A stretch of 64,000 nt of DNA from NCBI GenBank assembly GCA_024137785.1, contig JAHRHZ010000061.1, positions 1,824,066 to 1,888,065 of the forward strand, read 5' to 3'. A program made the position numbers and the translations under genes. The notes under the pieces were generated by a model. The model searched no databases. It saw nothing but the letters and a program-made list of their open reading frames with translations, and had not been told where the DNA came from. This document shows positions 1 through 64,000 of this stretch, in pieces; the first letter of the stretch is position 1; each line of letters opens with the position of its first letter. The DNA is from Ginglymostoma cirratum. Its lineage: Eukaryota.

Positions 1-57
1 GCTGCAGTTCAGAGGGATTTGGGCACCTTTCTGCATAAATGAGTAAATCTAAGTTGA

Positions 58-478
58 GCAGATAAAAGCACAGCAGGCCAGGCAGCATCTGGAGGAAAAG
101 AGAAGTCAACGTTTCCAGTATTACCCATCTTTAGGACTGGATGTGGGGTTAGGGGGGAGCTGCAGATAAAAAGAGGGAGGGGGGCAGAGGGGTAGCGGAA
201 TGATGGTAATAAGTAGACACCAGTAGTAAGTACAACAGTAGGTTGGTCTGGATTCATCCCTGCCATCAACCCACCACATCGTACCTACTACTGGTGTCCA
301 CCTATCACCACCAATCCGCTACCCCACTACCCTCTCTCTTTATCTGCAGCTCCCCTTACCCCCACATCCCGTCCTGTAGAAGGGTAAGACCTGAAACATT
401 GACTTCTCTTTTCTTCCAGGTAATGTCTGGCCTGCTGTGTTCTTCCAGCCTCCTGTTTGTCTACCTTGTATCTGCAGG
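58..478. mobile_element. Fold-back (inverted-arm) Penelope-like terminal fragment
   Basis: 58-~250 is the reverse complement of ~262-478 (cacagcaggccaggcagcatc / tgtctggcctgctgtg). Same motif set as the PLE termini elsewhere; degenerate hammerhead-like core at ~374-400. Confidence 0.7.
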
Positions 479-1498
479 AGCTTAGAAGAGGAACAGGCAG
501 CCTGATTAAAATATATAAGATATATAAAATCTTGACAGGGCAGCTGTGGAGACAATGTTTTCTTTCATAGGATAATGTAGAACTAGGAGTCACTATTTAA
601 AAATAAGCAGCTGCCCGTTTAAAACACAGATTGGGTGAAAGTTTTTCCCTCAGAGGGACATGAGTCTTTGAAACCCAGTTCCTAAAATGATGGTGGAAAC
701 AGAGACTTTGAATATTCTGAAGACAGAGGGGGATAGATTCTTGGTAAGCTAGGAGTGGAAATATTAACAGGGTAGGAATGTGGATTTGAGTTTACAGTCA
801 GATCAGCCATGATCTTATTAAATGGCAGAGCAGGTTTGAGGGGCCAAATGGCCTATTCCATGTGTCTGTGTATTTACATGTATGTTTAGGCAAATAAAAT
901 TCACACCTTCCATAGTCATCAAATCCTGGTGTGAAACTCAAAGTCTGGACTTCTGTCTCAGAGGCAAAGAAATGCCACTGCACACCAAACATTCTGGATA
1001 GTGCAGTACTTTTATAATGCATTAAAGGCTTAGAACCTTAAAGGAATTGTGGTAATATGCCTAGGATTAGTGAAAATCCTAGTATTTAGCTAACTGTTCG
1101 TTAAATATGAAATTTGATTTCCTTGCTAGTTTTTCTTAGGTTGCAGAACAATTGATTAATTCTCCTGTCAGGACTCAGCAACATGTCTAACTCTTTGGTG
1201 GAACAATGTTGATTAACTGCAGAAACAATTAAAAGAATTAATATTGCCCTAGCTCAAATAAATAACGTTAAGGCCTGTTTTTATGAATAGAAAGGAGTCT
1301 TGCAATGATATAATTTGAGGTAAGACTTAGTTGTAGAAGCTTCTTGCCTCTTTCCCTTCCTGTTAAAAAATTGGGAGCTAAGTCAATTTTGACTCTGTGG
1401 GTGATTAGTTTTGAATGAATTAAAGCTTTATTCATTCTGTCAGATGTGACAAAATCATTGAGTTACTTGAGCTTCAGCATTAATTCCAATTCACTTAC

Positions 1499-1529
1499 TG
1501 CCCAGACTCAATATCAAGTGCCGGACTTT
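1499..1529 (-). CDS. B7-family gene, 31-nt micro-exon after IgV (ESPALDIESG.., phase 1 to 2); gene continues beyond window start
   Basis: Minus strand: tttctcctgtttgtttcataacag|AAAGTCCGGCACTTGATATTGAGTCTGGGCA|gtaagt. Strong acceptor and donor; open in frame with the phase-1 IgV exon. Confidence 0.6.
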
Positions 1530-3046
1530 CTGTTATGAAACAAACAGGAGAAATGGTGCCCACAAGACTAGCCCTTCTCATGCTCACGTTTCCCATCAAG
1601 CTTTTATCTTATGCTTTTCCAAGATCCTTATCAGTGTCTAAGGCATTGCATCCATAAATCAGCTAAGCGTTGGCCATAAACTGAACTTTTACATTCTCAT
1701 CAAAGTGTATTAGTGGTCTACATCTTTTGAGATGTTTTCCATTTATTCAAACTATCCTGCAACACCATATTGAAAGTTGTTTATGTAATAAGTGTCCTTC
1801 TACTTTTCCAGGGTGTCTTTGAGATATGGATTGAAGGTGGCTTTTTTTGTATTGTGCAATGACAAAGGGTTAATTGATAATCTTGCTCTAAAGGAGACTT
1901 CAGAAAAGAGTAAACTTGATACGGTAGAATTTTTGATTAAGAGTGAAAACAATGTAGTTGAATCAAAAATAGGTTCTTCAATGTATACAAAGGAAAATGT
2001 GAAAATATAATGGGCAAATTACGGTGGCTAGGGAAAGTATATTAAAATGTCTAATAGTAAACAGGGAATGGTTTACATCTAAACTTTACAACAAAAATAC
2101 ATTCCTTTAATGCACAAGTGTTGAGTACCAGACAAGCACCATTGGTCCTGAGCTGTCTTGTATGGTTACCTGACATTTGCCCCGACATGGCAGGTAAAGG
2201 AAACTGGTGCCTCACTTTACAAGTTAGGCAAGTTATCCTACTTTGTTAGGAAAAACAGTTAGACAGAATATTTCTTAAATAGTAAGAAACTAGAAGAGGG
2301 AGTTTTAAAGACATGAGTCTCTGAAAGTCAACATGCAGGTACAGAAACCATTAACAAGACAAGTAATTTGTTACCTTTTACTACATGAGGATTTGAGTAT
2401 AGAAGTAAAAATGTTTTGCTACAAGTATAAAAAGCCTTTGTGAGACCACAGAATATTGTGTGCAGTCATGGTTTTCTTAGCTACTTGCCTTAGAGCGCAA
2501 CAAAAGCTAAACAAGTTAAACCCTGGGTTAGAAAGATTGTCCTATGAGGAAAGATTAAATAGAATGAGATGTGGAGGATGTTTTTCACTCATAGAATGGT
2601 GAATCTTTGGAATTTTCTATCCCACTGGCTGTGGAGGCTCCAACATTGCATATATTCAAGACTGAGATTGATAGAATTATAGATGTTAAAACATCAAGGG
2701 GCACAGGGATGGGAACATAAAAATTTTGTTCAAGTAGAAGATAAGCCAAAACCTCAATGAATGGTGGAGTCAGTCCAAGAAACAGAACAACCTATTCCTA
2801 CTTCTTATGTTCTTATGATGAATGGAGTTGAGGTAAAGATCAGCTCTGATCTAATGAATAGTGTTGACTGACCTCCTGTTTCCATTTTCTTAGGTAAGTA
2901 TTATTTAAAGTTTAGTTTGATATTATGCTTTAAACTTTGTTCTTTAAATCCTTGTTAAGTGTTAAATATTTTCACATTCTGTTAGTTTTTAAATTGCAAC
3001 TTAATTCATAGAAGACATTTTCAACAGAAAATTACATATTCCTGAC

Positions 3047-3373
3047 CAGCCACTTGTAGCAAAATGTCAATTTCTTGTTTCCCTTTAGACAAACTGATGT
3101 AACATTGGTACGTTCCTTCATCATTCTTGTTAATTCTTGAAAGCTGAAGCGATGCATTTCCTCTCATTATTTCATTTTTAAAAAGCTTTGTTCTTCCTCT
3201 GTAGTTTTGTTCTTGTCTCGATAGCTGATCTGTTCCTCGATAAAAGCTGTGAACTACAATGTTTTTAGGGCGCTTAATGCGCATCCAGTGAATCACTGCT
3301 TCAGATATTTGTGTTGGTTGAAATTTACATGGCAAAATGACATCCTTGGAAATGATACCTGTGATGCTCCCAT
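3047..3373 (-). CDS. B7-family IgV exon (HHLA2/VTCN1/CD276-like)
   Basis: Acceptor ttctctttccttttag, donor GCTG|gtcagg, 327 nt, phase 1-1. Encodes DVILPCKF..VIHW..VHSFYRGTDQLSRQEQNYRGRTKLF..GNASLQL..DEGTYQCYI, the B7/butyrophilin V signature. Confidence 0.92.
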
Positions 3374-3849
3374 CTAAAAGGAAAGAGAACAAGGATTATC
3401 TTTATTGTTGAAAAGAATATGCTTGAAATTTATGATCCAAATTTCAAAAACAGATCATGTTAATTAATTATAAAGTGAATGTTCACCAGCAATAATTATG
3501 CACAGTGTGGATCACTGTTTAGAGGCTGGCTTTTGGAACAGATTAACAAAATAGAGGTTTTGCGGCTAAACCTAGAATTGTGGCATGTAAAATTGATTTG
3601 TACTATTCCAAGAACATTGCCAGTATGCACAGATAACCACAGGTTTCCTAATGTTACTGCAAAACCGTTTTCTTAAACCTCTTTCCTCTACTTCTCCATT
3701 TCTATATCTAACAAAAAATGTGAGAAGCTCCTGGACTTCTTTATTAAGAAGATTGGGATCAACAAACTAACAGCATAAAATAACATGGCCACCTGAAACC
3801 ATCTACTTCTCCTCCCTGCTAAACCCTATTTAGGATGTATTGTCACTCA

Positions 3850-4820
3850 GAGATAGCAAGAACTGCAGATGCTGGAGTCAGAGATAACACAGTGTGAAGC
3901 TGGAGGAACACAGCAGGCCAGGCAGCATCAGAGGAGCAGGAAAGCTGACATTTTGGATCAGGATAACAAGCATGGGGCTGGATGAACACAGCAGGTCAAG
4001 CAGCATCATAGGAGCAGGAAAACCTGACGTTTCGGGCCTAAACCCTTCATCAGAAAAAGACCCTTCTTCAGAAATGGGGAGGGGTAAGGGAGCTGGGAAA
4101 TAAATAGAGAGTGGAAGGGTGGGGCTAGGGAAGGTAGGTAGAATGGTGATAGGTTAGTGCACTTAGGGACTGGTGGGGATTGGTCAGTGGGATGAATAGG
4201 TGGGAGAGAAAATGGAAAGATGTGTCAGGTCAAGGAGGCGGAGATGAGAGGGAGGCTTGGACATGGGATGAGGCCAGGGTTGGGGAGATTTTAAAACTGG
4301 TGAATTCCATGTTTAGGCCATTGGACTGTAGGCTCCTGAGGCGGAGTACGAGGTGTTGCTCCTGCAGTTTGCGTGTGGCGTCATTGTGACACTGGAGGAA
4401 GCCCAGGATGGACAAGTCACCCAGGGAGTGGGAGGGGAAGTTAAAATGGTTGACGACCAGAAGATGTTGTCGTTTGTTGCATACAGAGCGCAAATGCTCT
4501 ACGAAATGGTCTCCGAGTCTATGTTAGTCTCACCGATGTAGAGGAGGCCACATCAGGAGCAGCAGATGCAGTAGACCAAGTTGACGGATGTGCTGGTGAA
4601 CCCCTGTCTAATGTGGAAGATTTGTTTTGGGCCTTGAATGGAAGTGAGGGGGTTGAGGTGTAGGGACAGGCGTAGCATTTCCTGCAGTTGCAGGGAAAGG
4701 TGGCAGGGGTGGTGGGGTTAGTGGGGAGTGTGGAGCGGACAAGGGAGCCGCGTAGAGAGCAGTCCCTATGAAAGGCAGATAGTGGGTGGGGAGGGAAATA
4801 TCTCTTTGGTTGTAGGGTTG
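3850..4820 (-). mobile_element. Penelope-like retroelement 3' fragment (GIY-YIG end plus terminal repeat)
   Basis: ORF 4230-4493 (HFNFPSHS..LGFLQCHNDATRKLQEQHL) matches the C-terminus of the GIY-YIG ORF at 18835-19611; shares the terminal repeat. Confidence 0.85.
3962..4058 (-). mobile_element. Young short PLE-terminus copy (family A) nested in the older PLE's hammerhead region
   Basis: gataacaagcatggggctggatgaacacagcaggtcaagc...gacgtttcgggcctaaacccttcatcagaa interrupts the host sequence ttttggatca|gacccttcttcagaa. Confidence 0.75.
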
Positions 4821-5296
4821 CCCCACTTGTTGGTTCTATTTAATGAAAACTAATTTTGCTAGAAGCATGGCCTCTTTTCTACTGAAAAAGGGATGTGACC
4901 AAATGTTAATATCTACCTTTCTAATTTCATTTTCCATATCCTTAATACTCTTTATTTTTTAAAACACTTGATCTAATTCTCTATTAAAGAATATTATAAG
5001 AGTCGTTATTCTAGCACACCTCCAGATGTGCTAGTAAATAAAAAACAATGGACCCATTATTTTGAAACATGAACTATTTACAGGCACCATCAGTAAACAC
5101 TCAGTAACCAGTAGTGGTAAAGTTGTTGATAATTTTAATCATTAACACAATGTATAAAAAAGATGTTCTACAATCTTCTACTTTAATACATTAATTTCTC
5201 TGTCATTTTTAAGAGTCTATAGCTAATTTAACTCTGAAAGATTTTATAGCATAAGTCAACATGTAAATATAACATGTCAATAAAATAGGTTGTTAC

Positions 5297-5360
5297 CTGT
5301 CGTCACAGCCTGGAGTTGCAAAATTGCAAAAACCTTAAAGCAGAGTATTTGACATAGCAT
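5297..5360 (-). CDS. B7-family gene, signal-peptide exon (MLCQILCFKVFAILQLQAVTT)
   Basis: acaaggATG start, hydrophobic leader, ACAG|gtaaca donor, 64 nt phase 1. Joins in frame to IgV (VTT-D-GSITG). Confidence 0.8.
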
Positions 5361-7559
5361 CCTTGTGCTTCTTTCTGTTCTCAATAGGCTGCATTTAAAT
5401 ATATCTCCACATATAATGTAGAAGGCAGAACTTATTCTCAGTGAACAGGCCAGGTCATTCCTTAAGAGTCATCTTTCTACTGTTAAAAAAAGACAAATTA
5501 TGAAAGAAAATCAACTGAACGAATGTATCTATAGCACACAAGTTGCACAATGTTCAATAAGAACATAGTGACTGTTGGTAAGTTTATGGCCAGCACTCAA
5601 CACTCGCAGGATAGCACTCAGAGCTGTCTTGTCCAATGTCCAGAGTGAGTGGATTCTCTTTTACTCAAAGCAACGAATTCGGACTTATTATGACACACTC
5701 AAGGGCAGTTGTGGCATCAGCCCAGACCTATTCACTCATGTCCTTTGGAGACAGAATTTTACTGTCCTTACCTGAGTTGGCCTACATGTTACTCCAGACC
5801 CACAGCAATGTGATTGACTCTTAATTGTCCTCTGGGCAACTAGGAAAGGGTAATAACTGCCAGTCTCACTGGTGATGCCCACATCCCGTAAATAAATAAA
5901 AAATTCAGGAGGACAGGGTTAACATATATGTGACTTGGATCAAGGTAGGATATTGAAAGTCTGGGCTGGCCACTAGACTATGTAGGAGTGATGAAATGAA
6001 CATTGAACATTTTGCAAACACACACAGAAAATATTATTCGTGATGGAAGCAAGGAAGGGAAAGAATATAGCAGAAGGAATAGAAGGGGTGAGAGGAAGAT
6101 AAGATTGCATCTTTACACACCTTTCGTGACCTCTGCATGCAATTTATATCCAGTCAAGTACTGTTTACGTTTTGTCACTGGTGCAATGTAGGTTACAGAC
6201 CATTTCAATTCTGTGGGAGAGCAAAAAACCTGATTGGAAGAATCCAAATAGATTTGTGGAAGAGATGTGCACTGATATGGAAGGTAACAAAATGTTTCAG
6301 ATGTTTGGAGAGGGAAGAAATGTAAATGAGAAAAGATAATTGAAGATGAATATTGTGCAGGAGGTTGATGACAGAGGCTATGAAACTGAAGCAAGGGAAC
6401 CGACCACTGGGGACCAGCAGTGGAAATGAGTGTTCAGGAATTTACTGGTAACAGTGTTGAGAAAACAAGTAAGGAGTCTCCCAGACAACTTGACTTGGAG
6501 TGTTCACTGACAGCAAAGGGAAAGAAAATGTGAAGAGATGAAAGACAAAGGAAGTTTTTCACTTAAAAGTGTCTTTCATGATCTGAGGATATTTCCAAGC
6601 AATTTCGAAGCAATTGTGTACTTCCTTCAAGTCAAATGAAGATAGGATATTAGATGGATCAGTAACTAAATATGTGGTAGGAGATGGGGGTGCATATGAC
6701 ATTATGAGCAAGGAAAATCAAGGAAGCAGCAGTGGCAGTCAAATGGATGGTCTTTAATGGTGAGGAAGAAACCCATAAATTCATTTTAAAGTCTGTTAGA
6801 TGTGAGGCTGGAGGGCTTAGATGAGGGGTATATGGTAACCAGTTAATAGTAGCTTTGCCACTCAGAATGATCCAAGAGAATTGGGTAATATCAGTCAAGC
6901 AGAGTAAGATCTAACAGCACTTATAGCAGACAATATTTGGTGACAGATGGTGAAACCAATTGTGCAGCAGCTAAATTCAGTGTTATGATTTTTTGGTCTT
7001 TACGTTGCAATCTGAGTTCACAAAACAAATTTAAAACCAGGCTCTAAAATCAACAGGAGGGAAAATAGGCAATCTATTTATAGCTTAAGGAAGAATGTTG
7101 AGCAGAACTCTAGGTGAACCCGTTATTCTTCTCACAAGACCATAAGACCATAAGATTTAGGAGCAGAATTAGGCCATTCGATCCATCAGATCTGCTCCAC
7201 CATTTAATCACAGCTGATTCATAAGGGTGTGTTGTTTATGTGAATTCACCTGTAACTCCAGGAGAATTTTGCGCCCATGCAGTGAACTGTGCAGCATCAG
7301 TGTCAGGAGTCTTGGAGAAGTTCCAACTTATGAAGGGGTCCCTTGTCTGGGGTCAGATATGTTGGAGGACAAACAGAAGAAAGGAACAGGAAGAAGTGAA
7401 AACCAAATTCAGGGCATTAATTGGGTGAATCTTACCAGAAATCCACTGTGATTTTTTATATGAGTTTCACGGAAGGTTTTTGTCTGTGAGTCTTTGTTAT
7501 CTTTGCAGACTCATCTTATTAACTATACAGCGTGCCTCTAAGGCACCCCACTGGTTGTA

Positions 7560-9786
7560 TTTGCCCACTCCCCATAGACAGAAGTATCTAGTGACTGCTG
7601 AGATCTCTTTCAATTCTTGCAGTGGTTGAGATAATTCTTTATCCAAAAGTTACACAATAATGTTTCTCCTTTTTGTGCCACCTACATTAAATTGCCTTCA
7701 TCCTTTCATACTTCACTAATATTACAATTTCCTGCTGCTATCAGGGAAGTGAAGGAACGGTTACCATCCAGTTGGCGAACTATAACTCCAAATGAGATCT
7801 GCTGTTGATGTGGGATTCTTGCCCATACTGCATCGGGGTAGAAATAGATAATAGATGGCCCAATGGAGAGGAAAGCCTAACAGCATATGCATGTAGGAAC
7901 ATGGCTAATGCAGAGGGTAAATATGCCCAGATAGAGAAGGAAGGTTTTGCATACATATTTGGAGTCAGGAATACCACCAATACCTTTTACAGACATAAAT
8001 TTGTAATAATAATGGACCACAAATCCCTGCTAGTCTTACTTAAAGAGGACAAGGTAGTGCTGCCCATAGGTGCGGGCCAAATTATGTGGTGGGCTATAAT
8101 ACTAAATGTGTATAATGAGGAGTTGGAACGCTGTTTGGGAGGTCAGGTAGCAAATGCGGATGGCTTGAGCTGCCTCCTGCTGGCAGATACACCACCAGTT
8201 GAAGGGTCTGTAATGGTTTCAAATTTTCTGGACGCACTTCCAGTCACAGCTGACAATATCAGACATTAGACGCAGAATGACCCGGTCCTGGCAAAATTGA
8301 AACAACTGGTGGTGATGGGGGACAGCAAAGGGCCATCATAACCAGAATTGAAACATTTCTGGACTCGGAGGGACCAGATCACCATAAAGGATGGCATATT
8401 ATTATGGGGAGCAAGAGTGATTGTTTCGAGCAAAGGTCACCATCGGGTACAGGCTGAACTCCACCAGGGTCATCCGGGGGTTTCCAAAATGAAGGTGTTG
8501 GCGGGAAGTCATGTACAGTAGCCAGGATTGCATGCAGGCAGCGAAACTTCGGAGGCGGGGGTGGGGGGCAGTGCCCAGAGTGCCAACAAGGTCAAAAATT
8601 ACCGCCTGCACCTCCTCCACATTCATGGAAATGGCGGGGTAAACCATAGACTTGGTTACATTTCATCTATGCAGGTCCTTTCATGGGCTTGATATTCTTA
8701 GCTATTGTGGATGCCCACTCAAAGTGGCTGGATGTTCACAGAGTTCATTCATCATGCACGGGATGATGACAGAAAAGCTGCATGCATTCTTTGCAATATA
8801 TGGACTTCCAGAAGTATTGGTCACAGATAACAGGCCGTCATTTACCAGCAGGGAATTTGAGTATTTCCTACCATTGGATGGTATTTGACATATAAGGACA
8901 GCTCTATACCATCCATCATTCAATGGTCTGACAGGAAGAACTGTCACAAGCTTTGAAGATGGGCTTAAAGGAACAGTCTACAGCTTTCTGTTTTCATCAG
9001 TTTTCTGATGAAGGGTTTAGGCCCGAAACGTCAAGTTTTCCTGCTCTTATGATGCTGCTTGACCTGCTGTGTTCATCCAGCCCCATGCTTGTTATCTCTA
9101 GTCTACAGCTTCATCTGATACCAAACTGTCCTGGTTCCTAAGTGATTATAGGACCAGCCCTCGTGCAACTACAGGGATAGCTCCAGCAGAGTTGGTGATG
9201 GAGAGAAGACTCCGCACCAGGTTAAATCTGATCTTCCCAGACCTGGGGGAGAGGGTGAAATGGCATCAGGAACACCAATACTGGACACAATACTCTGCTA
9301 AGAGAGACGGGCAGTTTACTTCAGGGGATGAGGTTTGGTGTAGAAACCACAGGAATGGCCCTGCATAGGTAAGAAACATGCCCAATGCGAGGTCAGGTCC
9401 AGTGATGTATAAAGTTCAGGTAGGTGCGATGATCTTAAACAAGCTCAGAGACGATATGGAAGACGCAAACTCACAAACGATGCAGGAGCAAAACGTGCCC
9501 GGCTCCTTAACAGCCTCTCTGACAGTTCCGGAACCCAGGAGTTTGCCCCCTCCATCAAGGCATACCTCGAAATCTGAGGTAGATACGGCAGATGTCACTG
9601 TCTCAACACCTTTGCCTCCTGAAGAGGAGAATGAATTTCTTCCGAGACACTCTGGGTGCAAATGCTGTGTGTTACACGCTGCCCATATCAGAGGCAGAGT
9701 TGAAGGAACATGACCCGATGCTAAACCCCCAGGAGGAGCTGCAAATAAAAAGAACCAGCATATGTCCTCGGACATGGGGTTGGATT
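7560..9786 (+). mobile_element. Degenerate Ty3/Gypsy LTR retrotransposon pol remnant (RNase H, integrase)
   Basis: AEGKYAQIEKEG..IFGV and MDHKSL (RNase H); LHQGHPG (H2C2); LVTDNRPSFTSREF and YHPS-NGL (integrase core). Multiple stops and frameshifts. Confidence 0.85.
8987..9099 (+). mobile_element. Family A short PLE-terminus insertion with hammerhead motif (9001-9036)
   Basis: 12-bp TSD agtctacagctt (8975-8986 / 9100-9111); CTGATGA-a-GGGT ttag GCCC-GAAA-CG-TC. Confidence 0.85.
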
Positions 9787-12664
9787 TGTGGTGATTGTAA
9801 TGAGGTCAGCCAGGCGGACCTCATAGAACATTACTTACTTATTAGTAAGTAATGAAATTAAATCAATAGCAAGAAACGATGTACAATCAAATGATGTAGG
9901 ATCTGTGTGGGTAGAGTTGTGGAACTGCAAAGGTTAAAAAAGACCATAATGGGAGTTATGTAAAAGCCTCCAACCAGTAAACAGGATGTGGGGCAGAACG
10001 TACACCAGGACATAGAAAAGGTTTGTAAGAAAGGCAAGGTTACAGTGATCGTGTGAGATTTTATTAAGTAGGCGGACTGGGAAAATCAGGTTGGTAGTGG
10101 ATTGCAAGAAAAGGAATTTGTGAAATGTCTATGAGATGGCTTTTTGGAGCAGCTTGTGGTGGAGCCCACTAGGGAACAGGCAATACTGGAGTTAGTGTTG
10201 TGCAATGAGGCAGACTTGATAAGGGAGCTTAAGGTGAAGGAAATCTTAGGAGGCAGTGACCATAATATGACAGAATTTACTCTGCAATTTGAGACGGAGA
10301 AGCTGGAATCAGATTTAACAGTATTACAGTTGAATAAAGGCAACTACAGAGGCATGAGGGAGGAGCTGGCCAGAATTGACTGGAAGAGGAGCCTAGCAGG
10401 AAAGACAGTGGAACAACAATGGCAGGAATTTCTGGGAGTAACTTGGGAGACACAACAAAAATTCATCCCCAGGAAAAGGTAACATACTAAAGGGAGGACA
10501 AGGCATTCATGATTGACAAGGGAAGTCTGGGACTGCAGAAGTGCAAAAGAGAAATCATATAATGTGCTGAAGGTCAGTGGGAATCCAGAGGATTGGAAGC
10601 CTACAAAGACCAAGAGAGGACAACAAAAAAAGAAATAAGGAGGGAGAAGATTAAACATGAGGGTTAGCTAGCCAGTAATTTAAACAAGATTGCAAGAGTT
10701 TTTTTTTAGATATATAAAGGGCAAAAAAAGAGGCAAAAGTGGACATTGGGCTGTTGTAAAATGACACTGGCGAAGTAGAAATGATAGAAAAAGAAATGGC
10801 AGAGGAACTGAACAAGCACTTTGTGTCAGTCTTCACTTCGGAAGACACGAGTAACGTCCCAAAAATTCAAGAGAGTCAGGGGGCAGAGATAAGTATGGTG
10901 GTCATCACCAAGGAGAAGGTACTGGAAAAACTGCAAGGTCTGAAGGTGGATAAATCACCTGGACCAGTTGGACTACACCCGAGAGTTCTAAAGGAGATAG
11001 CTGTAGAGATAATGGAGGTGTTAGTGGTGATCTTTCAGATTCGCTGGAGTCAGGGAGGGTCCCGGAGGACTGGAAATCGCTAATGTAACCCTTCTGTTTA
11101 AGAAGGGAGTAAGGCAAAAGACAGGAATTTATAGGCCGCTTAGCCTGACCTCAGTTGTTGGTAAGATTTTGGAGTCCATTGTGAAGGATGAGATTTCTGA
11201 ATACTTGGAAGTGCATGGTAACATAGCACAAGTCAGCATGGTTTCATCAAGGGGAGGTCATGCCTGACAAATCTGTTAGAATTCTTTGAGGAGGTAAGGA
11301 GCAGGTTAAACCAAGGAGAGCCAATGGATGTTATCTACCTGAACTTCCAGAAGGCATTCGACAAGGTTGCACAGGAGACTGCTGAGTAAGATAAGGGCCC
11401 ATGGTGTTAGAGGCCAGGTACAGACACAGATAGAAGATTGGCTGTCTGGCAGAAAGCAGACAGTGGGGTTAAAAGGGTCCTTCTCAGAATGGCAAATGGT
11501 GACTAGTGGTGTTCCACAAGGGTTAGTGTTGGTACCACAACTTTTCACTTTATGTATTGGTGATCTAGATGAAGGAACTAAGGGCATTCTGGTCAAGTTT
11601 GTAGAAAATACAAAGATAGGTTGGGGGACAGGTGGTATTGAGAAGGTGGGGAGACTGTAGAAAGAGTTAAACAGGTTAGGAGAGTGGGCAAAGAAGTGGC
11701 AGATGGAATGCAATGTGGGAAAGTATGAGGTCATGCACTTTGGTAGGAAGAACAGAGGCGTATTTTCTAAATGGGGAGAAAATTCAGAAATCTGAAGGGA
11801 CTTGTGAGTCCTAGTCCAGGATTCTCTTAAGGTAAATTGCAGGTTGAGTTGGTGGTTAGGAAGGCATTTATTTCCTGAGGACTAGACTATAAAAGCAGGG
11901 ATGTACTTCTGAGGCTTTATAAAGCTCTGGTCAGGCCACATTTAGGGTATTGTGGGCAATTCTGGGGCCCATACCTCAGGAAGGATATACTGGCCCTGGA
12001 CCGGGTCTAAAGGAGGTTCACAAGAATGATCGCAGGAATTAAAGGCTTAAGGAATGTTTGAGGACTCTGGGTCTATACCCAATGGAGCTTAGAAGGATGA
12101 GGGGGGATCTACTTGAAACATATAGAATACTGAATGGCCTGGATAGAGTGAATGTTGGGAAGATATTTCCATTGGTAGGAGAGACTAGGACCTGAGGGCG
12201 CAGCCTTAGAGTAAGGGGAAGACCTTTTAGATCAGAGATAAGGAGAAACTTCTTCATTCAGAGAGTGGTGAATCTATGGAATTCACTGCTATAGAAGGCT
12301 GTGGAGGCCAGGTCATTGAATTTATTTAAAATGCATATAGATAGGTTCTCAATTGGTCAAGGGGTCAAAGATTACAGGGAGAAAACAAGAAAATAGGTTT
12401 GAGAAACTTATCAGCCATGGTGGAGCAGACTCATTGGGATGAATGGCCTAATTTCTGCTCCTATGTCTTATGGTCTAATATGAGTTCCCAGATTGGGGCT
12501 ATAAATCTGGTCCAATCAAGGATCTCCAGCTGACAGATAAAAACAGGAGTGTCAAAGGTTTTGAGAGCTGGCTCTGAGGGAGCTGTATCAGTGTCAAGGA
12601 CTCTTTGCATGTAAATAAAGGGTGACTTGGTAACAGGAAACCTGCCTCTGTGGAGTTTTTTTCA
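9787..12664 (+). repeat. Gypsy 3' LTR split by a CR1 insertion (9787-~9830 plus ~12479-12664)
   Basis: Starts TG after a G-rich tract and ends CA. The halves rejoin as cctcatagaa|tatgagttccc; AATAAA at ~12614. Confidence 0.55.
9831..12478 (+). mobile_element. 5'-truncated CR1 LINE, disrupted ORF2 (endonuclease end plus RT)
   Basis: PTREQAILELV, GSDHN, KSPGP-GLHPRVLKE, SGVPQG; 3' tail cctatgtcttatggtc. Confidence 0.9.
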
Positions 12665-13304
12665 GTAATCACTTAAAATGAGTACAGTTCTCTATTGTAT
12701 AAATGTGACAGTGACTGCAAATATGGTTCTGAGAATCTTTTTGGGTGCATCAAAGCAAACAACGTTAGCTGTTTGAATCTAACCATTAGGCATATCATTC
12801 ATGCAAATCAGGAATGTGTGTTCCTGTTGCAGACTACTGTACAAAGTTGGCCACATCATCTGATATGATATGGTAAACCAACTACAGGTTTGTATTTTAC
12901 AAAATTTTAACCTAGATGAAACAGGAAGGATCTCTCTGGCTTTATTTTGAAGCTGCAGTCTCTTACCAGTCACGAGTCACACACCAACCCTTTATCTTTA
13001 TTCCTCCAGCTCTCTGAACTCAACTAGCGTTCCCATCACTCAACTTTCTTCATTTTCATCACTAACTTGCATCTCCAGGTGTAATTAACATTCCTAGTAA
13101 AGTGGCTGTCGTCTGAAGACATTTTCTCTGGACAATTTTGTGGGGTCTTCTCTCCTGCTTGCACTCAAATCCAAGTGCTACCCAATTCATAAATCGCTCA
13201 TCTTCACAACATTTATACCATTTCTTGAACAGTAATTTCACCAATGCTCCAAAAGCAAGTTGAGTCTAATTTGCAGAGAGGCCCCCATCTAAAACCATTA
13301 AACT

Positions 13305-14660
13305 ATAAGATGTAGGGACAGAAACAGGCCATTCAGCCCATCAAGACTGCTCCACCATTCAAAGAAATCATGGCTGATCTGACAATCTTCAACTCCATTC
13401 TCCTGCCTCTTGGCTATAGCCTTATTTGCTTTTATTTATTTATTCATGGGATGAGGGTATCACTGGGTGGGCAGCGTTCATTGCCCATCCCTAATTGATC
13501 AGAGGGCAGTGCAGACTCAACCACATTATTGTGGGTCTGGAGCCACATGTAGGCCAGAACAGGTGAGGACAGCAGTTTCCTTCCCTAAAGGACATTAGTG
13601 AACCAGATGGGTTGTTCCTGACAATTGACAATGGATTCATGGTCATCATTAGATCCTTAATTCCAGATTTTTTTACTGAATTCAAATTCCATCAACTGCC
13701 ATGGCAGCATTCAAACCTGGGTCTCCAGAACATTATCTGAGTTTTTGGATTAACAGTCTAGTGATAATACCACTAGGCCGTTGCTTACCCATAAGCTTTG
13801 TTATTACCTATTTCTTAACCATTCAAAATGCTGTCTATCTCAGTCTTGAACACACTTAATGACTGAGGCCTGATAACACTCTGTGGTAAAGAATTCTACT
13901 TAATCACTACACTCCTTATCTCTGTGCTGCACATTATGCTGATATTATGCCCTTTGGACCTAGACTCTCCCACAGGGGGAATCAATCTTTTCCTATCTAC
14001 CCTGTCAAGTCCCCTAAGAATCTTGTATATTCAAAAAGGCCCCATCTCATTTTCCTACGTCCCAACAAGTACAGGCCCAAACTACTCAACCTCTCCTTAT
14101 AAGCCTGTCCCTCCATACACTTGTCTTGATTAGATAAGGTTAAGTAATCCAGTTGAATTGTGATTGGTGCCTTGCAGTTCAGCAAAATCACCCTATTTTT
14201 ATGTTCCATTCCCTTTGAAATAAAGGCTAATATTCCATTTATCTTCCTTATTGGTTTCTGAACTTTTTTGCTAACTTTTCGAGATTTATTCACAAAGGTT
14301 CCCAAATCCCTCTGTTTTGTAACTCTCTGCAGTCTTTTTTATTTAAATCACATTCAGTGCCTCTTTTCTCTTTGCCAAAATGCATAGCCTCACATTTGCT
14401 AACATTGTATTTCATGTGCCAAGTTCTTGCCTACTTGCTTAACCTGTCTATATCCCTCTGCAAACTCTTCTGTAAAATTCTCACCACTTGCTTTCCTTTT
14501 TGTGTCATATGCAAACTTGGTGCCAGTGCATTCGGTTTCCTCATCCAAGTCATTTATAAAATTTATTAACATTCATGGCCCCAGCACTGATCACTCTGGT
14601 GACGTGTTACTGATTAAAGGTTGCAATCCTGAAAATGCCCCCGTTACCCAAATTCTCTGT
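13305..14660 (-). mobile_element. Degenerate CR1 LINE 3' fragment interrupted by a SINE
   Basis: Minus-strand RT C-terminal remnants (LSSLGLY..RRKMRWGL..Y) and a CR1 3' UTR. Confidence 0.7.
13440..13790 (-). mobile_element. tRNA-headed SINE family B (other copies ~17635-17900 -, 32820-33140 +, 34405-34745 -, 38635-38965 -, 40105-40435 -, 60905-61260 +)
   Basis: Recurrent ~350-nt unit: B-box-like ggttcaaatc head, core ccttccctaaaggacattagtgaaccagatggg, tail cccatgaatgaataaa. Confidence 0.75.
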
Positions 14661-16582
14661 CTTGTGTTAGCCAATCCTTCAACCACACTATTGTACCACC
14701 ATTCCAAATCCACACCTCCAGCCCACACCAATAACCCCTCATGTTTTCGTGTAGCCTACTCACTCCCTCAAAAACTCCTCACCACCTTTTGTCCAACTGC
14801 ACCATGATTAAGAGCTGTGCCATTCACTTTGATCTCCCTCAATCCCTCCTTTTTGATCATTCCAGGAGAAGGCAGCCCATCACAGAGCAGAGAGAGCCCC
14901 TGTAGATGTGGTGGTGACGGACATTAGGTTCCACGCCCCTATGAGGAGAGAACCTGGCTATCGCAGAAGAAGACAGGAACTGCTCTTGAGAGGATCCTGA
15001 GACATCCATGTGCTGTCAAGTGAATAAGCACCACTCATCATTCCACCACAACTCTCACATTAACCTTATTGTAATCAATATCTATTGAACAGAACTGCTA
15101 TCTACTGGCCACATCATCAGTCTCATGCAGGCATAGCCAGCTTGTCTATCATGACTGTGGTGGAATGCCCAGCTCTCCCAAAAGTCACATCCCCAGCATT
15201 TGAGGATGAGAGTATAGCGGCTGCCTCCTGTATTGCCCACTGGCTCTGATACTGACTCCTCAGTGGGAACATTAGAGAGCGTGGGAGCACAAGCTGGTGA
15301 GCACCTCACTGCGGCAGCTCCTCGGCTTTTGAAGGAAGAAATGCCCCAGGCACCTAGGCACTTGAAGGGAGATCAGGCACAGCCCTGGCACACAATGACC
15401 CAATGGCCTCAGCACCCAGGGCCCTTTTAGGCCTTCCTTATATAACATCCATATTCCTTTGCAGCCCCTGTATCCAAAACAGCTGGAGTGAATGAATTGT
15501 TCAGTGATGCCTGTGGCAGGGTGATGCAACACACAGAAGACGGGCAATCCCTTAAGGTGGCTAGGGAACTGGAACCCTGCAGGTCCATGTCCGATACAGT
15601 ACATGGGTCTGTGTGCAAGGTTCTTTCCTTTAAATGCCCTCATGTGAATGGGGACCAGAGGCTCCACTCTCACGGGGCGAGTCACTAACCCTGCTGTCAG
15701 AAACATTTTCTTCCTGATTGCATACTTTTGTTTTCCATGACGGAAGGCAACAGTGGGTGCTCCTCAGTCAGTGGCTTGTAGACTCCGCCTCAACATTTCG
15801 GTAAATCCCTAATTATCCGAACACATTTCCTGGCAGCTTTTTCTGTAAACCAGGCCGGTTTCACATCTCCCCAGATCCGCGGCCAACCCTCCTTCATGAG
15901 CCTGCATTTGCCCACCTTTCCATTCAGCCCCTGGCATATGAGGTGCCCATGCTAAGTATGGACATTCACTGCACTCCACCACTGCCCCACCATCATATGA
16001 AGCCAGGGTGCTGTTGACAGAGGATAACCCCAATTACCCACCCAGCCACCACCACCCATGCGACACAAGCCCCTCCCACAGATACTCCTGAGCCTTGACA
16101 GACTTCTCGTTCAATTCTACAAAACTCCACATACCCCACCTCACTTATACCCACATTAGATTCCACCCAGTTTTTTTTAAGTTAGTGAAATAAAAAAATC
16201 TTGCTTACATCTGTGACAATTCAGGAAATTGTGTGTCTGTGGAAATCAGACATGCACAAAATCAAGCTTGAATAAATCAAATCATGACTCTGTCATATGA
16301 ACTTTCAAATTAATCAAAGTCCAGCACTAACGATCAAGCCACAGCATAATTTAAACTTGATTACAACTTTCATAACGTTTAAAATCAGCTTACTTACATT
16401 TTCCAGATTTCTTTCAGTCCACTTTGTCCTGCAGCTTCTTTTACATTTTAGTCCCTTTTTACTACTCACTAAACTTTAACATTTTTAAGCTGACTTGAGG
16501 TGGAACTACTTGCAAAATGATTCACCTTTGGAACAATCCACACCCATCACAAAGCAATTTGACACACCTCATTTTTACTCAC

Positions 16583-16721
16583 ATTGAACATATCGTATAT
16601 CTTTACAGCAACGACTTAGTGTGAAAGAGAAAAGAATAGTCGTCACTAGGATCAATTCAGGCATTGCTCCAGGAGTTGTAATCCCATATTTGGCAGGTGG
16701 AGGAACTTGAATCTCAAACAT
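16583..16721 (-). CDS. Candidate alternative or orphan leader exon (MFEIQ...MPELILVTTILFSFTLSRCCKDIRYVQ)
   Basis: In-frame ATGs at 16721 and 16664, hydrophobic core, CAAT|gtgagt phase-1 donor compatible with the B7 IgV exon. Lies in non-repetitive sequence. Confidence 0.35.
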
Positions 16722-17049
16722 CTACTGTTAAAAGTCTTCTATAACCATGAAAATATTGTTGATTGCTCAAGAAGGGGATAACTAATAATACTTGAAAATG
16801 ACATTTACTGGAACTCCACTTTGAAATTTTGAAAAAGACAAGTCAGACCAGTAAGTGTCATTCACAAGTTGTGCTGTTTTCTTTTCCCTTTTCTGGGATC
16901 ATAACAGTCCTCCTGATTGACTAATCCCATTTCAGAAAGAAATCTGCTCTCTTTACCTAATCTGGGTGAGGTGCAATTTCAAATGCACAGCAATCTGGTT
17001 GACCCTTAACTGCCCTCTGAAATGACTCAGTAATTTTATTCAAATTGTT

Positions 17050-20000
17050 ACAAAACCTGAAGAAAAGAGGAAGGACTGAAGGTAGTAAGGGTCTAAAATC
17101 TGTTCTGTGTGGGGGAACTTTCAATATCCATCACCAAGACTGGTTTGGCAGCACCTCTACTGACCGAGCTGGTCAAGTACTAAAAGTCATAGCTGCTAGA
17201 CTCAGTCTAGAAGCAGGTGGTGAGGGAACTAACAAGAGGAAAAAACATACTTCACCTCATCCTCACCAATCTGCCAGCTGTTGATCATCTGTCCGTAACA
17301 GTATTTGTAAGAGTGACCACCACACAGTCCTTGTGGAGACAAAGTCCCATTTTTATATTGAGAATATCCTCCACCATGTTGCCTGAACTAAATGGGATAG
17401 ACTTCAAACAGATCTAGCAACTCAAGATTGGACATCCATGAGGTGTTGTGTGCCATCAGCAGCAACAGAATGTATTCAAACACAATCTGCACCTCACAAC
17501 TTGACAGTTGCCGACTCTACCAATACCGTCAAGCCGGGGGTGGGGGGGGGGGTCAACTCTGTTTCAATGGAGAGTGCAGGAGGGCATGCCAGGAGCAGCA
17601 CTGACAATAATTCTCTTTATTCTTTTACAGAATAAGGGCATCACAAACAAGGCCACTTCAGAGGGCCAGTGAGGAGATAACCACATTGCCAGGGTATGGA
17701 GTCTCATGTGGGCCAGACCAGGTAAGGATGGCAGATTTTTCTCCCTAAAGTGAACCAAATGTTTTTAATGAAAATTAACAATGATTTTAAAGTTAAAATT
17801 CTAATTAGTTTTATTTCCAGATGTATTAAGTGCATTCTAATTTCATTATCTTTCATGGTGGGTTGTGAATGCGAGTGCATCTGGGTCTCTGAATTACTAG
17901 TTCATTGACAATATTGCAAAATCGACACGCTGCCATCACCAGCGATGCCTCTCCCATGGCACCCCCAAATATTTTGGCAATAGTATTCAGTCTTCTGTTC
18001 CAGAACTTGAGAAATCCATAACCAAGCTGTTCCAGTACAACATTGGCATTTACCCAAAAATATGTTAAATTGCCCTGGTATTCCCTATACGTAAAAAGTA
18101 GGTCAAATCCTACTATTTCTATATCGGTCTACTCTTGAGCATAGGTAAAATGATGGAAAGTGTTATCAACAGTGCTAACAAGCAGCACTAGCTCAGTGAT
18201 AAACTGTTCACTGATAAAACAGTGTGAGGCTGGAGGAGCACAACAGGCCAGGCAGCATCAGAGGAGCAGGAACGTTGACATTTCGGGTTGGGACCCTTCT
18301 TCAGAAACGTGGAGGAGGAAGGGAGCATCTGCAGATCTTCCTATCTCTGAGTGAGTTATAACTCCACTGTGAAGCCTCTTCTAGGGATACCCATCTTGAA
18401 GAAGTTATCCTCCTCCCTCCAGAAAGACCTCAGTGGATCCCTCTCCCCCTGCAACCCTCTGGTAACCTCTTTGGCCCTGAAACTGCTTGTCCCACGTACT
18501 GAAGCAAACCAGGTACTATAGCCACATTGCCTTTCTCAGCACCTGCCTATGGAACTGGATCATCCCCAGTGGACACCAATCTACATTCAGGCATCAACTT
18601 TACTAACACTTTTCACCACAACCTCAAATTCACCTGGACCATATCCAATACTTCCGTCCCCTTCCTGGGCCTCTCCGTCTCCGTCTTGGTGACCGCCTCG
18701 AAACCGACATCTATTTAAAACTCACCAACTCCCACAGCTACCTAGACTATGCCACCTCTCACCCACCTTCCTGCAAGAATGCGATCCCCTACTCCCAATT
18801 CCTCCACCTCTGCTCCCAAGATGGGGCTTTCCACTTGCGCATATCCCAGATATTTCAAGGACCACAACATCACCCCCGCTCAGTGGTCAAAAATGCTCTC
18901 GACCACATCTCTTGCGATTCCTGCACCTCTGCCCTCGCACAACCTCCCCGCAACAAAAACAAAGATAGATTCCCTCTTGCCCTCACATATCATCCTATTA
19001 ACCTCCGTATTCAACGCATCATTCTCCGCCACCTGCAATCTGACCCCACTACCAAAGACATTTTTCCCTCCCCACCCTTATCTGCCTTCCGTAGGGACTG
19101 CTCTCTCCGTGACTCCCTCGTCTGCTCCACACTCCCCACCAGCTCCACCAGTCCCAGCACCTTGCCCTGCAACCGCCCCTACACCTCCCCCCTCACCACC
19201 ATCCCAGGCCCCAAAAAAACCTTCCACATCAAACAGATGTTCACCTGCACATCCGCTAATGTGGTCTATTATATCCTTTGCTCCCGACTAGGCCTCCTCC
19301 ACATCGGTGAGACCAAGTGGAGGCTCAGAGACCGCTTTGTAGAGCACCTGCGCTCTGTTCGCAACAAACGACAACACCTTCCAGTTGCGAACCACTTCAA
19401 CTCCCCCTCCCACTCCCTGGATGACATGTTCATCCTGGGCCTCCTCCAGTCTCACAATGACGCCACTAGGAAACTAGAGGAGCAGCACTGTATATTCCGC
19501 CCTGGGAGCCTACAGCCTGATGGCCTAAATGTAGACTTTACTAGTTTCAAAATATCCCCGCTCCCGGCCTCATCCCATCACCAACCCTCCCTCTCGTCCC
19601 TGCGTCCTTGACCTGACACAACCTGTCCCCCCATCTTCTCTCCCATCTATCCGCTCCTCCCACCTCACTGACCAATCCCCACCACTCCCTACCTGCACTC
19701 ACCTGTCACCATCCCACCTACCTTCCCCAGCACACCTCCCCCCCGCTCTCTATTTATTTCTGAGATCCCTTTCCTCTCTCCCATTTCTGAAGAAGGGTCC
19801 TGACCTGAAACATCAGCTTTCCTGCTCCTCTGATGCTGCCTGGCCTGCTGTGTTCATCCAGCTCCACGTTCTGTTATCTCTGACTCCATCATCGGCAGTT
19901 CTTACTATCTCTGATCTGTTCACTGATGCTCAGTTAAGGTTCCACTAGGGCCATTCAGCTTCTGTCCTCATTAAAGTTTTGGTTTAACCATGGACAAAAA

Positions 20001-20240
20001 AGCTGAATTCCAGATGTCAGGTGAGAGTGACTTCCCTTGACATCAAGGCTATATTTAATTAAATGTGGCATCAAGGAGCCCTAACAAAACTGGAATGAAT
20101 AGGAAGTAAGGAGAAACCTGTTCCTCTGATTTGAGGTACACCTGCCACAAAGGAATATGGTTGTCATTGTAGGAGGCCCAGCATCTCAGCTCAAGGACAT
20201 CTCTGCATGTGTTCTTCAAGGTCGTGTCCTGGGCTCAACC
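17050..20240 (+). mobile_element. Degenerate CR1/L2-group LINE (APE plus RT remnants) interrupted by a SINE and a PLE
   Basis: GTFNIHHQDW and TRGKNILHLILTN (APE); RT remnants at 19920-20240 ending in a QGxVLG-like motif. Confidence 0.7.
18216..19915 (+). mobile_element. Penelope-like element (RT C-terminus plus GIY-YIG) with inverted termini
   Basis: NVVYYILCSR..HIGETKWRLRDRFVEH..VANHF. Inverted arms ~18220-18305 and ~19786-19870; 12-bp TSD ctgttcactgat (18204-18215 / 19916-19927). Confidence 0.9.
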
Positions 20241-20479
20241 AAGGAGGAAGATTTCAAAGTGAAAGGCCCAGGAGGTTTAGAGGGTTTTTGAGGAAAATGG
20301 TTTTCACCTGGAGAGTGATGGGGGCCTGGAATGTACTGCCTTTAAACTTCACAGCCTTTAAAAATTACATGGTGAGCATTTGAAATATCGTAATACTCCA
20401 AGCTATGGGCCTGGTGCTGGAAATTGGGACTAAAGTGTAGATTTAGTGTAGATTTGGTGGTACAGACTTGTTGGGCCTT

Positions 20480-22290
20480 TTCTGTTCTGTATGATTCCAT
20501 AAATGCAAAAGCACATGGGAGTTCACAACACCATACATCCCTCTCACTAATCTGCGAACTCGTATCATGAAGGGTGGAATTTAATGTTGCAGGGACAAGA
20601 TGGGCTATGCACTTCATCATGCATGAGACAAAATGTCAGCTTCCTGAGAATGGAGTGAAAGTTGGCAGTCTGGTTGTTGATAGGTTGAAGGAGCTTGTTG
20701 ATAAATGTCAGGAACCTATTCTATTACATTTGCATTCTCACTGGAACATGAGACAGTCAGATTAAATTTATACCAGTCAATAGCAAATGAGAAACTCATG
20801 CCATCAGATTCATGACTGCGGCATTCAGCAGATGATGTGTTCTTCCTGATGGACTTGGAGTCAGTTGGAGTTGCTTCACTTGAAAGAAACATTGTTGTAC
20901 CAAGTGAGAGGAGATTGAGCTATTGAGTGGAGTGGTGGATACCCAGGGAGGTTGGGAAATGACTGCCTGAGAAAAGGCAGGTGGATGCTGCCCAGTGATG
21001 CCACAGCATGGCTGCCCAAGGAAGGAGGGAGGTCAGGTCATAGCAGCCCTAAGAAGGGTAGTGAGGGACAGAGGAAAGGAGCTGAACCATAGAGGGGTAG
21101 CCAATTTCTACTGAATGTAAGTCAAGCCTGATAGAGGGGAGATTAAGGATGCTTGAGAGCAGTTCAGTGGTGAGATTGGGAAAATCAAGGAGAACAAGAG
21201 TCAAGAGAAATGAGAAGGTCAAAAGGCAGACGCAGGGTGATGACTTGCAGCTCCCATCCAGAGTGTTTATGGCCAGGTTAAAGGTGCTACAACAGGGGAA
21301 GGAGACCACGTCAACATGTGGATTGGTTACAGTGTGATGGGTGGAGACCAGCTGTGATTGACTAACAACAGTGCCCTTCCTAATTGTCCATATCCATCAA
21401 GTCAAAATTGAAGGCCAAATAGAAAACGCTGACCACATCTTTACCAGCCTTCTACTTGCAGTTCACTTCAGACAGAGGGGATGGGTCTTATGCACCAAAT
21501 ATGTTTTGATGCAGTGACAGAGAAGAGGGCAACCAGCAGAGAATGTCCCAGGGCCTGGTGCAACAATGGCTAGAAAGACACTAACGGGCCATAACGGAAG
21601 GTCAGGCAGCTCAAGGTGCTGACAACCAAGGGCTGGTCCAGTCATATATCAGGATGAAAGAACAGCAATTAAAGTCACAGAACTAGCTTTAACAAAGATT
21701 AGCAAGCATTAATGGAACCTGCTTCTGACCGCTGTTGCACGTGCTATCCAACACTTTACATTTTTTCCTATTTGGGAATGAGGACACAACATGAAGGCGA
21801 TGCAGGGTTGTTGGTGTGAGAGGATGGTAGATAATGGCAGTGCGAGAGAGGCTATTGCAAGCAACAAAAAGAGAGGTCAGCATGAGCCTGGAGATAGGTG
21901 GGTGCAGTCGTTGAGATAGAGTGAATGTGAGGGAGAAGAAAGCAGGATGCAGCACCTACCCTGAAGGGACAGAGAAGATCAATTGAACTCTTTTGGCAAT
22001 GCAGCCTAGTTCTCTTCACCCTCGGTATGACACTGAGCTGGGTGGTGAGATCTAACCAGACTGTGTCTGGTGGCATTGCCTCTTCTGACAGTTCTCCAGG
22101 AAGAGGACACCTCTTTGTAGCATCACCCCTCGAACAGGACTTCCAGGACTCTGTCAAAGAAACACATTGGCATCTTCCTCTTCTAAGTGATCTCTTCTCA
22201 CAGTGTCCAAAAAGGAGCAGTGAAACTACTGATGTCATCGCTCCTCCAGGAGTATCGTGGACTTTCAAAAGTGGCTTGGTCAAAAGCTGG
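20480..22290 (-). mobile_element. Probable PIF/Harbinger relic (Myb/SANT-like accessory region)
   Basis: Decayed pattern similar to 57700-58490; no intact ORF. Confidence 0.35.
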
Positions 22291-22718
22291 CCTTATGATG
22301 GATATTCGCTGAGTGATGTGTTGATTGGCAGCAGCACATGGTAGGTTGGAGTGATAATCGGACGTGAGAGACACCGTTGGGGAAGTGTCAGCAATTATTT
22401 TGGCAAGTTTGTTACAATAACAGCAAGAAAACTTGGGTCTCACGGCAAGATTATCTCCAAAAAAATTTAGCTCAACACTTAGCTGAAAAAGCATGATATT
22501 TGGCCCATTGTTATGGACTTCACCTTTACACTAATTAGGCTTTTGCATTTATTTTGTTAATTGCATTTCAAATCTAACATCACAAACAAAATCTCTTTTA
22601 ATTAGTTTTTAGCTTATTAAAGAAAGCATGGTTGCCTCTTTGGGTGATAATGTAAAATGGTAATTGCAATTTGGAAGCCAATTTATATCTCTGCTGAATG
22701 TCATTGTTTTATCTTCTG

Positions 22719-23478
22719 TTTTCGAGTAGATTTGTAGCTCGGGTTGTGGATCAGGTTGCAGACTTGCTTGCCGAGCTGGTGTGTTTGATTGCAGACGTTT
22801 CATCACCCTGATAGGTAACATCAGTCAGTAATGTTACCTCCAAGACAGACCACAACAAGAAGACACAACATGGCCAGACACACTAGTCATCCTACCCTAC
22901 ATCAGAGACATATCAGAGATGATCACAAGACTACTCAGACCCCTAGGTATCAGGGTAGCCCACAAACCAACAACTACCCTGCGACAGCTACTGATGACCA
23001 TAAAGGATCCCATACCCACAGCCAATAAAACAAATGTAATATACAAAATACCATGCAAGGACTGTGAGAAACATTACATAGGCCAAACTGAAAGAAAACC
23101 GACAATAAGGATACACAAACACCAACCGGCCACCAAGACATACTGGTCTCAATACACACAGACAAAGAAGGACATGAATTCGACTGGGACAACACATCCA
23201 TAATAGCATGAGCCAAACAAAGACATACCAGGGAATTCCTGGAGGCCTGGCATTCCAACTGGAACTCCGTCAACAAACACATTGAACTGGACCCGATATA
23301 CAAACCAATGAAGAACAGAGCCAGAAGTAATACCAGCCACCCCAGCAAACTGAGGCATATAAATAACAAGTGGGACAGAACACCAATGCTTCACCGAAGG
23401 CGCACTGACGATGTTACCTAGCAGGGTGACGAAACGTCTGCAATCAAACACACTGTCTTGGTGAGCAAGTCTGCAATA
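22719..23478 (+). mobile_element. Second Penelope-like family (GIY-YIG) with inverted termini
   Basis: LPYI..IS..ITRLLRPLGIRVAHKP..NVIYKIPCKDCEKHYIGQT. Inverted arms ~22757-22830 and 23402-23478; TSD ttttatctt(c/t)tg at 22707-22718 / 23479-23490. Confidence 0.9.
23402..23441 (+). ncRNA. Minimal type I hammerhead ribozyme motif
   Basis: gca-CTGACGA-t-GTTACC tagcag GGTGAC-GAAA-CG-TC-tgc. Helix I gca/tgc, 6-bp helix II, palindromic ACGT helix III, GUC site (cleavage after 23438). Confidence 0.8.
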
Positions 23479-26188
23479 TTTTATCTTTTGCTTACCAACC
23501 ACTGGTGGCTTTCTATTGAGATACTTCACTACCACTAATGCCCCTTTCTACGCTGAGTGCGAGAGTCTGTCTATAATCAATGATAGAGGATGGACTGCTA
23601 TAAAGTTTTAACAAGAAGAGGTACTTGTCTGAGATAACAAGATGTAGTTTATTGAAATAACAATCAGTAAAATTGACATCAAAAATTTAAGCATAATTGC
23701 GACTATCACAAGGCAGACATGTTGTTTCAGTCTCCATCAGGATTTCATGCAAGTTTACCTGTTTCTCCACCAAAAGATTGAGACATCAGCAGGTCTGGTG
23801 GAGCTCAATACAGCTCATTATTTACTCTTCCAGAGCCATTACTTTACACAACAGTTGCTTCCGTTGATTTTCCGTAAACCAATCTTACAATGGGGTCCTC
23901 AAACAATATTTGGCCCCTCACTCACAAAACGCAAAAGCAGAATATCACAATGAGTTGTTGTGGCAAGTACACTATGGGCTGAAAATCTGTATATGTTCCC
24001 TGCCCTCTGTATGGGGGTTTCACAGATCTGCTAGCACACAGATATTGAAGCCGACATGGCTGAATTTCTAGATTAATGTGTCTTGAGAACTAAGGGAAAT
24101 ATATTTGAACAATTACAAACAGTCCTGGGTTGCAAATGGCTTCAGTTCTTGAGCTCATTCACAAGATGATTTGTAGGCAAGTCAGAACACAATGCAGAAC
24201 ATTATAAAAGAATTTTTGTAAGCACAGGAAATGTTCAAATGTCAGACCTTTAACATGACACTACTGTATAGGATTGCAATCATAAGTATGAGCATTCATA
24301 AGTCAGATGTTCATAAATCGTGGACCTCCTATATACATTTTATTACTTTTATTCGTTAAGTTTGGAGAAAACACTTTCATCATTGCCTTTTAATGTGATG
24401 CCCTCCGTTGTACAGAGACTGATGTCAATTCATTAATCTGGATTTAACATTTAAAATTAATCACCTGAATTGAAGATATTGTATTTCAAGGAGGATTGAA
24501 AACTGAGAAGAACAGAATTTATATTGAACTGTATGGGTTATATGATATCAGTATGTGTTGTATATGGCATTTAATGTAAAAATAAGAAAGGAACCGAAGA
24601 GGGTGCCATAAAGGTCAGATTTTATTCATTTGGAGATGAGAAAGGCTAAGGGATGAGCTAATAGATGTCTTAAAAATCATTAGTTAACTGCATAATCATA
24701 AAACGCTAGAAATTACTCTGGCCAAATTATTAGCACGGAGATCATAATCCTTGAATCACAACCTGCCTATCTCCCTGCAGATCAATGGGATAATGCCATT
24801 TTTGCTTCACACTTCTTCTGCATGATTTTTGTATTAGCCCATTCAACTCCAGCATTGAGTCTGCCAATCTACCTACAGCCTCTGAACACAGGGTCCTGTA
24901 AATACTGTGTGCAGCTTGCATGATCCAGGCAGTTTGTTCTTTTTAAATGTTCACTGCCTATTAAAGCGGGGCTGCACACATACAACCATAAGAAGCAAGA
25001 GCAGGATTAAACCATTTGGCCCCGGCGCCTGCTCTGCCATTCAATGGAACCGCGGCTGATCTTTGACTTCACCATGGTTTTCCTGCATCAGAAAATAGGA
25101 TGCAACATGGATTTAACCAAAAAAGGCATAAAATTCAGCTCATAGATACATTTAATGGAAGGCTATGTAAGTACATCAGGGAGAAGGATTTGTGGATAAA
25201 ATTAAATAAAGAAAGTTAGAAGGAGGCTTGAGTGGAATACAAATGCTGATTGGCTCAAGTAACCTCATTCTGTACAGTATGTTCTATATAATTCTGTGGT
25301 CAGTATCTACTCACAACTTTACATATCTGTTAACACTTGATTAAGCAGAGCTAGATGAATCCGCTTGGATAAGGATTCCTGCAGGTGAAAGAAGCTGTTT
25401 CCCACCTCCTAGATCATTGAGGACAGCCTCCTCCTTTATTGGAGATATAGTTTTCACTTAACTGTGCTATTTCTAGAACGCCTTTGATTTTTGTCTTCAC
25501 AATGTATGTTCAGCGCAGAATTTTTTCTCAGTTCTTGCAGGATAAAAACAGTTCTTATCTAGCAAAGGTTGCACCAATAGATGGAAGTAATGGTAAACTG
25601 AGACTTTGTAAATAGGTACAACTTTGAGATGATCGCTAGGGGAGACAATTAAGGCAGAGATATCCAGATTGGAGACTGTGGCCACTGAAAACTTGCAATC
25701 TGTTGCTTAAAATACAATGCAGCAATTCCATGCACTTTTGTTTAATTTGGAAAATATTCCCCCCCTCCCACCAAACCCCCACCCCACATTTCTGGGCCTA
25801 TCACCACCTCCATTTCTCATCTCTTGGAAATGGCAATAAACACAGAACACAGCAGAGAAATCCAATGAAAAATGCTGTCACAATGAGCAGGAAGGAGCAG
25901 ATAGCAGCAGTTCCTTCCAGTTGGGGAATGGCTTTTGCAGTCAGGAAGTGAGGCAGCAGCAGGCAGCACTTCCACAACTGCCACAATTCAGTTTGCTTAA
26001 ATTTGTGGATGGCAATAAACTTTTTCAAGTCATAATTATTCAGAGCTTAATGTAATTCCACATAATATAAAGGTACATAGGATTTAATGCTAAGTATAGA
26101 ACTACCCGGAAGAATGGATACAGTGGATTAACAGCTCTTCAATTTCTATCATGTTTTGCATTTACAAAACTGAAAGGTCATTTGATCA

Positions 26189-26317
26189 GAGATAAAAGGT
26201 ACTGCAGATGCTGGAGAATCCGAGATAACAAGCATGGGGCTGGATGAACACAGCAGGTCAAGCAGCATCATAGGAGCAGGAAAACTCGATGTTTCGGGCC
26301 TAAACCCTTCATCAGAA
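26189..26317 (-). mobile_element. Family A short PLE-terminus insertion (single 129-nt arm)
   Basis: 9-bp TSD atttgatca (26180-26188 / 26318-26326); hammerhead core at its 5' end. Confidence 0.85.
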
Positions 26318-26422
26318 ATTTGATCACTTGGGAAAGTGCAGCAGAGATCTAGCTCTATGTTTTGTCTCTCCCACTCACTGTTATACTTTCTGATTCTCAA
26401 AATTATAGCCTGTTAGTGAAGT

Positions 26423-26428
26423 TTTATT
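26423..26428 (-). terminator. Candidate polyadenylation signal of the receptor gene
   Basis: AATAAA on the minus strand about 125 nt after the TGA at 26551. Confidence 0.45.
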
Positions 26429-26550
26429 ATTTAACATCACCTTTAAAAATGGGTGAACAGTTTTGGCTACTTTCATAACAGAAATGCACGGCAGCCTCGA
26501 AACATTTTGAATAGTGCCATAGACAGCCTTTGATGAAATAGATTGCCAGC

Positions 26551-26675
26551 TCAATTATTGCAAGGGTATTGGCCAAGCAGTGAGTAGACGACATTATCGT
26601 CATTGTTTAGTTGTTCTCTCGCATGTTGTTCACTTTCAGGCTCAGCTGCATTCTTTAATGATGAAACATTTTTTT
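26551..26675 (-). CDS. CD28-like VJ-C1 receptor, terminal cytoplasmic exon with ITIM
   Basis: Acceptor tgtttgttttactgcag, phase 1. KNVSSLKNAAEPESEQHAREQLNNDDNVVYSLLGQYPCNN*; VVYSLL fits (I/V/L/S)xYxx(L/V). Confidence 0.8.
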
Positions 26676-29128
26676 CTGCAGTAAAACAAACATGAAAACA
26701 TTTAGAGAAGCTTAATAATCGAAACAAATCAAAGATTGGAATAAGGAAAATAAAGTCAACAGCAATATGCAGAGCTTGCTTCAATATAGAAGGAAGATAA
26801 CTTTAATACATTGATAGAAACGTTCACTGAATAGCAAACATAGAAGAAAAAAATGCAGTTTCAGAAATCTGAAATGAAAACATAAAATGCCGTAAACATG
26901 TTATAAAGCAACTCCTTTTTGAATATAACTTCACACTAATGTTTTACGCTTTGGGGACTAATGAGAAAGTAAAGAAAGGATTCCCAGGCTCATTACCAAT
27001 CTGTTGAACCAGGTCATAAAAGCTCCTTCCATGGCCAACACGTTCTAACATGGCACTGAAATCCAGAGCTTCATAAAAACATAGAAAATAAGAGCAGGAG
27101 TAGGCCATTCAACCCTTCGAGCCTGTTCCATCATTCAATATGATCGTGGCTGATCATCGAGGTCAATACTCTAATCCCTCCTTCCCCCATATCTCTCGAT
27201 CCCTTTAACCACAAGGGCTATGTCAACCTTCTTCCTGAAAAAAACAATGTTTTGGCCTTAGCCACTTTCTGTGGTAGTGAATCCCATAGGCTCACCATTC
27301 TTCCACCTTCGGACATTATGACTACACCTTAAGAGCTCCCAGTAAAGCAATTAAAGGAAAAAGTTCCATGTAGAGCCAACTGACGACAGCTAGATAATTT
27401 TATGTTTTAATGGTATTTGTTGAGGGATAAATATTACTGAAGCCACTAAAAGAAACCTGAGCTCTTCTCTATAAAAGGTATAAAGATCATTTTGAGTAAT
27501 TGATGATGTTGTTCATTAAAAAGAAGGATCTTTGGTGGTCCTCTGAGCAGATTGCCTTATGAGGAAAGGCCAGACAGGCTAGGCCTGTATCCTTTGGAGT
27601 TTAAAAGAGTCAGAGGTGACTGAATTGAAACATATGAGATCCTTAGGGAACTTGACTGAGTGGATATTAAAAGCATGTTTCCAGTTGTCGGAAAATCTTA
27701 TAACTAGGTTTCATAGTTTTAAGATAAGCAGGTGCTCATTTAAGATGAAAAGAAGCAATATTTTCTCTCTCAGACAGTTAAGAACACAGGATATAGACTA
27801 GTACAGAACAGTACTGGGCCTTTGGCTCACGATGTTGTGATGGCCTATTATCCTACTTTAAGATCAAACTACCCTGCATACCCTACATTTTACTATCATC
27901 CATCTGCCTGTCCAAGAGTCGTTTAAATGTCCTTAATGTATCTGACTCCACTACCACTGCTGGCAGCGCATTCCATGTACCCACCACTCTCTGTGTAAAG
28001 AACCTACCTCTGATATCCCCTCTATATCTTCCTCCAATCACCTTAATGCCCCCTTGTAATAGTCATTTCCGCCCTGGGAAAAAGTCTCTGGCTTTCCACT
28101 CTATCTATGCCTCTCATCATCTTTGACACGTCATTCAAGGCACCTCTCATCCTTCTTCACTCCAATGAGTCTTTGGAATTCCCTTCCTCAAAAGACAGTG
28201 GATGCAGAATCTTTAAATATTTTTAAGGCAAAGATTGATAGATTCTCGATTACCAAGAGGGTTAAAGATTATCAGGGATATGCAGAAATGCAGAGTTGAG
28301 GTTAAAATGAGATCAGCCGTGATCTCACTGAATGACGGAGCAGGCTCAAAGGGCTGAGTGGCCTATTCTTACTCCTTGTTCATTTATAACTGCTACCTCA
28401 CCCACCTCAAAATGCATTGATTTAATTATGTCTGAAGTACATTTCTGGGCCTTTTGAATAGCAAGAGTAATTAATGCCCTTTGGAGTGACCGAGCAAGTC
28501 ATTCAGTTGCTTTTAATATTGAAACAACACTCTAACATCTCACGGTGCTTGAAGATATTTTGCAGAAATGCAAAGAATAAAGAATGCCACTTCAAAAGAA
28601 GTGGTATTAGGACAGGTCATTAGAGCTTATTCAAGGAAATAAGTTATAAGGAGTGCCTTAAATGAAGATGTATAAATTGGAGGTCTCTATAAAAACATCA
28701 CAAATATTGGGGCTTAGCAACTGAAGCCAAAACTTTCAAAAGTGAGAAAATAAAGAGAAAATGAACAAACTAGGATTAGGGGAAAGGTGAACTCAGTGGT
28801 TGAAGAAATTGGATTGAAGAAGTGAAGGAGATAGGGAAGGGCAATGTCATAAGGGATTTAAAGACAAGAGATTCTGTGGCTATGATCAGATACGTAGGAA
28901 TGGAACTATGTGAAGGTACTTACACTTTACAAGACCAAACTATGGCAGATATTGGAAATGTGAAATGAAAACAGAAAACGCCGGAAATACTCAGGAGGTT
29001 TTGGCTATGTCTGTAGAGATAGAAACAGATTTAATGGGCTGAATTTGGTGGAGGTGACAGAAGTCCCAACAAACGCCATAGGAATGGAAATCAAAAACAG
29101 GAGGCAACCTGACAGAGGAGCAGATTAC

Positions 29129-29155
29129 CAACGACAGCACAACATTTCAAAGGTA
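29129..29155 (-). CDS. Possible 27-nt cytoplasmic micro-exon (IPLKCCAVV)
   Basis: ttttctgtaggtag|TACCTTTGAAATGTTGTGCTGTCGTTG|gtaatc, phase 1-1, 68 nt after the TM donor. Optional, because TM also joins the last exon in frame. Confidence 0.4.
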
Positions 29156-29223
29156 CTACCTACAGAAAACAATTTGGGATTAAAATAAAGTTAGAATTAA
29201 ATCTGAAAACCATGACTACTTAC

Positions 29224-29328
29224 TTGAAAATGTACGTGTACAAAGTATTGCAACAACCACACACACCATCAATGCAACTAAACCATTAACTGTTGGTAAT
29301 ATCCACAATCCTCTGTTGCTGGCAGAAC
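29224..29328 (-). CDS. CD28-like VJ-C1 receptor, transmembrane exon
   Basis: ttctcaacag|GT TCT...TCA A|gtaagt, 105 nt phase 1-1; GSASNRGLWILPTVNGLVALMVCVVVAILCTRTFS. Not in the supplied ORF track. Confidence 0.85.
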
Positions 29329-30152
29329 CTGTTGAGAATTATTGTAGACATGCATTGAAAACTATGTTGAATAACATACCATAAAGCAGAATTTAAGAAT
29401 TAAATCGTTTTGTTTTACTCTAACTAAATGGAGATGTCAGGGTGGATGTGCAAAAGCTGAGTCAAAGAGGCAGCTTTTAAGGAAAATATTAAGAAAAAGA
29501 GGTAGAGAAACAGAAGTTTAGGGAGGGAATTGCAAATATGCAAGCATAAGATTAGGAAAAAAAGTAGAACAATCAGACACTAAAAGCTGCTCTGAGAATC
29601 AATAAGATGACTGATCTGATTGCTGCACCTAGATCCAATGACTCTGCTTGTCAAGAATCTATTTACCTTTCCCTTAAAAATACTCAAGGACTCTACATCC
29701 ATCACTTTTTCAGGATGAGAGTTCTGTGACACTCTGTGAGAGCGAAAAAAAATTCTGCTTATCCTGGCTTAAATGGGTGACCTTTATTTTGAAGCAGCAA
29801 TCTCTAGTTCCACATTCTCCTGCAAGAGCCACTTGCACCCATTTAAGACCCATAATCTGTGGTTACTCAAAAAAGTTAAAGATAGTATCAAACTTTAAAG
29901 AATATATGTATAATTGCACAAAGATGGGTGGCAGGTCAAAAGTTTCAACAGAACATATAACAGAGCAACAAAGACTGACTAAAAATATGTTGGAAAATCT
30001 AATGTATGAGGGAAAGCTGGCTAGAAATATGAAAATAGATAATAATAATAACCAATTGTAATAATAAAAATGGCTCTGTAGAAAGTGAGTCTGAGGAATT
30101 TATAATAGAAAATAAGCAGATGATAGATTAATTGGGCAGGTAATTTGCATTG

Positions 30153-30480
30153 CGGCATGGTGGCACAGTGGTTAGCATTGCCACCTCACAGTACCAGGGA
30201 ATAGCTTCGATTCCAGCCTCAGGCAAATGTCTGTCTGGAGTTTATACATCCTTCCTGTGTCTGCGTGGGTTTCCTCAAAGTGCTCTGGTCTCCTCCCACA
30301 GGCAAAAGATGTGCAGGTTAGGTGGAATGGCCATTCGGCCCACCAAGTCCACAACAGCCCTCTGAAGAGCATCCCACCCAGACCAACTCCTTACCCTCTC
30401 CCTGTAACCCCGACATTCCCCATGAGTAATCCACCAAGACTGCTCATCCCTGGACACTATGGGCAATTTAGTGTGGCCAA
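30153..30480 (+). mobile_element. HE1-type tRNA-derived SINE with its 3' half inverted (other copies ~34140-34400, 55600-55945, 57350-57695)
   Basis: A/B-box head ggtggcacagtggttagc..ttcgattcc and body ctgtgtctgcgtgggtttcc; ~30330-30480 is reverse-complemented relative to the other copies. Confidence 0.8.
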
Positions 30481-31658
30481 AAGATGGTGAAGTTGAGAAA
30501 TAGTAGGAGGCCCAGCTTTGATCAACAGGGTAATGATGTGGAAATGTGAAGAGAAGCTATTACAATTATTCCCCTGGCTGTTAGTAGATAGGCCTGGACC
30601 CTGGCAAGTGCAATTTCACCCAGTTGGGCAACAGTGGAAAGGCATTGTTGGAGAATGATGCCATCAATGTCTAAGGCTGTAGGCAGGTAAAGAAGGAAAA
30701 GGAGGAATAGTTTATCTTTCTAATAGTAGGATGTCATTTCTGAATCTGATAACAGCCATTTCTATACTATGACAGTGTGGAAATGTAGGGCATTAAGGGT
30801 CAAATAACTGAGTGTGAGATTTCAAATGCACTACACTGGGAATTGGGCACAGATTTGGGAGATGGACCATTTAACAGGTTTTCAGAGGAAAATGCAATTC
30901 ATGGGAAATGGTGTGGCTCTAGTTTGCAAGATCAGCGGTCTCAGAACTTTTGTTTTGATGAGAGGGGCTTACAGGAAAATGGGACAGAACCTGAAGAGGA
31001 GGAACCATTGGCAATATTAGCTAAAATAGAGTCCAGGAGAGGAAGTTGTGTGTTCAGTACTTTAGTAGGAACAGGGGACAATGTGAATTTTGTCTGTAAG
31101 ATGAACTTGGAGAGAGCCTGAGGAAAGCTGGGTGGGAAACTCAAAAAAGATGCAAGTTCAAGGCTCACACCTGGAGTTACTTTGGAGGAAATTTGGCCCA
31201 GTGGGTTCGTGGAAGGGAGAGAAGGGACAGAGGCTGTTGATAGATTTACCTTGATTTTAGTGATCAGATTCCAGATGAGGGAACGTAATAGACTTATTGG
31301 GGACTAGGATATTAAAAGTGGAGGTGAGAGTATAATTAAGTGGATCAGTAGCTGTGGACATATTGTTGCAAATCAAAGGGCAAAGGCTAGATAGGTGACA
31401 TTTTGAAAATATAGCTGGAAGTGAATTGTCAAGTAGTTACTTTTTCCAATTGTGGACATTGGGAATGGCGATCTTTAGTCATGGAAAGGTGATATAGGTG
31501 GAGAATGATTCACGGAGTGATACCAGTACCACATTCATGCAGTAACCTTACTCAAATCATAAAAGTTGAAAGAAAATTAGAATTGCAACTTAAACTTCTG
31601 CCAGTTTGCAGAATCCAGAGATTTTGCTAACAAATCCAACAAATGGACTTTTTTTCAC

Positions 31659-31964
31659 CTTGGTTACAAATAGGAATCCTTTTAGTGGTGGGTGCAGAAA
31701 GAGTTGAGTGGTTCACTTGACAGGAATATATTCCAGTTGCATTCTGCTCAAGTACAGAAAGATTCAGGGCACTTGTGAAAGAGAATGAGCCATCACTGTT
31801 GGTATAGAGAGTCTCATTCTTAATGTCATTGGTGATTTGCTGTCCATCTTTAAACCAGGACACTTGAATGTCATCAGGATAGAACTCCAGTGATGTGCAG
31901 ATTAACTCTCTCTCTTCATTAGGGTAAGGTTGAGTCCTTTCAATTAACTGGACGGTTGGCTGAG
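31659..31964 (-). CDS. CD28-like VJ-C1 receptor, Ig C1-set exon
   Basis: gattttcag|CT CAG CCA...CAA G|gtgaaa, 306 nt phase 1-1. AQPTVQL..LICTSLEFYPDDIQVSWFKDG..NSDGSFSFTSAL..YSCQVNHSTL carries the C1 motifs FYP and YxCxVxH. Confidence 0.92.
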
Positions 31965-34948
31965 CTGAAAATCAATTGTAACGTGTTATTAGAGTTCTAC
32001 ACTTCAGTCTGTTTGTAAGTTTGTATAGAATAATCTCAAGGGTTTAGATCCACAGTGAGAACATTTGAACTGTCGACTATGTGTGTATCTGATAAACAAA
32101 AGGCTACCAACTGCAAATCAGGGAGGGCATGGATCAGTTGATGCCTAAAGATCCACTTGGTACAATTTTCAGTTGAGCATGAAAATTGGTGAGCAGTCTA
32201 CTTGTCTGAAACTGGCAAGAGGTGGGAATGAAGGAGGCCTGTCAGCCCACCCAATTCCCTGTAAAAACAATTCAGCTTGTCCCACATCATCATTCTTTTC
32301 CTAGACCCCTGCAGTTTTGTTTTCCTCCTGGCGCTCATACATTGCCATTTTGAAAGCCAGAGGAAATCTGCCTCCACCACACCACAATTCATACAAAGGG
32401 CATGAAATACTGGCCACTCACTGTCGAAACCTTTGATTTGCCCAATATTTTAAATCCATATTGTCTTGCTCCTGACCCATTTGGCAATGGAAACATTTTC
32501 TGTCTATCTACCAAATCTGGATTCCTCATGATTGTGGCCACCTCCATCCTGAATCTTCTTAATGGATGTTTGGGAATCCATAAAATGTAAGCTTATTTGT
32601 GGGAATCATTGGCAAGGTGAACATTTATTGCCCGTCCCTAATTGTACTGATGGAGCTGGCTCTGAGCTGTCCATGTGGTGTTGGTGGCACAGCCATAGTG
32701 TTGTTAAGAAGGAGTTCCAGGAATTTGACAATGAAGGAATGATGGTACACCTCCAGTCAGGGTTGTCCTTGGTTGGAAGGAACCTCACTTATGGCGGATA
32801 TGTTCCCCTTCACTCTAGGAATGGTGATGGCCTAGTGGTACTATCACTAGACTGTGAGTCCACAGACCTAGGTAATGTCCAGGAGATGCAGGTTCAAATC
32901 CAACATTGCAAAAGGTGGAATTTGATTCGGACTAAGGCTCTAATGATGACCGTGCAATGATTGCTGATTGTCAGAAAAACTCATCTGGTTCTTTAGGAAA
33001 AGAAACTGCCATCTTCACTTGGCTTAGCACACATGTGGCTCCATACCCAGAATGGTTGACTCTTAACTGCCCTCTTGGCATTTAGGGATGGGCAATAAAT
33101 ATTTGCCTGGCCAGTGACATCCATGTCCCATGAATGAATTAAAAAAAAAACTGCTGCCCTTGTTCCTCTAAGTAGCAGATGTCATGGAAGGCACCGCTGT
33201 AGACATTTTGGTTACTTACTACAGTGCATCTTGTAGATGGTACACGCTGCTGACAGTGTGTATTGGTGGTGGGCACAGTGATTGATGAAAGGTGGTGGAT
33301 AGAGTGCAGATCAAGTGACTGCTGAAGCAGCACATGTCCAAGAAAGTGTAGAGTAATTCATCCTTGACTTGGGCCATGTATATGTTGGATGGTCTTTGAG
33401 GAGTCTTGAAGGAGTTATTTGGCTCAGAGAGCCCAATTGTAGGTCTGCTCTTGTAGCTACATTATTTATATGGATAATCCAGTTCAGTTTCTGTTCAATG
33501 ATAACCCCTAGGATATTGATGGTAGGAGATTCATTTATGGTAATACCATTGAATGTCAAGTGAAGATGTTAGATTCTCTCCTGTTGTATATTTCCTGACA
33601 CTTGTATGACACAAATCTTTCTTATCAGTCCAATCTGAATGTAGTCCACATTTTGTTAAATGAGACATGGACTGCTTCAGTGTCTCAGGAGTTGAGGATG
33701 GTATTGGACATTTAGTTGCATAGTAGTACTGACGTTACTATTTTTGTTAAGTGAGAAATATTACCAAAACTTCTTATCTTGCTCTTTTCAGGGCAAAAAC
33801 AAGAATGGCATACTTCAACGTGTTAGACAGGAGAAAAGGGTGTTGATTGGTTGGCACATCAACTGTTTTTGGGTTGAGTCATGCTCATGGAGAAAGTAAT
33901 GGGGAACTGTAGGCTCTTCTTGCTACCACGTTATTCATAAAATGCACAAAATTTAATAGTATTCCTTTTGTTTGTAGAATCTATTACATGTGATTCCGTG
34001 AAACATGTTTTTGAAACACTCTGTTCTTTTGTTACCAATTGCCTCAACTAATCCGGTGTGCTAGGAGGATGTTTCCTGTCATGGGGGAATAAAGGTCTAA
34101 AAGGCACAGTTTAAAAACAAGGGAGTTTCAAATTAAGGTGGAGGTGGCTCAGTGGTCAGCATTGCTGCCTCACGGCACCAGGGACCAGGGTTTGATTCCA
34201 GCATTGGATGATTGTCTGTGTGGAGTTTGCACATTCTCCCTGTGTCTGCGTGGTCCTGCTTCCTCCAAAAGATGTGCAGGTTAGCCATGGGAAATGCAAG
34301 GATAGGATAGGTAGGGGGTTTGGATGTTCTTCAGAGGGTCCATGTGGACTTGGTGGGCTGAATGGCTTGCTCCCACACTATAGGGGTTCTATGGTTATGA
34401 AGTCCTTTATTCATTCATGGGATAAGGGCATCACTGGCTAGGGCAGCATTTATTGCCCAGCAGGCAGTTCAGAGTCAACCACATTACTATGGGTCTGGAG
34501 TCACATGTAGGCCAGACCAGGTAAGGATGGCAGTTTCCTTTCCTGAAGGGCATTAGTGAACCAGGTGGGTTTTCTTCCCCACAACCAACAATGGATTCAT
34601 GGTCATCGTTAAACTGTTAATTCCAGATATTTATTGAATTCAAGTTCCACCATCTGCCGTGGTGAGATTTGAACTCAGGTCCCCAGAATGTTACCTGGGT
34701 CTCTGGATTAACAGTCCAGCGATAATACCACTAGGCCATCACCTCCTCACATCAAGTAAAGGAATTTTTTCCCTCAGAGGGTTGTTCGTGTTTGGAACAA
34801 ACACAGAGAATGCTGAAGAAAGTCAGCAGGTCTGGCAGCATCTGTGGAGAGAAATAGAGTTAATGTTTGGAGGCTACAATTACTGTCTTTAGAATTTCCT
34901 TCTCATGGAAACAGTGGAGACTGGATCTTTGATAAGAGAGATAATAGG

Positions 34949-35348
34949 NNNNNNNNNNNNNNNNNNNNNNNNNNNNNNNNNNNNNNNNNNNNNNNNNNNN
35001 NNNNNNNNNNNNNNNNNNNNNNNNNNNNNNNNNNNNNNNNNNNNNNNNNNNNNNNNNNNNNNNNNNNNNNNNNNNNNNNNNNNNNNNNNNNNNNNNNNNN
35101 NNNNNNNNNNNNNNNNNNNNNNNNNNNNNNNNNNNNNNNNNNNNNNNNNNNNNNNNNNNNNNNNNNNNNNNNNNNNNNNNNNNNNNNNNNNNNNNNNNNN
35201 NNNNNNNNNNNNNNNNNNNNNNNNNNNNNNNNNNNNNNNNNNNNNNNNNNNNNNNNNNNNNNNNNNNNNNNNNNNNNNNNNNNNNNNNNNNNNNNNNNNN
35301 NNNNNNNNNNNNNNNNNNNNNNNNNNNNNNNNNNNNNNNNNNNNNNNN
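34949..35348. other. Assembly gap (400 N) inside a TSD-flanked family A insertion
   Basis: N run; flanking TSD tggatctttga at 34922-34932 / 35438-35448. Confidence 0.95.
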
Positions 35349-36278
35349 GTTTAGGCCCGAAACGTCAAGCTTTTCTGCTCCTATGATGCTGCTTGGCCTG
35401 CTGTGTTCATCCAGCCCCACACCTTGTTATCTTAGATTGGATCTTTGACTTTATTCAAGACTGAATAATTAAGGCTATTATCAGATCAGATATCATCTTT
35501 TGGATGTGGAGAAGAATTGAGGGGCCAAATGGCCTGCTCTTTCTCCTATTTCTTAAGATTTCTTTGAATTTTGTCTTGTCTAGCTACTTCCCTAACCCCC
35601 TGTGTAAATTTGACCTTATCCATAAGTCTGTTGTTTTAATATAGATCCAGTTCCTTTCACCCATCCCACATGCCCTCTTAATTCTATTGGATCCCAGTGC
35701 AGAATTCCCTCAATTTTGAAATTCTTAGCCATTTTCAAATCCCTGTATAACTTTAACTTTGTATCCATGTAATCTCCACCACACTCAAGGTATCAGTGTT
35801 GCTTTAATTCTGGCCTTTTCTGCATTCCCAGATTTCAAAACTCCAAAGTAATTTCTGACCCTTCAGATGCAAAAGCCTGAAGTTCTGTAATTCAGTACCT
35901 CACTCACTGTCTGTTCAAGGACCCCCACCCCTCTCTTCCTTTAAGTCTTCTCTTTATACGTCATCTTTAATCAAGTTTTTGCACATCTGGCCTAGTACTT
36001 ACTGTCTGTAAAATTTGCTCTGGAAGTTCTCTTATGAAGTGGTTTAAGATGTTTAAGGTGCTACATAAGCACACATTGTTATTGGTGTAATCTCCTAACT
36101 CTGTAATACAATATATTGAGAATTGCTGTTGGTGACGTATAAAGCTTAAAATCAGCCTCTCTCTCTCAGAACCAGGCAGCAAGGGTTAAAACCCCACCTG
36201 CTCAAGATTCGCATAGTAACATTTCTGAATAGGTTGGTTAGAAAACGTCTAGAATCTGAGGAATGATAAAACTGTGAT

Positions 36279-36493
36279 AACACAGTGTGGAGCTGGAGGA
36301 ACACCGCAGGCCAGGCAACATCAGAGGAGCAGGAAAGCTGATGTTTCAGGTCAGGACCCTTCTTCAGAAAACTTTATGATCCCGACCCGAAACGTCAACT
36401 TTCCTTCTCCTCTGATGCTGCCTGGCCTGCTGTGTTGCTCCAGCTCCACACTGTGTTATCTCTGACTCCAGCATCTGCAGTTCTTACTATCCT
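36279..36493. mobile_element. Fold-back PLE-terminus insertion next to the V exon
   Basis: Inverted arms; 18-bp TSD gaatg(a/g)taaaactgtgat at 36261-36278 / 36494-36511. Confidence 0.85.
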
Positions 36494-36541
36494 GAATGGT
36501 AAAACTGTGATGTTTTTTGAGTTGCGAATATAATAACTCAC

Positions 36542-36901
36542 CTTCTACTGTAATGCGTGTACCTTTACCTCTTGCTGATTGTGAAGGAGGTGGAATTTCA
36601 AAATCAACCTGACAGAAGTAAATGTCAGTATCACTTAAATGAAGATCGTGGATTATTAAAGATGAGGATTTTGTTGAGGAGTCCACCGTAATGCTAGCAC
36701 GTTCTGTGCAATGCATGATAGAAGAATAATTAATTTTATTTTCCATGTGATGGCAGAATAATTGTGTACTGGTGTTACGCTTCCACATAATCCGGAACTG
36801 TTCAACTGTATCACTGTATGAACAATTTATTTGTACGTTGTCCCCCTTCAATGCTCTGATCTCTGATGGTGTTTGGAATACTGTTAGTTTTTTGCTCCTC
36901 A
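36542..36901 (-). CDS. CD28-like VJ-C1 receptor, germline-joined VJ-type IgV exon
   Basis: ttttaatttcttcag|TG AGG...GAA G|gtgagt, 360 nt phase 1-1; INCSYS..EQFRIMW..LFC..MHC..TDIYFCQVDFEIPPPSQSARGKGTRITVE. Confidence 0.92.
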
Positions 36902-37074
36902 CTGAAGAAATTAAAAAACAAAAATGATTAACAATATATTATTTCTGATCAGTGGTGAATGTATCATGTAGCTGGGTGTAGTTTGTAGTTTAGTGAATTG
37001 AGTCAATATAAAGACATTATGAATCTCTTTTCCTGAAAAGAAGTAAATGGAATTGAATGTAGTGTAGATTGCAT

Positions 37075-40000
37075 TGAAACATAGTAGCAGGAGTAAGCCA
37101 TTCAGCCCCTCAAGCCTGCTCTGCTATTCTAGATCATGGTTAATCATCTTCCTCAATACCTCGCAATCTACCCGCATCTTTGACATCATTAGTAACTAGA
37201 AATCTATCAAGGTCTCTCTTGAACTTACTTTAATGCCCTCCCAGGTAGAAAATATCAAAGTTTCACAACCCTCCAAGTGAAGGAATTCCTCCTCATCTCA
37301 GTCCTAAATGACTTGCCCCCACAATGAGACCACACAGCCGAGGGAAACATCCACTCTATCTGTCCCTATAAGAAGTTAGTAAGTTTATAAAATCTGTCTT
37401 CTAAACTCCAGAAAATACAGGCCCAGTTTCCTCTATCTTTCCTCATAGGATCGACCCACTTTCCTTGCAATCAGGCTGGTGAATCTCGATTGCACTCCCT
37501 CTATATAGCTCCCTTAGGCAAAGGGACCAGAACTGTACACAACACGCCAAGTACAGTCTCACCGGTGACCTAGGCAATTCACCATAAGAGCGTTAGACAT
37601 AGGAGCAGTAGTAGGCTATTCAGCCCATTTGGTCTGCTCAACCACACAATGAGACCGAGACTAATATGATAATCCTCAACTCCGCTTCCCCTCTTCTAAC
37701 CACAACACTTGATTACCTTATTGATTAAAAATCTATCTGCCTCACTTCAAATATATTTAATGACCCAGCCTCGTCAGCCCTCTGTGGCAAAAAGTTCCAC
37801 AGTTTCACTACACTCTGAGAGAAGACATTTCTATTAATTTCTGTCTCAATTGGGTATCCCCTTATTATGCCCTCTGGTCCTAAATTCTCCATTAGTCCCT
37901 AAGAAACTTGTATGTTTCAATAAGGTCACATCTCATTCTTCTAATCTCCAATGAGTACAAGCTCAATTTGCTCAATATCTCCACATAATACAATCCTTCC
38001 ATACCAGATAACAACATAAAGAACTTTCTCTGGGCTGCCTCCAATGTCAGTGTATCTTTCCTTAGATAAGAGGGCCCCAAATTATTAATAGTATTCCACG
38101 TGGGCCTAACTAGTACCTTGGATGCTTATTGCAAATGCTCTCTATTTGTATACTTTATTGCCTTGAAAATTAAGATTAATATTACATTTCCTGCTATGTT
38201 ACCGGCTGAGCATTTATGTGATTCAGGGACAAGTACTCTCAAATCCCTCTGTGCTGTAGCTTTCTGCAATCTTTCTCCATTTAAATAGTATTCAGGTCCT
38301 CTATTCTACCAGTCAAAGTACATAACTTCGCATTTTTCCACATTATATTCTATCTGCCAAATGTTTGTTCAGTTGCTTAACCTGCTTGTTCCCTCTGCAA
38401 ACTTATCTCACTACATGACTTTCCAACGATTTTTGTGTCATCCACAAATTTGGCTATAATACATTCACTTTCAAATAATGAATCTATGTGGCAAGTAACT
38501 ATGGCTCCAGCGATGATCCCTGTGGCACTCCATTAGTTGCAGTTTGCCATCCTGAAAACATTTCCCCATCCTAACTCACTGCCTTCTATCCCCTATCCAT
38601 GCTACTCCCTCCAGTACCATAGGGTATTTTTTTATTTATTCACAGGATACGGAAGTCTCTGGCTAGGCCAGCATTTATTGTGCATCCCTAATTGCCCAGA
38701 GTCAACCATTTTGTTGTGGGTCTGGAGTCACATGTAGTCACACGATGGCAGTTTCCTTCTTAAAAGGGCATTAGTGAACCAGATGAGTTTTTCGACAATG
38801 ATTTTGTGGTCATTATTATACTCTTACTTCCAGGATATTTTGTATTGAATTCAAATTCCAACATCTGCTGTTTGAACCCATGGAGTTGAACCCATGTCCC
38901 TAGAACATTAGTTGAATTGCTGGATTAATGGTCTGGTGAAAATATTACTAGGCCATCACCTCCCAAGACTCTTATTTAGTTTCTTTAAGTAGACTAATAT
39001 GTAGCACCTTACCAAATGCCTTCTAGAAATCCAAATATATTAGACCTACTGCTTTCTCTTTATATGTCCATTTATATTAAGCCACCTGTAATGGTGGTCT
39101 GGATGAGGAAAGCCTAGTCTGAAAAGGCCTTTCATAATTTCTCAAGTATTTGCTCTTGTTTGGATTTGATGTTTCCACTACTCCATTCTTATATTTAAAA
39201 ACTCAAACTTACATGATGAGGTGCTTATTAGTTTTGGTTATTTTAAAAAAAATTATCGACACAAATGCTAACTCTGCTTCCCTCTACAGATGTTGTCTGA
39301 CCTGCTGAGTTTTTGTTCTTACTTCAAAAATGCAGACTACTTTTGTTGGAAAATAGCAAGGACAGAATTTTACACTTCACCCTGTGGGTCGATCTGCAGG
39401 CAGTGATGTCCGTCAAGTTCCCAGGGCCTCAGGTGGTCATCCTGCCATCTTCCTGTGTGACCCCCTCCAATTGAGGAACATGACAGGGTAATTAATTGTC
39501 ACCTCTCCTCCCCAGAGTGACAGATCTATGTCAGCTGAGCTGGTTCTGATCCTGGGATTGGATATTAGTCCCAGCCTCTTTGTCATGGCTACTGGATCTA
39601 TAGGGATTTCAGAGTTGAGGTTCGGTTTCCATCAGAATGAGGTCATTTGGAGCATAAGGTGTCTGCAAGGCCCACCATGATCAGCCAGGATCTATTCCCT
39701 GCTGACTCCATGGTAGGATAGGTGATACCATTATCTGGAAAATCCTGCCCTAAGTGAGGAACAGAAAAGAGAGAAGTGGGAAGCTTGCAGGTATATTTAG
39801 TGGTGTGCATGTGGAATGCACTGCCGGCAGTGGTAGTGGAGTCAGATACTTTAGAGATTTTTAAGCAACTCTTGGATGGGCACATGGAGGATAGTAAAAT
39901 GTAGTGTATGCAGGGTAGTTTGATCTTGGTGGGGTGGTGGGTCAGCACAACATTGTGGGCTGAAGGGCCTGTTCTGTGTTGTACTGTTCTATGTTCTATG

Positions 40001-43000
40001 TTCTATGTCCAGTTTGCTATCTCATCAAAGTATTCTATTAAATTTGTCAGGCATGATTTTCCCTTCATGAAGCCATGCTGATTCTGTTTGATTACATTTT
40101 TTAAAATTCATTAATGGGATGAGGGCACTGCTGGCTAGGCAGCATTTATTGCCCATCCCTAATTGCCCAGATGGCAATTCAGAGTCAACCACATTGCTGT
40201 GGGTCTGGAGTCACACGTAGGCCAGCAATTTCCTTCCCTAAAGGACATTAGTGAGCCAGATGGGTTTTTCCTGACAGTCAATTCATGGTCATTGGTAGAT
40301 TCTTAATTCCAGATATTTTATTGAATTCAAATTCCACCATCTGCCATGACAGGATTTGAACCTGGGTCCCCAGAAGGTTACCTGGAGTCTCTGAATTAAC
40401 AGCCCAGCAATAATACCACAAGGCCATCACCTCTCCTATATTTACAAATATTCGGTTGTTATATATTTTATAATAGACTCTTATATTTTCTTGATAACAG
40501 ATGTTAAGCTAACTGGCTTATAGTTAACTTTTTTTTAGTCTCTTTCCCTCTTTAAGTATTTTTATATTGTTGCTTTCCAATCCTTTGGGACTGCTTCAGA
40601 ATCTAAGGATTCTTGGAAGATTATTACCAGTGCAACGACTACCTCTGTTACTTCCTTTAATATCTTAGAATGCTTCACATTAGGTCCAGGGCATTTATCT
40701 GTCTTTAGCCAATTTGTTTCCCTAGTACTTTATCTCTACTGATAGTTATTGTATTTATTTCCTTTCTTCCGTTTGCCCCTTGGTTTTGTTTCAGTAGTTT
40801 TGTAAATCTTTTAGCGTCTTCCACTATAAAGACTGGTACAAAGTATTTATTTAATTCCTCTGCCATTTCTGCTTCCCCGTTATTATTTCCCAGCCTTGTT
40901 CCTAAGGAGCATATATTTATTTTGACTTTCTCTTCTTTTTTATGAATTTAAAGACTGTCTTGCTGCCAATCTTCACGTCACTTGCAAGTTTATCCTTGTC
41001 TTTTCCCTTTGTTTTTGGTTTTTGCAACTTTCTCAATCCTTTGGCTTAATACTAATCTTTGCCACTTTTGTATGTTTTTTACTTTCAACTTGATGCTATC
41101 CTTAACTTCCCCAGTTAACCATAATTGGCTTATCATATTCCTATAATCTTTCTCTCTCAATGGGATATATTTTTATTGTGAGCTATGAGCTATTTTCTTA
41201 ACTCTCTACCATTGTTCCTCAACTATCTTTGTTGGTAATTTTCTTTGCCATCTACTCTAGCTAATTCTGCCTTCATACCTTTGTAATTCAGTTTATTTAA
41301 GTTTAGCACAGTTGCTTCTGACCCAGGTTCCTCCCTCTCAGACTGAATGCTATTTGCTACCATGTTATGATCATGATTTCATTAGGGTTCTTTTACACTG
41401 ATATTACTTATTAAAGCCGCCACATGACATATCACAAGATCCCAAAATAGCCTTATCCCAGGTTGGATCTGCATCATATTCTCTTTGAACAATACAGTCT
41501 ATGAATTGCTCCTTGTGGCTATCTTTGCCTAACCCTATCTCATTTGAAGCAAGGCTTTCTATAACTGCACTCACATCCTGAAGCAATAAAACTAATGCAA
41601 TGTTTAAAGGCAAAGTACTACAGATGCTGGAAATTTTGAAACAGATGCAGAAAATGAAACTCAGCAGGTCTGGCAGCATCTGTACAGAGAGAAACAGAGT
41701 TAACATTTTGAGTCTTGTATCTCTTCTTCAGAACATAAGAAGAATCTGAAGAAGAGTCATACTAGACACAAAACATCAATTCTGTTTCTCTCTCCACAGA
41801 TGCTGCCAGACCTGTTGAGTTTCTCCAGCATTCTCTATGTTTCTAACATAACAAAGAACAAAGAACAAAGAAAATTGTAGCACAGGAACAGGCCCTTTAG
41901 TCCTCTAAGCGTGCATCGACATGTGGTCCGTCACAACTAAAACCCCCTACCCTTCTGGGGACCGTATCCCTCTATTACCATCCTATTCATCTATTTGTCA
42001 AGATGCCCTTTCAAAGTAACTATCATATCTGCTTCCACTCCCTCCTCCAGCTGTGAGTTCCAGGCACCCACCACCCTCTGTAAAAAAACTTGCCTCATAC
42101 ATCACCTTTAAACCTTGCTCCTCGCACCTTAAATCTATGCCCCCTAGTAACTGATTCTTCCTGGGAAAAAGCTTCTGATTGTCCACTCTGTCCATGCCCA
42201 TCATAATCTTGTAGACCTCTATCAGATTGCCCCTCAACCTCCATCGTTCCAGTGAGAACAACCCAAGTTTTTCCAACCTCTCCTCAAAGCTACATTTACT
42301 TGCTGTACCTGCATGTTAACTTTCAGTGACTGATGAACAAGGGCCCTAAGATCCCATCAAAACTTTGCAATCTCTTACCATTTAAGAAATACTCTGTACC
42401 TTTGTTCCCTGTACTAAAGTGGATAACCTCTCAAATAACCACGTTATCTCCTATCTGTCGTATTATTGTCCATTCAAGTATTGTGACTAAATCCCATTGA
42501 TGTTCCTTTGCATTCTCCTCACAACTCATGTTGTCACCAAGTTTGTATCATCTGCTAAAATGAAAATATTACAACTGGCCCCATACTTGAATCATTGATA
42601 TAGATTGTGAACAGCTTGGGTCCAAGCAGTGATCCTTGTGGTACCCCACTGGCTAACTGCAGAATGACTCAGTTATTCCTATTCGCTTCTTTCTAGCTGA
42701 TCACCATTCCACAATCCATGCGAATATTTTATCCCAATCCCATGCACTTTAATATTGTTTACTAACCTCCTGTGTTGGAGCTTATAAAAAAAATTCTGAA
42801 AAATCTAAATGTTACACATCCACTGGTTCGCCCTTATCAACACTTAAGTAAGTAACATCCTCCAAAAAAGACATCAGGTTCATCAAACATGATTTCCTTT
42901 CATAATTTCAAGTTGACTTAATCGAATCAGAACAATTTTTTCTAAATATCCAATAATCATATCCTTTAATGTAGATTCTAATATTTTCCTGATTATTAAA

Positions 43001-44050
43001 ACCAGGCTAGTAGATCTTTCATTTCTTGTTTTATGTATCCCTCCTTTCCTAAGGGACTGAAGGGTCTGTTTCTGTGCTGTAGAAGTCTCTGACTCTATGA
43101 CTCGATACATGTGTAACCTTCTGATCTGCAGGTATCATTGCCTAATCATTAGAATTTTGAAAGATCATCACTAAGGCATCCAATATCTGTGTAGTCATCT
43201 TTTTTGACACTGAAGGTCAGCAGGTCCCAGGGATTTATCAACTTGCCATCCCATTAATTTTCCAATCTGATATGTTTACTAATACTAATTTCTTTCAGTT
43301 CCACACTCTCACTAGAGTCTTGGATTAACTGACAAAAGTCTTCTTGTGTCTTCTATTGTGAAGAAAGACATAAAATACACGTTCAATTTTTCTGCCATTT
43401 CTATATTTCCTATTACTAATTCATTTGTGTTTGCCTGTATTTGAACCACATTTGTCCTTTGCTAATCATTTGCTTTTCTCTTCTCTATAAATGCTTTTAA
43501 CGTCTGTCTTTATATTTCTTGCTATATTATATTCATATCCTATTCTTTCTGAAATTCTACTAATTCTCAGGCTTACATATAAGCCTTCTTCTTTGATCTA
43601 ATATTTATTTTAACTTCCTTTGTTAACCATGACTGTTTTGTTTCTCCTGTTGGGTATTTTTATGTTATAATGAATATGTTTTCACAGTGAGTTTTTTGGT
43701 TCTTTAAATAGTAGCCAACGTTTTATGTACTTCAAACCTTACAATGTATTTTTGATCCACCACAGCAAATTTTCTACTTGGCCTTTATAATTGCCCTTGT
43801 TATCATTTAAGATCATAGTTTCAGATTGAAATACAACTTTTTCAAACCTAATTCTGTAAAACTATGGTAAATATTAAAGTTTGTATTACACAGAATTATC
43901 AATTAGCCATTTCTCACTGCATAATATTAAAGGTAAAATAGCTAGTGCCCTCAACCTATTTCTTCAGAAAATTCTCACGTACAGGCAATCTTCCTCCACA
44001 GCTCTCAACCGAAACCTGATTGTGACCCTGTTGTGTCATACCATATGTCA
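37075..44050 (-). mobile_element. Cluster of nested, degenerate CR1 LINE fragments and SINEs (intron 1 of the receptor)
   Basis: RT remnants in ORFs 37892-38080, 41998-42276 and 42883-43110; CR1 tails (ttctatg)n at ~39990 and (acaaaga)n at ~41850. Confidence 0.75.
41610..41843. mobile_element. Fold-back PLE-terminus (family C) with degenerate hammerhead
   Basis: cagcaggtctggcagcatctgt...ttcttcaga is inverted against tctgaagaagagtc...acagatgctgccagacctg. Confidence 0.7.
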
Positions 44051-45445
44051 TAAAAGTACAACGTTATAAATATTTCATCAATTAACTGCACAAGCATCTA
44101 GTCATTTTGCATAAGTCTCAGGCTTTTTTGGAAATAACGTTTGAACTCACTGTTCAAAATGACTTTCTGACCTTAATTTCCCAGAACTGAAAAAAAAAGC
44201 ACATTAACTTCTACTGTGAAATCCAAATTCCCAAACAATAACTTATTGTGAACTATTGTCACACTTTTTGTATACTTCTAGCATGTGGTACTGGGAGCAA
44301 TCCTGAGAATACTGCCTTAGTGGTCCTGCTTTTCAGTCATATGCTGGGCTTCCTAAATTTTACTATCAGGACTTTATCCCTCTTTCTACTGAGGCCACTG
44401 ATGCCAAAACTATCATGACTTCTGGCTGTTCATCTCCCCAAAAGAATGTCTTGCAGCCACACTGTGAGATCCTCAAACCTGCATCATCAAGGCAACATGC
44501 CAATCAGAAGTCACATAAGGCCACAGAAATGCCTGTCAGTTCCCAGAACCATTGAACCACCTGTCCACTCTTCCTCCCTACCCTCAGTGCAGCTGAGCCA
44601 CCTGCTGTGACAAAAGCTTGACTCTCATTATGATCCTCAGATGAACAATTGTCCTCACCAGTTTACAAAAGGGGTTTGTGAACGAGATAGATTTTGGGGA
44701 TTTCTGCACTACCTACCTGTTCTTTCTAGACTGACCTTTCATTGTCTAGTCTTAATTAGCAGTGTGACCAATTTATTAATAGTGCTATCCACATAACTCT
44801 CAGCTTTACTGATGCACCATTGTGACTCCAGCTGCAGTTCAAGTTCCAAAACCAAGAGTTTGACATTTCGCAGCTGAAGATACTTCTTGATCATCTAGGC
44901 CACATGAAGCATCCACTATTCCCAAAAAGGATAGGCATTCCACATAATTGAACTGTCCTGCCATATCCTAACTCATTTAGACATTCCAGCACCAACATGT
45001 CAAATTAAATCGTTTGTTTCCTTGTTCTGAGCTGGCTGTTTTCATTGTTTTATGCTTTACTTTGAAGTTTCTTCTGGCTGTCCTCCCCTTATCGCTTTCA
45101 CAATACAATACGAAATCCCAAAGCACTTGATTGAAATAAAGAGAAGCAAATATTTGGATGAGGATTAAGCTTCATGACTAAGGCAGAGCCAAAGAGTAAG
45201 GTTTTGAGAAGGCTTTATGTCTTAAGAAGGAAAGAAATATTGATGGGAATATCATGAAAGTTTTGGGTACATTTTTAAAGTTACTTTGTGACTAATACCT
45301 GTAGTATTATATCCAATGATTTGTAAAGTTCAAGTAAGGAATATTTCTGTTTGTCAGAAAATATTTCTATCATTTCTTTCCTCCTTCTGCAATTCATTGT
45401 GACTGTAATTACTCATTAATGATGTTAGACCTGAATTTGTCATAC

Positions 45446-45509
45446 CTGCAAGTAGAAAAAAACGAAGCAGAACACAAAGTTTGAATACTTGTGACCCCAG
45501 AGATGTCAT
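45446..45509 (-). CDS. CD28-like VJ-C1 receptor, signal-peptide exon (MTSLGSQVFKLCVLLRFFLLA)
   Basis: gaaATG start, hydrophobic leader, GCAG|gtatga donor, 64 nt phase 1. Joins as ..LLA-V-RSKKLTV. Confidence 0.75.
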
Positions 45510-45740
45510 TTCATCTGTTTCGTTCTGAAGATATAACAAAAACCATTAATTTGAGAAAAGAATGAATACTTGGTTTACATGTTACATATGTTATATGTTA
45601 CAATTTATTTAAACAATTTACACCATTAACAGCAAGAAATTTTCCAGGATACTTCTCAAAAAGGTATTAGCGATGTTCGGATAGTGTTTTTGTTTCATTC
45701 ATTCATGGGATGGAGACATTGCTGGCTAGCCCAGCGTTTA

Positions 45741-48700
45741 TAGAACATAGAACATAGAACAATACAGCGCAGAACAGGCCCTTCGGCCCTCGATGTTGCG
45801 CTGACCTGTGAACTAATCTAAGCCCATCCCCCTACACTATCCCATCATCATCCATATGCTTATCCAAGGACTGTTTAAATGCCCCTAATGTGGCTGAGTT
45901 AACTACATTGGCAGGCAGGGCATTCCACGCCCTTACCACTCAGAGAGTGTCCATGACGTCTGTCTTAAATCTATCACCCCTCAATTTGCAGCTATGCCCC
46001 CTCGTACAAGCCAATGTTATCTTCCTAGGAAAAAGACTCTCACTGTCCACCCTATCTAATCCTCTGATCATCTTGTATGTGTTTATTAAATCCCCTCTTA
46101 GCCTTCTTCTCTCCAATGAGAACGGACCCAAGTCCCTCAGCCTTTCCTCATAAGACCTTCGCTCCAGACCAGGCAACATCCTGGTAAATCTCCTCTGCAC
46201 CTTTTCCAATGCTTCCACATCCTTCCTGTAATGGGGCGACCAGAACTGTATGCAATATTCCAAGTGAGGCCGCACTAGCGTTTTGTACAGTTGCAGCATG
46301 ACATCACGGTTCCGGAACTCAATCCCTCTACCAATGAAACCTAACACACCGTACGCCTTCTTAACAGCACTATCAACCTGGGTGGCAACTTTCAGGGATC
46401 TATGTACCTGGACACCAAGATCCCTCCGCACATCCACATACCAAGAATCTTTCCATTGACCCAGTATTCTGCCTTCCTATTTTTCTTCCCAAAGTGAATC
46501 ACCTTACATTTATCTGCATTGAACTCCATTTGCCACCTTTCAGCCCAATTCTGCAGTTTATCCAAGTCTCCCTGCAACCTGCAACATTCTTCCACACTGT
46601 CCACCATGCCACCGACTTTAGTGTCATCTGCAAACTTACTAACCCATCCACCTATGCCTGCGCCCAAGTCATTTATAAAAATGACAAACAGCAGTGGTCC
46701 CAAAACAGATCCTTGTGGCACCCCACTAGTAACCGGACTCCAGGCTGAATATTTTCCATCAACCACCACTCATTGCCTTCTTTCAGAAAGCCAGATTCTA
46801 ATCCAAACTGCTAAATCTCCCTCAATCCCATGCCTCCGCATTTTCTCCAATAGCCTACCATGTGGAACCTTATCAAAGGCTTTACCGAAGTCCATGTACA
46901 TCACGTCAACTGCCCTACCCTCATCCACATGCTTGGTCACCTTCTCAAAAAACTCAATGAGGTTTGTGAGGCATGACCTGTCCTTGACAAATCCATGTTG
47001 ACTATCTCCAATCAAATTGTTGCTTGCTATATGATTATAAATCCTATCTCTTATAATCCTTTCCAAAACTTTTCCTACAACAGACGTAAGGCTCACTGGT
47101 CTATAATTACCTGGGTCATCTCTACTGCCCTTCTTGAACAAGGGCACAACATTTGCAATCCTCCAGTCCTCTGGTACTAAACCTGTAGACAATGACGACT
47201 CAAAGATCAAGGCCAAAGGCTCCGCCATCTCCTCCCTAGCTTCCCAGAGAATCCTCAGAAAAATCCCATCCGGCCCAGGGGATTTATCTACCTTCACACC
47301 TTCTAGAATTGGTAACACCTCCTCTTTACTAACCTCAATCCTTTCAAGTCTAATAGCCCGTATCTCAGTCTTCTCCCCTACAATATTCTCCTTTTCCTGA
47401 GTGAAAACAGATGAGAAATATTCGTTTAGCACCTCTCCGATCTCCACAGGGTCCACACACAACTTTCCACTTCTGTCTTTGACTGGCCCTATTCTTACCC
47501 TAGTCATCCTTTTATTCCTCACATACCTATAGAAAGCTTTAGGGTTCTCCTTTATTCTACCTGCTAATGACTGCTCATGTCCCCTCCTTGCTCTTCTTAA
47601 CTCTCTCTTTAAATCCTTCCTAGCTAATATGTAACTCTCCATCACCTCATCTGAACCATCTCCTCTCAATGTCACATAAGCCTCCCTCTTCCGCTTAACA
47701 AGAGATACAATTTCTTTTGCAAACCACAGTTCCCTTACCTTATCACTTCCTTCCTGCCTGACAGGGACATACCTATCAAGGACACGCAGTATCTGTTCCT
47801 TAAACCAGCTGCACATTTCGATTGTCCCCATCCCCTGCATTTTGCTCACCCTTTCTATCCCTCCTAAGTCTTGCCTAATCGCATTATAATTGCCCTTCCC
47901 CCATCTATAACTCTTGCCCAGTGGCATGTTCCTATCCCTTTCCATCGCTAAACTAAACGTAACCGAATTGTGGTCACTCTCTCCAAAGCACTCACTTACC
48001 ACGAAATCAGACACCTGGCCGTGTTCATTACCAAGTACCAGATCCAGTGTGGCCTCCCCTCTTGTCGGCCCTTCGACATACTGTGTCAGGAAACCCTCCT
48101 GCACACATTGGACAAAAACTGATCCATCCGACGTACTAGAGTTATTGCATTTCCAGTCAATGTTGGGGAAGTTAAAGTCTCCCATAATGACCACCCTGTT
48201 CCTTTCACTCCTGCCCAGAATCGTTTTGCCAATCCTCTCCTCCACATCCCTGGAACTTTGCGGAGGCCTATAAAAAACTCCCAGCAGTGTGACCTCTCCT
48301 CTTCTGTTTCTGACATTAGCCCATACCACCTCAGTAGATGAGTCCTTGTCAAAAGTGCTTTCAGCCACCGTTATACTGTCCTTGACTAACAAAGCCACAC
48401 CTCCCCCTCTTTTACCACCTTCCCTGATCTTTGTGAAAGATCTAAACCCTGGAACCTGCAACATCCATTCTTGACCTTGCTCTGTCCATGAAATGGCCAC
48501 AACATCGAAGTCCCAGGTACCTATCCATGCTGCAAGCTCACCTAACTTATTCTGGATACTCCTGGCGTTGAAGTAGACACACTTCAAACCAGCTTGCTGT
48601 CTGCCAGCACACTCCTGTGACGGTGAAATCCTGTCCATGTCCTCCCTACTCTCATCCTCCTGTGTACTGGAACTACACCACAGGTTCCCATCCCTCTGCT

Positions 48701-49910
48701 GAGCTAGTTTTAATCCACCCAAATAGCACTAGCAGATTTCCCACCCAGGATATTAGTACCCCTCTGGTTCAAGTGAAGACCGTCCTGTTTGTAGAGGTCC
48801 CACCTTCCCCAGAGTGAGCCCCAATTATCCATATACCTGAAATCCTCCCTCCTGCACCATCCCTGCAGCCACGTGTTCAGCTGATATCTCTCCCTGGTCT
48901 TCGCCTTGCTATCACGTGGCACGGGTAACAAACCAGAGATAACAACTCTGTTTGTTCTAGCTCTCAGTTTCCACCCTAGCTCCCTGAAATCCTGCCTTAC
49001 ATCCCTATCCCTCTGTCACCCTAAATCGTTGGTACCTATTTGGACCATGACTTGGGGCTGGTCACCCTCTCCCTTCAGGACCCCAAAGACACGATCCGAG
49101 ACATCACGGACCCTGGCACCTGGGAGGCAACACACCAACCGTGAGTCTCTTTCGTTCCCAACAGACCTTCTATCTTACCCTCTAACTATTGAGTCCCCAA
49201 TGACTAACACTCTCCTCCTTTCCCCCCTTCCCTTCTGTGCAAGAGGGACAGACTCTGTGCCAGAGACCTGCACCCCAGTGCATGCCCCTGGTAAGTCATC
49301 CCCCACAACAGTATCCAAAATGGTATACTTGTTTTTCAGGGAACGACCACAGGGGATTCCTGCACTGACTGTTTTTCCCCCTTCTAACAGTTACCCAGCT
49401 TTCTTCATGCCTAGGAGTAACTACTTCCCTGTAAGTCTTACCTATCACAGACTCTGCCTCCCGAATGATCCAAAGTTCATCCAGCTCCCGCTCCAGTTCC
49501 CTAACGCGGTCTTGGAGGAGCAAGAGTTGGGTGCACTTCCTGCAGATGTACTTGCACGGGACACTAATGGCGTCCCTCACCTCAAACATCCTGCAGGAGG
49601 AACATTCCTCTCCCTGCACTGCCATCCCTGCTAGTCCACTTATCAGAAAGTAAAAAGAAAGAAGAGAAGCTTACCTGATTTGTCCCTGGTGTATAAGGTT
49701 AGAGGAGGTGGATGGGTGGGAGGCCCTACAAGGGTAGGGTCTCGGGTTTAGAAAACACTCACTTATATAGCTGAGAGAAAAAAAAGTCCCTCCTTTCCCA
49801 GAAACCTCTGCTTTCCGAGGTGCTGCTGCTGCTTAAAGTTTTAAATCAGTGACTCACCCTTTCCCGACCGGCCCCTGGTCCAAGCTCCCGCTCTTCCTGC
49901 TGCTGGAAAC
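45741..49910 (-). mobile_element. Near full-length CR1 LINE (HER1-like): ORF1 (zinc finger, coiled coil, esterase) and ORF2 (APE plus RT), with a few disruptions
   Basis: ORF1 CSSC..CRKC..VRELERELDEL and DGLHLN; ORF2 NARSI..GDFNFP..SDHN..KAFDKVPH..GVPQGSVLGP..FADD; 3' tail (ttctatg)n at 45741-45760. A stop at 46770 and frameshifts interrupt the ORFs. Confidence 0.95.
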
Positions 49911-49918
49911 AGAAAGTG

Positions 49919-51642
49919 TTTCTGCAGACTTCTATGCAAAGGTTCTTGTGCGTGGAGACTCAGGCCTGGTAAGTTACAGGGATGTAACCTTGCAACCTAC
50001 GGTCTAATCTTGTTCAGAAGTAGGGATCTGAATAGTGATCAGAATCTTTGGGCCCTTATCTTGTATCTGATCTCTAAAACGTTAAACAGAAAGTTTATTG
50101 TCCATTTTATTGCCCAGGACCTGGATCTTGGTCATTTGACCCTCAAATCTCAGCCTTATCCAATCTTATTTGTGCTTTTTTTATTTATACTGATTGTGAT
50201 GTTATGGGATAGCAGTTTGAAAATCTCTGTTTTTAATATGTCTTCGTGAATAAATGTTAAATCATAACACTGCATTCCTACCTGGAGATTGAGAAGTCAG
50301 AAAATAAATGGGAAATAGATTTAAATTATTTCAAATAGGTTTTCCTTTTCAGTGCCTGGATGTAAATGTTTGTTGGAATATTTCACATAATTTTATCTGA
50401 TACACCCAGTCTCAGGTGCAATAAAATTTAGTTTTACTCTGGAGGTTTTAAAACCTGAGTGCAAGAGGTTACCTAAAATTCAAGTGAACAGGGATATATA
50501 TCCCAATTCTGTAATTCCTGATGGAAATCAATAGATGTATTAAAAGTAGTTCATCAGTCCGGTCAACTATTTTCCAGACAACCAAAATATTTATTCCACA
50601 GAGACAATATCAAAACTTTTCAAATTTTCTCTTTTGACAAAAGAATTCTAAAGAATTGGACTGGAACCAGTTTCCCTGGTTAAACAACATTTTGACTCCC
50701 TGCTTTTGTATTATTTACATTCCTTCATTTAAGGTGGAGATTTCGAAAATATTTTGGAGAAATTTCAGATCGTGCCGCTGATGAACACTCACAGTCATCT
50801 GCAAAAGTTCACAAAACAGAACTATTGTACAATACTTTGGAGGGTTCTGACTCCCTGAACTGGATAGTTACTTAGAAGGATTAAAACTAGCCCTAACTCC
50901 TGGACAACTACACTACTGACCATCTTCCCCACACCAACCCCCTCATTGACTCACCCTGACCCTGTGTTCCTACCTCACCAATTACCACTCCCAATCCCCC
51001 GACTCAGCAAGACTACCCCCCCTTAGCCAACTAAACTAGCCCCAACAACCCATTCCTCTAGCCTGATTTCACTGCGTCCCTGACCTGACCTCATGACTTG
51101 ACCTACTCCAATACATGCTGCCTTCCTCACTCCACACCCATCTGCTATTTAATTTCTTCACTCATCCACCTGCCACTGTACGCCCCCACCAACCCATTTG
51201 CCAACCCATCATTCACCTACTGTATACAACACACCTACCCAATTGCCAGCTAACCCCTCCCTCAACCATTGGCCACCCTACCCTGTGACCTACTGACCTG
51301 CCATTCTAACCATCACCCAGTGGGCAACGCTTCACCTGTCCATTGGCCACTCTGCTCCCTCACCAATTTACCTTCTTTCCATAACCTTTCCAAGATGCTT
51401 TGGACATTGAAACTGTGTTTACTTACTGAAATGCATGGGTTAAAGCTGTAAGTACAAGGGTTGGACGTAGATTCCTCAAATATTTTCTGCAGACTTCTAT
51501 GCAAAGGTTCTTGTGCATGGAGACTCAGGCCTGGTATGTTACAGGGGTGTAACTTTGCAACCTACTGTCTAATCTTGTTCAGAAGTAGGGATTTGAATAG
51601 TGATCAGAATCTTCGGGCCCTTATCCTGTATCTGATCTCTAA
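49919..51642 (+). repeat. ~159-bp direct repeat pair (49919-50077 and 51484-51642)
   Basis: tttctgcagacttctatgcaaagg...tatctgatctctaa occurs twice; 8 substitutions counted by eye. Confidence 0.9.
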
Positions 51643-51976
51643 GGAACTGTAATTGTAATTGCATATAACCAGGGCTTAAAACAATTAAACCTAAATCTAA
51701 GGGCTGGGATTCCTTCCATTCAGTCCCACATAGTTTGCAAGGTGTATCCTAATGTGTCCGTGATTCCATTTTAACCAGCACTGAAGTGATTTTAAATCTC
51801 CCATCCAGCTAAATTGGGCAATACCTCGTCATACTGGGAATTCCTAATCTGTGGATATTTATTTGTTCCTATGTTTATGAATATTCCCTCAAGAGGAAGT
51901 CTGCACACCACAGCAGCCAAATGGAAAACTTCTGTTTCCATGGATTTCTCAGAAATACTGATAAGAGTTCAACATG

Positions 51977-52228
51977 AGATAACAAGGTGTGGGGCTGAAT
52001 GAACACAGCAGGCCAAGCAGCGTCATAGGAGCAGGAAAGCTTGACGTTTCGGGCCTAGACCCTTCATCAGAAATGGGTTCAAGATTCATTCTTGAATCTG
52101 ATGAAGGGTCTAGGCCCGAAACGTCAAGCTTTCCTGCTCCTATGACGCTGCTTGGCCTGCTGTGTTCATCCAGCCCCACACCTTGTTATCTCGGATTCTC
52201 CAGCATCTGCAGTACCTTTTATCTCTAC
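51977..52228. mobile_element. Family A fold-back insertion with hammerhead motifs on both strands
   Basis: Near-perfect ~95-nt inverted arms; CTGATGAagggtctaggcccGAAAcgTC at 52098-52125 and its reverse complement at ~52043-52070; TSD ga(g/a)ttcaacatg at 51965-51976 / 52229-52240. Confidence 0.9.
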
Positions 52229-53744
52229 GAATTCAACATGTCTGCATTTTGTTGGCCAAATTTTAAAAAAATATAACCATTGTACTTGGGTGAGAGATCT
52301 GACCTTTATCGAACTTGATGATTCATTTATCAATTAATCAGACATGCTAGACCCAGATCTTCAAAATTAGTTTCACAAACTTTGAGAGTTGTGACAGAAG
52401 TTGGAAAACCACATTTTTTTCCTCTCAAGGAACTTATTAGCTCAAAGTGTAAGTATTTCAACTGGTGGCTGAATGCCTGTACTCCAGCATGAAAATACTA
52501 CAGAATGAAAAACACCACTAGTTTCTGCAGTGCACCAAACATCACGAGTAGCTAAGGGGATAGAAGCAAGGAAGGAAATATTGAAAATGAGTGGATTTAT
52601 TTGCAGGTCATAACGTTAATATATGACTTACCACCAGAAAAATAAATTAAAAGGCAATAAAAATTGCCAGTGCTGACCACTCTCACAAGGTGGCTCCATC
52701 TGAATTAACAGAGGTTCTTCCAAAGTTATTCGGTGCCTGTTTTCATCTGTTGAATACTTATATGGACTTGTTCTTGGAAGACTTTAGAAGTGATGATCTA
52801 TATCATTAGCTTACTGCTTGTTTGTATTGGATAATGCATTCCCTTTCGTATACAGGGTGGAAGTTGATATATTTCACTAGCGCACAACTGTCACCCATAG
52901 ACTCCAACTCATATGGAGCTTCAATCATTGCAATCTTTCTTACACTAATGTTCATTCACTCAATAGAATGGTCAACTCTCATTGTCTTTTCATTCCTCAG
53001 AATTCATTCAAACTCTTTATCCTCATTTGTACACTCTTTCACAGTTTTGCTCCTCCCAGTTTAACTTCCTCCAGTCCTACTCCACCCTCTGCCCTACTAG
53101 GACTAACAACAGTTTCCCCTCCCTCGACCATTGAGGCGGGATTCGTTGTAACTCTCCTGTTAACCCCACTCCCCTTGTAATATCTGTCCACTTTCTAACA
53201 TCAACACAGAAACCTGCAATGTTAACATCTTTGGCCAAATCCCAGAACTCTCTGCTAACCCTACTTACCACTAAGCTGTAAATATGATACGTTTTGAATA
53301 TTTTTTGCTGTGACAAAAACACTATACACATTTAATCAGGTGTTATTGGGTCTCAATTCCTCCTGTTATAATTTAGATGCTCTTCAATACAGCATTTAAT
53401 CTCATGGCCATTAAAAATTATTTGCTTCTTTCTGTCCTTCCACAGGCAAGCCAACCTATGAATCAAAATGTGGTGCTAAATACAGAGTAATCTGTAAGGT
53501 AGGATGAGCTGGATGAAAAATAACCCTGTTTCCTAACAAGCTGTATGTGAGATACAAAGACTAAAGATTTCTCCTACGGACAAACCACAGATTAGAAATC
53601 ATCTTTCTCCAGCTATTTTTGGGTAGTATTTTGGCGTGTGGGCATGTGAAATACAATGGGATACTGTTCAGTGTACTAACTGGCTTCTGGCATTAACTCT
53701 GGGGCAAGTCGTGGTGCAAATTTAATATTTTGTCAATGGTAGGA

Positions 53745-55170
53745 ACACAGAAACTTAGCAAAAGGAAGCAGGAGTAGGCCATGTGGCTATTCCAGCCTGC
53801 TTCACCTTTAATTAAAATCATCGGTGATCATTCAATCAGGTGCCCTGTTCCAATTTTCTCCCCATACCCTTTGATCCATTGAGCTCTAAGAACTGTATCT
53901 AATTGCTTCTTGAAAACATTCAATATTCTGACCTCAACCGCTTTCTGTGACAGACGAATTCCACAGGTTCACCACTCTCTGTGTGAAGAACTTTTCTCCT
54001 TATCTCAGTCCTAAATGACCTACCTCACATTGTTAAACTCTGACCTATGGTTCTTGACTCCCTAGTCATTGGGAACAGCCTTCCTGCATTCACCCTGTCT
54101 AATCCTGTTAGAATTTTATAGGTTTCTATGAGATCATCCCTCATTCTTCTAAACCAATGTATATGGACCTTATTCGATCCAAGCTTTTTTCATATGTCAG
54201 TCCTGTCATCCCATGAATTAGTCTGGTAAACTTTTTATTGCAGTCCCTCCATAGCCAGAACATCCTTCCTCAGATAAGGAGACCCAAAACTGCATCCAGG
54301 TGTAGACTTATCAAGCCCCTGTACAACTTCAGCAAGTCATCCCTCCTCTCAAAGCCAACATACCATTCGCCTTCTTCACCACCCGCTGCACTTGCATGCT
54401 TACCTTCAGTAACTGGTATACAAAGACACCCAGGTCTCATTTCCCCTTTCCCAAATCCTCACCATTCAGACAATATTCTTCCTTCCTGTATTTGACACAC
54501 TTTTTAAATGATTAATTTCACATAACCAACATTATACTTCATTTGCCATGGATTTGCCCAAGCAGCTTGTCCAAACCATACTGAAGCATTTCTGTATCCT
54601 CTTCATAGTTCACCAGCCCATTCAGCTTTGTGTCATATGCAAACTTGAAGATATTACAGTTAGTTCATTCATCTAAATCATTAATAGATATCGTGAGTAG
54701 CTGGGGCCCAAGCACTGATTCCTGCAGTACCTCACTAGTCACTGGCTGTGAATTGGGAAAAGACCCATTTATTCCTATTCTTTGTTTCCTGTCTGCCAGT
54801 CAGTTCTCTGTCCATGTCACACTATCCCCAATCCCATTTGCTTTAATTTTACATACTAATCCCTTATGTGGGACCTTACTGGAAGTTTGAAAGTCCAAGT
54901 AAAAGAACATCCACTGGCTCCCTCTTATCGATTCCATTAGTTACATCCTTCAAAAACTCCAGTAGTTTTGGCAAACATGATTTCTCTTACGAAGTCCATG
55001 TTCACTCTGTCCAATCCTGTCACTGTTTTTCAAGTGGCCTGCTATTAAATCTTTTATCACGGATCCTATCATTTTTCCCATGATTGATGTCAGGCTAACC
55101 AGTTCTATAATTCCCTGTTTTCTCCCTACCTCCATTTTTAAATAGTGGGGTTACATTATCTACCGTCCAA
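53745..55170 (-). mobile_element. Degenerate CR1 LINE 3' portion
   Basis: LVSLTSIMGK..IGQSEHG RT remnant and a CR1 3' UTR. Confidence 0.75.
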
Positions 55171-57269
55171 TCTAAGGGTGGAAGAGGGGGGAAACATCTA
55201 TATATTTAAGAAGTGATTAAGTCATTACTCAGGTGACCATAGATTCCATGGCTACAGGCTGAGTAGTGAAAAATGGGACAAGAGCAGGTTTGATGACTGG
55301 CATGGATACAATGGGCTGAAGGGCCTCTTTCCATTCTGTAAATCTCTGTGATTCTATCACCCTTGCAACCAGTGTGAAACTGGCTCTGCATATCAGAAAA
55401 CTGAAGTAAGTATGCTACCCACAATTTTCTATCAATCATGTTAATGTGGCTATTTTAACACAATTGTGCCAACGTGGCATTACCATGATTTATCACTAAG
55501 ACCAGCCAGTGGACAAGATTTCTTGGTGCATGCATTTATAAAACTGGCTCGGAAGTATGAACTGGGATAATTATAAATGCCCACTAGGTCCAACAGTCTG
55601 TCACGGTGGCTCAGTTGTTAGTATTGTTGCCTCAGATTTCCAGTGACCCACATTCAATTCTGCCCTCAGTTGATTGTCTATGTGCCGTTTATAAATTCTC
55701 CTGTGTCTGCATGAGTTTCCTCTGGGTGCTCCAGTATCCTCCCACAGTCCAATGATGTGCAGGTTAGGTGGATTGGCCAGGCTAAGTTGCCTGTAGTGTC
55801 CAGGGATGAGTAGGTTATGGGAAATGCAAGATTATGACGAATAAGGTTGGGAGGGGTGGGATGGTTCTGGGTGGGATGCTTTTTGGAGGATCGGTGTGGA
55901 CTCGACATGTCGAATGGCCTGCTTCCACACTGTAGAGATTCTATGATTTGCTCAAACGTCTGAAGAAACTTACTAAAGAAAGCTCACTGCAGGGCTTGCA
56001 CTGTATTCTGCTTTTATCTTGGTAAGGTAAAAGTGAACACAGGGGTCATCAATCATGAACAGATTTAACATTGCTCAGTTACCCAGTTGAAAGGAATGGG
56101 ATTTGAGAGGTGTTAACATATTGTAATATGTTATTTATTTCGCTTTTGCAACAGGACAGGAAGCCTGTGGAAATGTTTTTAACAGACTGCAGCACGACTC
56201 TCTTCTAACAAAGACATTTTATGTCAGTCCGTACTCAGCAAGTCCCAGAACTGTAGCCATAAGTCTAGATATGCTTCTGGAAGGAACCTCAAAGGTGGGA
56301 ATTAGTGAAGCAATGGGGAATCCATTGATGCCCAAAAGAACCACTACCTCTGCTGCAACATGTTTCTGTTACTTGGGGAAACTTTACAGTTAGCGATTAC
56401 TATTAGTACCTACTAAGGTGGTGTAGTAACTGCATTCACTTGAGTTCCACCCATATCACCAGGGGCCAAGTAAATGGAATACGTATATTGATTACAAAGA
56501 GGTGTAACCAAAGCTGACATAAAACTAAATAACAAGCATGGGGCTGGATGGTCTCTGACATAAAACTAACGTTCCCCATATTCCTGCCCACACAGGATGT
56601 TTGTATGTTTGTCATGGTTATCAAAATGAAAATCTTCACACCAGCTCGCTCCTACCCATTAAGTATTGCAACATCCATGTGATGGCTTCAGAAACACAGA
56701 ATGTAAGGTATTCAGAAATATATTTACAAATATTTAATTTAGAACTGTGGCTGTGGTTAATGTACTAGTTTACTCAAGATTTTTTATACATTCATGGCGT
56801 AAGGGTATCACTTGCCAGGCCAACACTTATTCTCTGTTATTCGCTTTGAGCAAGGCTAAGCTGTTAAAAATTAAAACAGAAAGTGCTGGAGAAATTCAGC
56901 AGGTCTCATAGCATCTGGGGAGAGAGAAACACAGTTAATGTTTCAAGTCCAATGACTCTTTTACAGGAACTGTAAAATGTTGCACTTTCTAAAAAAGCTT
57001 AAAACGTTCCACATTAATATTTCACTTTTTTAGATACACTGATGTACTTAAATGTGATGTATCGCATGTAGGTTGATATCTAAAATTATGGGCAAAATCT
57101 TCCTAGCCCCTGAACAATGTGAGCGATGGTAAGTCAGTTGTTAAAAATGTGTTGGGAATAGAAAAGTAAGATTGAGAAAGCAAAGTCCCATTCAAGGTCT
57201 TAATAATGAGATAAGAATCTCACTTAGTGAATGACAAGAGGATGATTTGCAAGCATTGACATTTTAACA

Positions 57270-57341
57270 AGCTTGTTGGTCCAGTGGTATGATTCTCACT
57301 TAGGGTGTGTGAGGTCCTGGGTTCAAATCCCGGACAAGCCC
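57270..57341 (+). pseudogene. tRNA-Pro(AGG)-like sequence, probably a pseudogene
   Basis: 72 nt colinear with vertebrate tRNA-Pro (..TGGTATGATTCTCACTT AGG GTGTGTGAGGTCCTGGGTTCAAATCCCGGACAAGCCC). Mismatches at the first acceptor-stem pair and in the anticodon stem. Confidence 0.75.
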
Positions 57342-58548
57342 TGTTGGACAGCATGGTAGTTCAGTGGTTAGCACTGCTGCCTCATAGCACCAGGGTCCCA
57401 GGTTTGATTCCAGCCTCAAGCAACTGTCTGTGCAGAGCTTGCACATTCTCCCTGTGTCTCTGCACATTTCCTCTGGGTGCTCTGGTTTCATCCCACAGTC
57501 CAAAGATGTGCAAGCTAGGTGGATTGGCCATGCTAAATTGTCTGTAGTGTTCAGGGAAATGTAGGTTAGGTGCATTAGCATTGGGAAATGCAGAGTTATA
57601 GGGAAGGCAGATGGGTCTGGGTGGGATTCTCTTTGGAGGGTCAGTGTGTACTTGTTGGGCTGAGTGGCCTGTTTCCATACTGTAGGGATTCTATTCCATC
57701 ACATCTCGCCTCATTTCTATGCAGTTTGCTATTTTCCAAGGCAGTGGGGTGAAACTAGATGGTGACAATTCCCAACATGAAAGTCTGAGCGGGTAACTGC
57801 AGCTCACCAACCTCTTTCTCAGACCCTCAGCTTGGCCAGCTCTACGCAACACTTCAGTGCATACTTCATGGACAATGACATCCTCCATTCACAGAAGATG
57901 GCAATGGCAAAATGCCAGGCTCATCACATCGTCAGGGTACATTTGAAACTCCCCTTTAAAACATTTCAGCACTTCAAACTGCACTGTGGAGCTGGCAGGC
58001 ACCATCGCCTGCAACAGAACAGGTTGCCTTAGGATTTTGGCTCATTTAGAGTTCGTTCATTTTGTGCCTACTTGGATGATCACAACATTTCTACCCTTGT
58101 CTTTTAACTCAAATAGATTGCCAGGTGGCTTTTCATGTTTGGCAGCAATGAACAGTCAAGAGAGACCATGGTCAGTGAAAGGGCGGGTCCTTTGTCAGTC
58201 AAGAAAGGTGGCGAGGTTTCCTGAGTGAGACATTAGGAAGCACAGAGGGCAGGGAGGGTGTCTGTGGGAGATAGTGTGTGAGAATCAGTGAGAGCTGACT
58301 GCAGTAACAAATGTGGTAGACTGTGAGTCTTGGTGGGAGGTGGGCGCAATGGCAGAGTTAGAATAAGTGTGAGAAAGCAGGGAGAAGATGGTGGCAATTG
58401 CCTTTGTAGAGCGCTGAAGGTCCTTAATCTCCTCCAAACTGTGGACACTACACTGAGACGGCTGGCTACCTAAGACCGGGCTGGAGAGAGTAGAAGGAAA
58501 TCCTTGAGTAGCAGACTCTTTACAGACCTATATAAGGAAATATAAATG

Positions 58549-58726
58549 AGAGTTAATGCTTCGGGTCCAGTGACCCTTACTCAGACCTGTTCTGAGGAAG
58601 TGTCACTGGACGCGAAACGTTAACTCTGAATTTTCCTTCACAGATGCTGCCAGACCTGCTGAGCTTTTCCAGCAACTTTGTTTTTGCTCCTGATTTGCAG
58701 CATCCACAGTTCTTTCGGTTTTTAAA
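58549..58726 (+). mobile_element. Fold-back PLE-terminus insertion (family C)
   Basis: 12-bp TSD gaaatataaatg at 58537-58548 / 58727-58738; short inverted 5' arm. Confidence 0.8.
58589..58624 (+). ncRNA. Minimal hammerhead ribozyme motif
   Basis: gtt-CTGAGGA-a-GTGTC actg GACGC-GAAA-CG-TT-aac. Helix I gtt/aac, 5-bp helix II, GUU site. Confidence 0.7.
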
Positions 58727-61700
58727 GAAATATAAATGTTCCTATCGGATCTTCCTTCTGCTGGACTGATAGTTGTGGGGCAAGTGCTGTTTGTGCCTTG
58801 AGTGGTACTTAACCTAACAAGAGGCCAATTGTTCGTCAAAGATCACAAAGATGCATTTCAAATTGAGCTACTACTTGATTCAGGGAGTGGACTTGCCATC
58901 AAGTTAATCTGAAAAGATGATGCTTACAGTAGTGATGGCAGAAAAGCAGAACTAAGTCATTTCCCACCATTTCCAGACCATTGGTGCTCCATTTCTATAG
59001 TGTAACTCAACCGCAGATGTCTAATTCAGTTATCTAATGGCAATAATGCTCATGATCCTTTCAATCATGGTTCCAGGAATAATTCCAGTACAAATGAATG
59101 GTTACCAGAAGACTCAGCAAAATGTGTGACAAAGAAATTGGATGTAAATGGAGATAAAGTAATGATGGCCACATCTAAGCAATACCTAGGCACCAAACCA
59201 TATTAGAGAAGAGCTAACCATCACATTCCTGGTGAGAAGAAGCAGAAGAGGGAATGAAAAAAGGAGAAGGCAGCTGATCGGCACATATGTCTCTGTGCAT
59301 AAAGTTTTGTGGGTGGTGTAACAGGTTTAACATAGGAAAATTAATGTCACATATGTGGGCAGATCAAACGCTGAACATATTTACACCCTGCAGCAACCGT
59401 TACTAAAGCCAATGAAATAAATAAGTAAGTGGCGAAGGAGTTTTTCAGTGCATCAGTTTCTAAAGGTTTATGTCTTATGCCCTGTGGTGATGGCTAACAC
59501 ACCCAGGTAATCATGGTAGTTCATAATGTAAGAACTGTTTTACAATGTCGCCCTAGCTCAAGTTTTTGATGAAGTCTCTGTTAGAACTAGTATCCAGTTT
59601 CAGTCTCCTCACATGATGAGGGGTATTGAGATTCCCGAAAGGGTGCAGGGGTGAAGCATTAAGTTAAATTTGCAGTTTGAAATTACCTTTATAATGCAAG
59701 TGGCTTCATAGAGCTCACTGTGGGTCGAACTTTCCCATAGTTCAGCCGAGGGTTGTTTTTCTGAAGTTTCGTTGAGGGTTCCTTTCCATTAGGTCTACCA
59801 AGGTTTCTCACGTGATTGTCATTAACTATCCATGGTGCTATTCTCATCTGATGCTAGCCCAATTCTCTCAATTGTGTAGCTGGAAGTACTCTGGGGAAGC
59901 ACTTTGGAGATCTCAGAAATTCCCAGCGTTCCTAGCACTAGTGCTATCTTTGACCGCCAACCAGCTGGTCAATCAGTGGCACAAATCTTTAAGAAGTGGT
60001 ACCAATGAACACAGATCACATGCATGGTGATGGAATGGAACCCTTTCCTATTGTGGAAATCAGCTGCATTGTGAGATTGCCCTCTTAATGTGACATTGCG
60101 TAGTCTATCATGCCCTGCACCTGGGGTTGCCAGCTATGTTGGTAAAGCCCAATTTCCTGGCTTTAGCACTCATCACAGGAATGAGATGAAGCGTGTGATC
60201 TGGCACAAAGATAACAGCCTTGATTCATTTGAGGGTGGATGATTCGGAGATTTCACACAGGTTCCCGTGGCTCCTTGGAAGGAACCAGTCACATAGAGGC
60301 TCATCACAGACGTCACCTTGCTGGTCACCAGGATAGGATGGCCACCCACCATCATGACCCTGCCCAACAGCTGGCACAGTTCAGTTTTGACAGCGTTTCG
60401 GAACATCCTCAGCCTGGGCTGGCACTGCGCTTGGTCAGCCAGAGGAAATGCACTGAGGGCGATAGCCTTCTGAGCCTTCTGTACAACCTGTGCATCCTAA
60501 GGGGACTTCCAGCTGCAGCCTCTTCATGTGGAGGTGGTTCAACCTCCTCTGGACATTGCTGCTGTTTCTGAGCTTGCTGGCACATCTCCTCTTCCATTTC
60601 TCCACACTTGACAGTGCTGATAATTCCTGCTTGACTGAATCTTTCAGTCACATCTACACTGAACTTTTGTGAGGAGTTCCTTAATAATGTGAGCTGCCAG
60701 CATTCACATCATTCTCAAATGACAGCTTTGCGTACAGCTCTGCTTAAAGGGACATGGAATACTCCAACAAGGATGGCCATGGAATAACTCAACATGGAAT
60801 TTTGACAAATGTCCTCTCCTTTCGCTACTGAAGCTCAGTAGCAGCAGTTATATCATCTACAAGATTCACTGCACAGACTCACCAAGACCCCTTCGACAGT
60901 TGGGGGTAGGTAATGATCTAGTGATATTATCGTTGGACTATTAATCCAGAGACCCAGGTTTTGTTCTGGGGACTTGGATTCAAATCCTGCCATGGTGGAT
61001 GGTGGAATTTGCATTCAATAAATATCTGGCATTAAGAGTCTAATGATGACCATGAAACATTGCCGATTGTCAGGAAAAGCCCATCTGGTTCACTCGTGTC
61101 CTTTAGGGAAGGAAATCTGCCACCCTTACCTGGTCTGTCCTATATGTGACTCCAGGCCCACAGTAATGAGGTTGACTCTTAATTGCCCTCTGGGCAATTA
61201 GGGATAGGTAATAAATGCTGGTCCAGCCAGTGATGCCCACATCCCATGAACGAATATAAAAACAAATCTTCCAAATCCATGATGAATATCATCTCGAAGG
61301 ACAAGGGCTGTGGGAACACCACAGACTGCAAGTTCACCTCTAAGCTACTCACCATCCTGACTTGGAAATATATTTCTGTTCTTTCAGTGCTGCTGGGTCA
61401 ATAATACTCTTACTTTTGAAATTGCTTTTTTGATGGTATTGTTTATCACTCCATTTAAAGATGGCTAGTCATAGAGCCGAGTTTTTAAATATGTAGAGAA
61501 CTGATTTTTATGGGCACAGCCCAAAACAACTCTATGGTAGCTGCGTTCAGGTCAAACACATTTGCTAACTGAGGTATTATACAGATTGCAGATCCCTATA
61601 AGCAAATGCAAAGAGACTGACATCTCTTTCAATCAAGATCTTAGGTCACATTTAACTGGCAATCGGATAGCATATGGCAAAGCATGCTGACTGCTAGATG

Positions 61701-61834
61701 ATCTTGCACTGATTTGACATCTGTAAAATGAATTCGACATCATTAAACTTCTAAGCCTATGGCTGTACCAACCACAAGCAGTCCACCTGGAAGTATAATT
61801 ATTCCTGAGATCAAGGCAGATGATATTTCAACTA

Positions 61835-62038
61835 GAGATAAAAGGTACTGCAGATCCTGGAGAATCCGAGATAACAAGGTGTGGAGCGGGATGAACACAG
61901 CAGCCAAGCAGCATCATAGGAGCAGGAGAGCTTGACGTTTCCTAGACCCAAGGGTCTAGGCCCGAAACGTCAAGCTCTCCTGCTCCTATGATGCTGCTTG
62001 GCCTGCTGTGTTCATCCCGCTCCACACCTTGTTATTTC
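61835..62038. mobile_element. Family A near-perfect palindromic insertion
   Basis: 13-bp TSD gatatttcaacta at 61822-61834 / 62039-62051; arms share private variants. Confidence 0.9.
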
Positions 62039-63887
62039 GATATTTCAACTAACCTGTCCCGATAAACTAACAAGCAAGGTGAATTTACGTAGCAACAAAA
62101 GATGAAGTGAATGCTAATGCCTCTACTGATAGATGTTCAACACATCCTAGAAGTCCTATGCCATTACTCTGAAGAAAGGGGAAGTAAACACACAGACCCA
62201 AGCTATAAAGTTATTTCAGTTCTTGAAACCTTGTCAGGTCCAATCTCTTCTGTCAAAGACCTGGCTGTTAATTGTAGTTAGCCTACTCATTATCAAGAGG
62301 CTTTATCTTCAAATGATCCATAATTTATATTAATTCAGTCACTTATTTCAAATGCAAATTGTATAGAGCAAACCAGTTATTATTGAATTACTGTGGCACA
62401 ACTGAATTGCCCTTCTTACATCTCATATTTATTTTGTCACTTAAGTCTATCTTTTAATTTCACGGTATGGTTAGCACTTAGATGTTGGCATTGCTAATTA
62501 TAGTATAAACATTATAAACAAACTGTTAGCACTCTGTTTGTTTCCTGACGGTTCATTAACTTACTCGGTAGCTTGAGTGCATAATAATTGGACTTTGGTC
62601 AAGAAAATGCAAGGTGATTGACAATTTACTGAGACAAATCTAGCATAATTTACTCCGAAGTAGAAACCTGGTGGAAAATCCACATAGTTTCTTGTTAAGA
62701 CATTCAGGTGAAGGCTAAGGAATCTTCTTCTGGTATTATCACTATCAGTTGAGATCCAAAGTTTTTGCAATTTACAGGCAATTGGTAATCACTTAAAGAC
62801 TTAACTGGGAATATTTAAAGGTCAAAGAAAGCAATTAACTGAACATTTTACCTAATTGTGAGAAACTCTGTGTTAATTACTTCCTTGAGCTTCCTGTAAA
62901 GTTTGCAAAGATCACTTCATTTGTTTGGAGAAGCTAAGCGTTAAGCTGCACGTGATTGCCAGATCAAACTCAAACAAGAAAAAACTTGTATTTAAGTAGC
63001 ATTTTTAAGATCCTCCAGATATCCCAGATATTTTGTTTTTGAAATGCTCCAGACAAGCAGAGCAGCTAAAACACATGCAGTAATGGACCATAACAGGAAA
63101 TAAGGTATGCAATCTGTTGATGTGTTTCTGATATTGGTGAAAGGATAAATATTGGCCAAAAACACCTTGCTAATTTTCTGTGGGTAGTGCCATTTGGTTC
63201 TATGTTTACATACATTGCAACAATCCCTCAGTACTGCATTGGCACATTAGCTGACAATTGGCTATTCATGTCAAATTTACAGCCTCCTGCTTCTGAAGTT
63301 ACTTCTGAGCGCATTGACACTATCTCACCATTTTTGCCTACTTTTCGTGAAAATCAGTGTAGATTTATGAGTTTTACACCAGAGTACACCAAACCAGCAT
63401 GCTGTCTTTTATTGCTGGCGATGTTTGTTTCATACAAATTCTTGAATTTGGAGTAACTATGCTCTTCACAACTAAATCTTTGTTTCAAAGTCCTTGCCGT
63501 CCCTACCACTTCTATTTGTGACATCAGCCACTGGCATTCACCAATTTAAATACTTTACAAGTAGCCACTTATTTTGAATTTGTTTATAGCCACAAAGTAT
63601 CATATTATTTATCATTCTTTCCCTCCTATCTAGTTTGATTCATAAACTTGTTAAATTTCTATTCATCAGTTTTTCTGTAACATTGCCAATGCATATTAGA
63701 TTACAGTATCTACAGAATTGATATCATAGACAGCTGCTCCAATATACAGTGTTGATTGAGGAGCCATACTCTTAACAGGACTTGATTCTCTATCCATTTT
63801 TGTTAACAAACAGAAAGTTAGAGGCTGCAGTTTCCCAACCATGTTCTTTATGAACACTGCTCTCCAGTGTGAGCACCTACATGGAAA

Positions 63888-63965
63888 GCTGCTTGACCTG
63901 CTGTGTTCATCCAGCCCCATGCTTTTATCTCAGATTCTCCAGCATCTGCAGTACCTTTTATCTCT
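63888..63965 (+). mobile_element. Family A 3'-terminal fragment
   Basis: 14-bp TSD cacctacatggaaa at 63874-63887 / 63966-63979. Confidence 0.85.
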
Positions 63966-64000
63966 CACCTACATGGAAAATCAGCTTTATATTTCTTTCA

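What the first reader, a model, noticed from the sequence alone, without database searches (positions are those of the whole stretch)
1499..45509. CD28-like receptor sits directly upstream of a B7-family ligand-like gene: a possible linked receptor-ligand pair
Seen in sequence: both genes are on the same strand, about 21 kb from receptor stop to B7 ATG, with no other recognisable gene between them. Established knowledge: CD28-family PPP loops bind B7 IgV domains (CD28/CTLA-4 with CD80/86, ICOS with ICOSL), TMIGD2 binds HHLA2, and those pairs are unlinked in humans. Inference: a co-inherited costimulatory/checkpoint module that may reflect ancestral linkage.
Basis: inference. Interest (0 to 1): 0.8.

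Follow-up and report, generated by a model that had tools for sequence, protein, structure and literature searches.

The report
Shark inhibitory CD28H-like receptor beside HHLA2
A shark gene for an inhibitory immune receptor, whose tip carries the loop of the human T-cell receptor CD28H, lies 21 kb upstream of the shark version of HHLA2, the molecule CD28H binds; this makes them a testable receptor-ligand pair, but binding is not shown.

Summary
Both genes are on the minus strand. The receptor's stop codon ends at 26551 and the B7 start codon is at 5360. The 21,190 bases between them hold only transposon debris.

Both genes need renaming.
- The "CD28-like receptor" is a 319-aa protein of five exons: leader, V domain, C1-set constant domain, membrane anchor and a tail with an ITIM (VVYSLL). 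It is not a single-V CD28 member.
- Its V domain carries YFCQVDFEIPPP...GKG. That is the published signature of CD28H (TMIGD2) in its cartilaginous-fish form.
- The "B7" is the shark HHLA2/B7H7 orthologue. Only its leader and IgV1 exons lie in the window.

It remains an inference.
- There is no binding test.
- There is no transcript support for HHLA2 in two RNA runs.
- The only cross-species evidence is that both genes share a chromosome in one skate.
- The receptor family was found only in sharks and rays, so linkage older than elasmobranchs is unsupported.

The N gap lies in the V-to-C1 intron. A full-length zebra shark orthologue is colinear across it.

This scan had already noted this receptor, and a sister gene on nearby DNA.

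The parts
45446..45509 (-). Receptor exon 1: ATG and signal peptide (MTSLGSQVFKLCVLLRFFLLA), phase-1 donor
   Evidence: Aligns to residues 1-21 of zebra shark P0209.
36542..36901 (-). Receptor exon 2: VJ-type V domain. FG loop is YFCQVDFEIPPPSQSARGKGTRITV. There is an extra invariant cysteine pair.
   Evidence: Pfam V-set 55.5 bits and ICOS V-set PF15910 35.6 bits against a cut-off of 28. CD28 E=3e-6. EIPPP invariant in 17 sequences. AF2 pLDDT 91.8 with PPP at the F-G turn. CTLA-4 is the top Foldseek hit.
34949..35348 (.). Assembly gap (N) inside the V-to-C1 intron; not filled
   Evidence: Flanks are dispersed repeats. The orthologue is colinear across it.
31659..31964 (-). Receptor exon 3: C1-set constant domain (…FYPDDIQVSWFKDGQ…YSCQVNHSTL…)
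   Evidence: Pfam C1-set, E=1.6e-10 on the partial ORF and 68.7 bits in whale shark P0001. Splice sites.
29224..29328 (-). Receptor exon 4: stalk and transmembrane segment (LWILPTVNGLVALMVCVVVAILC)
   Evidence: Aligns to P0209 242-280.
26551..26675 (-). Receptor exon 5: cytoplasmic tail with ITIM VVYSLL, then stop (TGA 26553-26551)
   Evidence: The tail motif (V/I/A/T)xYxxL-GQ is conserved in all type-A orthologues.
5361..26550 (.). Intergenic spacer of 21,190 bases with transposon remnants only
   Evidence: Pfam hits RT_RNaseH, rve, RVT_1, GIY-YIG and Exo_endo_phos_2, or none. No Ig exon by tblastn.
5297..5360 (-). HHLA2/B7H7 exon 1: ATG and signal peptide (MLCQILCFKVFAILQLQAVTT), phase-1 donor
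   Evidence: Matches the N-termini of basking shark P0037 and skate HHLA2 P0156. Sequence.
3047..3373 (-). HHLA2/B7H7 exon 2: IgV1 domain, intact, with both canonical Cys and the Trp
   Evidence: Pfam V-set. 72% identical to basking shark P0037, 51% to skate HHLA2 and 52% to frog HHLA2. Splice sites.

Best explanation
Shown:
- The minus strand carries a complete five-exon gene for a 319-aa type I membrane receptor.
- 21 kb downstream on the same strand lie the first two exons of the shark HHLA2 (B7H7) orthologue.
- The receptor has a signal peptide and a germline-joined V domain. The FG loop of that domain is EIPPP followed by a GxG bulge.
- The FG loop is in the same register as the CTLA-4 MYPPPY...GNG loop, recalled from my own knowledge.
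- It also has one C1-set domain, a membrane anchor and a short tail with one ITIM.

Inferred mechanism:
- The EIPPP loop at the membrane-distal tip engages the IgV face of a B7-type ligand.
- The ITIM tyrosine is then phosphorylated and recruits SHP-1/2, giving an inhibitory signal.
- HHLA2 next door is the leading candidate ligand. The only EIP(PP)-loop receptor with a known partner, CD28H/TMIGD2, binds HHLA2 IgV1.
- On this reading the shark receptor is an inhibitory counterpart of CD28H encoded beside the shared ligand. It would play the role that KIR3DL3 plays for HHLA2 in primates.

How likely: I put the gene anatomy at about 0.9, inhibitory signalling at about 0.7, and HHLA2 as the ligand at about 0.45. 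The confidence below refers to the pairing.
For: Gene models:
- Consistent AG/GT, phase-1 exons.
- Exon-for-exon colinear with zebra shark P0209 of 319 aa.
- The whale shark model P0001 joins leader, V and C1.

V domain:
- Pfam PF15910 above its cut-off.
- CD28 is the best solved structure that is not an antigen receptor.
- The AF2 model has pLDDT 91.8, with PPP at the F-G turn.
- CTLA-4 takes ranks 1-2 in Foldseek.
- The motif YxC[EKQN]xxxEIP is the published CD28H/CD28HL signature. EIPPP is reported for CD28H of chondrichthyans, for example skate ...IEIPPP...GNG (PMC11599192).
- EIPPP is the longest invariant run across 17 shark and ray sequences of both paralogue types.

Ligand:
- Orthologues at 72%, 55% and 51% IgV1 identity are V-C-V-TM proteins.
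- The skate orthologue is named HHLA2 by NCBI.
- The best hits outside elasmobranchs are frog and salmonid HHLA2.
- CD28H binds HHLA2 IgV1, and HHLA2 also has an ITIM receptor, KIR3DL3 (PMC10173190).

Linkage elsewhere:
- The skate receptor P0192 and skate HHLA2 P0156 both lie on the 60,892,660-base chromosome.
Against: - No binding or complex prediction could be made.
- The motif match covers a short loop. CD28HL1 and CD28HL2 also carry EIP loops, and their ligands are unknown.
- The region is rich in Ig-superfamily genes, so neighbours can be incidental.
- Two RNA runs give essentially no reads on the HHLA2 exons.
- In Amblyraja the two protein accessions are 1,070 apart. Adjacent paralogues in Carcharodon and Mustelus have consecutive numbers. 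If numbering follows map order, the skate genes are not close neighbours.
- In rays the residue two before the tail tyrosine is A or T, so the ITIM is canonical only in sharks.
- Another report of this scan (s1-878914) found that a similar-looking receptor-plus-B7 neighbourhood was not a working pair.
Confidence: 0.45

Rival explanations
1. The neighbourhood is incidental. The V-C1 receptors are a SIRP-like paired-receptor family: an ITIM form here, and a sister form with an arginine in the membrane segment nearby. They bind some other ligand, such as another B7 homologue (B7-H3/B7-H4 type), a CD47-like protein or a pathogen decoy. HHLA2 merely lies in the same Ig-superfamily-rich region.
For: - NCBI names several orthologues 'SIRP-alpha-like', 'tapasin-related-like' or 'Ig light chain-like'.
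- The ESM Atlas lists SIRP-alpha, tapasin-related and CD200-like clusters as nearest by features and structure.
- The best solved-structure match of the full-length orthologue is shark UrIg2 V-C1.
- The architecture, V plus C1 plus ITIM with a sister carrying a charged membrane segment, is that of SIRP alpha/beta.
- The skate accession numbers are far apart.
- There is no HHLA2 RNA in two runs.
Against: - No SIRP chain appears among the 60 best sequence matches of the V exon, whereas CD28 does.
- The FG loop is the CD28H signature, not a SIRP loop, and it is invariant over the whole family.
- Foldseek puts CTLA-4 first.
Confidence: 0.4
2. One partner is not functional in this genome. The HHLA2 copy is truncated or broken beyond the window start, or silent, so no working pair exists here.
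For: - Only two HHLA2 exons can be seen.
- There is no IgC, IgV2 or TM exon in 1-3046.
- RNA runs X7 and X8 show at most a read or two, and those are unspliced.
Against: - Both visible exons are intact, with correct splice sites and phase.
- An earlier first-reader note places an HHLA2-like TM exon 15.5 kb before the window start (s1-878920, unchecked).
- Full-length V-C-V-TM orthologues exist in basking shark, catshark and skate. Twelve complete ORFs sit on 1.7-5.9 kb Logan contigs, a size expected for transcripts.
Confidence: 0.1

Closest known systems
CD28H (TMIGD2) and its ligand HHLA2 (B7H7)
   Same: - The V domain has the family signature YxC[EKQN]xxxEIP, in the EIPPP form reported for chondrichthyan CD28H, followed by GxG.
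- The neighbouring gene is the HHLA2 orthologue, and CD28H binds HHLA2 IgV1.
   Different: - CD28H has a single V domain, a YxNx activating tail and fsd1/stap2 synteny (human 19p13.3).
- This gene has an added C1-set domain and an ITIM tail, and it lies beside HHLA2.
- In humans the receptor and the ligand are on different chromosomes.
CTLA-4 / CD28
   Same: - The FG loop is in the same register: six residues between the F-strand Cys and PPP, then GxG thirteen residues on (my own knowledge of the CTLA-4 sequence).
- CTLA-4 is the top structural neighbour of the modelled V domain.
- Like CTLA-4 relative to CD28, it would be the inhibitory sharer of a ligand.
   Different: - The loop reads EIPPP, not MYPPPY.
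- It has an extra C1 domain.
- It carries a classical ITIM rather than the YVKM motif.
- It is not in the CD28/CTLA4/ICOS cluster.
KIR3DL3, the primate inhibitory receptor for HHLA2
   Same: It is an ITIM-bearing Ig receptor that would compete with CD28H for HHLA2. The match is one of function.
   Different: It is unrelated in domain type (KIR D0-D1-D2), restricted to primates and unlinked to HHLA2.
SIRP alpha / SIRP beta paired receptors
   Same: - A J-like V domain followed by C1-set domain(s).
- An ITIM form, and a sister form with a basic residue in the membrane segment.
- NCBI auto-names several orthologues SIRP-alpha-like.
   Different: - One C1 domain instead of two.
- One tyrosine motif instead of four.
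- The V domain is closer to CD28 than to SIRP and carries the EIPPP loop.
UrIg / UrIg2, the non-rearranging VJ-C1 genes of elasmobranchs (PMC12227049)
   Same: - A germline-joined V exon followed by a C1-set exon.
- Found in elasmobranchs.
- UrIg2 is the best solved-structure match of the orthologue's C1 region.
   Different: - UrIg genes have four to eleven C domains and no ITIM.
- They map to the MHC or the antigen-receptor complex.
- They lack the PPP loop.
CD200 / CD200R, a linked receptor-ligand pair on human 3q13 (my own knowledge, not tested here)
   Same: A precedent for an Ig-superfamily receptor and its ligand encoded close together in the same chromosomal neighbourhood as HHLA2.
   Different: The families are different, and the CD200/CD200R pair is experimentally proven.

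Membership tests
CD28 family as defined by Quiniou et al. 2024 (PMC11599192) | [quoted passage not shown] | tested here: not met
   A C1-set exon (31964-31659) lies between the V and TM exons. All 17 orthologues are V-C1.
CD28 family as defined by Quiniou et al. 2024 (PMC11599192) | Conserved CDR3/FG-loop motif (PPP or EIP) followed by GxG | tested here: met
   The loop reads YFCQVDFEIPPPSQSARGKG. EIPPP is invariant in 17 sequences.
CD28 family as defined by Quiniou et al. 2024 (PMC11599192) | V domain recognised by the ICOS/CD28-type profile (Pfam PF15910) | tested here: met
   35.6 bits against a cut-off of 28. The profile is also listed for nearly all orthologues.
CD28H (TMIGD2) orthologue | YxNx tyrosine motif in the tail | tested here: not met
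   The tail has a single tyrosine, in VVYSLL, which is an ITIM.
CD28H (TMIGD2) orthologue | Synteny with fsd1 and stap2 | tested here: not met
   In the window the only neighbour is HHLA2. No fsd1 or stap2 exon was seen. Flanks beyond the window could not be read.
HHLA2 / B7H7 | IgV1-IgC-IgV2-TM architecture | tested here: inconclusive
   Only the leader and IgV1 are in the window. Orthologues with 51-72% identical IgV1 (P0037, P0155, P0156) are V-C-V-TM.
HHLA2 / B7H7 | Closest named relatives outside the lineage are HHLA2 rather than B7-H3, B7-H4 or butyrophilins | tested here: met
   - Frog HHLA2 is 52% identical at 108 bits. The salmonid hhla2b match scores 96 bits, level with two teleost proteins auto-named 'CD276-like' (95.5-95.9 bits). 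'VTCN1-like' and butyrophilin-like proteins score lower.
- The skate orthologue is named HHLA2.
- The PDB holds no HHLA2, so the top VTCN1 hit is uninformative.
HHLA2 / B7H7 | Synteny with BBX (human 3q13.13 neighbourhood) | not tested
SIRP family | V domain followed by two C1-set domains, and a tail with several ITIM/ITSM tyrosines | tested here: not met
   One C1 exon and one tyrosine motif. No SIRP chain appears among the 60 best sequence matches of the V exon.
Receptor-ligand pair (functional claim) | Direct binding of the receptor V domain to HHLA2 IgV1 | not testable with these tools
   No complex prediction or assay is available. There is no solved HHLA2 or TMIGD2 structure to model on.

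The most novel reading that the evidence does not exclude
Elasmobranchs encode a paired-receptor system for HHLA2 directly beside it. One member is the ITIM-bearing V-C1 receptor in this window. The other is a sister gene with an arginine in its membrane segment. Both were built from a CD28H-type V exon and an antigen-receptor-type C1 exon. If so, the activating/inhibitory control of HHLA2 seen in humans (CD28H versus KIR3DL3) was invented independently, hundreds of millions of years earlier, as a linked ligand-receptor cassette. The family could also point to receptors for the still-orphan relatives B7-H3 and B7-H4.
Probability: 0.3. Interest if true: 0.8.

Novelty: new variant of a known kind. 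Interest (0 to 1): 0.6.

Why it matters
- B7/CD28-type checkpoints are central to immune control and to cancer therapy, yet in humans no receptor of this class is encoded next to its ligand.
- Here a receptor with the CD28H binding loop, an added constant domain and an inhibitory tail sits beside HHLA2. That gives a concrete, cheap binding experiment.
- If binding is positive, it shows that dual control of HHLA2, by one activating and one inhibitory receptor, is ancient.
- It would also show how a checkpoint receptor can be assembled by exon shuffling between the CD28 and antigen-receptor lineages.
- It would add a family that the 2024 survey of CD28 relatives does not list.
- If binding is negative, the family is still an undescribed elasmobranch paired receptor, and the neighbourhood is simply part of an Ig-rich region.

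Tried and rejected
1. B7-H4/VTCN1 identity for the ligand. VTCN1 is the best solved-structure hit (79 bits) and is the NCBI name in basking shark. I rejected it for three reasons. The orthologues have three Ig domains. Frog HHLA2 also hits CD276 and VTCN1 best, because the PDB holds no HHLA2. The nearest named relatives are HHLA2.
2. A germline-joined Ig light chain or TCR chain for the receptor. TCR V-alpha is the best sequence hit and NCBI uses 'light chain-like' names. I rejected it because the gene has a TM exon, an ITIM tail and the EIPPP loop.
Only chromosome lengths and accession numbers could be compared.
4. Transcript support for HHLA2.
   - RNA runs X7 and X8 cover only an intronic repeat at 3834-4115.
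   - A read or two at 2988-3175 cross into the intron.
   - X1 and X2 look like genomic DNA contigs.
   - I used the single read-laying run on the HHLA2 exons. The receptor's V-to-C1 junction therefore rests on orthologue models, not on reads.
5. The ESM Atlas gave only generic Ig leads.
6. Literature searches for the family or for the EIPPP motif found no description. PMC3709836 is not held.
7. I did not search the joined, spliced protein model. Exons were searched one at a time by reference, and full-length orthologues returned by the tools served as stand-ins.
8. I read the CD28H sequences in the paper's supplement but did not type them into any tool, so no V-domain tree against CD28H, CD28HL or CD28X was built.


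Full report
**What is in the window.** The window has one N run, 34949-35348. The three Ig-type ORFs in the window are all on the minus strand. One is a V domain at 36.5-36.9 kb, one is a C1-set domain at 31.6-32.0 kb, and one is a B7-type V domain at 3.0-3.4 kb. tblastn with each exon against the window finds no further copies.

**The receptor gene.** Reading the minus strand gives five exons with canonical AG/GT sites, all in phase 1.
- Leader: 45509-45446, with the ATG at 45509.
- V: 36901-36542.
- C1: 31964-31659.
- Stalk and TM: 29328-29224.
- Tail: 26675-26551, with TGA at 26553-26551.

The exon lengths add up to 319 residues. I did not search the joined model. Instead I searched the V-exon ORF by reference. 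That search returned whale shark P0001 at 93% identity, a RefSeq model that joins leader, V and C1. Its 90% cluster holds zebra shark P0209, which has 319 aa. P0209 aligns to the five window exons one after another, with no residues left over.

**The gap.** The N run lies in the intron between the V and C1 exons, so frame is not in question.
- Both flanks are dispersed repeats with many 80-95% copies in the window, a usual cause of assembly gaps.
- The exons on either side have the right order, strand and phase.
- The orthologue shows that no coding exon is missing there.

I have no read-level proof of the V-to-C1 junction in this genome, because the single read-laying run went to the other gene.

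**What the receptor is.**
- The V exon passes Pfam V-set, and also the ICOS/CD28-type profile PF15910 (35.6 bits against a cut-off of 28).
- Among solved structures its best sequence matches are TCR V-alpha and antibody V domains, which reflects its J-like GKGTRITV.
- CD28 is the best match that is not an antigen receptor (E=3e-6).
- An AlphaFold2 model built with 16 relatives has pLDDT 91.8. It places P103-P105 at the turn between strands F (92-102) and G (from 107).
- Foldseek ranks human CTLA-4 first and second, although antibody V domains follow closely.
- The loop reads YFCQVDFEIPPPSQSARGKG.

Quiniou et al. 2024 (PMC11599192) define CD28H and its paralogues by YxC[E/K/Q/N]xxxEIP. They report EIPPP only in reptiles and chondrichthyans. 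Their examples include skate CD28H ...IEIPPP...GNG and epaulette shark ...IEIPPP...GNG.

That survey lists nine family members, all with a single V domain, and none has a C1 domain. The second Ig exon here is a clear C1-set domain. The tail carries one tyrosine, in VVYSLL, which fits the ITIM consensus. The molecule is therefore a hybrid: a CD28H-type V domain, an antigen-receptor-type C1 domain and an inhibitory tail.

**The receptor family.** A search with P0001 found 17 proteins, all from sharks and rays. The genera include Carcharodon, Scyliorhinus, Pristiophorus, Heptranchias, Mustelus, Stegostoma, Heterodontus, Pristis, Mobula, Amblyraja, Leucoraja and Chiloscyllium. NCBI names them light chain-like, SIRP-alpha-like, tapasin-related-like or uncharacterised. 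They fall into two types.
- Type A, to which the window gene belongs, ends in xxYxxLGQ. This is a canonical ITIM in sharks. In rays the residue two before the tyrosine is A or T.
- Type B has a conserved arginine inside the membrane segment and a different tail, as expected of an activating partner.

The two types have consecutive accession numbers in Carcharodon and in Mustelus. An earlier report of this scan places a second V-C1 gene 79.5 kb beyond this window (s1-879685).

Across all 17 sequences EIPPP is the longest invariant run in the V domain, and two extra cysteines are also invariant. The full-length orthologue's best solved-structure match is shark UrIg2 V-C1, which reflects the C1 domain. 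UrIg genes are otherwise different (PMC12227049). I found no paper that describes this family.

**The B7 gene.** The IgV exon runs 3373-3047, with a good acceptor and donor. Its leader exon is at 5360-5297. I found it by similarity to the N-termini of the basking shark and skate orthologues, and it ends in ACAG|GTAACA. Joining the leader and V exons gives ...AVTT-D-GSITG..., which matches ...LRST-D-GSSIG... in basking shark.

No IgC, second V or TM exon is detectable in 1-3046. The gene therefore runs off the window start, and the finding's lower coordinate, 1499, marks nothing I could recognise.

**Which B7 it is.** By sequence, the best solved structure is human VTCN1/B7-H4 (79 bits). That is not informative, because the PDB copy holds no HHLA2. 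A frog protein named HHLA2 likewise hits CD276 and VTCN1 best.

An exhaustive search with the IgV exon gave these results.
- The best single-domain hit is a basking shark protein (P0037, 367 aa, 70-72% identical).
- After it come the proteins outside elasmobranchs for which I looked up names: frog HHLA2 (50-52%) and salmonid hhla2b.

P0037 and its full-length relatives in catshark, a batoid and skate are V-C-V-TM proteins. The skate one is named HHLA2. V-C-V is the HHLA2 architecture, whereas B7-H4 is V-C. An unchecked first-reader note places BBX about 150 kb away (s1-879590), and BBX is a neighbour of human HHLA2 at 3q13. I conclude that the gene is the shark HHLA2/B7H7 orthologue.

**Between and around the genes.** ORFs in the 21 kb spacer match only retroelement domains or nothing. 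A LINE ORF of 650 aa, with endonuclease and RT domains, lies just upstream of the receptor. Rfam finds only one tRNA-like match, at 57270-57341.

- In humans CD28H binds the IgV1 domain of HHLA2. HHLA2 also has an inhibitory ITIM receptor, KIR3DL3 (PMC10173190).
- Here a receptor with the CD28H loop and an ITIM lies next to HHLA2.
- Its loop is invariant over the whole family, as expected of a binding site.
- In the skate Amblyraja the receptor (P0192) and HHLA2 (P0156) are both on the 60,892,660-base chromosome. A random gene would be there only a few per cent of the time. That estimate is mine, and conserved macro-synteny makes the agreement less striking than it sounds.

The case against it is as follows.
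- Nothing here tests binding.
- CD28HL1 and CD28HL2 also have EIP loops, and their ligands are unknown.
- The skate accessions are 1,070 apart, which may mean the genes are not close there.
- Two RNA runs show no HHLA2 exon coverage. X7 has a read or two at 2988-3175, and these run into the intron. The runs that hold the exon, X1 and X2, look like genomic DNA. This is no proof of silence.
- The receptor family was found only in elasmobranchs, using a word-based search of limited reach. Linkage 'ancestral' to jawed vertebrates is therefore not supported. A lineage-specific exon-shuffling origin next to HHLA2 fits as well.
- IgV1 of HHLA2 and the receptor V diverge at similar rates: 72/70% to lamniforms, 61/65% to catsharks and 51/49% to skates. 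That is compatible with co-evolution but is also ordinary for immune Ig domains.

**Verdict.** The receptor-ligand reading is a reasonable and readily testable hypothesis, at about 45%, and it is not demonstrated. The main rival, at about 40%, is a SIRP-like paired-receptor family with another ligand that merely neighbours HHLA2.

This scan had already noted this receptor (s1-879090) and its sister gene on other DNA (s1-879685). What is new here is the identification of the neighbour as HHLA2 and the match of the loop to the published CD28H signature.

Noticed in passing
window 31628-31658 (minus strand, just past the C1 exon donor): Reading through the C1 donor gives a short tail, GEKKSICWIC, then a stop. 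The whale shark RefSeq model P0001 ends with the near-identical GEKKSIHCIC. This may be a secreted V-C1 isoform, or only recent common ancestry.
   Followed up: partly
orthologues P0208, P0188, P0191, P0185 (sister gene; per s1-879685 about 79.5 kb beyond the window end): The type-B paralogues keep the EIPPP V domain and the C1 domain. They have a conserved arginine inside the membrane segment and no ITIM, which is the pattern of an activating partner in a paired-receptor system.
   Followed up: partly
window 3834-4115: A short dispersed repeat inside HHLA2 intron 1 draws depths of hundreds to thousands in the polyA RNA run X7, and huge word depths in X1 and X2. It shows many variant joints. 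It is a very abundant, transcribed SINE-like element.
   Followed up: no
window 46770-48722 (minus strand): A 650-aa open reading frame with endonuclease and reverse-transcriptase domains (LINE) lies 1.3 kb upstream of the receptor's start codon. It continues in neighbouring frames to about 45940.
   Followed up: partly
window 57270-57341 (+): The only Rfam match in the window is a tRNA-like sequence (38.4 bits), set among repeat-like ORFs. It is probably a tRNA-derived SINE head rather than a tRNA gene.
   Followed up: no
window 4233-4523 (-) and 18835-19611 (+): Two copies of the same element share the motif ...VRNKRQHLPVANHFNSPSHS...HNDATRKLEEQH.... A GIY-YIG-like piece lies at 22919-23203. 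They may be Penelope-type retroelement remnants.
   Followed up: no
PMC11599192: The 2024 survey reports CD28H as missing in great white shark. Yet that species has both V-C1 genes (P0180, P0186), and a fellow lamniform, basking shark, keeps HHLA2 (P0037). If great white also keeps HHLA2, the V-C1 receptors could be its only EIPPP-loop partners there.
   Followed up: no
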